Below are positions 1 to 64,000 of a stretch of 64,000 bases of DNA, piece by piece (within the stretch, counting starts at the first letter, position 1; each line of letters begins with the position of its first letter). The translations under genes were made by a program, and so were the position numbers. The notes under the pieces were generated by a model, which searched no databases, was not told the DNA's origin, and worked only from the letters and a program-made list of their open reading frames with translations. This stretch comes from Nannocystis pusilla (GTDB taxonomy: Bacteria; Myxococcota_A; Polyangia; Nannocystales; Nannocystaceae). Location: positions 29,990-93,989 of the forward strand of contig NZ_JAIRAU010000047.1 of NCBI RefSeq assembly GCF_020073745.1, written 5' to 3'.

Positions 1-90
1 CGCGCCCGGGGGCATGTCCTCATCCCGCGTTGCGAGCCCGCGGAGAGGCCCGTACGCGGCCTGGCACAGGGGTTGCTAATAAGCACGGGC

Positions 91-1071
91 ATGTCCCGCC
101 TGCTCGCCCTATCCACGCTATCCCTCGCCCTCTCCGCCTGCGACCCCCAGATCCTCCCCGGCGACCACGGATCGCAGAGGGATGACTTCGGCCGCGAGGG
201 CGAAGCGTGCGCCGCGGACCGGCCGTCGGCGGCCTGTCAGGTCGAGAGCGTCGCGGGCGTCGAATACTGCGTGTATTCGCCCGTGCAGGTCACCTACGTC
301 TGGTCCGCCTGCCTCACCGAGACCTGCGAGGAGGAGGGCGAGACGCGCCCGTGCGAGGAGGGCCTCCAGCACTGCGTGGGCTACGAGGCCGAGCGCAACC
401 GCGTCGAGCTGCGCTGGGGCGCCTGCGTCGAGGAGGACGAGTGCACGCCGGGCGAGTCCAGGTCGTGCGGCCTCGACGAGGGCATCGACATGGGCTGCGT
501 CGCCGACGAGAACGGCCGCGGCGTGTGGGACATCGAGGACTGCAACACCCCGCTGGTCCTCAGCTTCGGCGAGCCGATCGAGTTCGCGCCGGCCTCCGTG
601 GCCGCGGCCGACTTCGACATCCGCGGCGGCGCCGGCAGCTGCGCCCGCGCCGACTGGCCGAGCGCCGCCACGCCGTGGCTCGCCCTCGACCGCGACGGCA
701 ACGGCAGCATCGACGGCGGGCGGGAGCTGTTCGGCAGCGCCACCCGCATGTCCTCGGGGACAGGTCCTCACAACGGCTTCGACGCCCTCGCCGAGCTCGA
801 CAGCGACCGCGACGGCAAGCTCACCGCCGCCGACGCGCGCTGGGGCGAGCTCGTGCTGTGGGCCGACCACGACGGCGACCGGCGCTCGACCGGCTGGGAG
901 ACGCTGCCGCTGGCCAGCTTCGAGATCGTCGAGATCGACCTCGGCTACACCACCCGCCGCGAGTGCGACGCCCGCGGCAACTGCGGCCTCGAGCGCGCCC
1001 GCTTCGTCTACCGCAGCATGGGCCAGGAGCGCTCCGGCGAGGTCGTCGACGTCCGCGTCCAGTGCGAGTGA
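91..1071 (+). CDS. secreted Cys-rich lipoprotein with EF-hand-like calcium-binding loops
   Basis: N-terminus MSRLLALSTLSLALSAC gives a signal peptide plus lipobox. Many Cys. Two DxDxDG-type loops (DRDGNGSIDGG, DSDRDGKLTAAD). The ATG lies inside a GGCATGTCC unit. GC3 is high. Confidence 0.55.
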   Translation: MSRLLALSTLSLALSACDPQILPGDHGSQRDDFGREGEACAADRPSAACQVESVAGVEYCVYSPVQVTYVWSACLTETCEEEGETRPCEEGLQHCVGYEAERNRVELRWGACVEEDECTPGESRSCGLDEGIDMGCVADENGRGVWDIEDCNTPLVLSFGEPIEFAPASVAAADFDIRGGAGSCARADWPSAATPWLALDRDGNGSIDGGRELFGSATRMSSGTGPHNGFDALAELDSDRDGKLTAADARWGELVLWADHDGDRRSTGWETLPLASFEIVEIDLGYTTRRECDARGNCGLERARFVYRSMGQERSGEVVDVRVQCE

Positions 1072-1120
1072 GCCGGCCCGCTGCCCCCGACCCAGGCATC
1101 CGCGCAGGTCGCCCTGCCCG

Positions 1121-1165
1121 GATGCTTGTCCTTTCGGGCGTGCAACATGCCTCTTCGGACATATC
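1121..1165. repeat. array of degenerate RCATGYCC palindromic units (3 units) downstream of the 91..1071 gene
   Basis: Read directly: gcttgtcc-tttcggg-cgtgcaacatgcc-tcttc-ggacatatc. Confidence 0.5.
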
Positions 1166-1358
1166 ATCGTCTTCGCCGGGAGCGCCCGACCGCCGCTCGC
1201 AGACGAGCCCCGTGCGCCTCGCCTCACGCCAACGAACTCCCCCTGGTCGCCCGCCGAGAAAAATTCGCGGTCGCGCAATTTTCCCGGGCACCGCGGCGAC
1301 TTCACGCTCGAACGGCCCACGGCGACCCACCGGCCGCGCCGTTCGAGAGAGATCCGCC

Positions 1359-1856
1359 ATGCCTTCGCTTCGCCCTGCCCTCGCCCGTCCGACCGTCAAG
1401 CTGCGGCTGCTCGCCGCCCTCGGCGGCCTCACCGTCGTCGCCCGCGTCGCCGCCCTCGGCCCGTTCGCGGCCGCGCCGCTCGTCGCCGCCCCGCTGCTCG
1501 CCACCGGCTGCGGCGGGTGCCCGTGGACCAGCAGCTCCGACGCCACCCTCGCGCCCGCCACCGAGTGCCTCGAGATCGAGGTCTCCGACGGGGACCGCCA
1601 CCTCGAGACCGGCGAGGGCGGCTGCGTCGATCCGATCCTCTTCGGCACCAACACCTGCGCCGAGCCCGTGACCTTCGTGGGCGCGAGCTTCGGCGCCGAG
1701 GCCGACATCGTCGTCGCGCCCGGCGAGGCGTTCGAGTTCGCGGTCGGCCTCGGCGAGGGCGAGCACGAGGGTGAGGCCTACAGCTTCGAACTCGACGCCC
1801 TGCGCGGCGACGAGCCCTTCACGGTGTCGTTCCGCACCTTCGAGCCCTGGTCCTGA
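1359..1856 (+). CDS. hypothetical secreted protein
   Basis: ATG at 1359 in the frame of ORF 207..1856. Hydrophobic N-terminal region with a CGGC motif. High GC3. No recognisable domain. Confidence 0.45.
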   Translation: MPSLRPALARPTVKLRLLAALGGLTVVARVAALGPFAAAPLVAAPLLATGCGGCPWTSSSDATLAPATECLEIEVSDGDRHLETGEGGCVDPILFGTNTCAEPVTFVGASFGAEADIVVAPGEAFEFAVGLGEGEHEGEAYSFELDALRGDEPFTVSFRTFEPWS

Positions 1857-1923
1857 GTTCCCCTGCACCCCCGGAGCCACCGCCCCGGCGTCGCCGCTCG
1901 AGGGGGGGGGCAGCGAGCCCTCA

Positions 1924-1947
1924 GGACATGTCCATTAAAACATGCCC
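1924..1947. repeat. GGACATGTCC palindromic unit plus AACATGCCC unit between convergent genes
   Basis: Exact GGACATGTCC at 1924-1933 and aacatgccc at 1939-1947, separated by the AT-rich spacer attaaa. Confidence 0.65.
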
Positions 1948-1970
1948 TGAAAGGCTAGCGACGCGCGGCC

Positions 1971-3437
1971 TCACGGCAGCTCGAAGCACCACAGCGTCGA
2001 GCGGTCGATCGTGTTCTTGTAGGCGATGTGCCCGGCCGTCTGCGGCGCGACGCACTGCGAGGGCGCCGACACGAACGGCCGGCAGCTCGACGGCATCGGG
2101 CCGTTGCCGTCGTCGTCCCAGCAGGTCCCCGGCCGCCCGGCGCCGCCGCAGTAGAGGGCGTCCGGGTTGTCGGCGCACGGCTCGCCGACGGGCGCGGGGT
2201 CGATGCCGCTGTTCAGCAGCACCGCCTCGTCGAGGCACAGGTTGTAGCCGCCGCCGCAGTGGGTCCCCTCGGCGCAGCCGGGCGCGTCGGACAGCACGTC
2301 GCAGACCTTCATGCACGTGGGGCCGTCGCCGGGGTTGAGGCAGCGCAGGCCGAGCTCGCAGTCGGAGTCCCACAGCTCGGGGTCGGGGCGGACGCAGGCC
2401 TCGCCCTCGAGCTTCGTCCCGCCGGTGACGCACTCGCCGTCGGAGCCGATCGCGTTGGTCGGCATGCAGAACTGCCCGTCGGGGCAGGCGTCGGCCGCGT
2501 ACGGCGCGCAGCCGTTCGCGCGCCGCACGTCGTACTCGGCCTCCTCGATCCAGTAGCAGGCGCCGCCCTCGACCGGCTCGAGCGCCTCGGTGTCGGGGTT
2601 CGGCGCCATCTCGCGCAGCTCGACGTGGCGCACGACGCCGCGGGTCTGGTGCGGCGTCACCAGCTCGAAGATCTCGAGCTCGCCCGCGACGGCCGTGAGC
2701 ACCTTGGCGTAGGCCTGGTCGACCAGGTCCTCCTGCAGGGTCACCGCCGCATTGCTGGTGGTGACGAAGTTCGTCACGTAGTCGGGGAACGCGTGGTTGG
2801 GATCGGGGTCGAGCGCGTGGACGCCGACGGTGATGTCGCCGGCGAAGAGGATCTGCAGCAGGTCGTACAGCGCCCCGTCGCCGGTCAGGCTCGGGTGCGA
2901 CTCCGGCGTGCGCACCAGCGGCACCATCCACGCGCTGTCGAACTGGTGCTGCTGCTGGCTGAGCAGCTCGATGTCCGCGAGCGACAGGTCGACGCAGTCG
3001 TCGGGCTTCACCGGCCCGCCGGTCTCGGTGTCGCCGGTGCTGGTGGACTCGGTGTCGCCGCCGGTGCTCGTCGAGGTGCTCGTGTCGCCCTCGGTCGTCG
3101 TGTCGCCGGTCGTCGTGTCCGGGCCGGTGTCGGTCCCCGTCGTCGTCGTCGTGCTCGTGATCGCGTCGGTGTCGGTCGCCGTCGTCGTCGTCGTCGTCGT
3201 CGGGTTCGTGGGGTCGGTGACCGTGCCGTCGTCGGTGGTCGGGGCGACGGTGGTGGTCGGGGCGGTGGCGCTGGTGGTCCCCGTCGGTCCGGTCGTGCCG
3301 GTCGGCTCGCTCGTGTCGGTGCCGGTGTCCGTGTCCGTGTCGGTCTCGCTCGCGGTGGAATCACTGCCGTCGTCGCCGCAGGCGACCAGGGACGCCGCGC
3401 TGAATGCGAACAGAGCGCCGGCCGAAAGACGCGGCAT
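1971..3437 (-). CDS. lipoprotein with Thr/Asp/Gly-rich linker and Cys-rich C-terminal domain
   Basis: MPRLSAGALFAFSAASLVAC signal peptide plus lipobox, with the ATG complement at 3435-3437. Long TDT/TTT low-complexity linker typical of myxobacterial lipoproteins. C-terminal half has more than 25 Cys. Confidence 0.6.
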   Translation of the reverse strand: MPRLSAGALFAFSAASLVACGDDGSDSTASETDTDTDTGTDTSEPTGTTGPTGTTSATAPTTTVAPTTDDGTVTDPTNPTTTTTTTATDTDAITSTTTTTGTDTGPDTTTGDTTTEGDTSTSTSTGGDTESTSTGDTETGGPVKPDDCVDLSLADIELLSQQQHQFDSAWMVPLVRTPESHPSLTGDGALYDLLQILFAGDITVGVHALDPDPNHAFPDYVTNFVTTSNAAVTLQEDLVDQAYAKVLTAVAGELEIFELVTPHQTRGVVRHVELREMAPNPDTEALEPVEGGACYWIEEAEYDVRRANGCAPYAADACPDGQFCMPTNAIGSDGECVTGGTKLEGEACVRPDPELWDSDCELGLRCLNPGDGPTCMKVCDVLSDAPGCAEGTHCGGGYNLCLDEAVLLNSGIDPAPVGEPCADNPDALYCGGAGRPGTCWDDDGNGPMPSSCRPFVSAPSQCVAPQTAGHIAYKNTIDRSTLWCFELP

Positions 3438-3710
3438 CAGGTATGTCGAAAAATTGGCAATCATGCGGCGGGGATATAGCGAATCTCCGCCGCGCGCGAG
3501 AGGTGAATGCGTAGACGCGAAAGGGCCCGTGCATGATGCGTGCGACAGGGATCGCATGAACCCCCGCCGCGCGCGCGAGCGCCGGCGAGCCGCTCGCGTC
3601 GCACGGTCGCGCGCTCATCGGCGGCGACAAGCATGAGCCCGCCGGTCCGTCGGCCATCTGGGGCCCGAGGGCCGCGCCTGATGCCACCCCCGTTCCGGCC
3701 CGCGCGAGGC

Positions 3711-4184
3711 CTACGCGGTGGCCCTGTCCCAGTTGCCGAACGGCAGCGGCTTGCCGAGCTCGAGGAAGCTCTTGAGGTTGGACAGGATGCCGGGCCACCC
3801 GCGCGACACGCCCTGCAGCACCTTGCTGCCCGCCGGGAACTGGTCGTGCGTCAGCGTCAGACGGACCATCGCCCCGAGCGGCTTGAGCTCGAACGTCACC
3901 CGCGAGGCCGGCTCGGTCGCCTCGCCGTGGTCGACGCCGAAGGTGTACGAGAGCAGCGTCGGCGCCTCGCAGCGCAGCACCTCGCCGGTGATGTCGGTCT
4001 TGCGGCCCTCGTCGTAGCGGTACACGATCGGCGCGCCCGGCTGCCACGTCGATTCGACCCGGCGCCCGCCCCAGTACTTCTCGGTGAAATCGCCCTGCGT
4101 CAGCGCCTCCCACAGCTTCTCCGCCGTGGTGGCGATGTAGAGCACATACACAAAGCTCGGCTTATCCGTCGTCGTCGTCGTCAT
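3711..4184 (-). CDS. SRPBCC superfamily protein (Activator of Hsp90 ATPase homolog 1-like, AHSA1 domain)
   Basis: 157 aa with the conserved architecture of AHSA1/START-like proteins. Overlaps the 3' end of an ArsR-family gene by 23 nt, the usual arsR-ahsa1 pairing. Confidence 0.75.
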   Translation of the reverse strand: MTTTTTDKPSFVYVLYIATTAEKLWEALTQGDFTEKYWGGRRVESTWQPGAPIVYRYDEGRKTDITGEVLRCEAPTLLSYTFGVDHGEATEPASRVTFELKPLGAMVRLTLTHDQFPAGSKVLQGVSRGWPGILSNLKSFLELGKPLPFGNWDRATA

Positions 4185-4518
4185 GATCGTGGTTCTCCTC
4201 GAGGCTCGTCTTGAGGGCGTGCAGGGCCGCCAGGTGGTGGTGCTGGTACTTGCCGATCCAGCGGGCGTAGATGTCGTGGATCGGCACCGGGTTGAGGTAA
4301 TGCAGCTTCTCCCGCCCGCTGCGGACCACGACCACCAGGCCGGCCGCCTCGAGCACCGCGAGGTGCTTGGCGACCGCCTGGCGCGTCATGTCGAGGTGCT
4401 CGCACAGCGCGTGCAACGTCTGGCCGTTGTCGCAGAACAGCCGGTCGAGCAATTGCCGGCGCGTCGCGTCGGCCAGCGCCTTGAACACCTCGTCCATGCG
4501 GGTGGTCCTATCATGCAA
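4162..4518 (-). CDS. ArsR/SmtB family transcriptional regulator
   Basis: Winged-HTH ArsR signature (ALADATRRQLLDRLFCDNGQTLHALCEHLDMTRQAVAKHLAVLEAAGLV). His/Asp-rich C-terminal tail. Confidence 0.85.
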   Translation of the reverse strand: MHDRTTRMDEVFKALADATRRQLLDRLFCDNGQTLHALCEHLDMTRQAVAKHLAVLEAAGLVVVVRSGREKLHYLNPVPIHDIYARWIGKYQHHHLAALHALKTSLEENHDHDDDDDG

Positions 4519-4530
4519 CCTTTTGGTTGC
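4515..4530. promoter_or_regulatory. candidate ArsR operator: perfect inverted repeat GCAACC-TTTT-GGTTGC just upstream of the arsR start
   Basis: Read directly at 4515-4530. Sits in a locally AT-richer stretch (atcatgcaaccttttggttgcttgtcaagtg) consistent with promoter/operator overlap. Confidence 0.45.
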
Positions 4531-4625
4531 TTGTCAAGTGTCGATCGTTGCGGCACACGGCGCAAGACACGCAACGACCCGGGGCTGCTCCGAGCGCACC
4601 TCCTTCGGATTCGCAGCCGCCCTGT

Positions 4626-4997
4626 TCACTCGCAAGGGGCACAAAGACAACGCGCGCCGTCCTCCGCGATCAAGCAGCCCAGCGAGCACCCGCGCGGGTC
4701 GATCGCCTTGCAGTCCGAGTCACAGGTCCGGCGAGCCCACTGCGCCGATTCGCACACGAGCAACGCCTCACCGTCGAGTTCGCAGCGCCGTTCTCCCTGC
4801 GGCTCGCACGGATCTCCGACCCCCGGCTCGTCGCGCATGGGCGGCTCTCCCGAGGTTTCGGTCGCCTCGTCGGAGGTTCCCGCGGTGCATGCCGCGCAGA
4901 GCGCGAGCACGAGACCGCGGACGCTAGGGGTCGTCACAAACACAGGCCGCTCCGCCCGCAAGAAGGGGATCGCACGTGCCCCCGGCACAGGAGTCAT
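4626..4997 (-). CDS. small Cys-rich secreted lipoprotein (start uncertain)
   Basis: Frame of ORF 4626..5303. Hydrophobic segment RGLVLALCAAC (lipobox) followed by a Cys-rich module (CEPQGERRCELDGEALLVCESAQWARRTCDSDCKAIDPRGCSLGCLIAEDGARCLCAPCE). Start could be ATG 4997 or a GTG near 4922. Confidence 0.4.
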   Translation of the reverse strand: MTPVPGARAIPFLRAERPVFVTTPSVRGLVLALCAACTAGTSDEATETSGEPPMRDEPGVGDPCEPQGERRCELDGEALLVCESAQWARRTCDSDCKAIDPRGCSLGCLIAEDGARCLCAPCE

Positions 4998-5616
4998 CGC
5001 AGGGCTCGAGCACCCACGCACCATCCACGCAGGACACAAGTTCGTCGCCCTCGCAGTGCGCTCGCGTGTCCAATGCACAGGGCGTGCCTTCGAGCGTGCA
5101 ACGGCAGCCGCCACCGTGCAGGAACTCATCGCATCCGAGCGATCGCCGGGCCGGTTCGAGCGCGGCGCATACGTCGTCGCAGCCCAGTACAGCGTACTGG
5201 AGGGTGTCTTGCTGGCAAACGCGGACCTCCTGCTCTGACGCGCATGCCAGCGCGCCCGGCGAACATTCGGGGGCGAACGACTCACACCAGCAGAGCGCTC
5301 CATCGCTCGCTACCTCGCCTGCGAGACACCCCACAGCTCCTCCGCGGTCAGCGCACACCTCGTCGCAGTCGACCAGCGCCCAGACGCGCTCGCTACACTC
5401 CCACAGCGAATGTGCGTCCGCGCACTCCGACACGGCGTATCCACACCCGTCACCCTCGTGTCGCCCGTAATCACCGAGGGGAGCCGGCCCAGGATCTCGG
5501 CACGCGACGAAGGCGAGCCCGAACGCGATGGCCTGCCGACACGCCGCCAGCGCCGAACTCCCCCCGCCACGGTCGAACAGCGGCGTCGGGTCGAACCATT
5601 TCACAGCGGCTCGCAC
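4924..5616 (-). CDS. Cys-rich secreted lipoprotein
   Basis: LAFGLAFVAC lipobox followed by about 30 Cys in repeated CxxC/CD contexts. Confidence 0.5.
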   Translation of the reverse strand: MRAAVKWFDPTPLFDRGGGSSALAACRQAIAFGLAFVACRDPGPAPLGDYGRHEGDGCGYAVSECADAHSLWECSERVWALVDCDEVCADRGGAVGCLAGEVASDGALCWCESFAPECSPGALACASEQEVRVCQQDTLQYAVLGCDDVCAALEPARRSLGCDEFLHGGGCRCTLEGTPCALDTRAHCEGDELVSCVDGAWVLEPCDDSCAGGTCDPLLAGGAACVCDDP

Positions 5617-6839
5617 TCCGACTCTGCGACGGAAGCCGTGAAGACGTAGGTGTCCGTCTCGAATACAACGTCGTCAACCACGATCAGGTCGGGATCTCGC
5701 CTTCCGAAGGCCGTGATGGAGTTACCCGCCGTCACTTCGAAGGGAACCGAGCCGGTGACGTCGACCATGTTCCCGGTGACACGCACCCAGATCGAGCCGG
5801 GAGGGAACTCGACACTGGAGCCGTCGGACATACCTGCCGCCGGGGTGATGAGGTTGATCTCGATGTCCTCGAGGTCCGAGCTTCCGTACACCACGTCCTC
5901 GACCTGGAGGCTCAACGTGTCGATCATGAATACGCAGAGCGGATCGAAGCAGGCGTAGTCGGTTGTTGTGATCGTACCCGAAGCCTGCGGCGCCACGAAC
6001 GCGGCTCCGTCGGTGATCTCGATCTCGCTGTCCTCGACAACGCAAGATTGACGCTCCTTCGTCGGAGGCTGGTTCTTCGCCTCCGTGCAGTTGTCCGTGT
6101 TCGTCTCGAAGTCGATCTCGGCGGACGTACACTTGAGATCGAGGACTGCGTCGGCGAAGCACCCCCCTTTCAACACGCCGAGATCCTGTACACAACCCGC
6201 GCTGCCGAGGTTGAGAGTCACCCCCGAACCGGAATCCGCGACGATTTGCACACACAAGTCGAAGTTCTCCAGCAACTTATCCCGCCAGTACTTTACAGAC
6301 TGGGCGATGTTATCTTCACAAACATTAATTTCGATCTGCGAGGGAGGCGGGGTTCCTTCCGAACACTTGTCGTCGGGAGGATCCAGGATCAATGCCTCAA
6401 ATCGCGCCAGTGCATCGCTACAAGCGGCATGTGCACAGTCGACGAGACAGGCTGCATCGCCTTTCTCTTCTCCTTCCGGATCCGCCTCGATCCCCACCTC
6501 GCAGCACGTTTCGACCCGAGGGCCCTCAGTCGGGTCGTCGGAGTTGAAAGGAATGATGCCATCCGCCCCTTCGGTTTCTTCACTGTCAATCAAGATCACT
6601 TGATTTGACTCGACACTGGGCTCGCAGTCGATCTCGTCTTCGTCGTTGAAGTCACAGACAACGAAGCGCAATTCGCCCTGCACCGCCCCTGCGCAGCCGT
6701 ATCGCTGGCCTGGACCGTCCGTCCCTTCGAACACTTGCTGGGCACAGAGCCCACCGGGAGGGGGCAAATCGGCGATTATCGTCGTCTCACCGACCGTCGC
6801 CCCCGTGGCGACCTCGTCGTCTCCACATCCCCCCAACAT
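5601..6839 (-). CDS. acidic Cys-rich hypothetical protein (no signal peptide found)
   Basis: 412-aa ORF with clearly lower GC than the flanks and an in-frame TGA immediately upstream of the ATG. Asp/Glu- and Cys-rich. Composition suggests a foreign origin. Confidence 0.45.
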   Translation of the reverse strand: MLGGCGDDEVATGATVGETTIIADLPPPGGLCAQQVFEGTDGPGQRYGCAGAVQGELRFVVCDFNDEDEIDCEPSVESNQVILIDSEETEGADGIIPFNSDDPTEGPRVETCCEVGIEADPEGEEKGDAACLVDCAHAACSDALARFEALILDPPDDKCSEGTPPPSQIEINVCEDNIAQSVKYWRDKLLENFDLCVQIVADSGSGVTLNLGSAGCVQDLGVLKGGCFADAVLDLKCTSAEIDFETNTDNCTEAKNQPPTKERQSCVVEDSEIEITDGAAFVAPQASGTITTTDYACFDPLCVFMIDTLSLQVEDVVYGSSDLEDIEINLITPAAGMSDGSSVEFPPGSIWVRVTGNMVDVTGSVPFEVTAGNSITAFGRRDPDLIVVDDVVFETDTYVFTASVAESECEPL

Positions 6840-7114
6840 CGTTCAAGTAAAAAACACGCCGGCACACATCATTGCTCTTACAACATTCCAACGCCCAGTC
6901 GCCATGCTGACCTCCAACAGGAAGATATTCGCAGAGGAGGCTTCGCCCTGCAAGCCCTTTCAGAGAACTCCCGTGTGAGCTTACAGCAGACAGCATAAAC
7001 GACGTTATCCCGCCGGGGAAAATCTGTCACAGCGAGTCGAAGCGCAACTTTGTTGCCCACACCTCGCAGAACCCTCTGGCCAATTACCGCCAGCGAATGC
7101 AAAATCCCGCCGAC

Positions 7115-8233
7115 ATGTCATTCCCCGCGTCGAAAGAATCGGTCCGCACGCCGAAGTGGCCGCGAGTGTGCGGTGGCATCGTCGCACTCGGCTTCGCCTG
7201 CGAGAACGACACACCCGTGCCCGAGAGTGAGCCCGTCGACTCCCCGGACGCCGAGATCGTCTACAGCAGCGAACACATCGACATTGCTCCGCTCGGCTCG
7301 GAAGCGCTGTGCGCCGGCACTCTCGCCATGCTCGACGATCACGTGGAGTACGTCCTCGACATGCTCGAGTTGGGGCTGGAAGAACGCATCACCATCTATC
7401 TCTTCCTGAAGGGGGCCGATGTCCCCATTCGCAAGTGGTGCCGGCAGGATGTCTCGGGATGCGCGCGGGGGACCACGATCTATTCGGTCCTGTCTCTGCT
7501 TCCCCACGAAATCGTGCACGCGATCACCTCAAGCGAGGGGCGCTCCTGGTGGGAGGAAGGTGCAGCCCGCGGGCTCGGCGACCCCTCGACCTTCCCCGAT
7601 CTCCTCACCGGCTGGCAGGCGAACCTGGGCGGCGCCGGGCACCTCTCGCGCTGGCTCATCGAGCGCTTCGGCGGCCGGACCTACATGAATCTCTACGCGC
7701 GCACACCGTACGGGGCCTCGCAGGCGAAGGTCGAAGCGGTCGCCCGGACCGTCCTGGGCCGCGAGTTCGACGACGTGCTCGATGAGTATGCGGCCACCGC
7801 TCCCTTCGTCTACCCCCATCACTGGGAGTGCTACGTGTCGTCCGAGGCGGTCGCCGTGCCGTGGGAGGACGAGTACTGGGAGGTTGAGGTCGACCTCGAC
7901 TGCGATCGGACCGACACGTTCAGCAGCCATGTGGCCATTTACGGCATGCAGATGACCGCTCGCGTGCCCGTGACGCTCCCCGCGAACGGGTCTTATTTTT
8001 TCGTCGCCGATCACCCCGACGCCAACCTTGCCATCCAGCCGTGCGCGAGCGAGCCGCGGACGAAGGTGACCCCGGGCGCCTATTCGTGGCCTCTCGAATT
8101 GCTCGGCGCGGCCGGGGCATCACAGCTCGAGGCCGGGCCTCATGTGCTGCTCGTGCATCTCCCGCCCGGGCCGCCGGCTCACGTCCGTATCATCGCCTAC
8201 CCCGAGATCGGCGAGCAGGGCGCACCGCACTGA
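7115..8233 (+). CDS. putative zinc-metalloprotease lipoprotein (HExxH)
   Basis: MSFPASKESVRTPKWPRVCGGIVALGFAC signal plus lipobox. HEIVH (HExxH) motif at LLPHEIVHAITS. The ATG sits in GACATGTCA, a motif-like context. Confidence 0.5.
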   Translation: MSFPASKESVRTPKWPRVCGGIVALGFACENDTPVPESEPVDSPDAEIVYSSEHIDIAPLGSEALCAGTLAMLDDHVEYVLDMLELGLEERITIYLFLKGADVPIRKWCRQDVSGCARGTTIYSVLSLLPHEIVHAITSSEGRSWWEEGAARGLGDPSTFPDLLTGWQANLGGAGHLSRWLIERFGGRTYMNLYARTPYGASQAKVEAVARTVLGREFDDVLDEYAATAPFVYPHHWECYVSSEAVAVPWEDEYWEVEVDLDCDRTDTFSSHVAIYGMQMTARVPVTLPANGSYFFVADHPDANLAIQPCASEPRTKVTPGAYSWPLELLGAAGASQLEAGPHVLLVHLPPGPPAHVRIIAYPEIGEQGAPH

Positions 8234-8266
8234 TGCTCGCCGACAGCGTCTCGACCCCGTCGTCGA

Positions 8267-8304
8267 GAACATGCCGGATCGGACATGTCCTCTTCAACAT
8301 GGCC
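8267..8304. repeat. RCATGYCC unit array (gaacatgcc / GGACATGTCC / aacatggcc) between convergent genes
   Basis: Exact GGACATGTCC at 8281-8290, flanked by degenerate units with 5-nt spacers. Confidence 0.65.
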
Positions 8305-8361
8305 TCGCGGCCACTCACGTCGGTGGGCCGCGTCGCCGGCCCGCCTCGCCCCACAACAGAC

Positions 8362-9510
8362 TCAGCGCGGCGCTTCGCTGCGGCGGTGGCCGCCGAGCTT
8401 GAGCTTGATGCCCGCCTGCCCCGGGTCCTGCGCCGGCTCGCTCGCCGGCTCGCTGCTCGGGCCGGCCTCGGCCGGCTCGCTCGCGCCTTCCGGCTCCGGC
8501 GTCGTCGTCTCCGGCGTCTCCTCCGGCCTGGCGATCCCGAGCCCGCGATCGATCTCCGCCAGGCGGTCTTCACGGGCCGCCTTCTCTTCCATCAGGATCA
8601 GGTTGATCCAGCGCTCGTCGGCGAACGAGACCGTGCCGTCGGTCGCCACCGTGTACTCGACTCTGGGCGACACCGGGCGGACGAACGAGTTGGGCGCGCG
8701 CGGCATCTGGATGTCGCGCAGCACCACCGACAGGCACTCCTGGACCTTCTGCGGCAGCGAATTGGGCTCGACGCGGCTGACGAGCGTGTTGCCCTCGCGG
8801 TCGACCAGGTTGAGGCCCTCGACCGGGTACGTCCCGGCGCCGACGCGGCGCTCGAGGCAGCCCTTGCCGCGGATGGCGGCGACCGCCTGTTGCCGGCGCA
8901 GCTCGGCCTTGGCCTGCGGCGACCTGTCCTCCGCGCCATCTCCGAGGCTGACCCAGTAGATCACGTCGAGGTACTGCACCACCCCGCTGCGGTTCTTGAT
9001 CCACTTGCGGCTCTGGATCGCCTCCATGATGCAGGGCTCGATCTCCGGGTCCTTGAAGCCGGTGTCGAGCACCTCGGTGCGCAGCACCTCGCCGTCGGGC
9101 GACAGGCGCGTGCGGATCTTGACCTGGCCCTCGGGCACGTCGACGTACGCGTCCTCGCCGTCGCGCTTGCCCCGCTTCATCGTCTCGATGGCGCGGTTGA
9201 CGAAGCACGCCGCGGCGGGCGGTCGCAGGGCCTGGGCGATCTCGTTCAGGCGCTGCAGGTCGAACAGGTTCTCGGCCCGCTTCGACGGCAGGATGATCAC
9301 GCCCTCGTTGCTGCTGCGGACCGCCTTTTGGATGTAGCGCGTGCCCTGGCCGAACGAGTTGTGGCCGGTCGGGGGCGAGGTCTTGCGCGCCGCGCAGCCC
9401 GCTGCGAGGAGGACGACGCACGACGCCAGCGCGGGCGCAAGCGCAATTCGCGCACAACCCCTCGCGGAGGCGCCGCGAGGCTTGCTTCCGGGTTCACTCA
9501 CGGAGCGCAT
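8362..9510 (-). CDS. lipoprotein, function unknown, with acidic Pro/Glu-rich C-terminal tail
   Basis: [40 protein letters not shown] signal plus lipobox. No recognisable catalytic motif. Confidence 0.55.
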
Positions 9511-9580
9511 CGACCCGGGGTGTAGCACGCCGCGGCCCTTCCCGCGGGGGCCGAAGTTGGCTATGGGAACGGGGCACATC

Positions 9581-10702
<1,122 letters not shown>

Positions 10703-10749
10703 GCGCCCGCCGCCGCCCGCGTGCACCTGACCGATCGGGCCTGCTCCAA

Positions 10750-10790
10750 GAACCCTGTCCGCAAGTACCTGTCCGCCAGGACCTGTCCCC
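10750..10790. repeat. three CCTGTCC half-motif units with 13-nt period upstream of gcvH
   Basis: aaccctgtccgc / aagtacctgtccgc / caggacctgtcccc read directly. The gcvH start (ATGTCCGACATC) is also motif-like. Confidence 0.5.
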
Positions 10791-10815
10791 GACCATCCGC
10801 CCCGAAGCCTCCATC

Positions 10816-11205
10816 ATGTCCGACATCCCGCGCAACCTCCGCTACACCAAAGATCACGAGTGGGCCCGCCTCGAGGCCGACGGCACCGTCGTCGTCGGCA
10901 TCACCGCCCACGCGGTCGACAACCTCGGCGACGTCACCGTCGTCGGCCTGCCGGCCGTCGGCGCCCGCTTCAGCGCCGGCGACTCGTTCGGCACCGTCGA
11001 CTCGGTCAAGGCCGTGAGCGAGCTGTACGCGCCGCTCGACGGCGATGTGGTCGCGATCAACGAGCGGCTCAATGACGCCCCCGAGCTGGTCAACACCAGC
11101 TGCTACGGCGACGGCTGGATGATCCAGATCCGCCCCGCCGATCCCCGCGCCCTCGACGGCCTGCTCGACGCCGACCAGTACGAGGCCCACCTCAAGAGCG
11201 AGTGA
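10816..11205 (+). CDS. gcvH: glycine cleavage system H protein (lipoyl carrier)
   Basis: Typical GcvH sequence YTKDHEWARLEADGTVVVGITAHAVDNLGDV...SVKAVSELYAPLDG, with the lipoyl-Lys context SVKA. Confidence 0.9.
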   Translation: MSDIPRNLRYTKDHEWARLEADGTVVVGITAHAVDNLGDVTVVGLPAVGARFSAGDSFGTVDSVKAVSELYAPLDGDVVAINERLNDAPELVNTSCYGDGWMIQIRPADPRALDGLLDADQYEAHLKSE

Positions 11206-11215
11206 CGCGATCGGC

Positions 11216-12220
11216 ATGACTGTTCGGCTCGCGCTCGCCGCGGCGCTCGGCCTCGCGCCGGCCGCGGCCTCGACGCCCGCCCCCGAGGGCCCGGCGGCGC
11301 CGCCTGCGAGCCGAAACACCCCCACGGCCGCCCCCGAGGGCCCGGCGCCTGCCCCCGCGAGCCCGCCCCCGCCGGCCCCCACGCGGCCCCCTCCCGTCGA
11401 GGCCGAGGGCAACGCCCGCGCCGAGCCGCCGGGCGGAGTACCGCCGGCCGGCGTGCCGAAGATCCCCTCGCCGCGCTCGCTCGCCACCTACGGCAAGGGC
11501 GGCCCGGTCAAACCGATCTCCGAGGAGACCCTCGGCGCCGTCGGCCTGACGCGCCGGCGCGACGGCACCCTGATGTACGTCGATCCCGGCAAGCGCTTCA
11601 CCGCCGAGTTCAACGCCGACGGCACCGTCCGCTTCGGCGACCGCTGGAACCGCGACCAGCACGGCAACAAGATGAAGGGCTCGCGCGCCGCCCTGCGCCA
11701 GATCAACATGGCCGGCCTCGGCGTCTCCGGCCCCTCGGAGTGGCTGGTCAAGCTGCAGGACCTCATGGGCGGCCCCGAGGTCGACGCCAGCGCCAAGCGC
11801 GAGTTCCTCGACCGCACCCGCGAGCTCCGCACGCAGATGGCGGTCGAGTGGACCATGCGGATCTTGACCTACCGCCTCGGCACGCTCGAGCGCGAGCTGT
11901 TCGAGCTGTGGAGCGCCGCCGGCGACGCCGCCGCCAAGCGCGAGCTGATCTTCCAGCGCTGGGACGAGTGCGACGAGGCCTACCGCGTCACGATCGAGGG
12001 CGAGCTGCCCGAGGAGGCCGTCTCGGAGCTCGATCGCGTGCGCACCGACACCGCCGACCAGGCGCGGCGGATCATCGAGCAGTTCGTGCGCCGCCAGCTG
12101 CCGCGCACCGGCCCGCACGCCTTCAGCCGCAGCGAGCTGACCGACATGAACCGCCGCCGCACCAGCCGGCAAGAGTTCCGCCCCTACGACCTGCAAGCGA
12201 ACAAGAGGACCGCCCCGTGA
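11216..12220 (+). CDS. hypothetical secreted protein with Pro-rich N-terminal region
   Basis: Signal-peptide-like MTVRLALAAALGLAPAAAS. High GC3. Stop overlaps the GTG start of the next gene (GTGA). Confidence 0.5.
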   Translation: MTVRLALAAALGLAPAAASTPAPEGPAAPPASRNTPTAAPEGPAPAPASPPPPAPTRPPPVEAEGNARAEPPGGVPPAGVPKIPSPRSLATYGKGGPVKPISEETLGAVGLTRRRDGTLMYVDPGKRFTAEFNADGTVRFGDRWNRDQHGNKMKGSRAALRQINMAGLGVSGPSEWLVKLQDLMGGPEVDASAKREFLDRTRELRTQMAVEWTMRILTYRLGTLERELFELWSAAGDAAAKRELIFQRWDECDEAYRVTIEGELPEEAVSELDRVRTDTADQARRIIEQFVRRQLPRTGPHAFSRSELTDMNRRRTSRQEFRPYDLQANKRTAP

Positions 12221-13386
12221 CTCCGATCCGCCCCGAACTGCAGCCCGAGCTGGCCCGCTACCGCAGCGACTACCCGATCCTCGCCCACTCGGTCTACATG
12301 AACAGCAACAGCATGGGCGCGATGCCGCGGCAGGCCGCCGACGCCCTGCAGAAGTACACCGACGACTGGGCCCGCGAGGGCGTCGAGGTGTGGCCGCACT
12401 GGCTCGACGTCATGCGCGACACCGCCGACAGCGCCGCGCGCTTCCTCAACGCCCCGCCCGGGCAGACGATCCTCAACCAGAACGTCGCCTACTTCCAGGC
12501 CGCGATCGCCAGCTGCCTCGAGTACCCGAAAGGCAAGAACCGCGTCGTCGTCGAGTCGCTGCAGTTCCCCAACGTCCTCTACGTGTGGGAGCGCTTCACC
12601 GACCTCGGCGCCGAGCTGGCGCTCGTGCCCTCGGACGACGGCATGACGATCCCGACCGAGCGCATGCTCGAGGCGATCGACGAGCGCACCGCGATCGTCC
12701 CGCTGTCGCACGGCATCTACGTCTCGGGCGCGCTGCAGGACATCACCGCGATCACCCGCCGGGCCCACGAGGTCGGCGCGCTCGTCATGGTCGACGTCTA
12801 CCAGACCGCCGGCGCGGTCCCGATCGACGTCGCCGAGTGGGGCGCCGACATCGTCGTCGGCGGCAGCCACAAGTGGCTGTGCGGCGGCCCCGGCACCGCC
12901 TTCATGTGGATGAAGCCCGAGGTGCGCGAGCGCCTGAGGCCGCGCCTGGTCGGCTGGATGGGCCACCAGGACCCGTTCGCGTTCGAGGCGCCGCCGATCC
13001 GCTTCGCCAGCGACCACCGCCACTTCCTCGCCGGCACGCCCTCGATCCCCGCCTACTACGTGGCCCGCGCGGCCTACGAGAACCTGCACGAGATCGGGGT
13101 GCCGCGGATCCGCGCCCACAACCTCGCGCTGTGCCAGCGGATCATCGAGCGGGCCCAGGCCGCCGGCCTCGTGGTCCACTCGCCGCTCGAGCACGAGCGC
13201 CGCACCGGCTTCGTCGCCGTCGACTTCGCAGGCAGCGAGGAGGCCAGCAAGCGCCTCATCGACGAGCACTACAAGCTCGACTGGCGCCCCAACTGCGGCC
13301 TCCGCCTCGGGCCCCACTTCTACAACACGGAGGCCGAGGTCGAGCGCATGATGGACCGCATCGTCGCCCTCGCCGGCCGCGCGTGA
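12217..13386 (+). CDS. aminotransferase class V-fold PLP-dependent enzyme (kynureninase/SufS-like fold)
   Basis: GTG start overlapping the upstream stop. PLP-lysine context GGSHKWLCGGPG. Overall class-V aminotransferase layout. Confidence 0.7.
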   Translation: MTPIRPELQPELARYRSDYPILAHSVYMNSNSMGAMPRQAADALQKYTDDWAREGVEVWPHWLDVMRDTADSAARFLNAPPGQTILNQNVAYFQAAIASCLEYPKGKNRVVVESLQFPNVLYVWERFTDLGAELALVPSDDGMTIPTERMLEAIDERTAIVPLSHGIYVSGALQDITAITRRAHEVGALVMVDVYQTAGAVPIDVAEWGADIVVGGSHKWLCGGPGTAFMWMKPEVRERLRPRLVGWMGHQDPFAFEAPPIRFASDHRHFLAGTPSIPAYYVARAAYENLHEIGVPRIRAHNLALCQRIIERAQAAGLVVHSPLEHERRTGFVAVDFAGSEEASKRLIDEHYKLDWRPNCGLRLGPHFYNTEAEVERMMDRIVALAGRA

Positions 13387-13416
13387 TTCGTCCGAGCACC
13401 ACTCCTGCCGAGCGCG

Positions 13417-13440
13417 GGGTCGCATCGACCGATGCGACCC
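13417..13440. terminator. 10-bp perfect stem hairpin (GGGTCGCATC / GATGCGACCC, 4-nt loop) 3' of the aminotransferase gene
   Basis: Inverted repeat read directly. No T-tract follows, which is usual in GC-rich genomes. Confidence 0.3.
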
Positions 13441-13570
13441 GCGGGGAGCCGGGCCAAGGCGCAAGGAGCCGGGCCGATGCGAGGCGGGCCGATGCGAGGC
13501 GCGGGAGCCGGGCCGATGCGAGGCGGGCCGATGCGAGGCGCGGGAGCCGGGCCGATGCGAGGGCGCGGGG
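13441..13570. repeat. tandem repeat, about 3.3 copies of a 39-bp unit (ggagccgggccgatgcgaggcgggccgatgcgaggcgcg)
   Basis: Read directly. Each unit contains two copies of gggccgatgcgaggc. Confidence 0.7.
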
Positions 13571-13590
13571 CTGCGGAAGAACTGGGTGGG

Positions 13591-13762
13591 GCGGGCCGGG
13601 CGTGGCGAGAATGGGTCCCTCGCGACGCGAGACCTGCCATGCCAGATGCTCGCCGCCGACGTGGTCCTCGGGACATGTCCGACGATTGGCTCGGCGGCTG
13701 CGCGTCAGGCATGGGGCCCCTCGCTGCGTCCCATTCTCGCCACGCCCGGCCCGCCCCGCGAC
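13591..13762. mobile_element. MITE-like 172-bp element, copy A, with perfect 25-bp terminal inverted repeats and a central GGACATGTCC
   Basis: Left end gcgggccgggcgtggcgagaatggg. Right end is its exact reverse complement (cccattctcgccacgcccggcccgc). The interior is an imperfect palindrome centred on cgggacatgtccgac. Confidence 0.6.
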
Positions 13763-13884
13763 GATCGTCTCGGGCCCCGCTCGGCGAGACGCGGAGACCG
13801 TCGTGCCGCCGGAATGGTGGTGGCGCTGCTGCTTCTCCCGGTTCTCTTCCCACCCCACGTGTCGTGCACGACGCGACCGAGTCC

Positions 13885-14020
13885 CCTGCACCCATTCACC
13901 GCCGCGACTCCTCGCCGCACGACGAGCAAGACCCAACCTGCTCCCCGTGCCCCTGCACCCATTCACCCCCGCGACTCCTCGCCGCACGACGAGCGGGACC
14001 CGAGACGCTCCCCGTGCCCC
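13885..14020. repeat. two tandem copies of a ~68-bp direct repeat
   Basis: cctgcacccattcacc(g/c)ccgcgactcctcgccgcacgacgagc... occurs twice in succession. Confidence 0.6.
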
Positions 14021-14233
14021 TGTACCGGGACGATCGTCGTCCCACACCGCCGATTCGCCTATCGATACGCCCGACGAACCGTTACCCGAGACGCACTCCC
14101 ACCCGCGCCGCAGATTCGCTCTCACACCTTCGTCACGCCGAGCCACACCGAGACGCACGCCCTCCCGCACCGCCGATTCGCCGGCACGACATTGTTCGCC
14201 TCACGAAGCGCGGGGCCCGAGACGATCGCCGCG

Positions 14234-14402
14234 GGGCGGGCCGGACGCGGCGAGAATGGGACGCAGCGAGGGGCCCCATGCCTGACGCGCAGCCGCCGAG
14301 CCAATCGTCGGACATGTCCCAAGAACCACATCGGCGGCGAGCATCTGGCATGGCAGGTCTCGCGTCGCGAGGGACCCGTTCTCGCCGCATCCGGCCCGCC
14401 CC
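14234..14402. mobile_element. MITE-like element, copy A', inverted relative to copy A (about 90% identical)
   Basis: Reverse complement of 13591-13762 with a few substitutions. Centre is cggacatgtccc. Together with copy A it brackets 470 bp. Confidence 0.55.
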
Positions 14403-14463
14403 ACCCAGTTCTCCCGCAGCCCCGCGCCCCCGCATCGGCCAGCCCTCGCCGCACCCGTCCGCC

Positions 14464-14784
14464 ATGCACCCCGACTACGCCCGCATCTACGCCACCATCC
14501 AGCGGATCCCCCGCGGCCGCGTCGCCACCTACGGCCAGATCGCCGAGCTCGCCGGTCTGCCCGGCCGCGCCCGCCAGGTCGGCTACGCCCTGCACGCCTT
14601 GCCTGGCGGCAGCCCCGTCCCGTGGCAGCGCGTCCTCAACGCCCGCGGCGAGATCAGCCTGCCCGGGGCCTCCGGCGCCCGCCAGCGCACCCTCCTGATC
14701 GAGGAGGGCGTCGAGTTCGGCGACAGCGGCCGCATCGATCTCGCCACCTACCAGTGGCGGCCGCGCCCCGCCCGGCGTCGCTGA
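14464..14784 (+). CDS. alkyltransferase-like (Atl) protein, MGMT DNA-binding-domain family without the Cys acceptor
   Basis: 107 aa. MGMT C-domain sequence with PWQRV in place of PCHRV, the hallmark of Atl/YbaZ proteins. Confidence 0.7.
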   Translation: MHPDYARIYATIQRIPRGRVATYGQIAELAGLPGRARQVGYALHALPGGSPVPWQRVLNARGEISLPGASGARQRTLLIEEGVEFGDSGRIDLATYQWRPRPARRR

Positions 14785-14790
14785 CCTTTC

Positions 14791-14864
14791 GCGCATGTCC
14801 CTGACGGCATGTCCTCACCGACATGTCCTCGTCGACATGTCCTCGATCGCATGCCCCCATGACC
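14791..14864. repeat. array of 5-6 RCATGYCC units with 13-bp period directly after the Atl stop
   Basis: cgcatgtccc-tgac-ggcatgtcc-tcac-cgacatgtcc-tcgt-cgacatgtcc-tcga-tcgcatgcccc-catgacc read directly. Confidence 0.7.
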
Positions 14865-15028
14865 ACCCGTCCATCTCCGGCGCGCCTCTCGATCATCCGC
14901 CCGCCTGCGACAACCTCGCACCGCCCGGACGCGCCCCGGACCTCGACCTCGCCTCCGCCGCGCCCGGCAGCGTCCGCGCGAAGCGGCCGGCCGACGGCGC
15001 GGGCTTGCGGTAGGATGCACCGTCGTCG

Positions 15029-16095
15029 ATGTCGTTCGCGCCGCTCCTCGCCGCGCTGCTTGTCACCCAGGTGCCCGAACCTCCGGCCGAGGCCGCGATC
15101 GTCTGGCAGGCTCCGCCCGGCTGCCCCGATCGCGCCGCCCTCGAGCGGGCGATCGCCGGCCGGCTCGGGCGCCTGCCGACGGCCCAGGAGCTCGCGCTCG
15201 TCGGCCAGATCGAGCGCACCTCTGCCGGGCGCTACCACCTCGACCTGCGCCTCACCGTCGCCGGCCACACCCAGACGCGCGCGCTCACGACCCGCCAGTG
15301 CGCCGCCCTCGTCGACGCCGCCGCCCTGCTGAGCGCCCTCGCCCTCGACCCCTCCGCCGCCGCCGGCGATCCGACCTCGCCGGTCGAGCCCGAGCCCCCC
15401 GACGAGCCCATCGAGCCCGACCCGCCAGCCGCCCAGGCCGCGCCCACCGAGCCCCCCGTCGAGCCCACCCCGCTCGCGCGCCCCGAACCGGTCGACCCCC
15501 CCGAACCTCCGCCCCCGGCCCTCGTCGTCGACCTCGCCGACCCCGCCGCTCCGACACCATCATCACCTCGCTCCCGCCGCCCCGGCGGCTTCCTGCGCCT
15601 CTCCGGCGGCTTCGAGGTCGGCACCCTCCCGCGCCCCACCGCCGGCCTCGACCTCGGCACCGGCGTGCTCTGGCGCCGCGCCCGGCTCGAGTTCCACGGC
15701 GTCTACCTCGGCCCGCAGACCGAGGCTCTCGGCGTCAATTCGGTGACCGTCGCCTTGTTCGCCGCCGGCGTCCAGGCTGCGCCCGGCTCGGCCGCGCCCG
15801 CCTCGAGTTTCCGCTGTGCGGCGGCTTCGAGCTGGGCGGCCTGCGCGGCCAGGGCCGCGGCCCCGGGGCCCGCACCGGCACCGGCATCTGGACCGCCGCG
15901 CGCGTCTCGGCCGGCGTCGCCTGGCACTTCCACCGCCTTCTGAGCCTCAATTTCGCCGCCCAGGGCCTCCTCCGCCTCGCCGCCGCCCGCTTCGACCTCC
16001 GCGACCCCGACGCCCCCGTCCGTCTGTTCGAGCCGTCCCCGGTGTCGCTGCGCCTGCTCCTCGGCCTCGAATTGCGCCTCGGAGACCCATGGTGA
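15029..16095 (+). pseudogene. outer-membrane beta-barrel-like protein gene interrupted by a frameshift near 15780-15800 (pseudogene, sequencing error or recoding)
   Basis: Frame A (15029..) reads a sensible protein to about 15790, after which sense continues in the frame of ORF 15298..16095. Repeated strand-like ARLEF...GGFE(V/L)G segments and a C-terminal ...LRLGDPW (terminal aromatic) suggest an OMP. The stop overlaps the sigma-factor ATG (ATGGTGA). Confidence 0.35.
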
Positions 16096-17327
16096 CGGAA
16101 TCCTCGCGGGCCGGGGACAGCACTCCTGGACCCGTGCAACCCACCGACCGAGAAGCGCGCTTTCGCGCCATCTACGACCGTGAATTCCCGTTCGTGTGGG
16201 CCGCCGCCCGGCACTTCGGCGTCCCCGCGGCCGCCCGCGACGACGTCGTCCAGGACGTCTTTCTCACCGCCTTCCGCCGCTTCGACCAGGTCCACTACCA
16301 GGTCTCGGCGCGCGCCTGGCTGTACGGCGTCACCCGGCGGGTCGCCTCGCACTGGCACCGCGGCGCCGCCCGCCACTCGCGCCGGATCGCCGCGTTCGGC
16401 GAGCTCACCGGCAGCCCCGGCGAGGCCCCGCACGAGCGCCACGACTCTGCCCGCGTGCTCGAGCGCCTGCTCGCCCGCCTGCCTCGCGGCGCCCGCGACG
16501 TGTGGGAGCTGACCGAGCTGCTCGGCATGAGCGGCCCCGAGATCGCCGCCGAGCTCGACCTCCCGCTCAACACCGTCTACTCGCGCCTCCGCCTCGCCCG
16601 CGCCCAGCTCCACGAGCTCGCCGCCAGCCCCGAGCTGCTGACGGCCGCTCGCCGGCGCGACGACCCGCCGCCGGCCGCGGCCGAGCGCACCTGGGCCGTG
16701 ATGCTCCCGCTGTTCACGCCCGCCAAGTTCGCCACCGTCGCCGCCGCCTGGGCCACCGCCCGCACCGGCGTCATGACCACCCTCCTCCTCGCCGGCGCCA
16801 CCGCCGTGGTCGCCGCCGCCCCGCCCCGCCGGGCCCGCGACCGCGCCGTCTCCACCCTGTCCCGAGAGACATCCACGCCCGCCCGTCCCGCCGGGGCCGC
16901 GCCCGACCTGTCCCCGGAGACAGCAGACTCCGCCCCGCCCCACCTGTCACAAGAGACAGCTCGCAGCGAAGCCCTGATGGCCGCCGAGGTCGCCCTCCTC
17001 GATCGCGCCCGCGCCAACCTGTCGCAAGGGACACCTCGCAACCCCGCCGACGCCCTCGCCGCCGAGGTCGCCCTCCTCGATCGCGCCCGCGCCCGCCTCG
17101 ACGCCCGCGATCCCGCGGCGGCCGCCCAGCTGCTGGCCACCCACGCGCGCGAGTTCCCGCGCGGCGCCCTCGTCGACGCCCGCGAGGCCGCCGCGGTCGA
17201 GGTCCTGTGCCTGCAGGGTCGCCCCGCCGACGCGGCGGCCGCCGCCCAGCGCCTGGCTGCGCGGCTGCCCGACTCGGTGCTGGCCCGCCGCTTCGAGCGC
17301 TTCGTCTGCCCCGACGCCCCGCGCTGA
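16089..17327 (+). CDS. ECF (sigma-70 family) sigma factor fused to a C-terminal transmembrane/periplasmic anti-sigma-like extension
   Basis: Region 2 (FVWAAARHFGVPAAARDDVVQDVFLTAF) and region 4 (DVWELTELLGMSGPEIAAELDLPLNTVYSRLRLARAQL) are clear. The same ORF continues through a hydrophobic segment (TTLLLAGATAVVAAA) into a repeat-containing domain (AEVALLDRARA x2). Confidence 0.65.
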   Translation: MVTESSRAGDSTPGPVQPTDREARFRAIYDREFPFVWAAARHFGVPAAARDDVVQDVFLTAFRRFDQVHYQVSARAWLYGVTRRVASHWHRGAARHSRRIAAFGELTGSPGEAPHERHDSARVLERLLARLPRGARDVWELTELLGMSGPEIAAELDLPLNTVYSRLRLARAQLHELAASPELLTAARRRDDPPPAAAERTWAVMLPLFTPAKFATVAAAWATARTGVMTTLLLAGATAVVAAAPPRRARDRAVSTLSRETSTPARPAGAAPDLSPETADSAPPHLSQETARSEALMAAEVALLDRARANLSQGTPRNPADALAAEVALLDRARARLDARDPAAAAQLLATHAREFPRGALVDAREAAAVEVLCLQGRPADAAAAAQRLAARLPDSVLARRFERFVCPDAPR

Positions 17328-17401
17328 AGGAAACCGGCGCCGCCGGGGACGAGTCCGGGAGGAGGTCGCGGTTCCTGCCGGGAGCGCCGAACCTCGCCGG
17401 C

Positions 17402-17806
17402 TCACTCGTTGTGCGCCAGCACGGCGCGGATCCGCAGCGCCCCTTCGTCGTCGCGGCGCAGCGCGTAGGTCGAGCGCTCGTTGCCGACCTCGCGCCCGTA
17501 CGAGTCGTGGTACGGCCAGCGCACGCGCACCAGGACCACGCGTTCGCCGAGCCACTCGCGCTCCTCGACATCGGCGCGGGTCGAGGCTACCCCGCGGTCG
17601 GTGTACCGGGCGCGCGACCCGGCGAAGAAGCGCTCGACCTCCTCGCGGCGGGCGATCGCCTGAACCCCCGTGTCGGCGAGCAGCAGCGCCGGCGTCTCGT
17701 ACAGCGTCGCCACCGTCAGCGAGTCGCCCTCCACCAGCGCGTGGCCGAGGATCGTGAAGAACGCGTCGACCTCCTGGTCACGCCCCTGGTTCGTCGCCGT
17801 CGTCAT
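17402..17806 (-). CDS. hypothetical protein (small, possibly NTF2-like fold)
   Basis: Start MTTATNQGRDQEVDAFF, with the ATG complement at 17804-17806. High GC3. No signal peptide. Confidence 0.4.
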   Translation of the reverse strand: MTTATNQGRDQEVDAFFTILGHALVEGDSLTVATLYETPALLLADTGVQAIARREEVERFFAGSRARYTDRGVASTRADVEEREWLGERVVLVRVRWPYHDSYGREVGNERSTYALRRDDEGALRIRAVLAHNE

Positions 17807-18024
17807 GTGTGCACCGTGTTGCACGCGGCGATCGACGCAAGCACCCGACCGACTCGTCGCCCCACTTTGCCGCCCGTGGGCCTCCACGGCCCTTTTCACC
17901 CCTTCCGCGCAAAGTCCGCGAATTCCCTGCCCAGCGGCCGCGACCGCCGCCGCTCGCTCGCGCGCTCAGCGGCGCCCCGGCTCCACGCCGCGAGCTCCTC
18001 GGCCGCCCGCCCAGCTCGCCTTCC

Positions 18025-18090
18025 GGACATGTCCCTTACGACATGTCCTCCAAAACACTCCCCATCAGACATGCCCCTCAGGACATGTCC
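18025..18090. repeat. array of four GGACATGTCC-type units between pmbA and the 17402..17806 gene
   Basis: ggacatgtccc / cgacatgtcc / agacatgcccc / ggacatgtcc, with two exact GGACATGTCC copies. Confidence 0.7.
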
Positions 18091-18104
18091 CATTCGATCC
18101 CACC

Positions 18105-19454
18105 TCAGACCGCGTCGCTCACGCTGGCGAAGTGGAACTCCTTCGCCACCAGCGGCGGCACCACCGCCAGCATCCCTTCGCCGGCGGTCCGCTCGGGCTT
18201 GCCGAGAGCCACCACGTTCTTGAGCAGCGCCGCCGGGCTCTCGTTGTAGCGCATGTTCTTGACCGGCCGCGCGATCTTCCCCTGCTCGATGAGGAACGTG
18301 CCGTCGCGGGTCAGCCCCGTCGCCAGGATCTGCCGTGGGTCGAGCATGCGGTTGTAGAAGAAGCGGGTCACCAGCACCCCGCGCTCGACCCCGCGGATCA
18401 GCTCGTTCAGGTCCTTGCCCTCTGCCGGGTCGGTCGCCGCCAGGAAGATCGAGCGCGGCGCCGGCAGCGGGGGCCTACTCTGCTTGTGGGCCCAGAAGCG
18501 GCTGTAGGCCAGCGCCTTCAGCATCCCGCGCTCGATCCACGTCGTCGCCGGCAGCGGCAGACCGTCGCCGGCGAACGGGATCGACGGGTAGCGCGGGTCG
18601 GCCGGGTCGGAGCGCAGCGACACCCGCGGGTCGAACAGCGCCTCGCCGATCGCGTTGCCGCCCGGGCGGCTGAAGAAGCTGCGCCCCTCGTCGGCCGCGC
18701 GGGCCTGCAGCGCCGACACCAGGAATCCGAGCAGGTCGGCCACCGCCTGCGCCTCGAGCACCACCGTGTAGGACCCCGGCGCCAGCGTGTCCGCCCCCTG
18801 GCTCGACATCGTCGCCTTGTCGGCCGCGCGGCGGGCCAGCCCCGTCGCGTCGAGGTCGGCCAGGCGGTGCGACGCCGCCCCGGCCCAGCCGCTGCCCTTG
18901 CCGTCGGCCGTGCGCATCGTCGTCGTCAGCGACGCATCGGTCGCCGCGTGGAGCGCGAACAGACCTGTCCGATTGGCCAGGACCGTCACCGCGTCCTCGT
19001 GCTCGACCAGCCCCGACGCCACCAGCTTGGCCTCGCGCGCCACCTTGAGCACGCGGGCCACCACCTCCGTGCGCCCCTCCGGCCCGACCTCCGCCGTCTT
19101 GGCGTCGCGCGCCGCCACCTTCGCGTACTGCTGCGGCCCCAGCGGCGGCTCGTGCTCCGGGTCCTTCGGCGCCAGCTTGGCCAGCGCCTCGGCCTCGCGC
19201 ACCAGCGCCTGCAGCGACGCCGTATCGCGGCCCGTGCCGGACACCGTCGCCACCCGACCCTCGCGCGCCGCCGTCACCGACACCTCGAAGCGCGCCGCCT
19301 CGCCCGACGTCGTCGGCGCCCCCGCGGCGAACCGCAGGTACGCCGTGCGCCTGGCCGACACACGCACGCTGACATCGTCGAACGTCGCCGCCGCCAGCGC
19401 CGACTTCGTGATCGCCCGCGCCTCGGCCGGGCTCAGCGGAGACGCCGCGCTCAC
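18105..19454 (-). CDS. pmbA: TldD/PmbA family metalloprotease, PmbA (TldE)-like subunit
   Basis: Family-typical length and C-terminal region. 4-bp overlap with the upstream tldD. Confidence 0.8.
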   Translation of the reverse strand: MSAASPLSPAEARAITKSALAAATFDDVSVRVSARRTAYLRFAAGAPTTSGEAARFEVSVTAAREGRVATVSGTGRDTASLQALVREAEALAKLAPKDPEHEPPLGPQQYAKVAARDAKTAEVGPEGRTEVVARVLKVAREAKLVASGLVEHEDAVTVLANRTGLFALHAATDASLTTTMRTADGKGSGWAGAASHRLADLDATGLARRAADKATMSSQGADTLAPGSYTVVLEAQAVADLLGFLVSALQARAADEGRSFFSRPGGNAIGEALFDPRVSLRSDPADPRYPSIPFAGDGLPLPATTWIERGMLKALAYSRFWAHKQSRPPLPAPRSIFLAATDPAEGKDLNELIRGVERGVLVTRFFYNRMLDPRQILATGLTRDGTFLIEQGKIARPVKNMRYNESPAALLKNVVALGKPERTAGEGMLAVVPPLVAKEFHFASVSDAV

Positions 19455-21100
19455 GCGCCACCTCCGGTGTTCAGGATGTTGACCACGAAGCGCGCCGGCG
19501 GGCAGCCGTGGCTGACCGCGTTGCTCTGCGACGGCTCGCCCTTGCCGTCGCTCATGCTGCCGCCGAGGCGGTACGTGTCTGTCCCTCCGAGCATGTCACA
19601 CGAGCTCCAGAATTCGACCGTGTTGGCCTGGTATGCCACGTCGCGCAGCGGCCGCGTCAACCGTCCGTGTTTGATCTCCCAGAAGAACTGGCCCGAGAAC
19701 TGGAAGTTGTAGCGCTGCTGGTCGATCGACCAGCTGCCGCGGCCCGTGATCAGCACCCCGTCGTCGGTCGCCCCGATCAGGTCCTCGGTCGTGTAGCCCT
19801 CGCTGCCCGGCTGCAGGCTCACGTTCGGCATGCGCTGGAACGGCACGCTCGCGTAGCTGTCGGCGTAGCTGCAGCCGCGGCTGGCCTGCTCGCCGGCGGC
19901 GGCCGCCAAATCGCGCGTCGTCTGCCAGCCGACGAACTTCCCCTTCTTCACCAGGTCCCAGCGCTGGCTCGCCACCGCCTCGTCGTCCCACGCCGTCGTC
20001 GCCAGCCCGCCCGGCTGCGTGCGGTCGGCCGCGAGGTTGACGATGTCGCTGCCGATCTTGAACTTGCCCGCCTTGTCCGCGGTCAGGAAGCTCGTGCCGG
20101 CGTAGTTCGCCTCGTAGCCGAGCGCCCGGTCGAGCTCCGTCGAGTGGCCGATGCTCTCGTGGATCGTCAGCCACAGGTTCGACGGCGCCAGGATCGCGTG
20201 CTTCTTGCCCGGCTGGACCGGCGCCGCGTGCAGCTTCTGCAGCGCCTCCTCGGCGATCTTCGGCGCCGTGCCCACCAGGTCGGCCGCCGTCACGTGCTCC
20301 CAGCCGGCCAGCATCGGCGCCACCTCGTGGTCGCGCCCCGCGAAGCGGCCGCGCCGGCGATCGATCGCCGTCGCCGTCAGCCCCGGGACCACGCGGAAGA
20401 AGATCTGGTGCACCCGCGAGCCCTCGCTCGTCATCACCAGCTTCTCCTCGCGCACGCACGCCACGTTCGCGTCGACGTGCGCCACCCCGGGCACCGCCAA
20501 CGCCGCCCGCGCCGCCGCCAGCAGCAGCTCCGCCTTCTCCGCCGGCGCGATCGAGAACGGGTCGACCGTGAACGGCGACACCCACCCGCCCTGCAGCACC
20601 GGCGCGGCCGCCAGCGTCACCGGCTGCGGCATCAGCAGCGAGCTCTGGCGGGCCATCGCCACCGCCGCCCTGGCGATCCCCTCGACCGCCTTCGCGGTGC
20701 GCTCCGCCGTCGCCGCGAAGCCCCAACCTCCGTCGGCGATCACCCGGAGCCCGACCCCGTAGTCCTCGCTGCGGCCGATCCCGCTCACGTGATCGTCGCG
20801 CACCGACACCCGCTCGCGCCGCATCAGCACCAGCCGCGCGTCCGCGTAGCTCGCCCCTGCCTTCTTCGCCGCCTCGAGCGCCACGCGCAACAGGTTCTCG
20901 TCGGCCAGGAGCCGGCTCGCGGCCAGCAAGGCCATGCCCGCGTCCGCGCTCGCGGGCGCCGACTTCGGCGCCGGGACCCGGCTCGGTGCCGGCCCCGCCC
21001 ACGCCGCGCGTGAACCGTGGAGCAGCGCCTCGGCGCCACAGAGCCCCGTGAGCGCGAGGAAGGAGCGGCGAGAGCTCGACATCGGCGCGATGATACCCAT
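19451..21100 (-). CDS. tldD: TldD family metalloprotease with twin-arginine (Tat) signal peptide
   Basis: SRRSFLALTGLCGAEALL Tat motif at the N-terminus. TldD core (HESIGHSTELD... GTSFL..). An alternative ATG is at 21083. Confidence 0.8.
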   Translation of the reverse strand: MGIIAPMSSSRRSFLALTGLCGAEALLHGSRAAWAGPAPSRVPAPKSAPASADAGMALLAASRLLADENLLRVALEAAKKAGASYADARLVLMRRERVSVRDDHVSGIGRSEDYGVGLRVIADGGWGFAATAERTAKAVEGIARAAVAMARQSSLLMPQPVTLAAAPVLQGGWVSPFTVDPFSIAPAEKAELLLAAARAALAVPGVAHVDANVACVREEKLVMTSEGSRVHQIFFRVVPGLTATAIDRRRGRFAGRDHEVAPMLAGWEHVTAADLVGTAPKIAEEALQKLHAAPVQPGKKHAILAPSNLWLTIHESIGHSTELDRALGYEANYAGTSFLTADKAGKFKIGSDIVNLAADRTQPGGLATTAWDDEAVASQRWDLVKKGKFVGWQTTRDLAAAAGEQASRGCSYADSYASVPFQRMPNVSLQPGSEGYTTEDLIGATDDGVLITGRGSWSIDQQRYNFQFSGQFFWEIKHGRLTRPLRDVAYQANTVEFWSSCDMLGGTDTYRLGGSMSDGKGEPSQSNAVSHGCPPARFVVNILNTGGGA

Positions 21101-21599
21101 CCCGCCTGCGCCGCCGCGCGTGAAAATCACCCGTCGTGCCGCTCCCCGCGGGTCCTCCGCCCCGCACGATCCCGCAGCCCGCGGCGCTTCGCCGACGTCC
21201 TGGCGTCTGACCCCCGATCGATCCGCGGACACACGCCCGCGGAGATCCCCGGGCTCCTGGGGCGCCTCCGACGCCGGCCGCTCGACCTGCGCCGGTCCGG
21301 TCGCCGAGCCGCCGACTCCCCCGATCGCTATCGCCGGTCTCGATCCCAATCGCAGTTCGCGACCTCCCCCCGATCGCGCTCGCTGCATTCCCGCCGTCGT
21401 CGGCCGACCCCGCTCGAGGCCTCGCGCCGCCGCTGCGTGACGGCTTTGTCATCGCGCGATCACCACGCTGCGCACGCGCGTCCCGGACCCCCGCAAGCGA
21501 GGCCCTCGGTGCTCCCCGACGACGGATCCGAACATCCCCGGGCAAGGGTCCCACGTCGGGGACTTGCCCTCATGAGGGGGATCGTGCGTTCATCGCCCC

Positions 21600-23039
21600 A
21601 TGGTCTCCCCTCGTCTATCGGTCGCTGGCATGGCCGTGTGTCTCCTCGTCGCCTGCGGCGACGACAACCGTGCCGACAGCAGCGTCGGGTCCGCCACGGT
21701 CACCATGACCGCGACGATCACCGTCGGCCCCATCACTGCCACCGGCAGCACCCTCACCGAGGGTGCCACGCAGGGCACGGGTCCGACCGAGGGGACCGCC
21801 TCGGGTGGTGACACCGACGGCACCAGCGAGTCCCCCCCGACCACCAGCAACGGCTCGATGACGAGCGTGACCACCCAGGGCGGTCCGAAGTTCGACCTCG
21901 GCGTCACTCCCGACGGCGGCACCAGCTGCGCCGGCAACATGGACATCGACGAGAGCTTCATCTGGATCCCCGCCACCAGCCACGGCCACGTCTCCAAGAT
22001 CAACACCCGCACCCTCGTCGAGGAGGGGCGCTACCTCACCGGTCCGAGCGGCGGCACCGAGGACGTCTCGCGCACCGCCGTCTCCGGCGACGGCCGCTTC
22101 GTCGTCGTCAACGCGCGCGGCACCGGCCGTTCGACCGCCGTCGCCGCCAACATCGCCGACTGCATCGACGCCAACGGCGACGGCCAGATCACCACCTCGA
22201 CCGGCCCCGCCGACGTCAAGCCGTGGGGCACCGACGAGTGCGTCGTGTGGACCATCCTGCACGCCAACTGGTCGGGCGGCCAGACCCACGGCCCGCGCGG
22301 GATCACGTGGACGATCGGCGACTACGACAAGGCCACCTGCACCTACAAGAACCAGAAGGTCTGGCTCGGCTTCGGCGCCATGCAGGCCGGAGCCGCCAAC
22401 TTCGTCCGCCTCGACGGCGCCACCGGCCTGCTCGAGCAGTCGATCGAGGCCGCGGGCTGGAACGGCAGCGGCTACGCGCCGTACGGCGGCGCCCTCGACC
22501 CGCAGGACAACGCCTGGTTCACCGGCCTGCGCGGCGAGCTCGCGCGCGTCAACACCTCCGAGAACCCGATCACGATCACGCGGATCCCCCAGCCGGGCAA
22601 CATTCAGTCCTACGGCATGACCGTCGACCGCAACGGCAACCCGTGGATGGCCGGCTGCTCCGGCCCGGTCTCCACCTACGACGTCAACTCCGGCCAGTGG
22701 ATCTCGGTCGCCGGCGCCAACGCCTGCCACCGCGGCATGGCCATCGACCACAACGACCACGCCTGGGTCGCCTCCAACGGCCCGTGCGGCCTCGTCGAGA
22801 TCGACGTCACCACCCGCACCCTCGTCGCCTTCCACAACCTCGCCCAGTGCTCGACCCCGATCGGCGTCAGCGTCGACGTCGACGGCTTCGTGTGGCTGGT
22901 CGACCAGGCCGGCTGGGCGTGGAAGATCGACCCGATGAACGTCGGGGCGATGCAGAACATCCCCGTCGAAGGCAACCACTACGTCTACTCCGACATGACC
23001 GGCGGCCAGCTCAAGAGCGTCACCCCGCCGCCGGGCTGA
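21600..23039 (+). CDS. lipoprotein with Thr/Gly-rich linker and beta-propeller-like C-terminal domain
   Basis: MVSPRLSVAGMAVCLLVAC signal plus lipobox. TGxT low-complexity linker. Repeated blade-like segments (WV/WM, DxNG). Confidence 0.55.
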   Translation: MVSPRLSVAGMAVCLLVACGDDNRADSSVGSATVTMTATITVGPITATGSTLTEGATQGTGPTEGTASGGDTDGTSESPPTTSNGSMTSVTTQGGPKFDLGVTPDGGTSCAGNMDIDESFIWIPATSHGHVSKINTRTLVEEGRYLTGPSGGTEDVSRTAVSGDGRFVVVNARGTGRSTAVAANIADCIDANGDGQITTSTGPADVKPWGTDECVVWTILHANWSGGQTHGPRGITWTIGDYDKATCTYKNQKVWLGFGAMQAGAANFVRLDGATGLLEQSIEAAGWNGSGYAPYGGALDPQDNAWFTGLRGELARVNTSENPITITRIPQPGNIQSYGMTVDRNGNPWMAGCSGPVSTYDVNSGQWISVAGANACHRGMAIDHNDHAWVASNGPCGLVEIDVTTRTLVAFHNLAQCSTPIGVSVDVDGFVWLVDQAGWAWKIDPMNVGAMQNIPVEGNHYVYSDMTGGQLKSVTPPPG

Positions 23040-23045
23040 CCCTCC

Positions 23046-23128
23046 GAGACATGACCTTCGGGGCATGTCCTGAAGGTCATATCTCGGCAACCATGTCTTC
23101 ACGGACATGTCGTCCATGACATGTCCCC
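23046..23128. repeat. array of 5-6 RCATGYCC-type units in the gap before the histidine kinase gene
   Basis: gagacatgacc / ggcatgtcc / ggtcatatc / ccatgtcttc / ggacatgtcg / gacatgtcccc. Confidence 0.65.
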
Positions 23129-23320
23129 GTGTGGACCTCGTCCCGCGCCGACGTCCGCCGGTCTCCTCGCGGCCCTCGGAGGCGGGACCGCCCGCGGCCG
23201 GCGGACCGCCCGTGCCCGCCTGGCTCGGCGGCAACACCGTTCTCGCCGGCAGCGCCGGCTCGCGGTCTGGACTCACGTATCCTTGCCGTCGTGCTGCTCC
23301 CGGCAGACTTTGCCGAGCTG

Positions 23321-26300
23321 ATGGAGGACGGGCTGCTCCTCGTCTCGCGCGCCGGCGAGGTGCGGGACGCCAACAGCGCCGCCGAGCGCCTGCTGGACGC
23401 TGCGCGGGGCGACCTCGTCGGTCGCGCCATCGGCGACCTGCTGCTCGTACCCGTCCCGGGGCGGCTCGCCGCCGTCTGCGCCGCCGACGACGAGACCCGC
23501 TTGCACGTCTCGGACCTGCGCGGCGGCCGGCTCGCGCTGCGTGTGGTGCCCCGCGGCGACAGCGTCTGGGCCTTCCTTCGCCGCGAGCGCGCCGAGATCG
23601 GCCCCGCCTCGCCGCAGGGGCGCCAGCAGCTGCGCACGGTCCTGCGCCACACCCCGGTCGTCCTGTTCGCCTGCGACGAGGACGGCGTGTTCACCGTCAA
23701 CGAGGGCCACGGCCTCAACCGCTCCCAGGTGCCGACCGGATCCAGCGTCGGCCGCTCGATCTTCGACGCCTACGGCGACATCCCCTGGGTCGTCGACGCC
23801 GCCCGCCGGGCCCTCGCCGGCGAGTCGGTCTCGCTGGTCGGCCAGCTGCGCGGCGTGACCTACGAGACCTGCTACAGCCCGGTCCGCGGCGGCGACGGCC
23901 GGGTCATCGGCCTCGTCGGCGTGGCCCTCGACGTCACCGAGCGCGAGCGTGCGCTCGAGCGGCTCGCCACCAAGCGGTCGGTCCTCGACTACGTGCTCGC
24001 CCACGTCCCGCAGGCGATCTTCTGGAAGGACCGCCAGAGCCGCTACCTCGGCTGCAACGACCACTTCCTCAAGCGCACCGATCTGGCCAGCGTCGACGAG
24101 CTGATCGGCAAGACCGACCACGACATCTGCGCCTCGCGCGAGGAGGCCGACTTCTTCCGCGCCACCGACGAGCGGGTCATGAGCTCCGGCGTCCCGCTCC
24201 TCAACATCGAGGAGTCGATGAAGCTGCTCGACGGCCGCGAGAGCTACCTGCTCACCAGCAAGGTGCCGATGCGGGACGACCGCGGCGAGGTCACCGGGAT
24301 CCTCGGCATCTACGTCGACATCACCGAGCGCAAGCGCATCGAGCTCGAGCTGCAGCGGGCCAAGCAGGCCGCCGACGCCGCCCTGCGGGCCAAGAGCGAG
24401 TTCCTCACCACCATCAGCCACGAGCTGCGAACCCCGCTGGCCCTGATCCTCGGCCCGCTCGAGTCGCTGCTGCACGAGGGCGACGAGCCGCTCGGCCAGC
24501 GCACCCGCGCCGTCATGACTCGCATGTGGCGCAACGCCTCGCGCCTCGGCCGCCTCGTCGACGACATCCTCGACTATCAGAAGCTCGAGGCCGGCAAGCT
24601 GCACGCCGCCTGGGAGCCCGTCGACGTCCGCGACCTCGTCGAGGGCATCGTCCTCGACGCCGGGCCGGCCGCCGACGCCGCCGGCCTCACCCTGCGCCAC
24701 GAGCTCGCCCCGGGCCTCGGCACCGTCCCGCTCGACCGGCACATGTTCGAGAAGATCCTCCTCAACCTGCTCGGCAACGCCCTCAAGTTCACCCCCGCCG
24801 GCGGCAGCATCACCGTCACCCTCGAGCCCCTCGCCGACCGGCGCATGCGCCTCGCCGTCCGCGACACCGGCCCCGGCATCGCCCCCGAAGAGCACGAGCG
24901 GGCGTTCCAGCGCTTCCAGCAGCTCGACAGCTCGATGACCCGCAAACACGAGGGCACCGGCCTCGGCCTCGCCCTCGTGCGCGAGTTCGCCGAGGAGATG
25001 GGCGGCACCGTCAGCCTGCGGAGCGCGCCCGGCGAGGGCGCCTGCTTCACCGTCGAGCTGCCGATCGACGCCGATCGCCTCGCCACCCTGGGACCCGTCC
25101 CCGAGCCGCCCGCCCCCGCGCGTGCGAGCCCCTTCGAGGTCATCCGCCGCGAGCAGCCCCCCGCCCCCGCGTCCGACCGCCCGCGCCTCGTCGTCGCCGA
25201 GGACAACCCCGACATGGCGAGCTACATCGCCGGCATCCTCGGCGACGACTACGCCATCGAGCTGGTCGGCAACGGCGCCGAGGCCCTGCGGGCCGCCCAG
25301 GCCCGCCGCCCCGACGTCGTCCTCTCCGACATCATGATGCCGGAGATGGACGGCTACGAGCTCGTCGCCCGCCTCAAGCGCGACCAGTCCCTGCGCGACG
25401 TCCCGGTCGTCCTGCTCAGCGCCAAGGCCAGCCGCGACGAGACCGTCCGCGGCCTCGAGGTCGGCGCCGACGACTACCTGCCCAAGCCGTTCGCCCCCAT
25501 CGAGCTGCGCGCCCGGCTCGCCGCGGCGCTCCGCCTGCACCGCACCCACCTCGAGGTCGTCCAGCAGAAGCGGGCGCTCGAGCAGGCCCTGCGCACCCTC
25601 GAGGACACCCAGGACCAACTGGTGCAGTCGAGCAAGATGGCCGCCGTCGGCACCCTCATCGCCGGACTGTCGCACGAGCTCAACAACCCGGTGGCGATCA
25701 TCCGCATGAGCGCGCAGATGCTGCTGCGCCGCAACCCCCGCGACCCGTTCGTGCGCCGCACCCTCGAGCGGATCGAGCGCCACTCGCAGCGCTGCGCCGC
25801 GCTGGTCGAGACCCTGCTCGCGTACACGCGCCGGCGGCCGACCACCCCCGAGCGCTGCGACCTCGGCCAGATCCTCACCTGGCTCGTCGACCTCGTCCGG
25901 CCCGAGGCCGAGGAGCGAGGCATCCGCCTCGTCGTCGACGCCGGCGACGGCACGTTGCCCGCGCTCGTCGTCCACCGCCCCGCGCTCGAGTCGGCCCTGC
26001 TCAACGTCTTCAGCAACGCCGCCGACGCCACCGGCCGCGGCGGCACCATCGAGATCGCCGCCCGCTCCGCGCCTGGCCGCGACGGCCGCGACGGCGCCGA
26101 GATCGTCGTCCGCGACAGCGGCGTCGGCATCGAGCCCGAGGCCCTCTCGCACCTGTTCGAGCCGTTTTACACCACCAAGGCGCCGGGCAAGGGCACCGGC
26201 CTCGGACTGCCGATGACGCAGAAGTTCGTCCAGTCCCAGGGCGGCACCATCCGCGTCGACAGCGAGCTCGGACGCGGCACCGCCGTGCGGATCTGGCTGC

Positions 26301-26365
26301 CCCTCGTCCCGCCCGAGCAGGCGCCCGCCGCCGAGCCCCAGCGCCTCGCCTCCGAACGGCCGTGA
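23321..26365 (+). CDS. multi-PAS hybrid sensor histidine kinase with receiver domain and a second HisKA-HATPase module
   Basis: Several PAS-like segments. H-box ISHELRTPL and G-box GTGLGLALV. Receiver (VVAEDNPDM...DVVLSDIMMPEMDGYEL...LSAKA). Second H-box LSHELNNPV and second G-box GTGLGLPM. Start set at ATG 23321; a GTG at 23291 is possible. Confidence 0.8.
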   Translation: MEDGLLLVSRAGEVRDANSAAERLLDAARGDLVGRAIGDLLLVPVPGRLAAVCAADDETRLHVSDLRGGRLALRVVPRGDSVWAFLRRERAEIGPASPQGRQQLRTVLRHTPVVLFACDEDGVFTVNEGHGLNRSQVPTGSSVGRSIFDAYGDIPWVVDAARRALAGESVSLVGQLRGVTYETCYSPVRGGDGRVIGLVGVALDVTERERALERLATKRSVLDYVLAHVPQAIFWKDRQSRYLGCNDHFLKRTDLASVDELIGKTDHDICASREEADFFRATDERVMSSGVPLLNIEESMKLLDGRESYLLTSKVPMRDDRGEVTGILGIYVDITERKRIELELQRAKQAADAALRAKSEFLTTISHELRTPLALILGPLESLLHEGDEPLGQRTRAVMTRMWRNASRLGRLVDDILDYQKLEAGKLHAAWEPVDVRDLVEGIVLDAGPAADAAGLTLRHELAPGLGTVPLDRHMFEKILLNLLGNALKFTPAGGSITVTLEPLADRRMRLAVRDTGPGIAPEEHERAFQRFQQLDSSMTRKHEGTGLGLALVREFAEEMGGTVSLRSAPGEGACFTVELPIDADRLATLGPVPEPPAPARASPFEVIRREQPPAPASDRPRLVVAEDNPDMASYIAGILGDDYAIELVGNGAEALRAAQARRPDVVLSDIMMPEMDGYELVARLKRDQSLRDVPVVLLSAKASRDETVRGLEVGADDYLPKPFAPIELRARLAAALRLHRTHLEVVQQKRALEQALRTLEDTQDQLVQSSKMAAVGTLIAGLSHELNNPVAIIRMSAQMLLRRNPRDPFVRRTLERIERHSQRCAALVETLLAYTRRRPTTPERCDLGQILTWLVDLVRPEAEERGIRLVVDAGDGTLPALVVHRPALESALLNVFSNAADATGRGGTIEIAARSAPGRDGRDGAEIVVRDSGVGIEPEALSHLFEPFYTTKAPGKGTGLGLPMTQKFVQSQGGTIRVDSELGRGTAVRIWLPLVPPEQAPAAEPQRLASERP

Positions 26366-26609
26366 CGCCCCGCGCGCGCGACCCCTCCGTTGGCAGTCAC
26401 ATGTCCTTTCAGACATCCTGACGGCCACCCCGGCGTCGCACCCACGCGTCGGGCGCCGCCCCCCGCGTCCGCCGACCCCCGCGATCGCGCGGAATTTCGC
26501 CCCCCGCGTCCCCGCAGCGAGCGCCCCCGTGTCCGCGGGCGTTTCGCTGCCCTGGCGCGGCAGATCCACACCACTCCGAGCCGTCGCACGTATGCTGCAG
26601 AGAGTACCG

Positions 26610-27692
26610 ATGCGACGCGCCGTGCGACTCGGGTTGCTGACTCTCTGCCTGGCCTGCGCTTCCCAGCACTCCGAGCCGGCCCGTCGTCCCCCCGTCTCCG
26701 AGTGCGCCGCGATCCTCGCGACCATCCCGTACCTCGACGCCGGCCCTGCCGCGCCCGCGCTCGACGAGATCGGCGCCTCCGAGCTCGGCGAGTGGATCGA
26801 TCGCCTGCGCGCCGACCCCGAGCTGCGCGTCGAGCTGGCCGTGCACATGGCCGCGGCCGCCCGCGAGCTCGCCGATCCCACCCGACGCGACGCCGGCCTG
26901 CAGGCCCTCGGCGACGACGTGCTCGCCCGCTTCCGCGCCGCAGTCCATCCCGCCGATCGCGTCGCCCTCGTGGTCCACGGCGTCCCTGGCGGGCCGCCCG
27001 ACGACCCGCTGGCCGGCAGCTGGCTGCAGCTGCGCGGCCTCTGCCCGCCCTACGCCCCCGACGGCGACCGCGACGGCGTCGCCGACCCCGACGATCCCTG
27101 CCCCGACCTCCCCGAGGATTACGACGGCCACCAGGACCACGACGGCTGCCCCGATCGCGACAACGACGGCGACGGCGTCCTCGACGCTGCCCGCTGGACC
27201 GGCAGCGAGTGGATCAACTGCGACGGCCGGCTCGAGCCCGGCAAGGGCCGCCACGACTGCCGCAACCAGCCCGAGACCGTCGACGGCGAGGAGGACGAGG
27301 ACGGCTGCCCCGAGGTCTTCGTCGCCGGCTGCGGCCGCTTCGTCGTCCGGATCCCCTACGACCCCGACACCCTCGAGCTCGACGAGGAGGCCTTCCTCGA
27401 GCTCGACGCGCGCCGCAAGCAGCTCGCCCCGCGTTACCGCACCGGCGGCAACTTCTCGCTCGAGGGCCACACCGGCGACGACCTCCCGCCCGACCAGGCC
27501 CGCCGGCTCGGCCTGACGATGGCCGAGAAAGTGCGCGACGTCCTGGTCGACCGCGGCTTCGTCCACGTCATGCTCGTGCCGACCTCGCGCGGCGCCGACA
27601 GCCCGATCGGCGAGGCCCCCCGCGACAACTACCGCGTCGAGCTCGTCGCCGGCCTCGCCTGCGCCACCCCGTCGCGCCCGCTGTGCCCGTGA
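26610..27692 (+). CDS. OmpA-family lipoprotein with thrombospondin type 3-like Asp-rich calcium-binding repeats
   Basis: MRRAVRLGLLTLCLACA lipobox. DxDxDGxxDxxD repeats (DGDRDGVADPDDPCPD, DRDNDGDGVLD). C-terminal OmpA-like domain (NFSLEGHTGD ... NYRVEL). Confidence 0.75.
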   Translation: MRRAVRLGLLTLCLACASQHSEPARRPPVSECAAILATIPYLDAGPAAPALDEIGASELGEWIDRLRADPELRVELAVHMAAAARELADPTRRDAGLQALGDDVLARFRAAVHPADRVALVVHGVPGGPPDDPLAGSWLQLRGLCPPYAPDGDRDGVADPDDPCPDLPEDYDGHQDHDGCPDRDNDGDGVLDAARWTGSEWINCDGRLEPGKGRHDCRNQPETVDGEEDEDGCPEVFVAGCGRFVVRIPYDPDTLELDEEAFLELDARRKQLAPRYRTGGNFSLEGHTGDDLPPDQARRLGLTMAEKVRDVLVDRGFVHVMLVPTSRGADSPIGEAPRDNYRVELVAGLACATPSRPLCP

Positions 27693-27694
27693 TC

Positions 27695-27732
27695 GGTCAT
27701 GTCCCCCAGGGCATGTCCTTTCGAGCATGCCC
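27695..27732. repeat. three RCATGYCC units right after the OmpA-family gene stop
   Basis: ggtcatgtccc-ccagg-gcatgtcc-tttcg-agcatgccc. Confidence 0.65.
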
Positions 27733-28009
27733 GAACAACCACCTCCTCGCGCCGCCGGCCCGTCGATCTCCCCGTCCCTGCGTCACCCACCGAGGGTCGC
27801 GCCCGAGGCCCGGCTGCGTCGCTCGCCGGGGGACTTCGCCCTCGTGGGCGCCGCCTCCGGCCGCAACTCACGAACCTCGCTGCGTCTCCTCGCAAAGCGG
27901 GGCCCGGCGCCCCCGCGCGTGCGCGGCGCCTGGTGGGAAAGTGCCTGCAAGTCGCTGGCGCCTGGGCGCCTGCCCGGGTCAAACTGGCCGCCACTCGGAG
28001 GAACAGTCC

Positions 28010-28705
28010 ATGCTCACCAACCGCACGAGCCTCGTCCTCGCCGTGATCCTCGCCGCTTGCGGCGGCGAGTCGGCCACCAAGCCCGCCCCCGTCGAAGCCA
28101 AGGCAGCAGCGCCGGCGCCCGCCGACAAGCCCGCCGAGGCGGCCCCCGAAAAGCCCGCCGAGCAGCCCGTCCTCGCCGACAGCGGCCTCGGGGTCGGCGG
28201 CAAGTTCAAGCCGTTCGAGATCGTCAACTGCGACAGCGGCGAGAAGTACTGCCAGGTCTGCAAGTTCGGCGGCAGCCCGAAGATCATGGCCGTCGGCACC
28301 CTCGACGACCCGGCCTTCCAGGACGACATCAAGAACCTCGACGCCCTCGTCAAGAAGTACGGCGAGGACAAGCTCAAGGCGTTCGCCGTCATCACCGACA
28401 TCAAGGACGGCAAGGCCACCACCCCGACGGGCGACCGCGCCGCGCTCGAGGCCAAGGTCAAGGACCTGCGCAGCGAGCTCGGCGTCGCCATCCCGCTGGT
28501 CGTCCCGGCCGACGAGGGCGGCAAGAACGACGCCTTCGACGGCTGGTACAACATCACCAAGAGCCGCACCGTCATGTTCGCCGACGGCCGCAACGCCGTG
28601 AAGTACTCCGGCGTCGCCCCGGCCGACCTGTCCGGCCTCAACACCGCGATCCAGGAGGTCCTCGGCGTCCCCGCCGACGCCGCCGAGCCGCCCAAGGCCG
28701 GCTGA
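28010..28705 (+). CDS. lipoprotein, function unknown, Ala/Pro/Lys-rich linker
   Basis: RBS-like ggagga followed by ATG. MLTNRTSLVLAVILAAC lipobox. CDSGEKYCQVCKFGG motif. Confidence 0.6.
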   Translation: MLTNRTSLVLAVILAACGGESATKPAPVEAKAAAPAPADKPAEAAPEKPAEQPVLADSGLGVGGKFKPFEIVNCDSGEKYCQVCKFGGSPKIMAVGTLDDPAFQDDIKNLDALVKKYGEDKLKAFAVITDIKDGKATTPTGDRAALEAKVKDLRSELGVAIPLVVPADEGGKNDAFDGWYNITKSRTVMFADGRNAVKYSGVAPADLSGLNTAIQEVLGVPADAAEPPKAG

Positions 28706-28710
28706 CCTTT

Positions 28711-28793
28711 CGCACCTGTCGCCAGGGCCATGTCCCTAGCGACATTTTTTAAAAGACATGCCCCGGGCGACATGCCCGAGCAGACATGCGCCC
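28711..28793. repeat. array of 6-7 RCATGYCC units with 14-bp period containing an AT-rich anomaly (gacattttttaaaagacatg) between convergent genes
   Basis: cgcacctgtcg / gccatgtccc / gacatttttt / gacatgcccc / gacatgcccg / gacatgcgccc. Confidence 0.7.
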
Positions 28794-28825
28794 GCGACGG
28801 CGCGCGCCCGGCCTGGCAGGCCGCC

Positions 28826-29629
28826 TCACGGCACCAGGTACGGCAGCCCCGGCGGCGGCGTGTAGCCCGGCAGCGCGCCGAGGGCCAGCACGGCGCGCAG
28901 CACCTGCGTCGCCGCGAACATCGCCGCCGGCACCAGCGCGACCACGAAGCCGCGGATCGGCGGCAGCTGATGCGTCCCCGTGAGCGCGTTGCCGGCGACC
29001 ACGAACGTCAGCAGCGTCAGCGCCCCCAGCCCGCCGAGGTAGACCTCGAGCGACAGGGCGCCGACGTACAGCGGCAGGTCGAGCAGCGCCACCCCGAGCA
29101 GCGCCGGCGCCAGCGCGTAGCCGACGGCCCGCATCGTCGCCGCGATCGAGCGCGGCGCCCCGCCGGTCAGCGTCAGCGCGACGTGGGTGGCGATCCCCAG
29201 CCCCGCGTAGAGCAGCGGCACCCCGACCGGCGCCATGAGCAGCAGCCACAGCGCCAGCGCCTCGATCAGGCTCGGCTCGAGCAGCGGGATCCCCTGGCCG
29301 GCGGGGGCTGGCGGGCCCAGCACCGCCAGCGCCACCAGCAGCGGCGCCCACAGCGGCAGTCGAACCGTCAGCAGCAGGCGCAGCGCCGCCCCGTGGTCGA
29401 CCGGTTCGTGTACGTATTGAAAGCTGCGGCGCGGGCGGACCAGCAGGGCCGCCAGCGACCGTCGCACTCGCCAGCCCCAGCCGGGCAGCGCCGCGGCCGA
29501 GCCGCCTTCGGCCTCGCGCGGCCACTCCACCGGCAGCGCGCTCCACAGGGCCCCGGTGTCGGCCAGCAGCTCGCGACCCTTCGCCTCCTGGCGGACGCGC
29601 GCCGCGCTCGCAATTCCAGGCTCAGCCAT
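28826..29629 (-). CDS. polytopic membrane protein (Yip1-like?)
   Basis: Start MAEPGIASAARV, with the ATG complement at 29627-29629. Five or six hydrophobic helices (LLLTVRLPLWAPLLVALAVLG, ALALWLLLMAPVGVPLLYAGLGIA, ...). Confidence 0.5.
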   Translation of the reverse strand: MAEPGIASAARVRQEAKGRELLADTGALWSALPVEWPREAEGGSAAALPGWGWRVRRSLAALLVRPRRSFQYVHEPVDHGAALRLLLTVRLPLWAPLLVALAVLGPPAPAGQGIPLLEPSLIEALALWLLLMAPVGVPLLYAGLGIATHVALTLTGGAPRSIAATMRAVGYALAPALLGVALLDLPLYVGALSLEVYLGGLGALTLLTFVVAGNALTGTHQLPPIRGFVVALVPAAMFAATQVLRAVLALGALPGYTPPPGLPYLVP

Positions 29630-29717
29630 TCGTGGCGAGAGTGTAACCGACTCCGGCCGGCGCGGACCCGCATCGGGCCCTTCCCGTGAGCCCGGGCTCG
29701 CGCGTAAGCTGACGGAC

Positions 29718-30380
29718 ATGGTTCGCCTCCTCCTCGCCGCCGCGCTCGTGCTGCCCGCCGCGGGCTGTCGCAAGCGCGAGGTCGTCGCCGACATGGACTA
29801 CGACGATCCGAAGGCGGCGATCGCCGCCATGGAGAGCCAGGAGCGCGAGTCGTGGGAGATGCCCGACCGGATCGTCCGCAGCCTCCCGATCCCCGGCAAG
29901 GACGCCGTGATCGCCGACATCGGCGCCGGCGCCGGTTACTTCTCGCGTCGGCTCGCCGCCGAGGTCCCGGCCGGCACCGTCTACGCCGTCGACATCGACG
30001 ACGAGTTCCGCTCGTACATCGAGAACAACCGCGAGGACTGGGGCACCCCCAACATCCAGCCGCACCTCGCCTTCTACGACGACCCCGCGCTGCCCGAGAA
30101 GGCGATCGACCTCGTGTTCGTCGCCAACACCTACGCCTATCTGCGCGCCCGCGTGAACTACTTCAAGAAGGTTCACAACGCGCTCAAGCCCGGCGGCCAC
30201 CTCGTCATCGTCGACTTCCGGCCCGAGTCCACCCCGCCGGAGAAGTTCGCCCCCGAGCCGAAGTACCGCTTCTCGCGCGACGCCATCGTCGGCGAGCTCG
30301 CCCAGGCCGGCTTCGTCCTCGAGCGTGAGGAAGAATACCTCCCGCACCAGTACTACTTGATCTTCGCCAAGCAGCCGTAG
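29718..30380 (+). CDS. class I SAM-dependent methyltransferase, lipoprotein-anchored
   Basis: MVRLLLAAALVLPAAGC lipobox. SAM-binding motif I ADIGAGAGYFS and post-I acidic residue (VYAVDID). Confidence 0.7.
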   Translation: MVRLLLAAALVLPAAGCRKREVVADMDYDDPKAAIAAMESQERESWEMPDRIVRSLPIPGKDAVIADIGAGAGYFSRRLAAEVPAGTVYAVDIDDEFRSYIENNREDWGTPNIQPHLAFYDDPALPEKAIDLVFVANTYAYLRARVNYFKKVHNALKPGGHLVIVDFRPESTPPEKFAPEPKYRFSRDAIVGELAQAGFVLEREEEYLPHQYYLIFAKQP

Positions 30381-30382
30381 CC

Positions 30383-31204
30383 ATGCCTGCGTCGCGCCCG
30401 CCCCGTTTTCCCGGCCTCGTCGACACCCACTGCCACCTCGACTACCCGCCGATGATCGACGACCTCGGCGCCACCCTTCAGCGGGCCGCCGACGCCGGCG
30501 TCGAGCAGATGATCCACATCGGTTGCTCGCGGGCCAGCGCCCCGCGGGCCGTCGCCCTCGTCGCCCCGTACCCGCACCTGTTCGCGGCCGTCGGCATCCA
30601 CCCGCACGACGCCAGCGAGGCCGACGACGCCGCTCTCGCCGAGATCGCCGCCCTCGCCCGGGACGCCAAGGTCGTCGCCGTCGGCGAGACCGGCCTCGAC
30701 TACCACTACAACCGCAGCCCGCCCGACGCGCAAAAGCGCGCCCTGGCCGCCCACCGCGAGATCGCCCGCGAGCTCGGCAAGCCGCTGGTCCTGCACATCC
30801 GCGACGCCCACGCCGACGCCCTGGCGATCCTCGGCGACGCCCCCCCGCTGCCGCGCGGCGGCGTCGTCCACTGCTTCACCGGCACCCCCGCCGAGGCCGA
30901 GCAGTGGCTCGCGCGCGGCTACCTCCTCTCCTTCTCCGGCATCGCCACCTTTCCCCAGGCCGGCGGCCTGCGCGACGCGGCCCGCCTGTGCCCCGCCGAC
31001 CGGCTCCTGCTCGAGACCGACGCGCCCTACCTCGCCCCCGTGCCCGTGCGCGGCCGCAAGAACGAGCCGGCCAACGTCGCCTTCACCTGCGCGCACCTCG
31101 CCGGCGTCCGCGGCGACGATCCAGCCGCCCTGGCCGTCCAGGCCGGCGCCAACGCCCGCGCCTTCTTCCGCCTGCCGGCTCCGGCCGCCGCCGCGAGCGC
31201 GTGA
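30383..31204 (+). CDS. tatD: TatD family metal-dependent deoxyribonuclease/hydrolase
   Basis: DTHCHLD start motif, GIHPHD, ETGLDYHY, and HxR/D metal ligands in TatD spacing. Confidence 0.85.
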   Translation: MPASRPPRFPGLVDTHCHLDYPPMIDDLGATLQRAADAGVEQMIHIGCSRASAPRAVALVAPYPHLFAAVGIHPHDASEADDAALAEIAALARDAKVVAVGETGLDYHYNRSPPDAQKRALAAHREIARELGKPLVLHIRDAHADALAILGDAPPLPRGGVVHCFTGTPAEAEQWLARGYLLSFSGIATFPQAGGLRDAARLCPADRLLLETDAPYLAPVPVRGRKNEPANVAFTCAHLAGVRGDDPAALAVQAGANARAFFRLPAPAAAASA

Positions 31205-31349
31205 GGCAAATCCGCGGTCCAGCCGGCCCGCCTCGGCCCTGTGGTTGACGCCCGGCGCGATCGCGGGCACCTTCCCCGTCCCTGCGGCGCCTCGCTCTTC
31301 GCCCGTTCCAACGTGAAGGAAGCCGCGACCGCAAGGGCTCCGGAGAAAC

Positions 31350-32021
<672 letters not shown>

Positions 32022-32023
32022 AG

Positions 32024-32049
32024 GCCCTGTCCTTCGGGACATGTCCCCA
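32024..32049. repeat. two RCATGYCC units (ggccctgtcc / GGACATGTCCCC) between rplC and rlmE
   Basis: Read directly, immediately after the rplC stop. Confidence 0.6.
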
Positions 32050-32094
32050 AGTTCGAGCCGGCCGCGCGCCGGCTCGGCTGCTTAAGAGACCGTC

Positions 32095-32715
32095 ATGCCC
32101 CGCCCCCGCCTCAGCGACAAGGCCTACCGCCACGACGCCGCCTACCAGCGCGCCAAGCAGGAGAACTACGCCGCGCGCGCGGTCTACAAGCTCGAGGAGA
32201 TCGACAAGCGGTTCCACATCCTGCGCCAGGGCGCGCGCGTGCTCGACCTCGGCTGCTGGCCCGGCTCGTGGATGCAGTACGCCGGCGACCGCGTGACCGA
32301 GACCGGCTACGTCCTCGGCCTCGACCTCAAGCCGGTCGCCCTCAGCTTCCCCGCCCACGTCGAGCACCGGATCGCCGACGTGTTCGAGTGGGCCCCCGCG
32401 CCCGACCTCGCCCCCTTCGACGTCGTCCTCAGCGACATGGCCCCGCACACCACCGGCGACCGCCACACCGACGTCGTCCGCAGCGAGGGCCTCGCCGAGC
32501 GCGCCCTCGACATCGCCTGCATGGTCCTTCGGCCAGGCGGCCACCTGGTCGCCAAGGTGTTTCAGGGCGGCGGCTTCGGCGAGCTGCTCAAGCGCTTCCG
32601 CGCCAGCTTCCAGGAAGCCCGCCCCTACCACGCCAAGAACTCGCGCGCCTCGAGCACCGAGCAGTACCTCGTCGGCCGCGGCCTCAGGGCCAGCGCCACC
32701 GCCCGCCGGCCCTGA
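32095..32715 (+). CDS. rlmE: 23S rRNA (uridine-2'-O)-methyltransferase RlmE (FtsJ)
   Basis: RSRAAYKLEEIDKRFHIL, VLDLGCWPGSWMQY, DVVLSDMAPHTTG. Confidence 0.85.
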   Translation: MPRPRLSDKAYRHDAAYQRAKQENYAARAVYKLEEIDKRFHILRQGARVLDLGCWPGSWMQYAGDRVTETGYVLGLDLKPVALSFPAHVEHRIADVFEWAPAPDLAPFDVVLSDMAPHTTGDRHTDVVRSEGLAERALDIACMVLRPGGHLVAKVFQGGGFGELLKRFRASFQEARPYHAKNSRASSTEQYLVGRGLRASATARRP

Positions 32716-32746
32716 GCTCGAAGAGCCCAGCGCTCGACGCGGGTGT

Positions 32747-33244
32747 TCAGCACGCCGGCTCGGACGCGCAGACGAGCACCTTCGCCACGCCCTCGTAGGG
32801 CTGACCGCCGCCGGTCACGAACTCGTAGCGCAGCTCGGCCTCGTCGCCGGCGATCGAGACGACCTCGAGCGAGCCGTCCACCGCGACGTCGTCGCCATCG
32901 ATGCCGTCGGGGTACCACCGGGCGTGCAGCACCTCCGCGAGCGGCTCGTCTCGCCCGGTCTTCCAGGCCTGTCCGGCCGCCAGCGCGCCCGTGTCGCTCC
33001 CGTAGGTCGAATAGCTGACGAACGGCCCCTGCGGAAACGAGCCGCCGCATTCGCCGTCCAGGCCGATGGTGAAGGCCACGCTGATCGTCGCGCCGGTGCT
33101 GCACCAGTTGTCCACCGCGCCCACCGCGGGCAGCGACAGCGGCTCCTCGTCCGCCGTCGTCGCGCTCCCGTCGTCCTGGCACCCGCCGAGGAGAAAGAGG
33201 ACCACGAGCGCGGCTCCGAGGCCGCGATGCGAATGCATCTTCAT
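32747..33244 (-). CDS. small lipoprotein, function unknown
   Basis: MKMHSHRGLGAALVVLFLLGGC lipobox, with the ATG complement at 33242-33244. High GC3. Confidence 0.5.
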   Translation of the reverse strand: MKMHSHRGLGAALVVLFLLGGCQDDGSATTADEEPLSLPAVGAVDNWCSTGATISVAFTIGLDGECGGSFPQGPFVSYSTYGSDTGALAAGQAWKTGRDEPLAEVLHARWYPDGIDGDDVAVDGSLEVVSIAGDEAELRYEFVTGGGQPYEGVAKVLVCASEPAC

Positions 33245-33685
33245 AAAGCTCCAGTGGCTGCGCACCCGCCGACAATTGCGTGGCCCATGCGAGCCCATCA
33301 AGCGAGCGTTTTCGCGCACCCCGGATCGGCAGCCGGGCACGAACGCGCCTCGGTGATGGGCGCGAATTCGCCCCTCACCTCCCGCAACTGCCGTTCGCTC
33401 GCCTCGCACGAGCAGCCCCACAAACGCAGGCGTCAGCCTCGCCCGCGACGCGATCTCCCTGTCCCGAAGGCCAGCTCCGCGCGCTGCCGCTCGCCGCTTT
33501 TCCCGCCGTTCTGCGCGCGTCTCCGCCCCGGCCGTGAAACGGCCCCCGGGCCGCTACAGCGGCCGATTCGCGGCTCTGCGCAGTTTTGCGCCGCGCGATT
33601 TGGTTGGTCCACTCCTGATCAAGAGTTCAGGGCAGCATGGGTGATCACTGGACACTGATTATGTGTTCAGTGCAGATCCCAACCC

Positions 33686-34006
33686 ATGCAACGCCGTCGC
33701 CGACTCCGGATCACTCCCACACCGATCCGTGAAATCCCCGCCCCGGACGACCCCGGTCTGCCGGACGTGGCGCCGCGACCCGAGCCGGAGCCGCGGAAGC
33801 CGCCGGAGCCGGAGCCGGAGGGCCCGGATCTGCCCGCCCCGGTGCCGCCGCGCGATCCGCGGGATTGCCTCGGTGCCACCTGGAGGGAGCCGCACCTGTG
33901 GGCCGCGATTCGCGCGCAGCGCGACGCCGATCGCCGGCGGAGGGCCGCTTTCCTGGCCGCACGCCGCCCGAGCCGGCCCGTCTTCGTCTCCGACTCGCTC
34001 GTGTGA
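33686..34006 (+). CDS. possible small Pro/Arg/Glu-rich protein (doubtful)
   Basis: 106-aa ORF with high GC3 in an otherwise about 690-bp gap upstream of typA. No motif support. Could be non-coding leader sequence. Confidence 0.2.
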   Translation: MQRRRRLRITPTPIREIPAPDDPGLPDVAPRPEPEPRKPPEPEPEGPDLPAPVPPRDPRDCLGATWREPHLWAAIRAQRDADRRRRAAFLAARRPSRPVFVSDSLV

Positions 34007-34110
34007 CCGTCCTGGCGCCGGCGCGAACGCCCGTGCCGCTCACATCGGCCCGACTTGCCAGCGCATCGCCGCCGGGTTTACTTCCCGCCGCCGCCTAAAA
34101 AACGGCGTCT

Positions 34111-35973
<1,863 letters not shown>

Positions 35974-36145
35974 CCCGCATGCGTCGCGCCTCGCCGCGAC
36001 CCTCGTGAACCTCGCGCGCGCGACGAGCTTCGGCTCGCCGCGCGCGGCCGTTTTTGCCCGACCGCGTGCCTCGACGCGTGCCATCCGCTCGCCGGCTCGC
36101 GCCAGTTCGTCGGCGCGGTGCCCCCGGGTGTATCGTCGCCTGCGG

Positions 36146-37501
36146 ATGTTCGTCGCGCATCGTCGCCGTCTCGCCGCCGGTCGGGGTCTTCTCCTCCTCC
36201 TGCCTCTTTTCGGCGCCTGCCGCCCCGCCCGCGAGACCGCGCCGCCGGTCGAGGCCCCCGCGGCCACGAGCGACCTCCAGCGCGCCTACGACCTCCCGCG
36301 CACCGACCTCGCCTGGACCGCCCGCGACTACATCAAGGCCCGCGACGTCCTCGTCCGTCTCGAGCGCGAGCGCCCCGAATTGCTCCCGCGCCTCGACGGT
36401 CCCGACGCCGCGCTCATGGCCCGGCTCACCGGGCTCGCCGACGTCGAGGCCGCCGCCGGCGGCGTCGCCGACACCGACGAGCTGCTCGCCTTCAGCCAGG
36501 CCGGCGCCGACATCCTGCACATCTACAGCGCCCGCGCGCTGACCCGCAACGAGTACGGCCGCGAGTACGTCGCCGTCGCCGTCGCCTACTTCAAGCTCGG
36601 CGTCCTCCAGTTCGAGGCCATCCTCGTCGCCGAGAAGCTCGACGAGGCCGCCCTGCGAGCCAACGACGTCCGCCGCCAGGCCTTCGTCGAGGTCCGCTTC
36701 CACCTCGCGCGCGGCGTCCACGACGTCCTCGCCAGCGCGCTCGCCCTGCCCCGCGTCATCGACCCGGCCCACACCGCAGCCACCCTCGCCCCGATCGCCG
36801 CCGACGTCGCCCCGTGGTTCCTCCCCGAGGAGCGCGACCGGATCCTCGACCTCGCCGATCGCCTCGCCGCCGCCGGCGTCCCCGACCCCGACCTCGCCAC
36901 CTTGCGCACCGCCTTCGCCCCCGATCGCGAGGCTCACCCGATCGTCGACGCCTTCGCCGAGGAGCACCGCGAGTTCCTCGACAAGAAAGAGGCGCTGCTC
37001 GCCGCCGTCGCGGCCGGCGATCTCACGCCGGTCGAGGTCGGCCGCGAGGGCGAGTGGACCCGCTGGGCCTTCCCCGAGGCTGGCTTCTCGGCCGCCTTCC
37101 CCGCCAGACCGAACGCGCAGAAGCAGAGCCACACCGCGAGCGACGGCGTGGCGATGACGACCCGCACGCTCGGGCTGAAGCAGGCCGGGCGGATCTGGCG
37201 GCTCGCCAGCTGCATCACCCGCGCCCAGCCGATCGCCGGCCGCACCCGCGACGACGACGTCAAGAGCATCGCCGCGACGATGCACCTCGAGGGGCTGCGC
37301 CCGATCACCGTCGAGGGCGCCGCCGGCCTCGAGGGCAGCCTCACCACCGACACCGCCCACGGCCTCGTCCGCGTCGTCGGCCTGTCCGACACCACCTCCT
37401 GCATCGTCAGCATCGACGTCCCCAGGGACCTCGCGCGGGAGCTCGACGGCGAGATGCGGCGCTTCGTCGACTCCTTCCGCCTCGCCGGCTTCCGCGGTTG
37501 A
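36146..37501 (+). CDS. lipoprotein, function unknown
   Basis: MFVAHRRRLAAGRGLLLLLPLFGAC lipobox. 451 aa. No recognisable catalytic motif. Confidence 0.5.
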   Translation: MFVAHRRRLAAGRGLLLLLPLFGACRPARETAPPVEAPAATSDLQRAYDLPRTDLAWTARDYIKARDVLVRLERERPELLPRLDGPDAALMARLTGLADVEAAAGGVADTDELLAFSQAGADILHIYSARALTRNEYGREYVAVAVAYFKLGVLQFEAILVAEKLDEAALRANDVRRQAFVEVRFHLARGVHDVLASALALPRVIDPAHTAATLAPIAADVAPWFLPEERDRILDLADRLAAAGVPDPDLATLRTAFAPDREAHPIVDAFAEEHREFLDKKEALLAAVAAGDLTPVEVGREGEWTRWAFPEAGFSAAFPARPNAQKQSHTASDGVAMTTRTLGLKQAGRIWRLASCITRAQPIAGRTRDDDVKSIAATMHLEGLRPITVEGAAGLEGSLTTDTAHGLVRVVGLSDTTSCIVSIDVPRDLARELDGEMRRFVDSFRLAGFRG

Positions 37502-37588
37502 GCCCTCGCGCACAGCCGTGCAGCGATCTGCGTGGCCGCCCGCTGAGCCTCGCGCGGCATCGGCCGCGACGTGGTACCTCTGCGGGGC

Positions 37589-38089
37589 ATGGGATTCTTC
37601 GACAAGGCCAAGCAGTTCCTCGGCGGCAAGAACATGGCGAGCGTCGCCATCACCGTCATCGAGCGTCAACCGGCGGAGACCGCCACCTTTCCGGTCACCG
37701 ACTCGGTGCTCAAGGGCACGATGGTGATCACCGGCCAGCAGGACTGCATTCTGCTGGCGACCAAGTACGAAGTGTGGCTGTACATCAAGAAGGACGACGT
37801 CGAGTCGCCGTTCCTCGTCGTCGCCGAGAAGGATCCCGATCCCAACGTCAGCTACTCGGACAGCTGCCTCAAGATGCCGTGCGACCTCAAGCCCGGGCAG
37901 GTCATCACCCAGCCGTGGATGGTGAGCGACGTCGACCTCGCCGGCATCCTCGCGCGCAACGGCTTCCCCGATCCCAACGCCGCCACACGTGACCCGCGAG
38001 TGCGGCTCGTCGTCAAATGCATCGCCGACGTCAAGGGCTCGCCGTTCGATCCGAGCGCGGAGGTCACCGTCCGCCTCGCGCCGGCCTGA
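37589..38089 (+). CDS. hypothetical cytoplasmic protein
   Basis: Start MGFFDKAKQFLGG, with an alternative ATG at 37571. Moderate GC3. No domain recognised. Confidence 0.4.
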   Translation: MGFFDKAKQFLGGKNMASVAITVIERQPAETATFPVTDSVLKGTMVITGQQDCILLATKYEVWLYIKKDDVESPFLVVAEKDPDPNVSYSDSCLKMPCDLKPGQVITQPWMVSDVDLAGILARNGFPDPNAATRDPRVRLVVKCIADVKGSPFDPSAEVTVRLAPA

Positions 38090-38157
38090 ATCGCGCATGC
38101 TGTCCCCGGGGCCGTGCGCGCCCCTGCGCGCGTCCCCGTGGCACATTCGCCGGCACG

Positions 38158-38778
38158 ATGAACATCGACCTCTCCAAGTTTTTGACCGTGGCCGCGCTCA
38201 TGAGCCAGGGCCTCGGCACAGCCGCCTGCACGATCAATCTCGGCAACGGCCTGACCGACACCAACATCGGCCCCGAGACCTCGACCACGAGCACGACCGG
38301 CGCCACCGACGCTACGACCATCACCGACGGCGGGACCGAGGGCACCGCGACCGGCACGGACACGAGCGTGCCGACCACCACCGACGCGCCGACCAGCACC
38401 GACGCGACCGCCGGCACCGCCACCGACGCCACTACCGGAACCGCCACCGACGCCACCACCGGCGAGGGCTTCGTCTGCAGCGACGGCACCGCGCTCGAGA
38501 ACCCCGCCTGGGTCTGCGATGAGAACCCCGACTGCCCCGACGGCTCCGACGAGGTCACCGGCTGCGGCCTCGACGCCTTCACCTGCAGCGGCGACAAGCA
38601 GGAGATCCCCGCGACCTGGGCCTGCGACGAGGTCCCCGACTGCGCGGACAACTCCGACGAGGTCACCGGCTGCGGCGAGGAGGCCTTCACCTGCGCCGAT
38701 GGCCTCGAGATCCCGGCGGCCTGGAAGTGCGACACGGCCCAGGACTGCGCCGACGGCTCCGACGAGGCCGACTGCTGA
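38158..38778 (+). CDS. lipoprotein with Thr-rich linker and three LDL-receptor class A-like modules
   Basis: MNIDLSKFLTVAALMSQGLGTAAC lipobox. Three repeats fitting the LDLa consensus C-x-D-G-x-x-I-P-x-x-W-x-C-D-x-x-x-D-C-x-D-x-S-D-E (e.g. FTCSGDKQEIPATWACDEVPDCADNSDEVTGC). Confidence 0.65.
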   Translation: MNIDLSKFLTVAALMSQGLGTAACTINLGNGLTDTNIGPETSTTSTTGATDATTITDGGTEGTATGTDTSVPTTTDAPTSTDATAGTATDATTGTATDATTGEGFVCSDGTALENPAWVCDENPDCPDGSDEVTGCGLDAFTCSGDKQEIPATWACDEVPDCADNSDEVTGCGEEAFTCADGLEIPAAWKCDTAQDCADGSDEADC

Positions 38779-38787
38779 ATAGCCCCG

Positions 38788-38826
38788 GGGACGTGTCCTT
38801 TTCGACATGCCCCGAAGCACATGACC
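38788..38826. repeat. three RCATGYCC units between convergent genes (gggacgtgtcc / gacatgcccc / cacatgacc)
   Basis: Read directly after the LDLa-lipoprotein stop. Confidence 0.6.
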
Positions 38827-38851
38827 ACCAGGCGGCCGCGCGGGCCCGCCG

Positions 38852-40090
38852 TCAGCCGGCGCTCTCGCCGAGGATCCGCCGCACCTCGACCACGTCGGAG
38901 AACGGCCGCGTCTGTCCGCGGCAGACCTGGCCCTCCTCGTGGCCCTTGCCGGCGATGACGACCACGTCGCCGGCGCCGGCCTCCGCGAGCGCACCCGCGA
39001 TCGCCCGCGCCCGATCGAGCTCGATCGTCCACGTCGCCCGCCGGCCCTGCAGGCCCTCGCTCACCATCGCCGCGATCGCGGCCGGGTCCTCGTCGCGCGG
39101 GTTGTCGCTCGTCACCACCGCGACGTCCGCGTGCGCACCCACGGCCTCGCCCATCGGCGCCCGCTTCTCCGGCGTCGAGTTGCCGCCCGCGCCGAACACC
39201 ACGATCACGCGCCCCGCCGCGCCCGCCAGCCGCCGCGCCGTCGCGCACGTGCAAGCCAGCGCGTCCGGCGAGTGCGCGTAGTCGACGGCGATCGTCGGCC
39301 GGCCCGCCCCGTGCAACAGCACCTCGAAGCGGCCCGGCACCACCGGACAGGCCGCGATCCCGTGCACCACCGCGGTCGCGGGCAACCCGGCCGCCAGCCC
39401 CGCGAGCGCGGCCGCCAGCGCGTTCTCGCCGAACACCTCGCCGACCATCCGCGTCGTCAGCACCCCGCCGAGCGCCGTCGCGGCCGGCGACGGCTGCAGC
39501 AGCACGCGCGTCCCCGTCGGTCCGACCTCGATCGCCGCCGCCTCGAGGTCCGCCGCGCGCAGCCGCGGGCCGCGGCCCGGCGCCGCGAACCAGCGCCGCT
39601 CCACGTCGCCGGGGATCGCCTGGTCGACGTACAGCGCGTGCTTGTCGGCCGCGTTGAGCACCGCCGCGCGCCCGGGGCCCAGGTGCATGAACAGCTGGGC
39701 CTTGGCCGCGAGGTAGTGCTCCCAGCTGCCGTGCGTGCCGAAGTGGTCGTCCGAGAGGTTGGTGAACACGCCCAGGTCGAACCGCCAGTTGCGCGCGTAG
39801 CCCTGCGCCAGCGCGTGGCTGGTCGTCTCGATCACCGCGTAGCGACAGCCGCGCGCGTGGGCCCGCTCGAGCGTCGCCACGAAGTCGGCGAACCGCTTGC
39901 CGCGCGGCCACGCCTCGTCGTCGAAGGCCACCCCGAGCGTCGACACCTGCAGCACGTGCAGCGCCGCCGTGCGCACCGCCGCCGCGATCATCCACGTCGT
40001 CGACGTCTTGCCGTTCGTGCCGGTGACCCCGAACGTGAACATCGACTCGGCCCACGGCGCCGCCGCCGCGACCGGGCGCGCGGCGCTCAC
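38852..40090 (-). CDS. Mur ligase family protein (MurE-like central and C-terminal domains, short N-terminus)
   Basis: GVTGTNGKTSTTWMI P-loop, DYAHSPDAL and C-terminal IAGKGHEEGQ, all typical of MurE-type ligases. Only about 20 residues precede the P-loop. Confidence 0.65.
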   Translation of the reverse strand: MSAARPVAAAAPWAESMFTFGVTGTNGKTSTTWMIAAAVRTAALHVLQVSTLGVAFDDEAWPRGKRFADFVATLERAHARGCRYAVIETTSHALAQGYARNWRFDLGVFTNLSDDHFGTHGSWEHYLAAKAQLFMHLGPGRAAVLNAADKHALYVDQAIPGDVERRWFAAPGRGPRLRAADLEAAAIEVGPTGTRVLLQPSPAATALGGVLTTRMVGEVFGENALAAALAGLAAGLPATAVVHGIAACPVVPGRFEVLLHGAGRPTIAVDYAHSPDALACTCATARRLAGAAGRVIVVFGAGGNSTPEKRAPMGEAVGAHADVAVVTSDNPRDEDPAAIAAMVSEGLQGRRATWTIELDRARAIAGALAEAGAGDVVVIAGKGHEEGQVCRGQTRPFSDVVEVRRILGESAG

Positions 40091-40142
40091 GACACGCCCC
40101 TTTCAACATGTCCCATCACACATGCTCCTGACGACATGCCCG
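40090..40142. repeat. four RCATGYCC units between trpF and the Mur ligase gene
   Basis: cgacacgcccc / aacatgtccc / cacatgctcc / gacatgcccg, with 4-nt spacers. Confidence 0.6.
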
Positions 40143-40147
40143 AACGT

Positions 40148-40774
40148 TCAGTCGCCGCGGCAGGCCGCCAGCAGCCGCTCGATCGCCGCCCGGTCCTTCT
40201 CGCCGCGGCGGGCGCCGGGCAGCTCGGTGCCGCTGGCGACGTCGAGCCCGGCCGGCCGCACCTGCTGGATCGCCAGGGCCGCGTTGGCCGGCGTGATCCC
40301 GCCGGCCAGCCACACCTCGAGCGGCGCGAGGCGCTGCACCGCCGCGGCGGCCCAGCCCCAGTCGGTCGTCTGGCCGGCGCCGCCGTAGCCGGGCACCGCG
40401 GCGTCGAGCAGCGCGCGGGCCGGGCGGGGCGTCGGCGCCCGCAGCTCGGCCAGCGCCGGTGTGCCGCGGACCACCCACAGGTACGGCAGCCCGAAGCCCG
40501 TCACCTCCTGCGCGCCGACGATCTGCACGAGGTCGAGCTGCAGCACCTCCGCCGCGCGTCGCACCTCTTCGGCCGTCGGCTCGACGAACACCCCGACGAG
40601 CTCGAGCCCCGGCGGCGGCCGCACCTCGGCCAGCAGCGCCTCGGCCGCGGCCAGCGTCAGCCCGCGGCGCGAGCCGCTCCACAGGTTGATCCCGACGGCG
40701 TCGACGCCCAGCTCGGCGCAGGCCGCCAGGTCCTGCGGCCGCGTCACCCCGCACACCTTGAGCTTCACGGACAT
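40148..40774 (-). CDS. trpF: phosphoribosylanthranilate isomerase
   Basis: MSVKLKVCGVTRPQDL ... typical PRAI TIM-barrel sequence. The ATG lies inside an exact GGACATGTCC palindrome. Confidence 0.85.
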   Translation of the reverse strand: MSVKLKVCGVTRPQDLAACAELGVDAVGINLWSGSRRGLTLAAAEALLAEVRPPPGLELVGVFVEPTAEEVRRAAEVLQLDLVQIVGAQEVTGFGLPYLWVVRGTPALAELRAPTPRPARALLDAAVPGYGGAGQTTDWGWAAAAVQRLAPLEVWLAGGITPANAALAIQQVRPAGLDVASGTELPGARRGEKDRAAIERLLAACRGD

Positions 40775-40820
40775 GTCCGAACCTTCCTGTCCCGATCACC
40801 CTGTCCCGGCGAACATGCCC
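40769..40820. repeat. motif array spanning the trpF start and the trpC-trpF gap
   Basis: GGACATGTCCG / ttcctgtcccg / ccctgtcccg / aacatgcccg. Confidence 0.6.
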
Positions 40821-40836
40821 GTACGAACAGCCTCGT

Positions 40837-41643
40837 TCACAGCGCCATCACCAGCTCGCGCAGCGTCTCGCCGGGCTGCTCGGCGGTCATGAAGTAGCTG
40901 CCGATCAGGAGCGCGTCGGCGCCCGAGTCGCGCAGGCGGAGCGCGTCGTCGATCGTGCGGACCCCGCTCTCGGCGACGTACGTGAAGCTCTTGGGCACGT
41001 ACTTGCGCAGCTTGGCGGCGCGGTCGGGGTCGAGCTCGAAGGTCTGGAGGTCGCGCGAGTTGACGCCGATGAGCTTGGCCCCGGCCGCCATCGCCCGATC
41101 GATCTCCGCCTCGTCGCGGGTCTCGCACAGCACCTGCATCTCGAGCGAGTGGGAGAACTCGATCAGGTTGCGCAGCTGCGGCGCCGGCAGGGCGGCGACG
41201 ATCAGCAGCACGCAGTCGGCCCCGACCCGCTTGGCCTCGACGATCTGCGTCTTCTCGAGGATGAAGTCCTTGCACAGCAGCGGCAGTGCCACGCTCTGGC
41301 GGACCGAGCGGAGGTCGTCGAGCGAGCCCTGGAAGTGCTTGTCGCACAGCACGCTCATGCAGGCCGCGCCGTTGGCCGCGTAGAGCATGGCGATCTGGCG
41401 CGCGTCGGCGTCCTCGCGGAGCACGCCGGCGCTCGGCGAGGCGCGCTTGAACTCGGCGATGATCCCCGGCCGCGGCCCCTCGCGCAGGGCGGCGATGAAG
41501 TCGCGCGGCCGTGGCAGTCGGGCCCCGAGCTCGAGCAGCTCGCGGTCGGTCAGCGCCCCCGAGCGCATCGCCCTCGGGGCGGCGAGCTCGGCCCGCTTGG
41601 CGGCCAGGATCTTGTCGAGGTACGTGCTGCCTTTGTCGCTCAT
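40837..41643 (-). CDS. trpC: indole-3-glycerol phosphate synthase
   Basis: IIAEFKRASPS, MSVLCDKHFQGS, LLCKDFI, LIGVNSRDL motifs. ATG in a gggacATG context. Confidence 0.9.
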   Translation of the reverse strand: MSDKGSTYLDKILAAKRAELAAPRAMRSGALTDRELLELGARLPRPRDFIAALREGPRPGIIAEFKRASPSAGVLREDADARQIAMLYAANGAACMSVLCDKHFQGSLDDLRSVRQSVALPLLCKDFILEKTQIVEAKRVGADCVLLIVAALPAPQLRNLIEFSHSLEMQVLCETRDEAEIDRAMAAGAKLIGVNSRDLQTFELDPDRAAKLRKYVPKSFTYVAESGVRTIDDALRLRDSGADALLIGSYFMTAEQPGETLRELVMAL

Positions 41644-41651
41644 GTCCCGCC

Positions 41652-42719
41652 TCAGGGTAGCGCAGCGCGGCTGGCGGCGACGAGCCGGTCGAGCACCGCC
41701 GCGGCGCGGCCGTCGTCGAGCGCCGCGCCGATCGCCCGCGCCTTGGCCGGCAGCGCCTCCAGGCCGTCGTCGCCCGCGGCCAGCAGGGCCAGCGCCCCGC
41801 TGTACTGCACACTTGTCCGGTACGCCCCCGGCTCGCCGGCCAGCAAGCCCCGCAGCGCGTTCGCGTTGCCGGCCGCGTCGTCGCCGGCGATCGCCGCGAT
41901 CGGCACCTCCGGCAGCCCGGCGTCGCCCGGGCGCAGCGTGTACGTGCGCAGCGCGCCCCGGTGCCACTCCGCGATCGTGCTCGCGCCCTCCGGGCTGAGA
42001 TCGTCGATCCCCGGCCGCTCCGCGCCGGCGAAGAACCCGTGGACCACGAACACGCGCTCGCTGCCGAGGGCCCCGAGCGCCGCCGCCATCGCCTCGACCT
42101 TGCCCGGGTCGAACACCCCGATCACCTGGCGCCGCACCCCCGCGGGGTTGCACATCGGCCCCACCAGGTTGAACAGCGTGCGCAGCCCCAGCGCCTTGCG
42201 CGGGCCGGCCGCGTGGCGCATCGCCGGGTGCAGGTTGGGCGCGAACATGAAGCCGACGCCGACCTCGTCGACGCACTTGCCGACCCGCTCGGGCGGCGCC
42301 GTGATGTCGACGCCGAGCGCGGCCAGCACGTCGGCCGAGCCGCACGGGCTCGAGATCCCGCGGTTGCCGTGCTTGGCCACCCGCGCCCCGCAGGCCGCCG
42401 CCGCGATCGCCACCGCCGTCGACACGTTGCGCCGGGCCACCCCGCTGCCGCCGGTCCCACAGGTGTCGATCGCCCCGGCCTCGCGCAGCGGCACCGCGAC
42501 CACCGCCTCCCGCATCGCCCGCACCGCGCCGGCGATCACCGCCGCCGTCTCCCCGCGGATCGAGAGCCCGACCAAGAGCCCGCCGATCTGCGCCGGGTCG
42601 GCCGCGCCGGCCACGATCTCGCGGAAGATCGCCAGCGCCTCGTCCTCGCCGACCGCCTCGCCGCGGACCAGCCGCGCCAGCCCGCGCCGCAGCGCCCCGT
42701 CAGCTGCTCCTTCGGTCAT
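41652..42719 (-). CDS. trpD: anthranilate phosphoribosyltransferase
   Basis: DTCGTGGSG, KHGNRGISS, and C-terminal family match. ATGA overlap with the trpG stop. Confidence 0.9.
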   Translation of the reverse strand: MTEGAADGALRRGLARLVRGEAVGEDEALAIFREIVAGAADPAQIGGLLVGLSIRGETAAVIAGAVRAMREAVVAVPLREAGAIDTCGTGGSGVARRNVSTAVAIAAAACGARVAKHGNRGISSPCGSADVLAALGVDITAPPERVGKCVDEVGVGFMFAPNLHPAMRHAAGPRKALGLRTLFNLVGPMCNPAGVRRQVIGVFDPGKVEAMAAALGALGSERVFVVHGFFAGAERPGIDDLSPEGASTIAEWHRGALRTYTLRPGDAGLPEVPIAAIAGDDAAGNANALRGLLAGEPGAYRTSVQYSGALALLAAGDDGLEALPAKARAIGAALDDGRAAAVLDRLVAASRAALP

Positions 42720-43405
42720 GTCGCTCCCGCCATGTTCGAAGGGACATGCATCTCGAGGAAGGTGCGGAGCATCGCGTGGCCGTGCTCGCTGAGCACCGAC
42801 TCCGGGTGGAACTGGACCCCGTGGAGCGGCCGCGTGGCGTGCCGCACCCCCATCAGCTCGCCGACGTCGGTGCGCGCGTTGGGCACCAGCGCGGCCGGCA
42901 GCGTGCTCTCGACCGCGGCCAGGCTGTGGTAGCGGGTGGCCATGAACGGCGACGGCAGGCCGGCGAACACCCCGGTGTTGTCGTGCACCATCGGCGACAG
43001 CTTGCCGTGCATGATCCGCCCGGCCCGCTCGACCCGCGCGCCCAGCACCTCGCACAGCGTCTGGTGACCGAGGCAGACCCCGAGCAGCGGGATCGCCGGC
43101 GCGTCGGCCTCGGCCAGCCGCCGGCACAGGTCCTGGCACACCCCGCTGTCGCTCGGCGTACCTGGCCCCGGGGACAGCATGATGTGGCTCGGCGCGTCGG
43201 CCAGCACCTGCTCCAGCGTGACCGCGTCGTTGCGGTGGACGTCGACCACCACGCCGAGCTGCAGCAGGTACTGCACCAGGTTGAAGGTGAACGAGTCGTA
43301 GTTGTCGATCATCAGCACGCGGCAGCCCGCGCGGGCCGGGCCGCTCGGTCGCAGGCGCTGGCCGCCCGGCAACGGCGGCGCCGCGGATTGGACGGTCTCG
43401 GTCAC
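42716..43405 (-). CDS. trpG: anthranilate synthase component II (glutamine amidotransferase)
   Basis: VLMIDNYDSFTFNLVQYL, GVCLGHQ catalytic Cys, HGV.FHPE. GTG start overlaps the trpE stop (GTGA) behind an aaggagg RBS. Last 11 codons are built from motif units. Confidence 0.85.
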   Translation of the reverse strand: MTETVQSAAPPLPGGQRLRPSGPARAGCRVLMIDNYDSFTFNLVQYLLQLGVVVDVHRNDAVTLEQVLADAPSHIMLSPGPGTPSDSGVCQDLCRRLAEADAPAIPLLGVCLGHQTLCEVLGARVERAGRIMHGKLSPMVHDNTGVFAGLPSPFMATRYHSLAAVESTLPAALVPNARTDVGELMGVRHATRPLHGVQFHPESVLSEHGHAMLRTFLEMHVPSNMAGAT

Positions 43406-45018
43406 GCTGCACCTCCTTCGGCGGCCGCCGCCGCGATCGCGCGCAGCACCGCGCTCGCCTTGACGTGGCACTCGTTGTCCTCGCCCTCGGGCGACGAATC
43501 GTAGACGACCCCCGCGCCGGCCTGGACCCGGAACTCGTCGCCGACGGCGACCAGCGAGCGGATGCAGATGGCGAAGTCGGCCGCGCCGTCGTAGCCCAGG
43601 TAGCCGACGGCGCCGCCGTACCAGCCGCGCGGCGCCGGCTCGAGCGCGTCGATGATCTGCAGCGCGCGGATCTTCGGCGCCCCGCTCAGCGTGCCGGCCG
43701 GGAACGTCGCGCGCAGGGCGTCGAGCGCCGTCAGCTCCGGCCGCAGCTCGCCCTGCACCTCGCTGACGATGTGCATCACCCGGCTGTAGCGCTCGATCGA
43801 GAACGACTCCGACACGCGCACGCTGCCGGCCACGCTGACGCGCCCGAGGTCGTTGCGCCCGAGGTCGACCAGCATCAGGTGCTCGGCGCGCTCCTTCGGA
43901 TCGGCGAGCAGCTCGCTGGCCAGCGCCTCGTCCTCGATCACGTCGTGCCCGCGCCGCCGCGTGCCCGCGATCGGCCGCACCGTCACGCGCAGGCCCGACT
44001 GCGGCGCCGTCTCGCTGCTGGCCGCGCCCGTCACCGCCGGCGCCAGCGCGTCGCGGTCGACCCGCACCAGCACCTCGGGCGACGCGCCCGTGAGCGCCGC
44101 GGCCGGCAGGTCGAACAGGTACATGTACGGCGCCGGGTTGCCGACCCGCAGCATCCGGTAGACGTCGAGCAGGTCGATGTCGCCGCGCCGCGACACGAAC
44201 CGCTGCGACAGCACGACCTGGAAGATGTCGCCGGCCATGATGTGCTCGCGCGCGCTGGCCACCGACGCGCGGTAACCCGCGCGCGACCACGGCGCCGCCA
44301 CCTCGGTCGCCGGCGGCTGCACCTCCGGCACCCCCCGCGGCCGCAGCACCGACGGCCCCAGCAGCGCCGCCGCCACCGCGTCGACGCGGGCCCGCGCGGC
44401 CGCCTCCGCCGCCTCCGGCCCGCCCTCGCTCTCCGCGCACGCGGTCGCCAGCACGCGCACCCGCTGCGAGAAGTTGTCGAACACCACCAGCGTGTCGGTC
44501 GCCACCAGTTCGACCGCCGGCAGATCGCTCGACATGACCGAAAGGCCAGGTACGGGCGGGATCGGATCGAACACGCGCGCCGCGTCATGACCCCACACGC
44601 CGACCAGGCCACCCCAGAAGCGCGGCAGCTCGGCCCGCGGCGGGCTGTCGTAGGCCCGCTGCAGCGCCGCGATCCCGCCGAGCCCGCGGCTCTTGGCCTC
44701 GACCCCCGGCGGCAGCGAGAAGCCCGGCCCCGGGGTGATCGTCACGTCGAGGTCGTAGCCGTTCCACACCCCGCGCACGTGGGCCCGCGCGCCGACGCCC
44801 ACCACGCTGTAGCGGGCCCACCGCTCGCCGGCCCCACCCGCGCTCTCGAGCAGGAAGCTGACGCCGGGCAGATCCGGCGGCCCCGAGCTGCTGCCCCGCG
44901 CGTAGGCCCGCAGGCGGGCGTAGACCTCGACGGGAGTGATGCCGTCACACAGCAGCTCGCGCCATACCGGCACCAGCCGCGGCGCACTCGGCTCGATCAA
45001 AGGCGGGCCCGCGATCAT
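43402..45018 (-). CDS. trpE: anthranilate synthase component I
   Basis: Chorismate-binding C-terminal domain (GTLSGAPKIRA, GWYGGAVGYLGYDG, GAGVVYDS). N-terminal Trp-feedback region. Confidence 0.9.
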   Translation of the reverse strand: MIAGPPLIEPSAPRLVPVWRELLCDGITPVEVYARLRAYARGSSSGPPDLPGVSFLLESAGGAGERWARYSVVGVGARAHVRGVWNGYDLDVTITPGPGFSLPPGVEAKSRGLGGIAALQRAYDSPPRAELPRFWGGLVGVWGHDAARVFDPIPPVPGLSVMSSDLPAVELVATDTLVVFDNFSQRVRVLATACAESEGGPEAAEAAARARVDAVAAALLGPSVLRPRGVPEVQPPATEVAAPWSRAGYRASVASAREHIMAGDIFQVVLSQRFVSRRGDIDLLDVYRMLRVGNPAPYMYLFDLPAAALTGASPEVLVRVDRDALAPAVTGAASSETAPQSGLRVTVRPIAGTRRRGHDVIEDEALASELLADPKERAEHLMLVDLGRNDLGRVSVAGSVRVSESFSIERYSRVMHIVSEVQGELRPELTALDALRATFPAGTLSGAPKIRALQIIDALEPAPRGWYGGAVGYLGYDGAADFAICIRSLVAVGDEFRVQAGAGVVYDSSPEGEDNECHVKASAVLRAIAAAAAEGGAA

Positions 45019-45170
45019 GGCCCTCAGGATACACCGCGTCGGCCGACCCGATCGACGGCGCAGTTCGAGCGCCGAGGTAGGACACACGCCGGATCGCGGC
45101 CACGCCGCGGTCGCGGCCGCGCGCCGGAGCCCCTCCGCTCGCGCAGCCGCCGAGGTCCGCGGCGCAGACG

Positions 45171-45818
45171 CTAGCGGCGCCGCCGGCGATCGCCCGAGCC
45201 CGAGTCGGAGTCGGTGTCGGTGATCCGGATGTTTCCGAGGGTATAGCCGGTGTAGGCGCGCACGCTCGAGTCGAAGCGGACGCTGCCCGACACGATCGCG
45301 GTCCCGTTGGCGTCGTTCCAGCTGTAATTGACGACGAGCGAGTTGTCGGTGGCGGTGGCGACCGACTGGTCGACCGCGTAGCCGGCCTCCGCCTTGACCC
45401 GGATGTCGATCTTGCCGACGTTGTCGACGATCTGGGTGCGACCCTGTCTGACGGCCTGCTTCCAGATCCGCTCGTAGGTGTGGTCGGCCGGGTCGAGCAG
45501 CGTCACGGTGCCGGTGGTCTCCGCCGGGTCGAAGACGTCGCGGGCGACCTTCTGCACCGTCGCCGGCACGTCGGGCTCCGGGTTGCCGACGAGCTTGACC
45601 GTCAGGACGCCGATGGTCGCGCCGAACGAGTTGCGGAACGCCATCTTGTATTTGGTCTTCTCCTCCGGCGTGCTCGCGCTCTCGTCCTCGAACGTGATCG
45701 TCGTCCCCGTCAGGTTGGTGGTGAACGTCGCGTTCATCTCGAGGTCGAGGTCGCTCACGGGCCCCGACGTGATGCCCGTCTTGCTGAGCACATCTCGCTT
45801 CATCTTCGGTGTCGGCAT
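45171..45818 (-). CDS. hypothetical protein
   Basis: 215-aa ORF with good codon bias and slightly lower GC. No signal peptide or known motif. Confidence 0.45.
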   Translation of the reverse strand: MPTPKMKRDVLSKTGITSGPVSDLDLEMNATFTTNLTGTTITFEDESASTPEEKTKYKMAFRNSFGATIGVLTVKLVGNPEPDVPATVQKVARDVFDPAETTGTVTLLDPADHTYERIWKQAVRQGRTQIVDNVGKIDIRVKAEAGYAVDQSVATATDNSLVVNYSWNDANGTAIVSGSVRFDSSVRAYTGYTLGNIRITDTDSDSGSGDRRRRR

Positions 45819-45970
45819 GCTGTCAATCCCCCGGACCTGTCACTGCCCGGATCCCCCGGCGAATGAGCGTAACCCAACCCCCTCCTGGATCAGTCGCTCG
45901 TACATACAATCATGTTACGGGCCGCGCGCCGACGCCCGGCGCAGGATCGCCCGCCGGCCCCGCCCCGCGC

Positions 45971-46025
45971 GCAAATGCCCCGCCTCCATGCTAGCACTTC
46001 GAGACATGTCCGTTTCGACATGGTC
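45971..46025. repeat. motif array downstream of the Ser/Thr kinase gene
   Basis: gcaaatgcccc / tccatgctagc / gagacatgtccg / gacatggtc. Confidence 0.55.
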
Positions 46026-46036
46026 TGAAGAGCACG

Positions 46037-48913
<2,877 letters not shown>

Positions 48914-49189
48914 CTGCGAGCGATCGAGGCGGGAGAACCCGCCGGCGGTGCTGCGCGCGCTGACCGGGCCCGCGAAAAGCCCGTCGCCCGTCCCCGCCGC
49001 CGCCTCGCCCACACCGGCATGGTATCAAGCCCCGGCCAGTTGTGGGTCGGGCTGGGTGTGGAGCCCCGTTTGCAGGCGAGCGGCTGCGCCGCCGTCCGGG
49101 CCGACGCGCACGAGATTCGCCGCGCACGCCGTGCGTCGCGGGGGTGTGCGGTCGCCTTCGCGGCCTGGCGGCGCCGCGCCGCGTGAGGC

Positions 49190-49218
49190 TTGACTCCGCG
49201 GCCCTCCGGGCCTGAAAA
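49190..49218 (+). promoter_or_regulatory. possible sigma-70-like promoter (TTGACT, 17-bp spacer, TGAAAA) just upstream of glyA
   Basis: Hexamers read directly. A transcript would have almost no leader. Speculative. Confidence 0.2.
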
Positions 49219-49227
49219 CCTCGGGCG

Positions 49228-50487
49228 ATGCACGCCCGCGATCCCGAGCTCTCCGCCGCCGACCCCGAGATCTTCGCGCTGATCGAGCAGGAGGACGCGC
49301 GCCAGCGCGACAGCCTGCGCCTGATCGCCAGCGAGAACTACGTGTCGAAGGCCGTGCTCGCCGCCACCGGCAGCAGCCTCACCAACAAGTACGCCGAGGG
49401 TTATCCGGGCAAGCGGTACTACGAGGGCATGGACTTCGTCGACCCGATCGAGTCGCTCGCCGTCGCCCGCGCGCGCGAGCTGTTCGGGGCCGACCACGCC
49501 AACGTGCAGCCTTACAGCGGATCGCCGGCCAACCTCGCCGCGCTGCTCGCCCTGTGCCAGACCGGCGACACGATCATGGGGCTCAGCCTCCCCGCGGGCG
49601 GTCACCTCACCCACGGGTGGAAGGTCAGCGCCACCGGCATCTACTACAAGGCCGTCCAGTACGGCGTCCGCCGCGACGATCACCGCATCGACATGGACGA
49701 GGTCCGCAGCCTCGCGCTGACCCATCGCCCCAAGCTCATCTGGGTCGGTCACTCGGCCTACCCGCGCCAGCTCGACTTCGCCGGCTTCGCCGCGATCGCG
49801 CGCGAAGTCGGGGCCTACCTCGCGGCCGACATCGCGCACATCGCCGGCCTCGTCGCCGGCGGCGCGCACCCGAGCCCGGTGCCGCACGCCGACGTCGTCA
49901 CCACCACCACGCACAAGACCCTCCGCGGCCCGCGCGGCGGCCTCATCCTCTGCAAGGCCGAGCACGCCGCCGCGATCGACAAGGCCGTGTTCCCCGGCCT
50001 GCAGGGCGGCCCCCACTGCCACACCACCGCGGCCAAGGCGGTCGCCTTCCGCGAGGCGCTGCAGCCGAGCTTCCGCGACTACGCGCAGCAGATCGTCGCC
50101 AACGCGCGGGCCCTCGCCGAGGCCCTGAGCGGGCGCGGACACACGCTCGTCTCCGGCGGCACCGACAACCACCTCTTGCTCGTCGATCTCACGTCCACCG
50201 GTCACGGCGGTCGGCACGTCGCCCGGGTGCTCAACCGCTGCGGCATCGAGCTCAACGCCAACGCGATCCCGTTCGACCCGCGCAAGCCGTTCGACCCCTC
50301 GGGCCTGCGGATCGGCCTCGCCGCGATCACCTCGCGCGGCGTCCAGACCCATCACATCCCGCACGTCGCCGACCTCATCGCCGACGGCATCGGCCTCGCC
50401 GTCGCCGACGCCGACGACGCCAAGTGCGAGGCCCACCGCGCCCGCGTGCGCGAGTTCCTGCGCGCCTTCCCGGCCCCCGGCCTGTGA
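49228..50487 (+). CDS. glyA: serine hydroxymethyltransferase
   Basis: [21 protein letters not shown] (PLP-Lys), full-length SHMT. Confidence 0.9.
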
Positions 50488-50498
50488 CCGCCACCGCG

Positions 50499-51680
50499 AT
50501 GCAGCCGTACCCGATCACCGCTATGGCCCTGTGCAACGGCATGGGCGACAGCACCGCCGCCGTGCTCGCGGCCCTGCGCGCCGGTCGCTCCGGCCTCGGC
50601 CCGTGCCCCGCCGAGTTCGAGCTCGACGCCGTCGTCGGCGCCGTCCCGGGCCCGCTGCCGCCGCTGCCCGGCTCCCTCGAGCGCGTGCGCGACACCCGAC
50701 AGACGCGGATCGCCGCCGTCGCCCTCGCCGAGCTGCAGGCCCCGCTCGCCCGCGCCTGCGCCCGCTGGGGCGCCGATCGCGTCGGCGTCGTCCTCGGCAC
50801 CAGCACCGGCGGCATCGAGGCCAGCGAGGGCGCCTACGCCCACGCCCACGCCCACGGCGGCGCCTTGCCGTCCCACTACGACGTCGAGCGCTCGCACGCC
50901 CTCGACGCCGTCCTCCACCTCGCGCGCGTCTTCGGCGGCGGCCTCGCCGGCCCGGCCTACGTCGTCTCGACCGCCTGCTCCTCGAGCGCCAAGGTGTTCG
51001 CCTCGGCCCAGCGCCTGCTCGCCGCCGGCCTGTGCGACGCCGTCCTCGTCGGCGGCGTCGACAGCCTGTGCCGCCTCACCGTGCGCGGCTTTGCTGGCCT
51101 CGAGGTCCTGTCCTCTGCGCCATGTCGTCCGTTCTCGCGCGAGCGCGCCGGCATCAACATCGGCGAGGGCGCCGCCCTGCTCCTGGTCGAACGGACAGGT
51201 GAGGGCCCCGCCCGCCTGCTCGGCGTCGGCGAGAGCAGCGACGCCTACCACATGACCAGCCCGCACCCCGAGGGCCTCGGCGCCCGCCTGGCGATGGAGC
51301 GCGCGCTGCAGCTCGCCGGCCTCGTCGCCGCCGACGTCGACCACGTCAACGCCCACGGCACCGGCACCCGGCAGAACGACAGCATGGAGAGCCAGGCGAT
51401 CCGCGCCGTCTTCGCCGGCGCGCCCGCGCCCGCCGTCGTCGCCACCAAGGGCTACACCGGGCACATGCTCGGGGCCGCCGGCGCCACCGAGGTCGCCTTC
51501 GTCGTCGACGCCATCGCCGGCGGCTACCTCCCGGCCAGCGTCGGCGCCGACCCGCTCGACGAGGCGCTCGGCGTCGACGTCGTCACCGCCCGCCGCGAGC
51601 AGCGGACCCGCGCGGCCCTCAGCAACTCGTTCGCGTTCGGCGGCAGCAACTGCAGCGTCCTCGTCGGAGGCCCGGCATGA
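50499..51680 (+). CDS. beta-ketoacyl-ACP synthase (KAS I/II-like)
   Basis: Active-site Cys in VVSTACSSS. His-His pair (AHGTGT, GHMLGAAG). C-terminal NSFAFGGSNCSVLV. Stop overlaps the next start. Confidence 0.8.
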   Translation: MQPYPITAMALCNGMGDSTAAVLAALRAGRSGLGPCPAEFELDAVVGAVPGPLPPLPGSLERVRDTRQTRIAAVALAELQAPLARACARWGADRVGVVLGTSTGGIEASEGAYAHAHAHGGALPSHYDVERSHALDAVLHLARVFGGGLAGPAYVVSTACSSSAKVFASAQRLLAAGLCDAVLVGGVDSLCRLTVRGFAGLEVLSSAPCRPFSRERAGINIGEGAALLLVERTGEGPARLLGVGESSDAYHMTSPHPEGLGARLAMERALQLAGLVAADVDHVNAHGTGTRQNDSMESQAIRAVFAGAPAPAVVATKGYTGHMLGAAGATEVAFVVDAIAGGYLPASVGADPLDEALGVDVVTARREQRTRAALSNSFAFGGSNCSVLVGGPA

Positions 51681-52468
51681 GCGCGCCCGGCTTCAGCGTC
51701 CGCGGCCTCGGCTTCTGGGCCCCCGGCTACCCCGACCTCGCCGCCTGGCAGGCCCGCCCCGACGCCTGTCCCGAAGACCAGAGTGCCACGCCGAAGGCCG
51801 AGCTCTTGCCGCCGATGATGCGCCGGCGCACCAGCCTGCTCACCCGCATGGCCGCCGAGGTCGCGGCCCAGGCCCTGCGCGCCGGCGGCCTCGACCCGAC
51901 CGGCGCCACCCTCGTCTACGGCTCCGTCTACGGCGAGATCCGCACCACCCTCGACCTCCTGGCCGCCCTGCTCGTCGCCGGCGAGCCGCTGTCGCCGACC
52001 AAGTTCCACAACAGCGTCCACAACACCGCCGCCGGCTACGTCTCGATCGCCACCGGCAGCCGGGCCGGCAACGCCGCCCTCTCGGCCGGCCGCTCCACCC
52101 TCGCCATGGGCCTGCTCGAGTGCGCCGCGCTCGTCGCCGCCGGCGAGGGCGACGTCGTGCTCGTCATCGCCGAGGAGCCGCTGCCCGAGCCGCTGGCCGC
52201 CGGCCGCCGCTGGGGCCCGTTCGCCGCCGCCTTCGCCCTGGCCGCGCCTGCCTCTTCAGACATGCCCGCCACGACATGTCGTCTGGAACAGGGCCCCAAC
52301 GACAAGTCCCTCGCGCCAGCACGTCCCGCGCCGGCGTGGCTGGCCGACAACCCGTGCGCCGCCGCGCTCGCGCTGGTCGACGCCCTCGCCGCCGGCGCCC
52401 CCGCCCGCGTCGCCCTCGAGCCGCACCTCGCCGCCGGCTGGCACTGCGGGCTGGGGGCCGGCGCATGA
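51677..52468 (+). CDS. KS-like protein lacking the catalytic Cys (chain-length-factor-like partner)
   Basis: KS N-terminal fold similarity without the TACSS motif. Contains an in-frame motif insertion. ATGA overlaps on both sides. Confidence 0.6.
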   Translation: MSAPGFSVRGLGFWAPGYPDLAAWQARPDACPEDQSATPKAELLPPMMRRRTSLLTRMAAEVAAQALRAGGLDPTGATLVYGSVYGEIRTTLDLLAALLVAGEPLSPTKFHNSVHNTAAGYVSIATGSRAGNAALSAGRSTLAMGLLECAALVAAGEGDVVLVIAEEPLPEPLAAGRRWGPFAAAFALAAPASSDMPATTCRLEQGPNDKSLAPARPAPAWLADNPCAAALALVDALAAGAPARVALEPHLAAGWHCGLGAGA

Positions 52469-52917
52469 CCGCCGCGTTCGCGCCGGTGGCCGAGTTGGTC
52501 CCGCAGCGCCCGCCGATGCTGCTCGTCGACGAGGTCCTCGCCGCCGGCGACGACGCGATCACCTGCGCCGCCGTCGTCCGCCCCGACAACCTGTTCGCCG
52601 TCGCCGGCCGCGTCCACGCCTCCGTCGCGCTCGAGTACATGGCCCAGGCGATCGCCGCGTTCGCCGGCCTGCGCGCGCGCGCCGAGGGTCAGCCGCCCGC
52701 GCTCGGCATGATCGCCGCCTGCCGCGGCCTCGAGCTGCACGCCGAGCACCTCGCCGTCGGCGACGCGCTGCAGATCGTCGCCACCCGCGTGTTCGCCGGC
52801 GCCATGGCCGAGTACCGGGCCGCCGTCACCCGCCGCGGCGAGCCGCTCGCCGAGGCCGTCCTCCACGTCGTCACCGCCGCCCCTGCCACCACCACCGCCC
52901 CCGGGAGCCCCGCATGA
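52465..52917 (+). CDS. FabA/FabZ-like hot-dog 3-hydroxyacyl-ACP dehydratase
   Basis: PMLLVDEV motif and hot-dog length (150 aa). Confidence 0.6.
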   Translation: MTAAFAPVAELVPQRPPMLLVDEVLAAGDDAITCAAVVRPDNLFAVAGRVHASVALEYMAQAIAAFAGLRARAEGQPPALGMIAACRGLELHAEHLAVGDALQIVATRVFAGAMAEYRAAVTRRGEPLAEAVLHVVTAAPATTTAPGSPA

Positions 52918-53636
52918 AGCCGCGCGCGCTCGTCACCGGCGCCAGTCGAGGGATCGGCGCCGCGATCGCCGAGGCCCTCGCGGCCGCCGGCCACCCGATC
53001 GTCCTCAACTACCGCAGCGACGACGCCGCCGCCGAGGCCGTCGCCGCCCGGATCCGCCAGGCCGGCGGCGAGGTCGTCCTCAGCCGCTTCGACGTCGGCG
53101 ACGACGCGGCCGCCGACGCCGCCATGGCCGCGATCCTGGCCGACCCGCGGCCGCTCGGCGTCGTCGTCAACAACGCCGGCATCGCCCGCGACGCCCCGTT
53201 CCCGGCGCTCGAGCGGGCCGACTGGGAAGCTGTCCTTCGGACCAGCCTCGGCGGCTTCTACAACGTCACCCGGCCCGTGATCATGCCGATGGTGCGGCGC
53301 AAGTGGGGCCGGATCATCACCATGAGCTCGGTCTCGGCGCAGATCGGCAACCGGGGTCAGGTCGCCTACGCCGCGGCCAAGGCCGGCGTCATCGGCGCGA
53401 CGAAGTCGCTCGCGCTCGAGCTCGCCCGCAAGGGCGTCACCGTCAACGCCGTCGCCCCCGGCCTCGTCGACACCGACATGATCAAGGACGTCCCGCTCGA
53501 GCACGTCATGCCGCGGATCCCCGCCCAGCGGCTCGGCACTGCCCGCGAGGTCGCCGCGCTGGTCGCCTTCCTCGCCACCGACGAAGCCGCCTACATCACC
53601 GGTCAGGTGATCGGTGTCAACGGCGGCATGGTATGA
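52914..53636 (+). CDS. 3-oxoacyl-ACP reductase (SDR family, FabG-like)
   Basis: TGASRGIGAAIA cofactor motif, NNAG, catalytic S...YAAAK. Confidence 0.85.
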   Translation: MKPRALVTGASRGIGAAIAEALAAAGHPIVLNYRSDDAAAEAVAARIRQAGGEVVLSRFDVGDDAAADAAMAAILADPRPLGVVVNNAGIARDAPFPALERADWEAVLRTSLGGFYNVTRPVIMPMVRRKWGRIITMSSVSAQIGNRGQVAYAAAKAGVIGATKSLALELARKGVTVNAVAPGLVDTDMIKDVPLEHVMPRIPAQRLGTAREVAALVAFLATDEAAYITGQVIGVNGGMV

Positions 53637-53643
53637 CGCGGCC

Positions 53644-54843
53644 ATGCATGACGTCGTGATCGTCGGCGCCGGCCCTGCCGGTTCGACCGCCGCCAACTTG
53701 CTCGCCCAGGCCGGCGTCCGCGCGCTCGCGCTCGACATGGACGTGTTCCCGCGGTTTCACATCGGCGAGTCGCTGCTGCCGATCGACCTGCCGATCTTCG
53801 CCCGCCTCGGCGTCGTCATGGAGCGCACGCGCTGGCAGTACAAGCAGGGCGCCGAGTTCATCGACGAGCGCACCGGCGAGTTCGCCTTCTTCAGCTTCGC
53901 CGACGGCCTCGAGGGCACGCCCCCCCACGCCTGGCAGGTCGACCGCGCCGAATTCGACACCATGCTCGCCGAGCTCGCGGTCTCCCGCGGCGCCGACATC
54001 CGCTTCGGCGAGCGCGTCGGCGACATCGAGTTCGCCGGCGATCACGTCCGCGTCGTCACCGACCGCGGCGAGCACCGGGCCCGCTTCCTCCTCGATTGCA
54101 CCGGTCAGGACGCCATGCTCGGCCGCGGCGCCCGCACGATCGCCCCGCTGCACGAGCTCGGACGCGCCGCCGTCTTCTGTCACTTCGACGACCTCGCGCC
54201 CGACGTGCAGGCCGAGCTCGGCGAGCAGGGCAACATCAAGGTCCTGATCGTCGAGGACGGCTGGCAATGGGTGATCCCGATGCACGGCGGTCGGCTCAGC
54301 GTCGGCCTCGTCAAGTGGCGCGGCAAGCTCGACGACGACGCCTTCGAGGCCGCCCTCGCCGCCTCGCCGCTGTGTCGCCGGCTCACCGCCGGGGCCACGC
54401 GCAGCGCCTCGCGGACGATCCGCAACTGGAGCTACAAGAACACCCGCCCCTCCGGTCCGCGCTGGGCCTGCGTCGGCGACGCCCGCGCCTTCCTCGACCC
54501 GGTGTTCTCGTCGGGCGTCTCGCTGGCGATGCTGGGCGCCGAGCGGACCGTCGACCTCCTCGTCCCTGCCCTCGCCGCCGGACGCGAGGCCGACCCCGAT
54601 CTCATGGGCCCCGTCCACGCCACCATGCAGATCGCCTACGACAGCTTCGAACAGCTGATCCGCCGCTTTTACCACACGCGCCTCGTCTCCCACCTGTTCT
54701 TCGCCCGCACGCCCGACCCGCAGCTGCGTCGTGGCCTCATCAGCATGCTCGCCGGCGACGTCTGGCGCGACGACAACCCGTTCCAGGACATGCTCCGCGG
54801 GTCACGCGTCCAGCCGCAGCGGGTCACGACGCCGGGCGAGTGA
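53644..54843 (+). CDS. flavin-dependent halogenase-like FAD-binding enzyme
   Basis: VVIVGAGPAGS Rossmann motif. GWQWVIP (WxWxIP) and FLDPVFSSG (FxxPxxSxG) motifs characteristic of tryptophan-halogenase-family enzymes. Confidence 0.7.
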   Translation: MHDVVIVGAGPAGSTAANLLAQAGVRALALDMDVFPRFHIGESLLPIDLPIFARLGVVMERTRWQYKQGAEFIDERTGEFAFFSFADGLEGTPPHAWQVDRAEFDTMLAELAVSRGADIRFGERVGDIEFAGDHVRVVTDRGEHRARFLLDCTGQDAMLGRGARTIAPLHELGRAAVFCHFDDLAPDVQAELGEQGNIKVLIVEDGWQWVIPMHGGRLSVGLVKWRGKLDDDAFEAALAASPLCRRLTAGATRSASRTIRNWSYKNTRPSGPRWACVGDARAFLDPVFSSGVSLAMLGAERTVDLLVPALAAGREADPDLMGPVHATMQIAYDSFEQLIRRFYHTRLVSHLFFARTPDPQLRRGLISMLAGDVWRDDNPFQDMLRGSRVQPQRVTTPGE

Positions 54844-54992
54844 CTGCAGCTCTTGTAAGCCAGATCGCAATTTTGGCAGTACGCCGCCCCTGAACGCGCT
54901 CGGGCTCCAGGCTCAGCTCGGGGTGGTTGCGTGTGCAATCATTGCAATTTCACGCTTCTCATTGTTCCCTGACGCGCAAGGGGACGAGTCGC

Positions 54993-56243
54993 ATGCACGA
55001 ACGGATCCTTCCTCGCATCCGGGTCGGGGTCGCCGCGCGTATGGGCGGCGGGGTGCTGGCCGTGGCGCTCGCGGGCTGCCTCGATCGCAACGCCGGGCTC
55101 GACGATCCGACCGTCGTCGAGCCTTCGACCGGCGACAGCAGCGGCAGCAGCAGCGGCTCGACCACCTTCCCCGGCATCATGACCACCACGGTCGACTCCG
55201 GTCACGGCGGCAGCGACAGCGACGGCACCACCGCCGAGCCCGCGCCCGAGCCGTGCGGCAACGGCAAGATCGACCCGCCCGAGCTGTGCGACCAGGGCGA
55301 GGCCAACTCCGACGCCGGCGAGTGCACCCTCGCCTGTCGCTGGAACGTGTGCGGCGACGGCCGCGTCCACCTCGGCGACGAGGCCTGCGACGACGGCCCC
55401 GACAACGGCAAGTACGGCCACTGCGACATGAAGTGCGGCGGCCCGGCCGAGCGCTGCGGCGACCTCTCGGTGCAGGCCGACGAGGGCGAGCAGTGCGACT
55501 CGAGCGACCCACACTTCGCCTGCCTCAAGGAGTGCACGTGGGCGACCTCGTGCACCAACATCAAGGCCAGCTGGGGCGACGAGGCCAAGACCGGCCTCTA
55601 CCTCATCCGCCGCATGAGCCAGTTCTTGACCGTCTGGTGCGACATGGACGCCGACGGCGGCGGCTACACCTTCGTCAAGTACGCCTCGGGCACCGTGCTC
55701 GACGACATGAACGACCCCCAGTACCCGTTCAACCCCGAGCCGCTCACCGCCGTCGAGGCCGAGCAGAAGTGCGGCTACTGGGGCCTGCGACTGTTCGCCC
55801 CGCGCAGCCCCGGGCACCTCGCCGCCGCCGTCGGGGCCGCCAACGCCAAGCAGTTCGCCCCGATCCAGAAGGACACCCTGTTCCCGCCGTACCCCGAGAT
55901 CGACAGCGACGTCGAGGGCTACCTGTCGATCATGGGCGTCTATCCGGTCACCCCCGGCACGAGCTGCGTCGGCAAGGCGCTCAACAGCGAGGACTGCCCC
56001 GAGTGGGCGATCAAGCCCGATCCGCTGCACCCCGACGTCGTCCTGCCCTACTGGGTCAGCGACACCTCCATCGCCAACCAGCCGAACACCACCGCCTGCG
56101 CCGGCTGCTCCCTCTTCTACCACTGGAACATCGTCGCCCAGCCGCCCCAGCTCGCCGGCTACATCACGATCAACATGATGAACAAGGGCGCGATCAGCTC
56201 GCACTTCCTGTGCGAGCTCGGCGACAAGCTCGGCCCGGGCTGA
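54993..56243 (+). CDS. lipoprotein with Cys-rich repeats and C-terminal fibrinogen-related domain
   Basis: VLAVALAGC lipobox. Cys-rich repeats (CGNGKIDPPELCDQGEAN, CGDGRVHLGDEACDDGPDNG). FLTVWCDMDADGGGYTFVKYASG matches the fibrinogen C-domain signature (VYCDM-DGGGWT). Confidence 0.6.
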   Translation: MHERILPRIRVGVAARMGGGVLAVALAGCLDRNAGLDDPTVVEPSTGDSSGSSSGSTTFPGIMTTTVDSGHGGSDSDGTTAEPAPEPCGNGKIDPPELCDQGEANSDAGECTLACRWNVCGDGRVHLGDEACDDGPDNGKYGHCDMKCGGPAERCGDLSVQADEGEQCDSSDPHFACLKECTWATSCTNIKASWGDEAKTGLYLIRRMSQFLTVWCDMDADGGGYTFVKYASGTVLDDMNDPQYPFNPEPLTAVEAEQKCGYWGLRLFAPRSPGHLAAAVGAANAKQFAPIQKDTLFPPYPEIDSDVEGYLSIMGVYPVTPGTSCVGKALNSEDCPEWAIKPDPLHPDVVLPYWVSDTSIANQPNTTACAGCSLFYHWNIVAQPPQLAGYITINMMNKGAISSHFLCELGDKLGPG

Positions 56244-56336
56244 GCCGCGCGGCTGACCGTCCGGCATGTCCTCTCGGCCAGCCGTTGCCGAGCGCGGGAC
56301 TCGTCGGCCCGAGCGCTCGCGGCGGCCGCACGCCGC

Positions 56337-56933
56337 TCAGCCGAGCTCGAGCGTCGCCAGCAGCTCCACCACCTCCGCGAGCGGCAGCCCGACCACGTTG
56401 GTGTAGCTGCCCTCGATCCGGCGCACCAGGCCGGCCGCCGCGCCCTGGATCCCGTAGGCGCCGGCCTTGTCGCGCCACTCTTCCGTGTCGAGGTAGCGGT
56501 CGATCTGCGCCGGCGTCAGCGGCCGGAACCACACCGTCGTCGTCACCGCGAACGGGTGCCAGCGGACCTCGGGCCCGCGGGCGTCGGCGACCGCCACCGC
56601 CGTCGTCGTGAAGTGCGAGCGCCCGGCCAGGCGCGTCAGCATCGCAGCCGCCTCCGCGCGGTCGGCCGCCTTGGCCAGCGGCTCGATCTGTCCTTCGAGC
56701 CAGACCGTCGTGTCGGCCGCCAGCACCACCACACCTGGCCGCAAGGCCAGCTCTGCCTTGGCCCGCGCGACCCGCTCGACGTACCGCGGCGGCGGCTCGT
56801 CGGCGAACCACGTCTCGTCGCAATCGACCGGCGCGCGCGCGAACGCGATCCCGGCCGAGCGGAGCAGCTCGGCGCGACGCGGCGACGCCGACGCGAGGAC
56901 GAGGGTCGAAGAGGGCTGCGGCTGTCCGGACAT
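56337..56933 (-). CDS. maf: Maf-like nucleoside triphosphate pyrophosphatase
   Basis: LVLASASPRRAELL, AYGIQG, and family length. Confidence 0.85.
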   Translation of the reverse strand: MSGQPQPSSTLVLASASPRRAELLRSAGIAFARAPVDCDETWFADEPPPRYVERVARAKAELALRPGVVVLAADTTVWLEGQIEPLAKAADRAEAAAMLTRLAGRSHFTTTAVAVADARGPEVRWHPFAVTTTVWFRPLTPAQIDRYLDTEEWRDKAGAYGIQGAAAGLVRRIEGSYTNVVGLPLAEVVELLATLELG

Positions 56934-57332
56934 CGCCCGCGGATCTGCCGGATCGGCGGCCCGCGTGCAACCGCCGCGGCAGCCGCACACGTCGACGCGG
57001 GGCGGCCACACAGGCGCGAGCGTCCCGGCACGCCCCGCGAGCGGCTCCCGCCCTCTGCGCTCCTGTTCGCGTCACCCGTGAACCTCGTCGCCGCCCGAGC
57101 ACGCGGCCGCTCGCCTCGGCGACGCCCGACCTCGCCGCCCCCCTCGCCTCGCGCCGCCCGGCCGATGTTCCGCGCAGCCTTCGCGGCCGCTCGCCTCGGC
57201 GCCGCACTCCCTCGCCTCGCGCCGCCCGGCCAAACCTTCGCGCAAGCGGCCGCGACCGCCACGGGCGGCCCTTCACGCCGGCAGGCGTCCGCGCCTCCGG
57301 GCCGTGCGGCCGCGCGTGCTACCATCCCGGCC

Positions 57333-58214
57333 ATGCGGCGCCCCTTCTGTCTCTCGAGCGTCTACCTCCTCGCGGTCCTCGCGCTGTCGGCCCCGTTCAT
57401 CACCGCCTCGCCGCTCGCGCCCGCCGAGCCTGTCCCCGAGGACAGCTGTGCGATCGAGGCCGTCGACCCCGCGCTGCTCGGCGTGTGGCACCGCTTCGAC
57501 GCCCTCGCCGAGGGCGACCGCATGCGCTTCTGGTTCTTCCACGAGGGCGGCTTCGGCCTCTACCGCTACGGCAAGGTCGGCCTGACCAACACCCACAGCT
57601 TCGACTACAGCGCCGAGGGCGGCGTCCTCGAGCTGACCTTCCGCAAGACCGGCGAGCGCCGGCGCGTCCCCTACCGCCTCGAAGACGACGGCGGCCGCAC
57701 CTGGCTGGTCCTCGACGACGACCCGCGCGAGGCCGGCGGCGCCCGCTACTTCAAGGCCCCGGCGGCGGCCACCGGCGCCCCCTGCTTCGACGCCTCCGAG
57801 GACATGTCCCGGGCGACAGGCTCCGAAGGACATGTTCCTGCGGCCAGCGACCGGATCGGCGGGCGGCTGTGGGGCGAGGAGGTCCGCTACGCCACCGGCG
57901 GCATGGGCTTCTCGATCTACCAGCTGCAGCCGCAGGCGATCGACGGCCGCGGCGTCGGCTGGCACCACCGCGGCGACTACGACGAGTGGACCACCGAGAC
58001 CCTCACCTACCGCCAGCGCGGCGACCGGCTGGCGCTGTCGTTCCCGCTGCGCCACGACGGCCTCGAGACCGCGATCACCGTCAGCGGCAGCGGCGACGAC
58101 CGCACGCTCCACCTCGCCGAGGACCCGCGCGACTTCTGGCGCGCCCACACCTACCGCGACATGGGCCCGACCTTCGCCGGCGCCGCCGCCCCGGCCGCCT
58201 GCCTGCCGCAGTAG
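57333..58214 (+). CDS. hypothetical secreted protein
   Basis: Signal peptide MRRPFCLSSVYLLAVLALSAPFITA. Contains an in-frame motif insertion at 57801-57838. Confidence 0.5.
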   Translation: MRRPFCLSSVYLLAVLALSAPFITASPLAPAEPVPEDSCAIEAVDPALLGVWHRFDALAEGDRMRFWFFHEGGFGLYRYGKVGLTNTHSFDYSAEGGVLELTFRKTGERRRVPYRLEDDGGRTWLVLDDDPREAGGARYFKAPAAATGAPCFDASEDMSRATGSEGHVPAASDRIGGRLWGEEVRYATGGMGFSIYQLQPQAIDGRGVGWHHRGDYDEWTTETLTYRQRGDRLALSFPLRHDGLETAITVSGSGDDRTLHLAEDPRDFWRAHTYRDMGPTFAGAAAPAACLPQ

Positions 58215-58270
58215 CCGCCGCCGCTCCGGCCCGCCGACCAACCTGCTCTTTCGCACCTATCCCGAGTCAC

Positions 58271-59002
58271 ATGTCCTTGGAGCCAGACGACATCGCCGCC
58301 AACCTCGCCGCAGTGCGCGCGCGGATCGCCGCCGCCGTGGTCCGCCGCGGCCCCGGCCGCGAGCCGATCCTGATCGGCGTCGGCAAGAAGCAGCCCGCCG
58401 AGGCCGTGATCGCGGCCCGCCGCGCCGGCCTCGGCGACTTCGGCGAGAACTACGCCCAGGAGCTGGTCGCCAAGGCCGAGGCCGTCGCCGCCGCCGTCGT
58501 CCCCCCGCGCTGGCACTTCATCGGCCCGCTGCAGACCAACAAGGTCCGCAAGGTCGTCGGCGTCGGGGCGCTGGTCCACACCGTCGACCGGCCCGCCCTC
58601 GTCGACGAGCTCGCCCGCGAGGTCGCCCGTCTGCGGGCCGGTCGCGGCGCCACCGCCCCGCTCGAGCTCCTCGTCGAGGTCAACGTCGGCGACGAGGCGC
58701 AGAAGGCCGGCGTCGCCGCGGCCGAGCTGCCCGCGCTGCTCGACCTCGTCGCCGCCCGCCCCGAGCTGCGCTGCGTCGGCCTCATGGCGATCCCGCCCGA
58801 GGGCGAGCCGGAGCAGACCCGGCCGTACTTCGCCCGCCTGCGCGAGCTGGCGCGCCGCGAAGCCGCCGTCGCCCGCCCCGGCGTCGAGCTGGTCCACCTG
58901 TCGATGGGCATGAGCTCCGACTTCGAGGTCGCTATCGAGGAAGGCGCGACGATGGTCCGCGTCGGCACCGCGATCTTCGGCCCCCGCCCGCCGCGCGCCT
59001 GA
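58271..59002 (+). CDS. yggS: YggS family pyridoxal phosphate homeostasis protein
   Basis: ILIGVGKKQP (PLP-Lys), HFIGPLQTNK, and alanine-racemase-fold length. ATG inside a cacATGTCC unit. Confidence 0.85.
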   Translation: MSLEPDDIAANLAAVRARIAAAVVRRGPGREPILIGVGKKQPAEAVIAARRAGLGDFGENYAQELVAKAEAVAAAVVPPRWHFIGPLQTNKVRKVVGVGALVHTVDRPALVDELAREVARLRAGRGATAPLELLVEVNVGDEAQKAGVAAAELPALLDLVAARPELRCVGLMAIPPEGEPEQTRPYFARLRELARREAAVARPGVELVHLSMGMSSDFEVAIEEGATMVRVGTAIFGPRPPRA

Positions 59003-59319
59003 GACCGCGCACCCCGGCCGATCCTCTCGAAGCGCACCGTGCTCGGCGACGCGACCAGGACCTCGGCGCCGCAGCGTCGCCGCGACCTCCCGCACACAGC
59101 GAGCGCCGCCGCGTCGCCCACGACCCGGCAGCAGGTTGCACACCGCGACGCGGCCGCCGTGAACACGACCCGCGACGCGCCGCCGACCGTCGCCGCTCGC
59201 CCATCCATTCTCGCGCCGACCACCTCCTCCTCGCCGGCGCCGGCGATCGTGACCGAGGGCAAGCGGCGCGGCGCCCGGCGCCTGTGTCTTCGCGCGGCGC
59301 GGCGTGCTATCGCAGGCCC

Positions 59320-60621
59320 GTGCCCAAGGCACCCCTGCTCGCTCCGCCCGGGCCGCCGACGCTCACCTTCCGCTGGGACGGCGCCCCCGTCGCCGCCTGC
59401 CCCGGCGACACCGTCGCCTCGGCGCTGATCGCCGCCGGCGAGCTCGCCACCAGCCGCAGCGCCAAGTACCGCCGCCTGCGCGGCCCGGCCTGCCTGCACG
59501 GCGGCTGCGGCACCTGCCTGGTGCGCGTCGACGGCCGGCCCAACCAGCGCGCCTGTCTCACGCCTGTCCGCGAGGACATGGTCGTCGAGCCGCAGAACAC
59601 CTACGGCGGCCTCGACCCGACCGCCCTCGTCGACCAGATCTTCCGCCGCGGCATCGACCACCACCACCTCGTCGTCTACCCCCGGCTCGCCAACCAGATG
59701 ATGCAGGGCGTCGCGCGCGAGCTGGCCGGCTTCGGCGAGCTGCCCGACGCCCCGCCCGAGGGCGCCGCCGGTCTCTTCGACCATGTCCCCGAGGTCCTGG
59801 TCATCGGGGCAGGTCGCTCCGGGCGCGCGCTCGCGGCCGCCCTCGCCGCCGCCGGGCGCCCGCCGCTGGTCGTCGAGCGCCGGGCCGCCGCCGCCCTGCC
59901 CGCCGCCGAGCGCCCGGCCCGGCTGCTCGCCGGCGTCGGCGTGTTCGCCTGCTACCCGCAGGAGCGGCTGTGGGCGGCCGCCTCCGAGCACCCGCCCGTG
60001 CTCCACCGGCTGCGCCCGCGCCACGTCGTGCTGGCCGTCGGCGCCCACGAGCCGACCATCCCGCTGGCCAACAACGACCTCCCCGGGGTCGTCTCGGCGC
60101 GTGGCCTCGCGGACATGCTCGAACAGACAGGTCGCCGCCTCGCCGCGCGCGTCGTCGTCGTCGGCGAGGGCCCGCGCGCCGAGCTGCTCGCCGCCGGCCT
60201 CGGCGCCGAGCGGGTCGCCCCGGCGCGCGTGCACAAGCTGCTCGGCGCCCGCCGGGTCAAGGGCGTGCAGCTCGACGACGGCAAGATCCTCCGCTGCGAC
60301 CTCGTCGCCCTCGCCCCCGACCCCGCCCCCGCGTTCGAGCTGGCCGCCCAGGCCGGCGCGCCGATCCGCTTCACCGGGGCCGGCTTCGCCCCCGTCTGCG
60401 ACCCCGACGGCCGGATCGCCGCCGGCCCGGCCGCCCACCCGCTCGAGGCCGCCGACGCCCAGACCGCCCCGCCGCCGCCGTGGACCCTGTGGGCAGTCGG
60501 CGAGCTGGCCGGCGCGACCACCCCCGCGGAGATCCAGGCCAGCGTCGACCGCTGCGCCGCCGCCCTCCTGCGCGCGCTCGCCGAGTCACCTGCTCCGGAG
60601 GACAGCCATGCCCGCGCCTGA
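59320..60621 (+). CDS. FAD/NAD(P)-binding oxidoreductase with N-terminal 2Fe-2S domain (HcnB / opine oxidase A / sarcosine oxidase alpha-like)
   Basis: N-terminal Cys cluster (CPGDTVASAL...CLHGGCGTC). VLVIGAGRSG Rossmann motif and second dinucleotide fold. GTG start inferred; start uncertain. Confidence 0.6.
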   Translation: MPKAPLLAPPGPPTLTFRWDGAPVAACPGDTVASALIAAGELATSRSAKYRRLRGPACLHGGCGTCLVRVDGRPNQRACLTPVREDMVVEPQNTYGGLDPTALVDQIFRRGIDHHHLVVYPRLANQMMQGVARELAGFGELPDAPPEGAAGLFDHVPEVLVIGAGRSGRALAAALAAAGRPPLVVERRAAAALPAAERPARLLAGVGVFACYPQERLWAAASEHPPVLHRLRPRHVVLAVGAHEPTIPLANNDLPGVVSARGLADMLEQTGRRLAARVVVVGEGPRAELLAAGLGAERVAPARVHKLLGARRVKGVQLDDGKILRCDLVALAPDPAPAFELAAQAGAPIRFTGAGFAPVCDPDGRIAAGPAAHPLEAADAQTAPPPPWTLWAVGELAGATTPAEIQASVDRCAAALLRALAESPAPEDSHARA

Positions 60622-60631
60622 GCCCCCGCGC

Positions 60632-60770
60632 CCGCACCTGTCCCCGCGGACAGGCGCCTCGCCCGCGCGCCTCCACCCGCACATGTCCCTGCGGACAGCC
60701 ACTTCTCGACCCGCTCCGGGCCGCTGCGTGACCTCGGGCTTGCGCTCCCATCCGCCCCCGCGGACAGCGA
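60632..60770. repeat. cluster of CCTGTCC...GGACAGG-type inverted repeats in the hcnB-like to hcnA-like gap
   Basis: cacctgtccccgcggacaggcg, cacatgtccctgcggacagcc and cccccgcggacagcg read directly. Confidence 0.55.
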
Positions 60771-60804
60771 CCACCTCCACCATCCCCCGGCTCCGAGGCC
60801 AACC

Positions 60805-61100
60805 ATGACCGCGCGCACCTTCGTCTGTCGCTGCGAGGACGTCACGCTCGGCGAGGTCGAGCGGGCGATCGCCGTCGGCCTCGCCGACGTCGAGGAGATC
60901 AAGCGCTACACCGGCCTCGGCACCGGCCCCTGCCAGGGCAAGGAGTGCCTGTCCGCGCTCGGCCGCCTCCTCGTCGCCCGCGGCCTCGTGCCGGCGGCGG
61001 CGCTGCGGCCGTTCACCGCGCGCCCGCCGGTCGAGCCGGTCACCTTCGGCGCCCTCGCGGCCGGCGCCACCGGCCCCGTCGCCCCGGAGGATCCCTCGCG

Positions 61101-61104
<4 letters not shown>
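60805..61104 (+). CDS. BFD-like (2Fe-2S)-binding small subunit (HcnA-like)
   Basis: CRCEDVTLGEVERAI...GLGTGPCQGKEC four-Cys BFD-like pattern. 99 aa. ATGA overlap with the next gene. Confidence 0.6.
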
Positions 61105-62318
<1,214 letters not shown>

Positions 62319-62705
62319 GTCGCCGGGATCGGCCCCCCGAATAAACCGGTGCGCTTCGCCATGAACCATCGACCACGCGCGAAATCGGCGGCGCCGCCTC
62401 ACGCGCCACGCGCCATGTGGGCCCGGGTCGCCCCCGCCTGGGCGGCCGTCGCAAGTGGCCTGCGGGCGCCCAGCCGCGCCTTCCGGCCCGGTGGCGGCGA
62501 AAGACCCCGGCGTTTCCCGACTCCCCCGCGGCCCCGCCGAGGCGCCATCACCGGGTTGCGACCGCCTGGTGCGCGTGCCCCTTCGCGGCCGGACTGCGAT
62601 ATCATCTCCGTCCGACCTCCGAGGTGCCATGGGCCCGTGCTTGCCAGCCGAATTTGTTCTGCCCTATCATCGGCGAAACATGCAGCCAGCGAAGGATAGC
62701 GCCCC

Positions 62706-63521
62706 ATGGAAGTGACTTTCTGGGGCACCCGGGGCAGCATTCCAGTTTCCGGGCCGAAGTACGTGGAGTTCGGCGGGAACACCCCCTGCCTTCAGATCGG
62801 GCTCGAGAGCACGACGGACACCATCATCTTCGACTCGGGCTCGGGCATCCGCGAGCTCGGCATCCGCCTCGTACAGACTCGAGCCGCGCACTCGCGCGTC
62901 ATCCACCTGTTTTTGACCCACGCACATTGGGATCACATCCAGGGCTTCCCGTTCTTCCCGCCGGCCTTCATGCCGGACTTCCGGCTCCACATCTACTGCA
63001 CGAAGGACGCGCGCACGATCCTCGACCGCCAGATGTCGACGCCGTTCTTCCCCGTCGGCCTCGACGTGATGGGCTCGACCAAGCTGTTCCACCAGCTGCT
63101 CCCGCAAGAGGTCACGACCATCGCCGAGGCGACGCTGCGCCACATCCCGCTGCCGCACCCGCAGGAGAGCACCGCCTTCCGCATCGACGAGCGCGGCAAG
63201 TCGATCGTGTTCGCCACCGACACCGAGCACGCGCCCGACCACATCAACGAGACGCTGCGTGACCTGGCCGAAGGGGCAGACGTCCTGATCTACGACGCCC
63301 AGTACACCTCCGAGGAGTACAGCGCCGGCAAGCAGGGCTGGGGCCACAGCACCTTCGCCGAGGCCGTCAAGCTGGCCCGCGCGGCTCACGTCCGCAAGCT
63401 CGTGCTCTACAGCCACGACCCGACCCACGACGACGAGATGCTGCGCAAGATCGAGGCGGCCGCGCAGGAGCACTTCCCCAGCACCGTCGCCGCCCGCGAC
63501 GGCATGAAGCTGACGCTCTGA
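62706..63521 (+). CDS. MBL-fold metallo-hydrolase
   Basis: LTHAHWDH (HxHxDH) motif plus downstream His/Asp ligands. 271 aa. Confidence 0.8.
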   Translation: MEVTFWGTRGSIPVSGPKYVEFGGNTPCLQIGLESTTDTIIFDSGSGIRELGIRLVQTRAAHSRVIHLFLTHAHWDHIQGFPFFPPAFMPDFRLHIYCTKDARTILDRQMSTPFFPVGLDVMGSTKLFHQLLPQEVTTIAEATLRHIPLPHPQESTAFRIDERGKSIVFATDTEHAPDHINETLRDLAEGADVLIYDAQYTSEEYSAGKQGWGHSTFAEAVKLARAAHVRKLVLYSHDPTHDDEMLRKIEAAAQEHFPSTVAARDGMKLTL

Positions 63522-63530
63522 CCGCTTGTG

Positions 63531-63560
63531 CTGGCCGCCAGGACATGTCCTCGCGGCCAG
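63531..63560. terminator. 30-bp near-perfect palindrome CTGGCCGC-ca-GGACATGTCC-tc-GCGGCCAG between convergent genes (hairpin, terminator-like)
   Basis: Read directly. Core is an exact GGACATGTCC with 8-bp flanking arms. Confidence 0.45.
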
Positions 63561-63611
63561 GCCAGTCGGTCCTCGCTACGCGAGCTCGGTCCTCGCGCCT
63601 GTCGCTGCCGC

Positions 63612-64000
63612 TCAGGCGACCAGGCGCCCGACCGCGAGCGGCCCCTCGGCCCGCTCGACCTCGATCGACGTCGACCGCCCCAACAGCGCGTCGTCGCCGG
63701 CCGCCAGCACCGTCAATCCGTTGTCCGCGCGGCCGACCAGCAGCCCCGTCCGGCGGTGACGCGAGCGGTGGATCACCGCCGACACCCGCCGGCCGACCTG
63801 CCCCGCCGCGAACGCCTGCTGCTTCGCCGCCGACAACGCCCGCAGCGCCGCCGCGCGGCGCTGCTTGACCGCCGCATCGACCTGCCCCGAAAGACAGGCG
63901 GCGTCCGTCCCCGCCCGCGGCGAGTACGAGAACACGTGCAGGTACGCCAGCGGCAGCGACTCGAGCAGCGCATGGGTGCTCGCGAAGGCCGCCTCCGACT
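63612..64000 (-). CDS. MiaB/RimO/MtaB-family methylthiotransferase, C-terminal part (gene runs off the window)
   Basis: FSYSPRAGTDA motif followed by a TRAM-like C-terminal domain. N-terminal radical-SAM part lies beyond coordinate 64000. Confidence 0.55.
   Translation of the reverse strand, partial: SEAAFASTHALLESLPLAYLHVFSYSPRAGTDAACLSGQVDAAVKQRRAAALRALSAAKQQAFAAGQVGRRVSAVIHRSRHRRTGLLVGRADNGLTVLAAGDDALLGRSTSIEVERAEGPLAVGRLVA

Follow-up and report, generated by a model that had tools for sequence, protein, structure and literature searches.

Phased palindromic arrays at gene ends in Nannocystis, a candidate REP-like repeat family

Nannocystis DNA carries, past stop codons and between convergent genes, tandem arrays of a short palindromic unit in strict 14-bp phase, which we tentatively read as a REP-like gene-end repeat. 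Judged from sequence comparisons, and regarded as quite possible though somewhat short of probable, this reading has the arrays forming stem-loops, growing by 14-bp slippage and acting bidirectionally on termination or mRNA decay. The analysis covered a 64-kb stretch of N. pusilla DNA (hereafter the window) and 38 other Nannocystis loci. The family is apparently genus-specific and undescribed. The original prediction, which had recognised no named repeat family, is borne out here, as the searchable literature holds neither a name nor a description for it; its account of a REP/BIME-like extragenic repeat past stop codons and between convergent genes also holds.

The 10-bp palindrome GGACATGTCC occurs in 10 exact copies in the window, compared with 0.04 expected from shuffles, in agreement with the at least nine copies, far above chance, that had been claimed. 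Allowing up to one mismatch gives 28 sites (1.47 expected), of which 18 are one-mismatch variants, fewer than the "dozens" first reported; the shorter RCATGYCC is found 57 times in the window (8.7 expected). The original coordinates of GGACATGTCC were right except for three, which belong at 13671 (not 13669), 14310 (not 14303) and 32037 (not 32038), and the five example arrays all lie where they had been placed.

The arrays are built from a 14-nt inverted repeat, TGTCC-N4-GGACA, that recurs head to tail without linker, an arrangement that yields a decamer GGRCATGYCC at each junction together with the strict 14-bp phase. Indeed, CATG-to-CATG distances peak at 14, 28, 42 and 56 bp only. From the 13- to 14-bp period initially proposed, only the longer value survives: spacings of 14, 13 and 15 bp number 23, 0 and 1 in the window, and 201, 3 and 9 in the 38 other loci. 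Likewise, GTCC-N4-GGAC is seen 115 times, versus 4 to 13 times for other loop sizes, and nearly all perfect intergenic decamers (112/119) have an in-phase neighbour. Arrays comprise two to six units, their frequency declining steadily over this range, and carry half-units at their edges, TGxCC upstream and GGxCA downstream. While N4 length and phase are strict, the spacer sequence looks random, with an A+T content of 42 to 60% as against 28.5% in the intergenic background. A TTTCG leader had been suggested before the first unit; TTTC is merely one of many 4-nt spacers, accounting for 9 of 288 across the genus. We estimate a density of about 190 to 370 arrays per Mb.

Table 1. Arrays and related elements in the window
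Coordinates	Strand	Element	Context and remarks
1924..1947	none	2-unit array GGACATGTCC atta AAACATGCCC	Convergent gap; RNA fold dG -15.5 (+), -25.3 (-); z -4.5, -7.0
8267..8304	none	3-unit array	Convergent gap
10723..10788	+	CCTGTCC-type array with 3 clear and up to 5 in-phase units	gcvT-like/gcvH-like gap; weak hairpin potential, fold z about -0.8 to -1.0
14791..14856	+	5-unit array	Begins 7 nt past stop codon 14782-14784; fold z -4.0
18025..18090	+	5-unit array, one decayed unit	Just past stop of minus-strand gene 18105-19454; fold z -5.7, -6.2
23047..23126	+	6-unit array	Past stop of gene 21630-23039; units 1 and 3 pair via spacers
27695..27732	+	3-unit array	2 nt past stop of OmpA-like gene; window and N. 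radixulma only
28712..28791	none	6 units	Convergent gap; units 1-3 form 15-bp-stem hairpin, then TTTTTT (28744-28749)
32023..32046	none	GGCCCTGTCC ttcg GGACATGTCC hairpin	1 nt past ribosomal protein L3-like gene; kept in 7/7 species
38789..38826	+	3-unit array	Convergent gap, LDL-receptor-repeat gene/Mur-ligase gene; array in 7/7 species, 2 to 5 or more units
40090..40141	+	4-unit array	Separates trpF from the Mur-ligase-like gene downstream (minus strand for both); other species have 0 to ~9 units
40769..40820	+	4-unit mixed CATG/CCTG array	Between trpC and trpF, within trp gene string
46002..46025	none	2-unit array	Past stop of minus-strand kinase-like gene 46037-49012
56262..56271	+	Lone CGGCATGTCC unit	Convergent gap
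57800..57837	none	3 in-phase units, middle decayed	Within called coding stretch, gene call uncertain
60634..60702	none	Two isolated stem-loop modules, CCTGTCC ccgc GGACAGG and CATGTCC ctgc GGACAGC	
63533..63558	none	Lone decamer	Centre of 26-bp near-perfect palindrome, convergent gap; dG -24, -26.5; z -3.3, -4.6

Placement was assessed on gene maps made from our own codon-usage calls. By these, 21 of the 41 gaps in the window hold a unit (convergent 6/8, co-directional 14/26, divergent 1/7), well below the "almost every" intergenic gap of the original prediction; in six syntenic loci, all 17 convergent gaps are occupied. Occupancy ranges from 75 to 100% for convergent and from 37 to 54% for co-directional gaps, with few divergent gaps filled. 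The same gradient is seen in units per kb, at 12 to 20, 3 to 4 and 0.3 to 1.8, respectively, and at 0.16 to 0.34 in coding sequence, roughly 50 to 100 times below convergent gaps; called coding DNA totalling 364 kb contains the decamer itself 16 times. In 107 genes an array starts within 40 nt of the stop codon, and the median stop-to-array distance in co-directional gaps is about 14 nt.

A local duplication, one of the outcomes that had been named as fatal to the prediction, does not account for the family: the three-unit pattern matches seven Nannocystis genomes at positions scattered along the chromosomes, and the same gene ends bear arrays in all seven, with varying unit number and spacers. 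Between the window and its nearest relative, N. radixulma, spacers diverge by 22%, other intergenic DNA by 8.5% and CATG by 3.8%. Some neighbouring spacers are identical, indicating recent duplication; runs of identical units occur at loci L124, L126, L127 and L136; and the array at 27695, with its narrow species range, points to a recent gain. At L136, from an uncultured relative, phase and positions are kept around a core that is the non-palindromic CCTGYCC. Samples of 22 kb from Enhygromyxa and Pseudenhygromyxa contained no arrays, and Rfam 15 gave no match in the window at gathering score. Other matches of the genome scan were rejected, the non-Nannocystis high-GC ones inspected (L002, L011, L057 and L105) being 7-bp tandem repeats and L020, L024, L051 and L065 other short repeat arrays; the cyanobacterial matches are presumably similar 7-bp repeats fitting the pattern by chance. 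A phage origin was set aside, IMG/VR having given only four isolated two-unit hairpins. So was a link to restriction-modification: the core matches RCATGY, the NspI site, and coding DNA shows no depletion of CATG (observed/expected 1.21).

At the RNA level, nine of 15 folded regions reached z-scores of -4 to -7 on at least one strand, which together with the in-phase neighbours supports the proposal that adjacent units can pair; stems measure 5 to 10 bp. Several arrays, including those at 10750-10795, 40095-40147 and 40765-40826, show no folding advantage over shuffles on one strand or both. As a general reading, canonical intrinsic terminators were dropped because the arrays lack downstream T-runs: a run of at least four T follows 0 of 49 co-directional arrays, the exception being 28712-28749 and its orthologues. 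There, units 1-3 take canonical terminator form, with a stem kept in seven species, and units 4-6, followed by UCUUUU, would serve the opposite gene. Canonical terminators are otherwise at chance level (8 vs 4.4 expected), and the arrays within the trp and gcv gene strings cannot, given that location, be efficient terminators. In Streptomyces, also above 70% GC, only about one in four of the transcript 3′ ends that were mapped bear a U-rich motif, and those without it are genuine ends (PMC8780764).

Further RNA-based candidates were also rejected. Stable tetraloops of the UUCG or GNRA type show no sense-orientation enrichment, the loop spectrum being broad; mirror-complementary spacers about the array centre are only slightly in excess (mean 1.32 vs 1.05 of 4), which speaks against whole arrays as long palindromes; and for Rho-loading (rut) sites, one strand is C-rich, yet orientation is independent of gene direction. 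Stem mismatches on the sense strand are G.U-compatible in 126 vs 30 cases if that strand is G-rich and in 81 vs 78 if it is C-rich, a bias that could equally reflect transcription-linked deamination. No compensatory covariation was found within arrays, C-A combinations being as frequent as under independence, and the CCTGTCC...GGACAGG form, modestly enriched (odds ratio about 3), may simply represent a subfamily.

Under the REP-like reading, the arrays would form part of transcription-unit 3′ ends and, because the lattice is palindromic, RNA of either strand could fold into stem-loops, in one register as 5- to 7-bp stems over each AT-rich 4-nt spacer and in another as 10-bp stems between adjacent decamers. 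Such stem-loops would make RNA polymerase pause or terminate and would shield the transcripts of both converging genes from 3′ exonucleases; within operons they would attenuate or stabilise transcripts between genes. Arrays would lengthen and shorten in 14-bp steps via slipped-strand mispairing. In favour of this reading stand the gene-end placement, the pairing of units, the hairpin with its T-run at 28712-28749, the sense-strand G.U bias and the gene-end positions shared by seven genomes. We count against this reading the missing covariation, a phase and N4 spacer stricter than hairpins need, the poorly folding arrays, the lack of T-runs, the arrays inside trp and gcv strings, the non-palindromic core at L136, and a polarity that follows GC skew rather than gene direction. 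Moreover, so uniform a sequence at thousands of sites calls for either a sequence-specific partner or a dispersal mechanism, and strict phase, half-unit edges, no U-tract, replication-strand polarity and no covariation, none of which the original prediction had anticipated, together keep a sequence-specific protein partner a live possibility.

The REP/BIME (PU) elements and REPINs of Enterobacteria and Pseudomonas are, like the arrays, abundant, species-specific, extragenic, palindromic, clustered and stem-loop-capable, and REP/BIME elements likewise sit past stop codons, between convergent genes and between operon genes. High copy number, extragenic position and near-absence from coding sequence, all hallmarks of REP/BIME, are found in the Nannocystis arrays. 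REPs are credited with mRNA stabilisation, termination, and gyrase and IHF binding, and those up to about 15 nt from a stop codon with translation effects. However, a REP unit is a 20- to 40-nt imperfect palindrome forming one stem-loop, compared with a 14-nt module or 10-bp perfect palindrome here; REPINs and BIMEs alternate inverted copies over variable linkers, whereas the Nannocystis units follow one another head to tail in exact 14-bp steps; the GTAG or CGTC tag of REPs is absent from the array-flank profile, which contains half-units only; and polarity by replication strand is a further difference. Unlike for REPINs, no RAYT transposase is known for the arrays, and none emerged from a crude motif scan for this Y1 transposase in about 0.65 Mb of Nannocystis DNA, a weak test covering about 5% of one genome's worth.

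Other families share single traits. The Neisseria DUS and Haemophilus USS inverted pairs and the M. tuberculosis TRIT motif are sequence-conserved terminator families in which, as in the arrays, one short conserved sequence is reused genome-wide as hairpin arms at gene 3′ ends; none forms phased direct arrays, and DUS and USS, unlike the arrays, are non-palindromic, common inside genes and tied to DNA uptake. HIP1 (GCGATCGC), the highly iterated palindrome of cyanobacteria, resembles the decamer as a short perfect palindrome hugely over-represented in one lineage, its function unresolved, but occurs as dispersed single copies, coding DNA included, whereas the Nannocystis copies are intergenic, paired and phased. 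CRISPR arrays also are clustered, regularly interspaced short palindromic repeats with variable spacers; identity with them is ruled out by size and locus number (repeats of 23 to 47 bp, spacers of 21 to 72 bp and few loci, against 10 bp, 4 bp and two to six units at hundreds of loci per Mb, with no leader). Finally, GGACATGTCC equals the textbook p53 response-element half-site (RRRCATGYYY), and all top-ranked literature matches listed for the exact 10-mer concern p53; no p53-like protein is known in bacteria, and the match is a sequence coincidence.

Among the alternatives, we consider it rather unlikely, though worth serious attention, that the arrays are a phased double-stranded DNA binding lattice for a putative sequence-specific dimeric protein marking transcription-unit ends. 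One dimer would occupy each TGTCC-N4-GGACA 14-mer or each decamer, three sites spanning four helical turns, and the protein might act as a roadblock, topological insulator or gyrase recruiter. Conserved 5-bp half-sites around a fixed, AT-rich, random 4-bp spacer without compensatory changes are the classic signature of dimer recognition; one motif is kept over thousands of sites in seven species, decamers are almost never alone, as cooperative binding would demand, and arrays persist despite poor hairpin potential. Yet no protein candidate emerged, half-sites and spacers change more quickly than the neutral proxies, unlike conserved operators, and the sense-strand G.U bias would be meaningless for such binding unless purely mutational. 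To our knowledge, phased binding arrays at nearly every gene end also have no bacterial precedent.

Unlikely, too, is a selfish or neutral hairpin minisatellite whose 14-bp module spreads by slippage and is tolerated downstream of genes. Fast turnover (unit numbers varying by species, identical-unit runs, hypervariable spacers and the steady fall-off from two to six units) and unit decay without compensation agree with it, and strand-biased decay suits hypermutable DNA. Against it stand the filling of 75 to 100% of convergent gaps, gene-end positions that persist genus-wide despite sequence turnover, and a phase retained though spacers are substitution-saturated; moreover, new arrays at new sites, such as 27695, demand dispersal and not slippage alone.

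The arrays are polar, and here replication comes into view. The better-kept half lies on the strand predicted by local GC skew in 74 of 82 arrays, regardless of gene direction, and orientation tracks the replication strand across 39 loci (Spearman -0.63); the polarity is quantitative, 72% versus 36% of halves being intact. We think it doubtful that the arrays form a replication-polar lattice read by a putative dedicated Nannocystis protein and marking nearly every transcription-unit end, whether that protein would act on double-stranded DNA, each dimer taking 14 bp and three of them four helical turns, or on the RNA stem-loop UGUCC-N4-GGACA, identical whichever strand is read. A KOPS- or Chi-like replication-oriented signal, or a DNA uptake sequence, confined to the stretches that coding and promoter functions leave unconstrained, appears very improbable. 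The arrays do share orientation by replication strand with KOPS and Chi, GC skew in the N. pusilla chromosome changes sign in the way that two replichores would produce, and the L136 variant CCCTGCCC reads GGGCAGGG on the G-rich strand, a match to the E. coli KOPS consensus GGGNAGGG; uptake sequences of Neisseria are often paired in terminators. However, KOPS, Chi and uptake sequences are scattered singly and common in coding DNA, whereas the arrays are intergenic, in phased groups, with the decamer scarce in coding DNA; and a quantitative polarity fits strand-biased C-to-T deamination. The operator array of a global transcription regulator, offered in the original prediction, is hardly tenable: ribbon-helix-helix repressors do bind tandem operator arrays, and the MetJ met-boxes are likewise short palindromic units at a fixed period, two to five or more per site, but those lie in promoters of one regulon, whereas the Nannocystis arrays lie at gene ends genome-wide, avoid divergent and promoter gaps, abut stop codons, fill convergent gaps and differ in unit number between species.

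Array copy-number variation could aid strain typing, and with their 14-bp phase, replication-strand polarity and fast turnover the arrays offer a clean natural case for separating structure-, protein- and mutation-driven evolution of REP-like elements. Should a dedicated protein indeed read a replication-polar lattice, bacteria would have a gene-boundary system of a new kind, one that takes the place of most canonical terminators within a single genus. Should the arrays prove to be the default signal at Nannocystis gene ends, the engineering of myxobacterial natural-product clusters would gain a compact terminator or insulator that works in both directions, and the arrays would show how genomes of 11 to 13 Mb at more than 70% GC end and protect their transcripts almost without U-tract terminators.

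The repeat family is over-represented in the window, as had been proposed: GGACATGTCC, a 10-bp perfect palindrome (the decamer), occurs 10 times against 0.04 in dinucleotide shuffles, sites with up to one mismatch number 28 against 1.47 expected, and RCATGYCC has 57 matches against 8.7 expected. The window has a GC content of ~72% and a GC skew that is negative along its whole length. The example arrays of the original prediction were found in their places, while three of its listed coordinates were off by 1 to 7 nt.

Distances from CATG to CATG peak at 14, 28, 42, and 56 bp only. In other Nannocystis loci, these spacings account for 201, 111, 55, and 20 pairs, respectively, compared to 3 and 9 pairs at distances of 13 and 15 bp; of the suggested 13- to 14-bp period, only the 14 bp therefore stands, which is also the period that Tandem Repeats Finder assigned to three arrays (see table). 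The consensus unit is GG(A/G)CATG(T/C)CC plus a 4-nt spacer, whose A+T content is 42 to 60% (28.5% elsewhere in intergenic DNA) and whose sequence is otherwise near random. GTCC-N4-GGAC was counted 115 times versus 4 to 13 times for the N2 to N9 alternatives, and arrays end in half-units, TGxCC upstream and GGxCA downstream. Given these edges, the N4 preference, and the phase, the arrays are best described as head-to-tail modules of TGTCC-N4-GGACA, with the decamer as the module junction. Isolated modules are often lengthened to CCTGTCC-N4-GGACAGG, and, of 119 perfect decamers in intergenic DNA, 112 have a neighbor in phase. Arrays of 2, 3, 4, 5, and 6 units number 64, 41, 23, 18, and 7. In coding sequence from all Nannocystis loci, CATG shows no depletion (ratio 1.21) and CTAG is near absent (4 observed versus 249 expected, ratio 0.02).

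Two decamers of the window sit in a different setting, each at the exact center of a palindrome of ~215 bp within one of two inverted, 90% complementary 273-nt copies spaced 345 nt apart. One arm of this pair folds as RNA with a predicted dG of -185 kcal/mol, and no further copies were found in any compared locus.

Coordinates of repeat arrays and other features in the window and in comparison loci
Locus	Position	Feature
Window	744-767, 46922-46973, 52244-52309	Partly matching in-phase unit runs within called coding regions
Window	4000-8000	GC 0.61-0.67 (~0.72-0.75 elsewhere); no gene from the codon-usage caller in 4498-5600 and 6276-7165
Window	10723-10788, 40783-40806	CCTG[TC]CC-type arrays
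Window	10754-10788, 14792-14858, 28754-28794	Period 14 by Tandem Repeats Finder
Window	13550-13822, 14168-14440	Inverted 273-nt copies, palindromes centered on GGACATGTCC at 13671 and 14310
Window	13457-13562	39-bp tandem repeat units, around/between the 273-nt copies
Window	13883-14016	67-bp tandem repeat units, around/between the 273-nt copies
Window	14025-14181	~61-bp tandem repeat units, around/between the 273-nt copies
Window	27695	Array shared with N. radixulma only
Window	28712-28749	Three units forming a canonical terminator
Window	~36017-36060	Canonical terminator after typA (also in L122-L127 and, in Pseudenhygromyxa, L130)
Window	38507-38767	105-108-bp tandem repeats encoding Cys/Asp-rich modules
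L136 (uncultured relative)	2980-3336, 12566-12624	CCTG[TC]CC arrays, including identical neighboring units, CCTGCCCCTTTCGC twice
L065 (Myxococcales metagenome-assembled genome, 62% GC)	2208-3380	Long arrays, composite 21-bp unit, CATGCCCTCTGAGC + CATGCCC
L013	1437, 1534, 1631	Module CCTGTCC cgaa GGACAG, three times at a 97-bp period

Using a gene map from our own codon-usage caller, which makes the gap classes approximate, we counted 12 to 20 units per kb in convergent gaps, 3 to 4 in co-directional gaps, 0.3 to 1.8 in divergent gaps, and 0.16 to 0.34 in coding sequence. The expectation of arrays in almost every intergenic gap was borne out for convergent gaps, 75 to 100% of which are occupied (including 17/17 in six syntenic loci), and not for co-directional (37 to 54%) or divergent ones (14 to 50%). 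At 107 genes in ~0.5 Mb, the array starts within 40 nt of the stop codon, some arrays overlapping the TGA; in co-directional gaps, arrays begin at a median of ~14 nt past the stop, with ~100 nt then separating them from the next start. The densities by gap class and the proximity to stop codons thus point to gene 3′ ends and exclude a promoter operator. Arrays also occur within likely operons, between trpC and trpF, between trpF and the next gene, and between gcvT and gcvH.

The in-phase runs within called coding regions may reflect chance, wrong gene calls, or true intragenic arrays. The region of lower GC content that includes two stretches free of gene calls may be foreign DNA or contain genes of atypical codon usage. 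As for the gene with Cys/Asp-rich repeats, its orthologue in a comparison locus (L121) matches Pfam Ldl_recept_a, the LDL-receptor class A domain, which is characteristic of eukaryotes.

When one genome of each species was scanned for runs of three units with a 14-bp period, the pattern was observed at many places in Nannocystis genomes, which include, among the matches listed, N. punicea, N. exedens, N. pusilla, N. bainbridge, N. radixulma, Nannocystis sp. RBIL2, and one Nannocystis metagenome-assembled genome. The repeat family is real, genome-wide, and lineage-specific. The window's TypA shares 97% identity with the representative of the cluster containing named Nannocystis species, with which the window has a common gene order, and its intergenic DNA is 94 to 96% identical to that of N. 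radixulma. Our own counts in sampled loci, many of them picked because an array was present and the orthologous ones not independent, gave 190 to 370 arrays per Mb, extrapolating to roughly 2,000 to 4,500 arrays per genome of 11 to 13 Mb. Modules are present only in isolation in two loci from more distant "Nannocystis sp." metagenome-assembled genomes, and 22-kb samples of Pseudenhygromyxa and Enhygromyxa revealed no arrays. Those high-GC matches outside Nannocystis that were inspected proved to be tandem repeats of 7 bp or short repeat arrays of other types, and presumably the cyanobacterial ones are chance matches of like kind. The L065 array is a different repeat that satisfies the search pattern by coincidence; the L013 modules lie within a larger tandem repeat.

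Arrays are seen at the same gene ends in seven genomes, with variable unit number and spacers; after trpF, for example, there are 3 to 4, 5, 4, about 9, or 0 units. New arrays do arise, since one is confined to the window and N. radixulma, and runs of identical neighboring units show recent 14-bp duplication. In small samples, the window and N. radixulma diverged by 22% in spacers, 14% in the GGR/YCC flanks, and 3.8% in the CATG core, as compared to 8.5% in other intergenic DNA and 5.4% at third codon positions. Array turnover is fast, the places nonetheless being retained.

As RNA, many arrays fold with z values of -4 to -7 relative to shuffles. In one case, three units form a 15-bp stem followed by TTTTTT, a canonical terminator kept in seven species, with a separate U-run on the opposite strand. 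Co-directional arrays were followed by a T-run of at least 4 in 0/49 cases, and canonical terminators in 20 to 40 kb showed no excess over chance. Folding on the C-rich strand is poor for several arrays; we found no compensatory covariation within arrays and no preference for stable tetraloops in their loops. According to Term-seq in Streptomyces (>70% GC), only ~25% of transcript 3′ ends are U-rich, and U-lacking ends are genuine (PMC8780764). A canonical GC-rich hairpin with a T-run follows typA in all Nannocystis species, so ordinary intrinsic terminators are in use at some genes of the genus.

The arrays are also polar. Along the C-rich strand, ~72% of units retain an intact YCC half, compared to ~36% for the GGR half, and polarity agrees with the local GC skew in 74 of 82 arrays regardless of the direction of the upstream gene; the sign of this skew switches along the N. 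pusilla chromosome, as for two replichores. Pairs of the heptamer C[AC]TG[TC]CC at exactly 14 bp number 16 on the plus strand of the window and 0 on the minus strand. Counted per position, stem mismatches compatible with G.U pairing in the sense RNA stood at 126 to 30 where the sense strand is G-rich and at 81 to 78 where it is C-rich. These strand effects fit selection for RNA pairing and fit equally well replication- and transcription-linked C-to-T deamination of hypermutable DNA.

A variant comes from L136 (ENA ERZ1066136), whose TypA is 88% identical and whose synteny is partial. Its arrays keep both the phase of 14 bp and their positions (between trpC and trpF, for example), with the core CCTG[TC]CC, which is non-palindromic and has little hairpin potential; arrays of this type also occur in the window (see table). 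Constraints other than hairpin formation must thus be at work. Read on the G-rich strand, some of the L136 arrays give GGGCAGGG, a match to the E. coli KOPS consensus.

A putative REP-like stem-loop element located at gene ends is consistent with where the arrays lie, how their units pair, and how they end in half-units, as well as with AT-rich spacers of 4 nt, the terminator at 28712, and convergent gaps being saturated. Second in rank is a sequence-specific dimer that would recognize the DNA or the RNA stem-loop; it would explain why N4 length and phase are exact, half-sites are conserved without compensation, and the pattern is uniform across thousands of sites. As with REP, we see no conflict between the two readings. 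A purely neutral minisatellite would account for the turnover only, fitting neither occupancy nor persistence, and the suggested operator array of a global regulator is contradicted by the location at gene 3′ ends with few arrays in divergent gaps.

Rfam gave no match in the window, our literature search on Nannocystis or myxobacterial repeats, REP, RAYT, and terminators found nothing relevant, and published work knows the exact decamer essentially as the half-site of p53. Because unit size differs and both the inverted arrangement and the tag sequence of REP/BIME are absent, we classify the Nannocystis arrays as REP-like and not as REP/BIME members. The stem-loop element would act in both directions of transcription, and its arrays would grow by slippage.

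Follow-up and report, generated by a model that had tools for sequence, protein, structure and literature searches.

The repeat unit and its arrays

The window, that is, the whole stretch of DNA analyzed, covers 64,000 nt of Nannocystis pusilla (GCF_020073745.1 NZ_JAIRAU010000047.1:29990-93989; genome composition 73% G+C) and includes gcvT and gcvH, ogt, rplC, rlmE, maf, yggS, and an apparent trpEGDCF operon. The short motif examined here is the unit of a repeat confined to one clade of the genus Nannocystis (Myxococcota, myxobacteria), a 14-bp phased repeat apparently undescribed before. GGACATGTCC occurs 10 times in the window against 0.04 copies expected, and GACATGTC 18 times against 0.6; by extrapolation, a genome would carry thousands of array units.

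The basic building block is a half-site of 7 nt, GGRCAKG (CMTGYCC when read from the opposite strand), two of which, head to head and overlapping on the self-complementary CATG, form the 10-bp palindrome GGRCATGYCC. Arrays are composed of two to six units in an exact, indel-free 14-bp register (consensus GGRCATGYCC plus four free nucleotides; the unit length is not a multiple of three), with unconstrained spacers that array copies never have in common, so that no two copies are identical. On the plus strand, 16, 11, 6, and 3 half-site pairs lie 14, 28, 42, and 56 bp apart, with essentially none at the remaining spacings within 5–60 bp and zero at each of the spacings 11–13 and 15–17 bp. The features catalogued in the window are listed below, with the strand where one is assigned.

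10-19: second perfect unit, 77 bp upstream of the unit at 87..96 and out of 14-bp phase with it
87..96, plus strand: perfect unit GGGCATGTCC, with the ATG (91) of the 326-aa calcium-binding-protein gene 91..1071
1924..1947: two-unit array (GGACATGTCC, AAACATGCCC) in the convergent region 1857-1970
7111..7120, plus strand: lone unit CGACATGTCA (8/10), holding the annotated ATG (7115) of a lipoprotein gene; the sole motif copy found in the divergent intergenic regions of the window
8267..8304: three-unit array (CATG at 8270, 8284, 8298) in the convergent region 8234-8361
10737..10788, plus strand: four-unit half-site array with CCTG cores (CCTGTCC) in the gap between gcvT (stop 10702) and gcvH
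14791..14856, plus strand: five-unit array, 6 bp 3′ of the ogt stop (14784)
18025..18090: five unit positions, 14 bp past the stop (18105) of a minus-strand TldD/PmbA gene, in the same plus-strand orientation as arrays adjoining plus-strand genes
23047..23126: six unit positions, filling the gap from stop 23039 to the first in-frame start (GTG 23129) of a histidine-kinase ORF; motif ATGs not in the reading frame of that gene
27695..27732: three-unit array, 2 bp 3′ of stop 27692
28712..28791: six unit positions, with an A/T-rich stretch in place of one unit, in the convergent region 28706-28825
32023..32046: a pair of units (CCTGTCC followed by GGACATGTCC) immediately 3′ of the rplC stop (32021)
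38789..38826: three-unit array in the convergent region 38779-38851
40104..40141: three-unit array, filling the gap between the trpF stop and a folC-like start
40769..40820, minus strand: four-unit array between trpC (stop 40837) and trpF
41638..41647, minus strand: single unit GGACATGAGC (minus strand; 8/10) with the trpC ATG 41643, 8 nt past the trpD stop
42714..42751, minus strand: three phased CATG units within the last 12 codons of trpG
46002..46025: two units, 12–25 bp past the stop (46037) of a minus-strand Ser/Thr kinase gene
56928..56937, minus strand: GGCGATGTCC at the maf start (ATG 56933), with a GATG core and hence no true unit
57800..57837: three-unit array (GGACATGTCC, CGACAGGCTC, GGACATGTTC) inside a hypothetical coding region
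58239..58276, plus strand: degenerate three-position array after stop 58214, its first two units read by eye and its last, TCACATGTCC (8/10), holding the yggS ATG 58271
63541..63550: perfect GGACATGTCC in the convergent region 63522-63611

Position, polarity, and conservation

The arrays begin between a few and about 30 bp 3′ of stop codons. They occupy the majority of convergent intergenic regions along with many gaps between cistrons, avoid divergent (promoter-only) regions and coding DNA, and only in a few cases overlap a start or stop codon; their orientation is unrelated to the direction of transcription (13 versus 12). Where neighboring genes are co-directional, arrays lie a median of 30 bp past the stop and 183 bp ahead of the called start. 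RCATGYC occurs in six of the eight convergent, 14 of the 25 co-directional, and one of the seven divergent intergenic regions of the window, and this ranking is the same over 38 further Nannocystis loci, which were chosen because an array was present and for which we used our own GC3-based gene calls. Over the window and these array-selected loci, the density per kb is 11.4 in convergent, 2.8 in co-directional, and 0.57 in divergent regions (over the tallies together, 11–12, 3–5, and about 0.5) and 0.33 in coding DNA, the last being near chance (about 0.22 expected). The array at 57800..57837 lies within a coding region, so arrays are occasionally tolerated inside ORFs.

Polarity is a property of the half-sites, most units being palindromic and thus without it. 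On the C-rich strand, intergenic DNA has 43 copies of CCTGTCC to 4 of GGACAGG; the count for coding DNA is 51:25, matching the ratio of 1.9 expected from composition. Pure half-sites follow the strand of the replichore-scale GC skew independently of transcription direction, and their orientation appears to switch with that skew in two large assemblies, those of N. pusilla and N. punicea.

Comparison of orthologous sites in five Nannocystis lineages shows drifting spacers around conserved cores, which points to selection on the cores; the number and position of arrays within one intergenic region differ between species. The trpC–trpF array, whose last unit is a perfect GGACATGTCC with the trpF ATG (40774-40772, minus strand) as its core, has four to five units and holds its phase with this ATG in five lineages; in four lineages, identity is 0.88–1.0 at positions 1–7 and 0.29–0.67 at positions 8–14. 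An array-free relative has the TrpF N-terminus MLRPSTPRLKICG, in place of MSVKLKVCG here. In N. exedens, the array stays by the trpF ATG, away from the trpC stop, so that at this locus a link to the downstream start may exist. The array at 40104..40141 is present in N. radixulma and N. exedens and absent in N. punicea, and that at 46002..46025 is kept, with changes, in four species. At 42714..42751, the ATGA in which trpD starts and trpG stops comes from the last unit, CGACATGACC, and the phased units add eight codons to the TrpG tail in comparison with the relative L122. Arrays thus positioned within the apparent trpEGDCF operon argue against strong termination.

Start codons within the motif

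The preliminary description placed the ATGs of at least eight genes inside motif copies. All eight that it quoted are annotated starts, and only two of them (the 91..1071 gene and trpF) lie in a perfect unit. The product of 91..1071 is 100% identical to a full-length 326-aa N. pusilla entry, while those from 7115, 10816 (gcvH), 58271 (yggS), and, on the minus strand, 40774 (trpF), 41643 (trpC), 42719 (trpD), and 56933 (maf; RefSeq 198-aa version) are exact deposited N. pusilla proteins. Scored against GGRCATGYCC, the 91 gene and trpF reach 10/10, the 7115 gene, trpC, trpD, maf, and yggS 8/10, and gcvH 7/10; the gcvH ATG, in CATCATGTCC, is out of phase with the array at 10737..10788. The rlmE ATG (32095) lies 48 bp beyond the array at 32023..32046, in CGTCATGCCC (8/10).

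From base composition, a match of at least 8/10 is expected at 9.7% of ATGs; it is found at 13.1% of the 275 internal Met codons of the window and at 5 of 29 (17%) annotated ATG starts in two relatives without the repeat. The roughly 8 of about 55 genes (15%) with a motif start are no excess, because 10–13% of any ATGs, and 17% of starts in the repeat-free relatives, match as well. An enrichment at starts beyond that due to Met-Ser N-termini and local GC content is therefore absent at the match stringency of the preliminary description, the outcome it had itself named as refuting the idea. Perfect units at annotated starts are in excess, with two against about 0.1–0.2 expected. Between −200 and +30 nt from the onset of the coding signal, 24 of 70 motif ATGs (34%, the chance level) are in frame, compared with 48% of all ATGs. 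The preliminary view that motif ATGs open spurious ORFs was borne out: the long six-frame ORFs from motif ATGs at 8285, 14823, 27727 (341 aa, opening in the array at 27695..27732), 28730, 63545, and 31086-32042 (minus strand), among others, correspond to no deposited proteins.

A start signal should stand at a fixed position at the starts of many genes and be absent elsewhere, which is not how the motif is distributed; the overlap is a by-product of the CATG core. Since CATG reads the same on both strands, a gene abutting an array can use, or may have adopted, the ATG of the last unit, as trpF, trpD, yggS, and probably the 91 gene do; the remaining quoted starts are ordinary C-ATG-TCC (Met-Ser) or half matches of the kind expected by chance at 73% G+C. 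A palindrome that donates start codons is thus a description that holds weakly, for a few genes (trpF, trpD, and yggS), and the mobility ascribed to the donor unit is unproven.

Possible roles of the arrays

REP/BIME sequences of Enterobacteria and Pseudomonas, which are bound by the host proteins IHF, gyrase, and Pol I, are like the Nannocystis repeat short GC-rich palindromes in many copies, extragenic, mainly 3′ or intercistronic in convergent and co-directional regions, and rare in promoter regions. They are, however, 20–40-bp imperfect palindromes with a conserved stem-loop, of alternating orientation and variable spacing, and linked to RAYT transposases, whereas the Nannocystis repeat, with no 20–40-nt palindrome of maintained stem-loop, has a 10-bp unit (7-bp half-site) without covariation, head-to-tail arrays in exact 14-bp register, and no transposase domain among about 40 window ORFs scanned. 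As a precedent for start codons donated by a repeat, the mycobacterial interspersed repetitive units (MIRU) come closest; they are likewise tandem, in operon intercistronic gaps, with ends overlapping the flanking stop and start codons. MIRU units measure 46–101 bp, are operon-oriented, and encode small translated ORFs; the Nannocystis unit measures 14 bp, lies mostly between convergent genes, and has no orientation fixed to transcription, and we found in it no co-oriented 40–100-bp unit with a small ORF overlapping stop and start.

The met-boxes of MetJ (AGACGTCT repeated two to five times, against two to six units in Nannocystis) are also short palindromic boxes in exact register, and positions are conserved independently toward the consensus, as expected for a dimer per box with inter-dimer contacts. 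Met-boxes are contiguous 8-bp units at a handful of promoters of one regulon, while the Nannocystis arrays have 10-bp units with 4-bp spacers and lie at gene ends instead of promoters. Neisseria DUS and Pasteurellaceae USS are likewise genus-specific, hugely over-represented 10–12-mers, with many intergenic inverted pairs 3′ of genes, but they are non-palindromic, spread genome-wide including coding DNA, and of no register, unlike the phased Nannocystis units with their near-chance coding density. Finally, GGACATGTCC is letter for letter the optimal decamer of the eukaryotic transcription factor p53 (half-site RRRCWWGYYY), both being palindromic decamers in tandem, and literature matches for it were mostly p53 among the matches listed; as far as can be told, the likeness is a coincidence, and no bacterial homologue is implicated.

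Arrays were also considered as Rho-independent terminators and rejected: the position after stops fits, but a U-tract is absent and the 3′ flanks do not stand out in hairpin energy. Canonical hairpin-plus-T terminators do not rise above the shuffle level (7 versus 4.6 and 8 versus 4.4), no T-runs follow the arrays, and the covariance models of Rfam 15 gave zero matches at gathering score across the window.

That neighboring units pair in RNA (an 8–10-bp stem with a 4–6-nt loop), and that the resulting hairpins act as U-tract-less bidirectional terminators or mRNA 3′-end stabilizers, would suit the position of the arrays just past stops and in convergent gaps, the lack of canonical terminators, and the strong hairpins predicted for fully palindromic arrays (z −3 to −6). 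We nevertheless judge it unlikely, since half-site arrays (GGACAGG-N7; trpC–trpF, gcvT–gcvH, and most of L122) are conserved yet unable to self-pair (z = −1.4 for trpC–trpF), base-pair covariation or compensatory change between adjacent units was not found, 3′ flanks of 90 nt fold equally well whether or not they contain the motif, and arrays stand between trp cistrons; moreover, pure structure needs neither a fixed sequence nor a fixed 14-nt register. For the palindromic subset, the predicted folds leave room for a role that may involve RNA or a cruciform. Much less probable still is a translation-initiation motif read at starts by a DNA- or RNA-binding factor or the ribosome, close to the factor recognizing translation start regions that was earlier suggested. 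The two perfect units at annotated starts, the phase kept with the trpF ATG in five lineages, and the N. exedens array that follows the start speak for it, but the motif is tied to gene ends: it is densest between convergent genes, where no start exists, and present in only one of seven divergent regions, while its ATGs are in frame at chance level, loose matches are as frequent in array-free relatives, and orientation is independent of gene strand. This distribution contradicts such a reading, which is largely refuted.

A selfish REP- or MITE-like mobile unit (e.g., with an HUH/RAYT-type ssDNA transposase), settling at tolerated sites 3′ of genes and donating ATGs incidentally, is possible though doubtful. 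Purging of a neutral or selfish repeat from promoters and genes would likewise leave it enriched at 3′ ends, so the order convergent > co-directional > divergent >> coding could be the residue of purifying selection on REP-type repeats; the unit is a palindrome and strong folds are predicted for palindromic arrays, arrays vary in number and position between species, and the replication-related strand polarity is reminiscent of ssDNA transposition into a single template strand. Against this, no two copies share spacers, the register is strictly 14 bp without indels, spacers drift at orthologous sites and cores stay conserved, covariation is absent, and symmetry ends at the 10-bp unit (positions 6–9 of the flanking spacers are complementary at 0.23–0.38, the chance level), besides the lack of a transposase domain in the ORFs scanned. 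A chromosome-polarity signal of the KOPS or Chi kind, in which a replichore-moving translocase or nuclease would read the G-rich GGACAGG, fits the intergenic half-sites (43:4 with the GC-skew strand) and their switch in N. pusilla and N. punicea, but is distinctly unlikely: the coding bias of 51:25 is no more than composition predicts, known signals of this kind are dispersed through genes, unphased at 14 bp, and non-palindromic, and most Nannocystis units have no polarity.

Most likely, then, the repeat is a DNA-level, putatively protein-recognized element at gene ends and intercistronic gaps, and we consider it probable, with some reserve, that the full explanation is a clade-restricted phased repeat serving as a putative protein platform at the DNA level, to which the start overlap is incidental. 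A sequence-specific protein would bind the arrays cooperatively in the 14-bp register. From position alone we infer a boundary or terminator function: bound arrays would mark or insulate the ends of transcription units in Nannocystis, possibly as a roadblock-type terminator or boundary, or as a topological barrier.

The palindromic unit and its place between genes

The palindrome GGRCATGYCC is real and hugely over-represented: the window contains 10 copies of GGACATGTCC where 0.04 would be expected, and 18 of GACATGTC where the expectation is 0.6. All ACATGT copies, listed in context, cluster in runs. Pairs of C[AC]TG[TC]CC on the plus strand lie 14, 28, 42, and 56 bp apart (16, 11, 6, and 3 pairs), with essentially none at other distances from 5 to 60 bp and zero occurrences of 11–13 and 15–17 bp spacings between units. 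Position frequency matrices give a consensus of GGRCATGYCC followed by four unconstrained bases. In about a quarter of the units CATG is replaced by CCTG or CAGG, so that only one half-site, CMTGYCC (GGRCAKG on the other strand), remains. The arrays are 2–6 units long, and Tandem Repeats Finder picks up only three of them, missing most because the spacers differ. A looser unit with CCGG-like cores was dropped, as it was mostly GC-rich noise in coding DNA.

The window is 73% G+C with a uniformly negative GC skew. The product from ATG 91 (326 aa) matches a deposited N. pusilla protein end to end with 100% identity, nine more products are exact N. pusilla GenBank/RefSeq matches, all on one 464-kb contig, and TrpC shares 98% identity with its N. 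radixulma counterpart. Genes were mapped by third-position GC, with families assigned by NCBIfam and Pfam, and include gcvT-gcvH, rplC-rlmE, trpE-G-D-C-F, glyA, maf, yggS, and an aryl-polyene-like cluster. This cluster (50484–54843; ketosynthase, KS-CLF-like, ApeP dehydratase, ketoreductase, FAD halogenase-like) is kept next to glyA in other Nannocystis loci. Positions 4000–8000 form a low-GC island (64% vs. 72–75%) with ArsR-family and AHSA1-like genes and ORFs without a family match; it may be acquired DNA. The isolated unit found at the start of the 7115 gene is at the edge of this island.

RCATGYC occurs 48 times in the window, 36 of them in the 15% that is non-coding and mostly 9–90 bp past a stop codon. 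On the curated map of the window, an unbiased but small sample, 6 of 8 intergenic regions between convergent genes contain it (12.5 copies per kb), as do 14 of the 25 co-directional regions (4.7 per kb) and 1 of the 7 divergent ones (0.45 per kb). Adding 38 Nannocystis loci, chosen for carrying an array and with genes called here from GC3, gives 11.4 per kb in convergent, 2.8 in co-directional, and 0.57 in divergent regions, and 0.33 in coding DNA. Median distances in co-directional gaps are 30 bp from the upstream stop to the array and 183 bp from the array to the called downstream start; short gaps are filled by arrays. This placement identifies a gene-end or intercistronic element rather than a start signal. 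The idea of a DNA uptake sequence was ruled out by the coding density. Canonical hairpin-plus-T terminators occur at shuffle level.

Phased units also lie in apparently coding sequence: 744–767 (Ca-binding protein), 46922–46959 (Ser/Thr kinase), 52244–52309 (KS-CLF-like gene), 57800–57837 (hypothetical gene), and 59532–59830 (Fer2_4 gene). These may be insertions tolerated in linkers, or errors of gene calling. Between a class-V aminotransferase gene and ogt, at 13400–14440, is a non-coding nest of repeats of about 1 kb. It holds a 273-nt inverted repeat (arms 13550–13822 and 14168–14440, 90% complementary), each arm being a long palindrome around a perfect GGACATGTCC centre (13671, 14310), and tandem repeats of 39 nt (13457–13562) and 67 nt (13883–14026). 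BLAST with the 273-nt arm found no further copy among the sequences searched.

Start codons within the unit

Eight genes had been proposed to start inside copies of the palindrome, and all eight starts agree with public annotation (maf in its RefSeq 198-aa version). The placement inside a copy holds for two of them, the 91 gene (a calcium-binding-protein gene, 91..1071) and trpF, which match GGRCATGYCC at 10 of 10 positions, but the other six reach only 8/10 (the 7115 gene, trpC, trpD, yggS, and maf, whose core is GATG) or 7/10 (gcvH). A match of at least 8/10 is expected from composition alone at 9.7% of ATGs in this genome, and is reached by 13.1% of 275 internal Met codons and by 5 of 29 annotated ATG starts in two Nannocystaceae loci without the repeat (L123 and L124). 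Because loose matches are equally common elsewhere, 8 of about 55 genes is no excess over composition, internal methionines, or repeat-free relatives; the excess at starts is limited to the two perfect matches. A test independent of exact start calls agrees: of 70 motif ATGs lying −200 to +30 nt from where coding signal sets in, 24 (34%) are in frame, compared with 48% of all ATGs. The start-codon reading is mostly chance plus by-product.

The by-product comes about as follows: with CATG as the core, an array that extends up to the next gene presents, in its last unit, an ATG on either strand. Sites where units and starts meet, or where deposited starts differ, are listed below.

Gene starts considered individually (window coordinates)
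42714–42751: trpG 3′ end and trpD start; three phased units in the last 12 trpG codons, supplying the ATGA overlap
56931–57011, minus strand: maf, two deposited lengths; older GenBank version of 224 aa from 57011, RefSeq version of 198 aa from ATG 56933
29714–29723: class I methyltransferase in a divergent gap, its annotated ATG (29718) lying in GGACATGGTT, of which the left half-site is perfect

In each of the five lineages with the trpF array, the terminal unit (GGACATGTCC, GGACATGCCG, or GGACATGGCC) has the trpF ATG as its core; in a relative without the array, TrpF begins with a longer N-terminus that differs in sequence. The three units at the trpG end are found in N. radixulma, N. exedens, and N. 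punicea as well. Two extra phased units within the ORF extend the TrpG C-terminus by 8 residues compared with L122 (8900–8930), a metagenomic relative with 83% TrpC identity, so that it ends in FLEMHVPSNMAGAT as opposed to FLAMGT. Read by eye, the yggS ATG closes a degenerate three-unit array. Many other arrays adjoin genes without providing the start, such as that of the folC-like gene; the first in-frame start of the histidine kinase ORF is GTG 23129, 2 nt past the array, rlmE starts 48 nt downstream of its array, and the gcvH ATGTCC is not in phase with the array upstream. The GenBank maf start lies 78 nt upstream of the RefSeq one, and family-model alignment and orthologues favour 198 aa. 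Read on the minus strand, the CATG of the methyltransferase start is in frame with the divergent gene at 28826, and the longer product it would give is not a deposited protein.

The earlier reasoning on spurious ORFs is borne out, in that none of the long “MS...” ORFs that begin with a motif ATG is a deposited protein. For annotation, this means that ATGs in units generate many long false ORFs of this kind in Nannocystis genomes, and that start calling near units needs care, since a few real genes (trpF, trpD, yggS) do begin in one.

Conservation and strand polarity

When 185,579 species genomes were scanned for runs of three phased units, many hits fell in N. pusilla, N. exedens, N. punicea, N. 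radixulma, N. bainbridge, Nannocystis sp. RBIL2, and a Nannocystis MAG. Other hits (cyanobacteria, Gemmatimonadota, Sorangium, and others) were set aside as unrelated tandem repeats of identical 7- or 14-mer copies. A separate scan of viral contigs gave only plain 14-mer tandem duplications of about 50% G+C. The trpC-trpF array, of 4–5 units, is shared by the window, N. radixulma, N. exedens, N. punicea, and L122; around trpC no arrays were found in a Nannocystis sp. MAG (74% TrpC identity) or a 57% relative. Across this array identity is 0.88–1.0 at positions 1–7 (GGRCAKG) and 0.29–0.67 at positions 8–14, and in N. exedens the array stays at the trpF start rather than the trpC stop.

The arrays of L122 are mostly pure half-sites, as at 20330–20420, where at least five GGRCAGG units with a 14-bp period lie on the G-rich strand, preceded by two copies of GGGGCGGGGCGAAA. 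These show that the palindromic form is not obligatory. Between convergent genes of the array-free L123 (3572–3629 and 12874–12935) and L124 (8236–8273) there are short tandem repeats of other kinds: an 11-mer, GCCGCTGTGACG, five times; an 8-mer, GGCGTCAT, 7.8 times; and a 15–16-mer containing GTCGGCC, 2.4 times. From this very small sample, lineage-specific gene-end repeats may be a wider trait of Nannocystaceae.

Array orientation is unrelated to the direction of neighbouring genes (13 vs. 12), and a link between the two was rejected; orientation agrees with the GC-skew strand in 65 arrays and disagrees in 11. The non-palindromic heptamer has a strand bias of 43 to 4 in intergenic DNA and of 51 to 25 in coding DNA, the latter being the compositional expectation. 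The preferred orientation flips with replichore-scale skew in two large assemblies, those of N. pusilla and N. punicea. Within the window the skew is strongly negative across all 64 kb (−0.07 to −0.16) and weaker where genes are on the minus strand; the sense strand itself is therefore C-rich. The C-rich strand holds about 59% of the coding length in loci including those of N. pusilla Na p29, N. punicea, and N. exedens.

A putative protein platform at gene ends

Fully palindromic arrays have strong predicted folds (z −3 to −6). Four observations argue that pairing is not the conserved property: complementarity of the positions flanking the unit is at chance level (0.23–0.38); compensatory variation between adjacent units is absent at all six testable pairs; 90-nt 3′ flanks fold equally with and without the motif; and half-site-only arrays, unable to self-pair, are nonetheless conserved. 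An extended hairpin was rejected for want of complementarity between spacers and of covariation between units, and so was better folding of motif flanks than of other 3′ flanks, on the equal folding.

Units in exact register, core positions conserved independently of one another, spacers free to vary, no dependence on the direction of transcription, and a strand polarity: together these point to a phased array of protein-binding sites, for which we infer a protein and a function. An abundant sequence-specific DNA-binding protein would load on the arrays and polymerise in the 14-bp register, three units per four helical turns; the bound polymer would be a terminator or insulator, factor-dependent and working in both directions, or else a barrier to supercoils, and replication direction would set half-site polarity. 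That the arrays are such platforms at the ends of transcription units, in all these respects, we hold to be possible but rather doubtful. The 3′ bias can also be left by purging a neutral or selfish repeat from promoters, and the polarity could stem in part from strand-biased decay of palindromes. Strong termination has against it that arrays occur within the trp gene string.

Among known systems, REP/BIME repeats have the same niche but a different architecture, and the Nannocystis repeat falls outside their structural definition; MIRUs are a precedent for repeats that overlap starts and stops; and met-boxes, as cooperative operator arrays, share the geometry but differ in location and copy number. 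Rfam gave zero hits in the window, and the searchable literature held nothing relevant on the element, the decamer, the heptamer, or Nannocystis repeats. The optimal p53 half-site has the same sequence as GGACATGTCC, and of the top-listed papers with this string most are on p53; we treat the identity as coincidence. Among interspersed extragenic repeats, the phased, polar gene-end repeat seems to form an undescribed variant.

Extrapolated from the window, thousands of copies of the 10-bp palindrome or 7-bp half-site, strictly phased, would lie just past genes in a 12-Mb genome of 73% G+C. The defined oligonucleotide is a handle on how transcription units are bounded in very large myxobacterial genomes, and the element could lead to a new nucleoid-associated or termination factor. 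The platform, if true, would be a kind of genome punctuation so far undescribed for bacteria.

Follow-up and report, generated by a model that had tools for sequence, protein, structure and literature searches.

Paired hairpin-forming repeats between two Nannocystis genes: probably a decayed IS1182-type insertion sequence

The window, the whole stretch of 64,000 nt of Nannocystis pusilla DNA that was analyzed, carries an insertion between a kynureninase-like and an MGMT-like gene that is probably a decayed, gene-less IS1182-type insertion sequence with hairpin-forming ends of ~270 bp. On this reading, to which we give a probability of about one half, the block from ~13540 to 14450 is one non-autonomous, transposase-less IS1182-type derivative of ~0.9 kb with long structured ends. 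The hairpin units belong to a dispersed family in which the two sides of the stem co-vary, convergent pairs recur, and one pair encloses an IS1182-family relic. At two independent loci the family is insertion-polymorphic, with the filled state being derived. The pair in the window looks like the two ends of a single element because its interior is derived from the ends, because convergence recurs at other loci, and because one related pair encloses the transposase relic.

Organization of the inserted block

The upstream gene (gene A, 12217-13386, plus strand) encodes a kynureninase-like protein of aminotransferase class V, displays strong GC3 periodicity and has homologues with PF00266 and PF22580. 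The downstream gene (gene B, 14464-14784, plus strand) encodes, within a long ORF, a 106-aa protein with an MGMT-type DNA_binding_1 domain; it also shows GC3 periodicity, and its orthologues in three other genomes (L013, L023, and L025) carry PF01035. The 1,077 nt between them (13387-14463) lack coding periodicity and contain no ORF with a coding signal. Long ORFs that span the block were rejected as high-GC artefacts without codon periodicity.

A 25-nt sequence, GCGGGCCGGGCGTGGCGAGAATGGG, is located at 13591-13615 on the plus strand and is followed by its exact reverse complement at 13730-13754, an inverted repeat for which 100 shuffles gave an expectation of 0 matches. The two 25-mers enclose 164 bp (13591-13754) with the midpoint GGACATGTCC at 13671-13680. 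In a second copy the 25-nt stems occupy 14236-14260 and 14375-14399, around a centre at 14310-14319; this copy is ~92% identical to the first in inverted orientation vs 71-75% in direct orientation. Its two 25-mers mismatch at 2 positions, leaving perfect repeats in copy 1 only. An earlier, sequence-only reading had correctly placed the 25-nt repeats, the centre, and the second inverted copy. The span that it gave to the element, 13591-13762, begins at the right base and ends a few bases beyond the true end at 13754. Its boundaries of ~170 bp were too narrow, as homology between the copies extends past the 25-mers by ~40 nt outward, as far as CCGATSCG, and by ~60 nt inward. The full inverted arms cover 13550-13822 and 14168-14440; they are 273 nt long, 90% complementary, and 345 nt apart. 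Alignments with copies elsewhere place the family-wide homology at ~232-245 nt plus an inner motif, far past the 25-mers, and the size of the repeated unit at ~232-290 bp.

Within arm A, the family-conserved hairpin unit extends from 13551 to 13796 on the plus strand according to the alignments (nhmmer, 13553-13796, E = 1.6e-71). Its outer closing stem pairs 13565-13571 with 13774-13780, and alignments and pair statistics define two conserved asymmetric cores at 13620-13652 and 13698-13733. The inner-end motif of this arm (GGAGACCGTCGTGCCGCCGG..., 13793-13822, plus strand), which is conserved in the family ~45 nt beyond the closing stem, bears a weak likeness, at the motif level only, to IS1182-family terminal repeats. 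Arm B is the inverted copy on the minus strand (14168-14440), with its hairpin unit at 14195-14438 (nhmmer, 14438-14195, E = 4e-73), cores at 14257-14292 and 14338-14370, and inner motif at 14183-14194. Its outer tip, GGCGAGGGCTGGCCGATGCGGGG in reverse complement (14428-14450), lies 14 nt ahead of the gene B start codon. A small perfect hairpin directly after the gene A stop codon (13413-13443), read from the sequence itself, is built from the outer-tip sequence of the unit (CGATGCGAC...), present twice in inverted orientation. Tandem partial duplications of the outer tip, GGAGCCGGGCCGATGCGAGG, follow at 13465-13562 on the plus strand in a register of 15, 24, or 39 nt, and at the corresponding place in the N. 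radixulma orthologue (L005) the outer end occurs three times in tandem, 62 nt each. Within the 64-kb window, a profile search found no units other than these two.

The interior between the arms (13823-14167) consists of ~60 nt of unique sequence, the remainder being tandem repeats, and contains neither a gene nor a transposase remnant. A 67-nt repeat occurs twice (13883-14016) and a 61-62-nt repeat three times (14025-14181); both are decayed copies of the inner end of arm B, and the last copy of the second series enters arm B by 14 nt. A tblastn search with a full IS1182 transposase detected no remnant of that enzyme in this interior.

These features bear on the proposal, made in the sequence-only reading, that each 170-bp unit is a MITE with 25-bp terminal repeats and that the pair is a composite mobilizing the DNA between its members. 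The perfect 25-nt inverted repeats of copy A, the multi-copy nature of the family, and the recurrence of pairs all agree with such an arrangement. However, inter-copy homology exceeds the 25-mers on both sides, and the supposed cargo of 470 bp turned out to be end-derived tandem repeats, leaving no cargo; this is not the pair of complete mobile copies around unrelated cargo that makes a composite transposon. In two diverged copies the 25-mer has been swapped wholesale and the interior kept, whereas a terminus bound by a transposase should show the opposite. In addition, target duplications were not seen, and no N. radixulma element carries these 25-mers around a transposase. We therefore regard the proposal as improbable.

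Hairpin fold and stem covariation

The unit is predicted to fold into a near-perfect hairpin of -136 kcal/mol (z = -11 vs shuffles), which takes up ~215 nt of each ~270-bp end. Across the aligned copies 97.7% of cells are paired. Double compensatory changes occur at 18 of the 72 pairs; shuffling gave 6.5 +/- 1.6 such pairs, and sliding the partners gave 2-4. In the diverged copies L010 and L027 the 25-mer stem is entirely different, with the changes matched on both sides and the inner core retained. The 25-bp repeats, previously interpreted as termini, are thus an internal stem whose sides co-vary, with homology extending past both. This is important to note for annotation in general, as perfect inverted repeats are not necessarily transposon termini when they lie within a long palindrome. 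The idea that the hairpin arms are palindromic duplicates of the inner-end sequence was rejected, since local alignment gave scores no higher than those of shuffled sequence (z < 2).

High pairing, the excess of double compensatory changes, and the conserved asymmetric cores would also suit a gene for a structured non-coding RNA, or a cis-regulatory RNA, whose duplicates are scattered through the genome. A weak strand bias points the same way, with one strand folding better in 9 of 13 copies and holding about twice as many G-U pairs. On the other hand, Rfam 15 returned nothing at gathering thresholds for the whole window, and E values of up to 10 over the block yielded only chance microRNA-type matches (E > 0.5). 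A promoter and terminator scan found no sites, unit orientation relative to neighboring genes is inconsistent, and the near-perfect two-fold symmetry suggests a feature of the DNA itself. Presence and absence in close species, between tightly adjacent genes, resembles insertion. Orthologous units of the window and N. radixulma are 93.5-95.5% identical vs 86-93% at four-fold degenerate sites; because the units diverge about as such sites do, purifying selection on them was undetectable. An origin as an RNA gene is accordingly hard to credit, and we consider it slightly less probable than the MITE proposal.

Distribution and insertion polymorphism

A scan with the 25-mer pattern recovered six loci with at least eight units in N. 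radixulma and one locus in N. punicea. More copies were found in two soil-metagenome contigs (L010 and L012) and in Nannocystis sp. SCPEA4. The copy number is ~10 per genome, in a genus whose genomes are very large (11-13 Mb). Single units are roughly as common as pairs, and singles account for about half of the loci. Pairs are present at four independent loci (window/L005, L006/L026, L012, and L010), and in all four the units converge, pointing the same end toward each other. A similarity search of plasmid and phage records gave no match to the unit, nor did a search of viral contigs with a 20-mer from its core. A match in Nocardiopsis (L004) was rejected as an unrelated terminator-like hairpin with only a GC-rich 25-mer in common, and two metagenome matches (L009 and L011) as chance 20-mers inside a coding region. 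A full-text literature search found no specific description of Nannocystis repeats or myxobacterial MITEs. The repeat family is undescribed, of a familiar general kind, and matches nothing in the searched literature, Rfam, plasmid, or phage records.

The block is missing at the orthologous site of N. exedens and two outgroup lineages. In N. exedens (L013) the gene A stop codon is located 5 nt before the gene B start codon (TAGgcgccATG), and the spacer measures 24 nt in one outgroup (L025) and ~110 nt in the other (L023); when filled, it measures 1,077 nt in the window and ~1,350 nt in N. radixulma (L005). At a second locus, sbcD-like and sbcC-like genes lie 1 nt apart in L028, where the site is empty, and are separated by one unit in L027 and L008 and by a pair in L026 and L006. 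Both characterized insertion sites are stop/start junctions. Presence thus varies between relatives, with empty sites found at both loci. As a marker, the presence or absence of the element cleanly separates Nannocystis lineages. Expression of the MGMT-like gene must now originate within the element or pass through it, because the insertion separates genes that are adjacent in relatives.

Target-site duplications, which the sequence-only reading had suggested looking for, were not apparent on inspection of the flanks of 16 copies or in the two filled/empty comparisons. The unit ends are blurred by tandem duplication, and a target duplication of 2-4 bp would be compatible with these data. Compared to a MITE, the family is of the right size (232-290 bp per unit), non-coding, and multi-copy (at least eight units in N. 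radixulma), but it has neither conserved inverted repeats at its true ends nor a visible target-site duplication beside its copies.

Being dispersed, gene-less, and present or absent between related genomes, the family is or was mobile DNA. The presence of only two copies within the window might have suggested a purely local, immobile inverted duplication. With copies at at least five other N. radixulma loci, in other species, and in metagenomes, and with empty sites in relatives, such an origin is practically negligible. The claim that the repeat is mobile is in this respect upheld, and the further copies run counter to the outcome that the sequence-only reading had named as its refutation, an absence of copies elsewhere in the genome.

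Association with an IS1182-family transposase

In the case of the soil-metagenome pair L010, the units enclose a frameshifted and internally deleted relic of an IS1182-family transposase. It retains the N terminus (aa 1-17), aa 98-130, and aa 353-433, matches NCBIfam NF033551 with E = 3e-14 (profile positions 429-483 of 488), and, where its pieces align, shares 54-73% identity with a Roseomonas IS1182 transposase. The relic occupies the whole interior, and both ends of its ORF abut the units. A gap of ~10-30 nt separates its C terminus from one unit's inner end, and an 18-nt exact repeat joins its last codons to the stem of that unit. The link to IS1182 depends on this one 1-kb metagenomic contig, whose units are from a diverged subfamily. 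As IS1182-type elements target stem-loops, the palindromic pair may have been there first and the relic may have inserted into it later.

The interiors of the other pairs contained no transposase remnant in tblastn searches with the full IS1182 transposase, and no intact transposase was found between units when N. radixulma was scanned with the 25-mer pattern. An autonomous insertion sequence with these repeats, which the sequence-only reading suggested searching for, did not emerge, as no N. radixulma element carries the 25-mers around a transposase. The only widely spaced 25-mer pair in a scan of that genome, 1.5 kb across (L006), proved to be a single unit interrupted by an unrelated IS110-family element and was rejected as an autonomous parent.

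A terminal-repeat consensus, AGGAGSSYGTCCSRGTAAC (CTAGGAG..GTCC..GTAAC), was derived from three alpha-proteobacterial IS1182 members. The outer tip, apex, and inner motif of the units differ from it by 2-4 mismatches in 14, a level (4 or fewer) that ~1% of window positions reach. The matches are weak; examples are the tip of L005b and the apex of L007, each with 2 mismatches in 14. Other likenesses to the IS1272/IS1182 family (DDE transposase; NCBIfam NF033551, Pfam DDE_Tnp_1_6) are the relic between the L010 units, insertion just past stop codons with no visible target duplication, tandem-duplicated ends, and a GTCC-core motif at the tips. IS1272 is reported to insert, without duplicating its target, at stem-loops that closely follow genes, and copies with a tandemly duplicated left end are reported too, the duplication being 25 bp in IS1272L (PMC5678879). 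Some IS1182 members give a 4-bp duplication (PMC3281130). A Methylobacterium IS1182 copy was found to have its right end duplicated in tandem with a period of ~65 nt. The IS1272-like traits seen here, namely no visible target duplication, stop/start junction sites, and tandem end duplication, are permissive and not diagnostic. The window copy is also wholly without transposase, and typical IS1182 members have plain terminal repeats of 16-21 bp, whereas ends of ~270 bp with a near-perfect 215-nt hairpin would be unprecedented for the family.

Taken together, the data suggest that the units belong to an insertion sequence rather than to its target. The insertion would have entered a very short spacer between the kynureninase-like and MGMT-like genes in the ancestor shared by N. 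radixulma and the window's species. An IS1182-type transposase acting in trans, on which mobilization presumably depends, would recognize GTCC-core motifs in the outer tip, perhaps with further ones in subterminal positions, and the hairpin may have a role in this recognition. Cut-and-paste transposition would move the element into intergenic sites directly past stop codons, with no target duplication or a very short one. The element would tend to duplicate its own ends in tandem, the central transposase gene would have been lost later, leaving only tandem copies of the inner end, and single units at other loci would be solo ends. If the IS1182 reading holds, the family would have members whose ends are self-folding modules of ~270 bp, which bears on DNA recognition by little-studied, stem-loop-seeking, duplication-free transposases.

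Comparison with other palindromic repeats

A different possibility is that the unit is an independent extragenic palindromic repeat, REPIN/BIME-like or a MITE of unknown parent, which spreads and clusters by itself and in which IS elements merely land. Singles and pairs of units are found about equally often, target duplications are not apparent, and the stems co-vary around a conserved inner core, as REPIN hairpins are said to do. Units do attract other insertion sequences, since an IS110-family element with a duplicated CT core sits within a unit in L006, and IS1272 itself targets inverted-repeat structures. Against this, convergence in four of four pairs would not result from independent insertions, and the L010 relic fills its interior from unit to unit. 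The unit is also 6-10 times the length of a REP, with ~10 copies per genome instead of hundreds, and no Y1 (RAYT-type) transposase was present in the window or at any locus (~250 kb inspected). We consider an independent palindrome unlikely, although it is the alternative to which we give most weight.

REP, REPIN, and BIME sequences (RAYT, Y1) do resemble the Nannocystis units in being clustering extragenic palindromes with compensatory changes in their hairpins and no target duplication. In contrast, REPs are 20-40 nt long, number hundreds per genome, and flank a RAYT gene, whereas the units are 232-290 nt long, number ~10 per genome, and have no RAYT gene beside them at the inspected loci.

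Long-palindrome MITEs known from bacteria include Correia/NEMIS in Neisseria and ERIC/IRU in enterobacteria. Like the units, these are small, non-coding, intergenic, multi-copy, and insertion-polymorphic, and they form long hairpins. They differ in having conserved terminal repeats and defined duplications (TA for Correia), whereas the termini here are fuzzy, the supposed terminal repeat co-varies, and no duplication was seen; the Nannocystis units also form fixed convergent pairs.

Members of the IS110/IS1111 family target repeats, as IS621 does in REPs and IS4321/IS5075 in the terminal repeats of Tn21. The L006 unit likewise holds its IS110-family element at GGGTCC|CT|CGCGACG, with the CT core on both sides. 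That element is a secondary passenger, and IS110 does not explain the spread of the unit. The unit is not a dedicated IS110 attachment site, because a close IS110 homologue uses the same short target within an unrelated gene (L020).

Short CATGTCC-type motifs

The short dispersed palindromes had been suggested to be eroded or miniaturized units. This does not fit their distribution, as CATGTCC-type motifs occur in N. exedens loci without the unit and are more widespread than it, and a CCTGTCC variant fills the empty spacer between genes A and B in the two outgroup lineages. At most, the short motifs share a short core with the unit. They form arrays in a 14-nt register and are genus-wide.

A more far-reaching idea, which we consider rather improbable, is that the hairpin modules and the genus-wide CATGTCC arrays are two faces of one system, an IS1182-type (or domesticated) transposase that recognizes the GTCC core. 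Such a transposase may have seeded almost every Nannocystis gene 3' end with 14-nt-register arrays, and these may keep a single orientation over tens of kilobases irrespective of gene strand. If so, the giant hairpin ends would be termini of a new construction, such as an end duplicated into a palindrome, and what looks like a handful of dead repeats would be part of a genome-wide, polar, architectural imprint of a transposase.

Inverted hairpin units between the kynureninase-like and MGMT-like genes

The 25-mer GCGGGCCGGGCGTGGCGAGAATGGG was found at 13591-13615 of the window and its exact reverse complement at 13730-13754, where none is expected by chance. The midpoint of this first copy is GGACATGTCC (13671-13680). 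A second copy, centred at 14310-14319 between stems at 14236-14260 and 14375-14399, is ~92% identical to the first in inverted register and 71–75% identical in direct register; these are the only two copies in the window. The sequence-only reading had located the repeats, the midpoint and the inverted second copy correctly. Its element size of 170 bp was an underestimate, as the inverted arms delimited by a repeat finder measure 273 nt (13550-13822 and 14168-14440, 90% complementary, with 345 nt between them). Each unit is predicted to fold into a near-perfect hairpin (-136 kcal/mol, z = -11). Third-position GC periodicity is strong in the flanking genes, kynureninase-like (12217-13386, +) and MGMT-like (14464-14784, +), but not across the block that separates them (13387-14463), and the long ORFs listed within this block are therefore artefacts of its 73% GC. 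Directly 3' of the kynureninase-like stop codon, at 13413-13443, the outer-tip sequence of the unit occurs twice in inverted orientation, forming a perfect hairpin with a 15-bp stem that could be the present 3' stem-loop of that gene.

Copies in other genomes and the limits of the unit

One genome per species was scanned with a slightly degenerate 25-mer, which identified six loci in Nannocystis radixulma and one in N. punicea, both very large-genome myxobacteria; a match in Nocardiopsis was an unrelated chance hairpin. Metagenomes were scanned with the conserved core 20-mer, yielding units on two soil contigs (L010 and L012) and two further matches that were attributed to chance. Retrieval of orthologues added units of Nannocystis sp. 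SCPEA4 and, from the metagenome-assembled relative L027, a diverged copy. At the loci inspected all units are intergenic, and with copies in this many genomes a purely local duplication is refuted.

The anatomy of the unit is based on 13–16 aligned copies, 13 of them in alignment A2. The outer homology limit is CCGATSCG, ~40 nt beyond the left 25-mer. A 7-bp closing stem (GCGGGGC...GCCCCGC) lies inside the homology, which continues past it for another ~45–60 nt, up to the motif GTCGTGCCGGCGAA or GTGTCCGACGA. Because homology extends outward past both 25-mers, the repeats previously taken as element termini are an internal stem. Two asymmetric inner cores, TCGCGACGCGAGACCTGCCATGCCAGATGCTCG and CTGCGCGTCAGGCATGGGGCCCCTCGCTGCGTCCCA, are identical in 13/13 copies of A2, and at the apex only GTCCGA is invariant, not the full palindrome. 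In the most diverged copy, that of L027, the left core is changed and the right core partly absent. This single unit (5007-5152 of L027, between sbcD-like and sbcC-like genes) has yet another stem sequence and is without ~30 nt of the right-hand core; its left core would form a large unpaired bulge. Such a subfamily may reveal which parts of the unit are dispensable.

Insertion at gene junctions

In N. exedens the kynureninase-like stop codon lies 5 nt before the MGMT-like start (TAGgcgccATG), and in two more distant lineages the spacer is 24 nt and ~110 nt, in each instance with no unit. The corresponding block is 1,077 nt in the window and ~1,350 nt in N. radixulma, and these short, unit-free spacers therefore indicate that both blocks are derived. 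The N. radixulma locus (L005) is orthologous to the window locus at ~92% identity and has the same pair, spaced 853 nt start to start as compared to 645 nt in the window. At a second, unrelated locus, only 1 nt separates the sbcD-like gene from the sbcC-like gene in one relative (L028); a single unit is found between them in L027 and N. punicea, and SCPEA4 and N. radixulma have a convergent pair there. Filled and empty states thus occur among relatives at two loci, and on these sequence comparisons the block is an insertion. Flanking target-site duplications, raised in the sequence-only reading as a mark of mobility, were not visible at any copy or junction, although the tips are blurred by tandem duplications.

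Convergent pairing

Pairs were observed at four independent loci (window/L005, L006/L026, L012 and L010, L006 being a further N. radixulma locus and L026 that of SCPEA4), and in 4/4 the units converge with the same end inward. The pair is an architecture and not a coincidence. In the window, the 345-nt interior consists of tandem repeats (67 nt x2 and 61–62 nt x3) that are decayed copies of the inner end of the second arm, with no cargo between the arms; the N. radixulma interior contains more such repeats. The outer tips are also tandemly duplicated, in a 39-nt register at 13465-13562 of the window and as 62 nt x3 in L005. A composite of two 170-bp MITEs with 25-bp termini, as proposed earlier, fails on its boundaries, on target duplications and on cargo.

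The unit family had no match in the literature searched, in Rfam or in plasmid and phage collections. By type it belongs with the bacterial non-autonomous repeats. It is unusual in that the terminal modules are themselves hairpins of ~215 nt, that their stems co-vary around conserved cores, and that convergent pairing is obligate, as judged from all four paired loci.

A transposase relic and IS1182-family traits

On soil contig L010, two units flank 550 nt whose minus strand encodes a broken IS1182-family transposase. Numbered by a Roseomonas homologue, the parts retained are the N terminus (aa 1-17), aa 98-130 and aa 353-433; a typical stretch is KQIVEPVFGQIKAALGFTRFLMRS ... HEWRLVCTAHNL. The last 60 positions of the NCBIfam profile NF033551 are matched at E = 3e-14. 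At each end, the relic ORF directly adjoins the inner end of a unit, and an 18-nt exact repeat is common to its last codons and the neighbouring stem. Internal deletion of a transposase flanked by intact ends is how non-autonomous elements classically arise. The best-supported reading, at roughly even odds (~0.5), takes the block as a single derivative, lacking a transposase, of an IS1182-type insertion sequence with long hairpin-containing modules at its ends. On this reading mobilisation would occur in trans, and units found singly would represent solo ends.

IS1272, a member of the IS1182 family, produces no target duplication; its insertion sites are stem-loops immediately 3' of genes, and a form with its left end tandemly duplicated is described (PMC5678879). 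An IS1182-family copy on plasmid pLVM1 of Methylobacterium sp. DM1 carries its right terminal repeat twice, ~65 nt apart (785-857, 2242-2260 and 2258-2330 of L031), an end duplication like that of IS1272L and like those of the Nannocystis units. The terminal repeat CTAGGAG..GTCC..GTAAC is common to three alpha-proteobacterial IS1182 members, and the unit's outer tip, apex and inner motif each approach it with 2–4 mismatches in 14; since ~1% of window positions reach ≤4 mismatches, this likeness is only supportive.

The main rival treats the hairpin unit as an autonomous extragenic palindrome that merely attracts stem-loop- or site-seeking insertion sequences. An IS110-family element in L006 (1356-2732; 323-aa transposase with PF01548 and PF02371) does lie inside a unit, at GGGTCC/CT/CGCGACG with the CT core duplicated; the window carries this target intact at 13613-13627 and 14363-14377. 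An 85%-identical homologue (L020) occupies GGGTCCT/CT/CGC inside an unrelated IS91-like transposase gene, and the IS110 target is therefore the short sequence and not the unit. We consider this rival less likely than the IS1182-type origin.

Co-variation of the stems

The long stem and the apical stem are variable, with compensation; in L010 and L027 the entire 25-mer is replaced on both sides. In the alignment 97.7% of cells are paired, and 18 of 72 pairs show double changes, as compared to 6.5 ± 1.6 in shuffles and 2–4 with slid partners. This co-variation would arise from a folded single strand (DNA or RNA) or from two ends matching the same protein, and does not by itself indicate RNA. Strand bias is weak, with one strand folding slightly better and containing more G-U pairs. 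A structured RNA gene is disfavoured, and ranks below both the IS1182-type and the autonomous-palindrome origins: Rfam returned no match, no promoter-like or terminator-like site was seen, units have no consistent orientation with respect to adjacent genes, divergence between orthologous units is at the neutral rate, and the insertion polymorphism points to mobile DNA.

Short CATGTCC palindromes

GGACATGTCC occurs 10 times in the window, as compared to 0.04 expected. In the CATG[TC]CC arrays, motifs are spaced by 14, 28 or 56 nt, a strict 14-nt register, and their median distance to the nearest stop codon is 36 nt; intergenic examples in the window are 14794-14858, 18025-18090, 27698-27732, 28729-28777 and 40107-40141. 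Outside the block there are 34 intergenic + strand sites (25 '+ only', 1 '- only'), and 12/34 adjoin the stop codon of a minus-strand gene; inside genes orientation is unbiased (10 vs 13). Given this strand bias despite minus-strand neighbours, motif orientation in this 64 kb follows the chromosome and not the gene. CATGTCC arrays are also present in unit-free N. exedens loci (L013, 6497-6887 and 9253-9309), and in outgroup lineages a CCTGTCC variant in the same 14-nt arrays fills the empty kynureninase-like/MGMT-like spacer (L023, 4165-4258; L025, 1623-1646), so that the register persists although the motif differs from lineage to lineage. Because the motifs have a wider distribution than the unit, they are not derived from it by erosion, contrary to the earlier suggestion. 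The unit apex carries one copy of the short motif, which resembles the GTCC core of IS1182 terminal repeats, and it is possible that unit and motifs are linked via a shared binding protein.

Elsewhere in the window, GC at ~4000-8000 is 0.58–0.67 as compared to 0.70–0.78 in the rest of it. No transposase was seen in this region. From reading of the translations, its products are a putative ArsR-like regulator, an SRPBCC-like protein and cysteine-rich secreted proteins, and it may be a horizontally acquired patch.

Follow-up and report, generated by a model that had tools for sequence, protein, structure and literature searches.

A Predicted Nannocystaceae Lipoprotein with Three Tandem, Reduced LDL-Receptor Class A-Type Modules Encoded Beside a MurE-Like Ligase

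The Locus and Its Gene

The window, which is the whole stretch of 64,000 nucleotides of Nannocystis pusilla DNA that was analysed, carries at 38158-38778 an open reading frame (ORF) for the 206-aa product described in an earlier note on this DNA, and both the ORF and its translation bear this out. A gene for an unusual MurE-like ligase lies downstream in convergent orientation. The features of the locus are listed below.

38158..38778, + strand: gene for the putative LDL-receptor class A (LDLa)-type lipoprotein, 206 aa, stop codon included (ORF and translation)
38158..38229, + strand: predicted type II signal peptide with lipobox, found with a PROSITE-like lipoprotein regular expression; K7 in the n-region; processing predicted
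38227-38229, + strand: predicted lipidated residue Cys24, invariant in 20 orthologs
38230..38469, + strand: low-complexity tether of 80 aa, with 31 Thr, 12 Gly, 10 Ala and 8 Asp and with neither Lys nor Arg
38470..38565, + strand: LDLa-type module 1, aa 105-136, FVCSDGTALENPAWVCDENPDCPDGSDEVTGC, Cys 107, 120, 126 and 136 (Pfam, phmmer, translation, signature test)
38566..38673, + strand: LDLa-type module 2, aa 137-172, GLDAFTCSGDKQEIPATWACDEVPDCADNSDEVTGC, Cys 143, 156, 162 and 172 (Pfam, phmmer, translation, signature test)
38674..38775, + strand: LDLa-type module 3, aa 173-206, GEEAFTCADGLEIPAAWKCDTAQDCADGSDEADC, Cys 179, 191, 197 and 206 (best Pfam stretch)
38852..40090, - strand: convergent downstream gene for the MurE-like ligase, 412 aa, with Mur_ligase_M and Mur_ligase_C only (Pfam, NCBIfam)

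The window as a whole has 72.7% GC. In the ORF, the third-position GC (GC3) reaches 95.7%, against 56% and 61% at the first and second positions, which identifies the frame as a coding one with native codon usage. The start is placed at 38158 because the N-termini of the orthologs open with the identical M[NK]IDL.KF. There is also a longer in-frame start at 38017, use of which would make the gene overlap the one upstream. At the DNA level the module region is a tandem repeat (period 108 nt, 2.5 copies, 78% matches), and a six-frame motif scan of the window detected no LDLa motif beyond the three modules. Scanning 37400-39000 for promoters and terminators gave nothing useful. Membership in a defence system was dropped as a candidate, PADLOC having returned no match for the gene or for its two neighbours.

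The exact window protein is missing from a collection of 15 billion proteins, as are its exact orthologs of N. radixulma, N. exedens, N. punicea, and E. salina SWB005, whereas other N. punicea and E. salina proteins, ligases included, are present there. The gene is annotated in Nannocystis sp. ILAH1, the only cultured strain whose copy was returned by the protein homology search, and in metagenomes. Several Nannocystis and Enhygromyxa genomes therefore probably lack it in their annotation, so that surveys of predicted proteomes will undercount the family.

Signal Peptide and Tether

The lipobox proposed earlier is supported, as the N-terminus (MNIDLSKFLTVAALMSQGLGTAAC) fits the PROSITE-type lipoprotein rule with Cys24 as the modified residue. 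This rule requires a basic n-region and a hydrophobic h-region ahead of a lipobox whose final Cys lies at position 15-35; it is matched by the window protein and 16 of the 20 orthologs, and the other four fail its strict form. In the window protein, Thr takes the place of the classical Leu at position -3 of the lipobox. Hydrophobic residues (T/L/I-I-x-L) directly follow the Cys, so that the N-terminus may instead act as a signal anchor or carry an unusual sorting signal. The sequence nevertheless makes a lipoprotein with a Thr-rich tether plausible.

The composition listed above agrees with the Thr-rich spacer of the earlier note, and a 24-nt tandem repeat runs through part of the tether DNA (38397-38463). 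Among the orthologs the tether is 59-80 aa long and just 22-89% identical (22-40% outside the genus), being Thr-rich and only mildly acidic in Nannocystis and (GD)n in Enhygromyxa. Compared with the modules, which are 41-92% identical, it is thus less conserved, with its length nevertheless held. E. coli LpoB is a tethered envelope lipoprotein with a long disordered linker, and by analogy the conservation of tether length points to a fixed reach. A RiPP or bacteriocin precursor, a candidate prompted by the richness in Thr and Cys, was rejected, since the product has 206 aa with folded LDLa modules and YcaO occurs near the ligase in one locus only.

Three Reduced LDLa Modules

The Pfam family PF00057 (Ldl_recept_a), which the earlier note had named as the profile to check, matches the protein in three stretches with 86.1 bits against a cut-off of 24.1 (E=1.8e-24), the best of them aligning residues 172-206 (module 3) with profile positions 3-37. 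No other Pfam family passes, LDLRAD1_C being the only further entry and sub-threshold, and NCBIfam gave no match with E below 0.26. The Myxococcus cysteine-rich repeat TIGR02232 and thrombospondin type 3 were set aside, neither giving a profile match in NCBIfam and Pfam. Among PDB chains, phmmer retrieved only LDLa-bearing proteins (megalin, LDLR, VLDLR, ApoER2, LRP1, CD320, and factor I); no prokaryotic LDLa structure was found in this set, nor did a full-text literature search find a relevant paper on prokaryotic LDLa. An AlphaFold2 model of the three-module region, built from a 10-sequence alignment, reached a mean pLDDT of 83.4, and the top 50 Foldseek matches of this model in the PDB were all chains with LDLa-type Ca2+ modules (probability 0.99-1.0, E down to 1.5e-9). 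The accompanying TM-scores of ~0.3 are attributed to the free placement of the three beads, of which one of three superposes. Pfam score, sequence matches to solved structures, and predicted fold thus agree that the modules are of LDLa type, as had been supposed.

Canonical LDLa modules contain six Cys joined as C1-C3, C2-C5, and C4-C6. Six were ascribed to each repeat in the earlier note, a count that is not upheld: the window protein has 13 Cys, namely the lipobox Cys24 and 12 others at four per module, and all 20 orthologs likewise have four per module. Its description of three consecutive repeats stands, with their period corrected from about 38 to 36 aa; the last Cys of module 3 is the C-terminus of the protein. 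HMMER alignments to megalin place the query Cys on canonical C2, C4, C5, and C6 and show L113, E149, and E184 at the C3 position, so that the Cys spacing follows the LDLa pattern at these four positions and departs from it in the missing C1 and C3. No module has a C1 of its own. Module 1 carries Thr there. Since no linker separates the modules (C-G-L-D-A-F-T-C), the position in modules 2 and 3 falls on the final Cys of the module before, and this Cys, for want of a C3, can act only as C6 of that earlier module. The canonical topology implies, by analogy, two disulfides per module, C2-C5 and C4-C6, with the predicted pairs 107-126, 120-136, 143-162, 156-172, 179-197, and 191-206.

The acidic cage reported earlier is intact, and all three quoted motif strings are present. 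Together with the aromatic residue it comprises W118/D121/D125/D128/D131/E132 in module 1, W154/D157/D161/D164/D167/E168 in module 2, and W189/D192/D196/D199/D202/E203 in module 3; every module thus has D after C4, D before C5, D-x-S-D-E after C5, and an aromatic at C4-2. A PROSITE-type signature starting from C3 (C-[VILMA]-x(5)-C-[DNH]-x(3)-[DENQHT]-C-x(3,4)-[STADE]-[DEH]-[DE]-x(1,5)-C), has no full match in the window protein or any of the orthologs, and its C4-to-C6 part matches all three window modules and every ortholog module. A bacterial six-Cys control (L043) gave 10 full matches. Cys count, HMMER alignments, and signature test together rule out a canonical six-Cys LDLa identity. The receptor architecture of the LDLR family was not found either: EGF-like, YWTD beta-propeller, and transmembrane parts are absent, and PF00057 is the only family detected. 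Judged from sequence and predicted fold, this is a true LDLa-superfamily protein in the form of a reduced prokaryotic variant, with two predicted disulfides per module.

Inheritance and Distribution

Species-representative prokaryotic genomes were scanned with two narrow peptide patterns derived from 5 close sequences, and of the 247 pattern matches, 142 were confirmed by tblastn. The view that LDLa modules are only sporadically seen in bacteria is, with this yield from two narrow patterns alone, an understatement. Full-length orthologs occur in N. radixulma (88% identical and the closest), N. exedens, N. punicea, N. bainbridge, N. pusilla, and Nannocystis sp. RBIL2/ILAH1, so in all sampled Nannocystis species, and also in three Enhygromyxa salina strains and several Nannocystaceae MAGs. 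The Cys count of the 20 orthologs follows 1+4n, most having 13, those with four modules 17, and those with two modules 9, and the modules therefore always hold an even number of Cys. D at C4+1, C5-1, and C5+2 and the S/A-D-E stretch are conserved in every ortholog module listed. These comparisons show a lineage-conserved gene that is inherited across the Nannocystaceae.

A shared charge profile accompanies this conservation. The window protein has a net charge of -36, with no Arg and 3 Lys; at the 7.1% Arg background of the neighbouring genes, the probability of finding no Arg in 206 aa is 2.8e-7. The orthologs range from -26 to -59 and have 0-3 K/R in the mature part.

The four-Cys module is shared by all bacterial matches of the protein search. 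It forms arrays of up to ~25 modules in Myxococcota lipoproteins (L040), and on these sequences the four-Cys form is the usual module form of such lipoproteins. Canonical six-Cys arrays are present in Myxococcota as well, for example one of 12 modules after a lipobox (L043 and L053, from Nannocystaceae contigs 58 and 301 kb long). In Marine Group II archaea (Poseidoniales; L049, L061, L066, L071, and L084) there are many two-Cys repeats of the form F-x-C-x-D-G-x-x-I-P-x-x-W-V-N-D-G-x-x-D-C-x-D-G-S-D-E, in which only C2 and C5 are kept. As four-, six-, and two-Cys forms stand side by side, the acidic cage is the constant element and the disulfide complement the variable one. This argues against a recent loan from animals; the ultimate source of the module may be prokaryotic or eukaryotic.

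The Neighbouring MurE-Like Ligase

The downstream ligase passes the murE subfamily cut-off of NCBIfam, and its sequence is matched at 100% identity by a protein with the name Nannocystis pusilla attached. Alignments of the ligase to PDB MurE chains begin only at about residue 100, and it therefore lacks the UDP-binding N-terminal domain; its best 120 relatives are all 391-439 aa long. The translation keeps the P-loop and the DNPR motif, the latter being the mDAP-binding motif of E. coli MurE.

When all ORFs of 14 loci were clustered, just two genes were common across genera, the ligase in 13 loci and the LDLa gene, under this ORF filter, in 10, and no third conserved neighbour emerged; tblastn on the same loci located the LDLa gene in every locus and the ligase in all but one. 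The Pfam content of the other neighbours is heterogeneous (radical SAM, M28-PDZ peptidase, FG-GAP, and kinases). The two genes are convergent in Nannocystis, co-directional in E. salina SWB005 with a gap of 119 bp (L017, with the ligase immediately upstream and on the same strand), and separated by ~2 kb in the two remaining E. salina strains. Two genomes at a greater distance, L086 and L089, have the pair as well, with ligases that are 62% and 67% identical, respectively. The linkage of ligase and LDLa gene is thus real, and its stability is suggestive as a lead to function. A sister clade of the ligase (61-64% identical) has no LDLa gene; there, the ligase gene overlaps an NlpC/P60 peptidase gene by 4 bp. 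The NlpC/P60 peptidase of L090 has no signal peptide, and homologues of the NlpC/P60, PALP, PQQ, and AIRS neighbours of the sister clade were not found in the window.

Proposed Function and Alternative Explanations

Our preferred reading, held with moderate confidence, is that the protein is an envelope lipoprotein of the Nannocystaceae that presents Ca2+-dependent LDLa-type modules for a cationic envelope ligand. Briefly, the protein would be exported and lipidated at Cys24, and a flexible Thr/Gly/Ala/Asp tether of ~80 aa would then hold out three back-to-back 36-aa modules. Each would be a reduced LDLa module in which the C-terminal lobe and its two clamping disulfides (C2-C5 and C4-C6) are kept and the N-terminal C1-C3 disulfide is lost, and each would bind one Ca2+ via side chains of the conserved Asp and Glu. 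A positive group of the ligand (Lys, Arg, or an amine) would dock in the acidic pocket next to the Trp/Phe, as in receptors of the LDLR family, and three modules in series would provide avidity. LDLR-family modules bind a ligand Lys via an acidic pocket beside an aromatic residue, as established by PDB 2fcw, an entry that is among both the phmmer and the Foldseek matches. The near-absence of Lys and Arg from the protein is in keeping with a head whose pockets must stay free of its own side chains. The canonical Lys-binding triad is not complete, as C4+3 is Asn, Val, or Ala instead of Asp; in modules 1 and 2, a conserved Glu also replaces the usual Gly at C4+2. Binding may therefore follow a mode other than the canonical one, and the class of ligand may differ as well.

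Two alternatives concern the existence and the origin of the gene. A chance ORF in high-GC DNA would account for the absence of the exact window protein and of the four named orthologs from the 15-billion-protein collection, and long antisense ORFs do overlap the locus; such an ORF would, however, have to reach the PF00057 score and in-frame GC3 given above, to have 20 orthologs that keep every Cys and cage residue and tolerate in-frame changes only, and to be called as a gene in Nannocystis sp. ILAH1 and in metagenomes. The chance reading is effectively refuted by this combination, and the ORF is a real gene. The earlier note had regarded the architecture as borrowed, that is, as a eukaryote-derived LDL-receptor-type domain set that was horizontally acquired and catches eukaryote-type ligands. 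LDLa is most abundant in Metazoa, and every sequence and fold match among solved structures is eukaryotic, which speaks for such a loan. Yet the codon usage is native to this GC-rich window, orthologs with conserved context extend throughout the Nannocystaceae, the module has the four-Cys form typical of Myxococcota and fails the C3-starting signature, unlike the metazoan form, Myxococcota and Marine Group II archaea between them have four-, six-, and two-Cys forms, and EGF, YWTD, and other LDLR-family domains are absent. We consider this origin very improbable, and a recent loan from eukaryotes is not supported by the sequences compared.

Of the functional alternatives, a role in the cell wall together with the MurE-like ligase would have the Ca2+-cage modules bind the free amine of meso-diaminopimelate or of murein peptide stems, so that the protein serves as an outer membrane-to-peptidoglycan tether or as a muropeptide binder whose ~80-aa spacer sets the periplasmic reach. 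The ligase alone stays adjacent in 13 of 13 compared Nannocystaceae loci as other neighbours change, the linkage outlasts the change of orientation in Enhygromyxa and holds in the two more distant genomes, and the ligase retains DNPR, the mDAP-binding motif of E. coli MurE; translational coupling of the sister clade to an NlpC/P60 peptidase ties the ligase family to murein peptides, and the conservation of spacer length despite sequence divergence would likewise suit this role. We nonetheless judge it unlikely, as the ligase is cytoplasmic and the lipoprotein exported, which makes any link indirect, and as adjacency inside one family can be inherited rather than selected. LDLa modules are not known to bind peptidoglycan, the lack of a signal peptide in the sister-clade NlpC/P60 points to cytoplasmic recycling, and the convergent genes of Nannocystis are not co-transcribed. 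A low probability is also given to a protein that is mainly a tethered sink for Ca2+ or cations, or an acidic stalk made rigid by Ca2+, with no specific macromolecular ligand. The strongly negative net charge of all orthologs, the (GD)n tether of Enhygromyxa, the three predicted Ca2+ cages per chain, and the missing third acidic residue of the canonical Lys pocket are what such a polyanion would display; the conserved aromatic before C4 and the C-D-E of modules 1 and 2 go beyond the needs of simple charge, the tether of Nannocystis is only mildly acidic, and three sites per molecule are a small buffering capacity. A broader synthesis is a long shot: the LDLa-type Ca2+ cage would be an old prokaryotic amine-recognition module in a graded six-, four-, and two-Cys series, and the Nannocystaceae lipoprotein and MurE-like ligase would form a conserved two-gene cell-wall unit, whose modules bind the amine of mDAP or murein stems in a Ca2+-dependent manner, as an outer membrane-peptidoglycan tether or for muropeptide capture.

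Implications and Comparison with Known Systems

The binding unit of animal lipoprotein receptors is apparently viable with two disulfides and, in archaea, with one. As the module persists with fewer disulfides, the Ca2+ cage would be its true core, and the reduced modules bear on LDLa folding and on the design of minimal binders. That LDLa modules are entrenched and diversified in Myxococcota reopens the question of their origin, and the stable pairing with an unusual MurE-like ligase offers a concrete functional lead for the envelope lipoprotein proposed here.

In its overall layout, the predicted protein resembles LpoB-like lipoproteins, in which a long flexible linker likewise joins a small folded head to a lipid anchor; this is an analogy alone, as the two have no relationship in sequence or fold. 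The LDLa modules of Metazoa (LDLR LA3-4 with RAP in 2fcw, megalin in 8jut, VLDLR, and CD320) belong to the same Pfam family and have the same predicted fold as the window modules. They have in common the C-terminal lobe, with an aromatic before C4 followed by C-D-x-x-x-D-C-x-D-x-S-D-E-x-x-C, and the use in tandem arrays. In contrast to the metazoan modules, those of the window are without C1 and C3 and hence without the first disulfide, abut with no linker at a period of 36 aa, have Glu for a near-universal Gly at C4+2 (modules 1 and 2), and have no Asp at C4+3. Their host is a small bacterial protein of predicted lipoprotein type without the EGF, beta-propeller, and transmembrane parts of the metazoan receptors.

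The closest counterparts are the four-Cys LDLa lipoproteins of Myxococcota (P0006, P0007, P0009-P0012, P0014-P0016, L040, L039, and L064), which share the four-Cys module with the window protein, follow the consensus F-x-C-x-D-G-x-x-I-P-x-x-W-x-C-D-x-x-x-D-C-x-D-G-S-D-E-x-x-C, and have lipoprotein-type N-termini wherever the N-terminus is seen. Most of them differ from the window protein in a Cys-rich globular N-terminal domain or in many more modules, and they show variable inter-module spacing, C-D-G instead of C-D-E, and no linkage to the ligase. The six-Cys arrays of Myxococcota and the two-Cys arrays of archaea share with it the acidic cage, the aromatic residue, the tandem array, and their occurrence in secreted or anchored proteins. 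The six-Cys arrays, unlike the window protein, match the full PROSITE-type signature, and the window protein takes its place between these six-Cys and two-Cys extremes.

Annotation and start of the LDLa lipoprotein gene

The gene for the lipoprotein with three four-Cys LDLa-type modules and its orthologs at loci of related genomes (L-numbers; L017 is Enhygromyxa salina SWB005) lie at the following positions:

window 38158-38778 (+): LDLa lipoprotein gene
L011:5701-6318; L007:5713-6315; L006:5704-6315; L017:5698-6306: orthologs

None of these five exact protein sequences, nor any near-identical match, was found in a collection of 15 billion proteins, in which neighbouring proteins of the same genomes do occur. 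The gene seems to have been left out of the deposited annotation in several Nannocystis and Enhygromyxa genomes.

A further ortholog, in Nannocystis pusilla Na p29 (L009:5701-6312), lacks the MNIDL.KF start, its frame beginning TSTSPILSVAALMSQG; this deviant 5′ end may reflect a frameshift or assembly error, or the use of another start. Directly after the lipobox Cys, conserved hydrophobic or beta-branched residues (TINL, LITL, IIVT, LLTI) were found at window 38230-38244 and in the orthologs. These residues could represent a sorting signal, or the N-terminus of the protein could work as a signal anchor.

The neighbouring upstream gene is:

window 37571-38089 (+): 172-aa protein

No match to this protein was obtained in Pfam, NCBIfam or PADLOC. 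It is 92-96% identical between Nannocystis species, a conservation far above that of the LDLa gene, and outside Nannocystis no such protein was found beside the LDLa gene in other genera.

The short MurE-like ligase and its sister clade

Two genes on the opposite strand follow:

window 38852-40090 (-): MurE-like ligase, 412 aa, lacking the N-terminal UDP-binding domain and retaining the P-loop and DNPR
window 40148-40774 (-): trpF, with trpC upstream of it

Every one of the best 120 relatives of the ligase is just as short, measuring 391-439 aa. In Nannocystis the ligase gene stands at the tail of a trpE-G-D-C-F gene row. In a relative, at L003:6427-10500 (metagenome ERZ27257534), the genes that come after it on its strand encode a protein of 173 aa, an Amidohydro_2 enzyme and a YcaO protein, together with an ORF of 83 aa, instead of trp genes. 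It is possible that this ligase-Amidohydro_2-YcaO row is a peptide-modification cluster.

Sister-clade ligases, 61-64% identical to the short ligase, are encoded at L087/L088:4001-8994, L090:5001-7111 and L091:5001-7171, and at all of these loci the ligase gene overlaps that of an NlpC/P60 (SH3_16) peptidase by 4 bp. The L090 peptidase carries no signal peptide, and the next gene at both L087 and L088 is of VgrG type. These features suggest a murein-peptide recycling pair.

Further relatives and other LDLa forms

Two further genes involve the ligase and LDLa modules:

L085:1569-2240: P0005, a called gene of 223 aa on a 3.1-kb contig of JGI metagenome 3300043098
L089:6182-6754 (-): 190-aa predicted lipoprotein, with the ligase gene on one side and the LDLa gene on the other

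In P0005 the N-terminal ~105 aa of the Mur ligase are joined to a (GD)n stretch and three four-Cys LDLa modules. It could be the product of a deletion at a locus where, as in Enhygromyxa, ligase and LDLa genes are co-directional, or it could be an assembly chimera. The 190-aa protein has (EA)n and an extended (GD)n tract, after which comes a C-terminal domain that is rich in Cys but shows no relationship to LDLa.

Further LDLa forms occur elsewhere:

L043:5143-7212; L053, L028, L032, L038, L041, L052, L060, L062, L070: six-Cys LDLa arrays
L049, L061, L066, L071, L084: two-Cys LDLa-like repeats, Poseidoniales / Thermoplasmatota MAGs

The canonical six-Cys arrays, of 7-13 modules each, are encoded on contigs from Myxococcota MAGs that reach 301 kb in length, that of L043 being preceded by a lipoprotein signal peptide. 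The two-Cys repeats are present in many copies in large surface proteins of Marine Group II archaea, at L049 adjoining thrombospondin-type-3-like repeats; they have Asn in place of C4 and are missing C1, C3 and C6 of the six canonical Cys positions, with the D-C-x-D-G-S-D-E cage complete.
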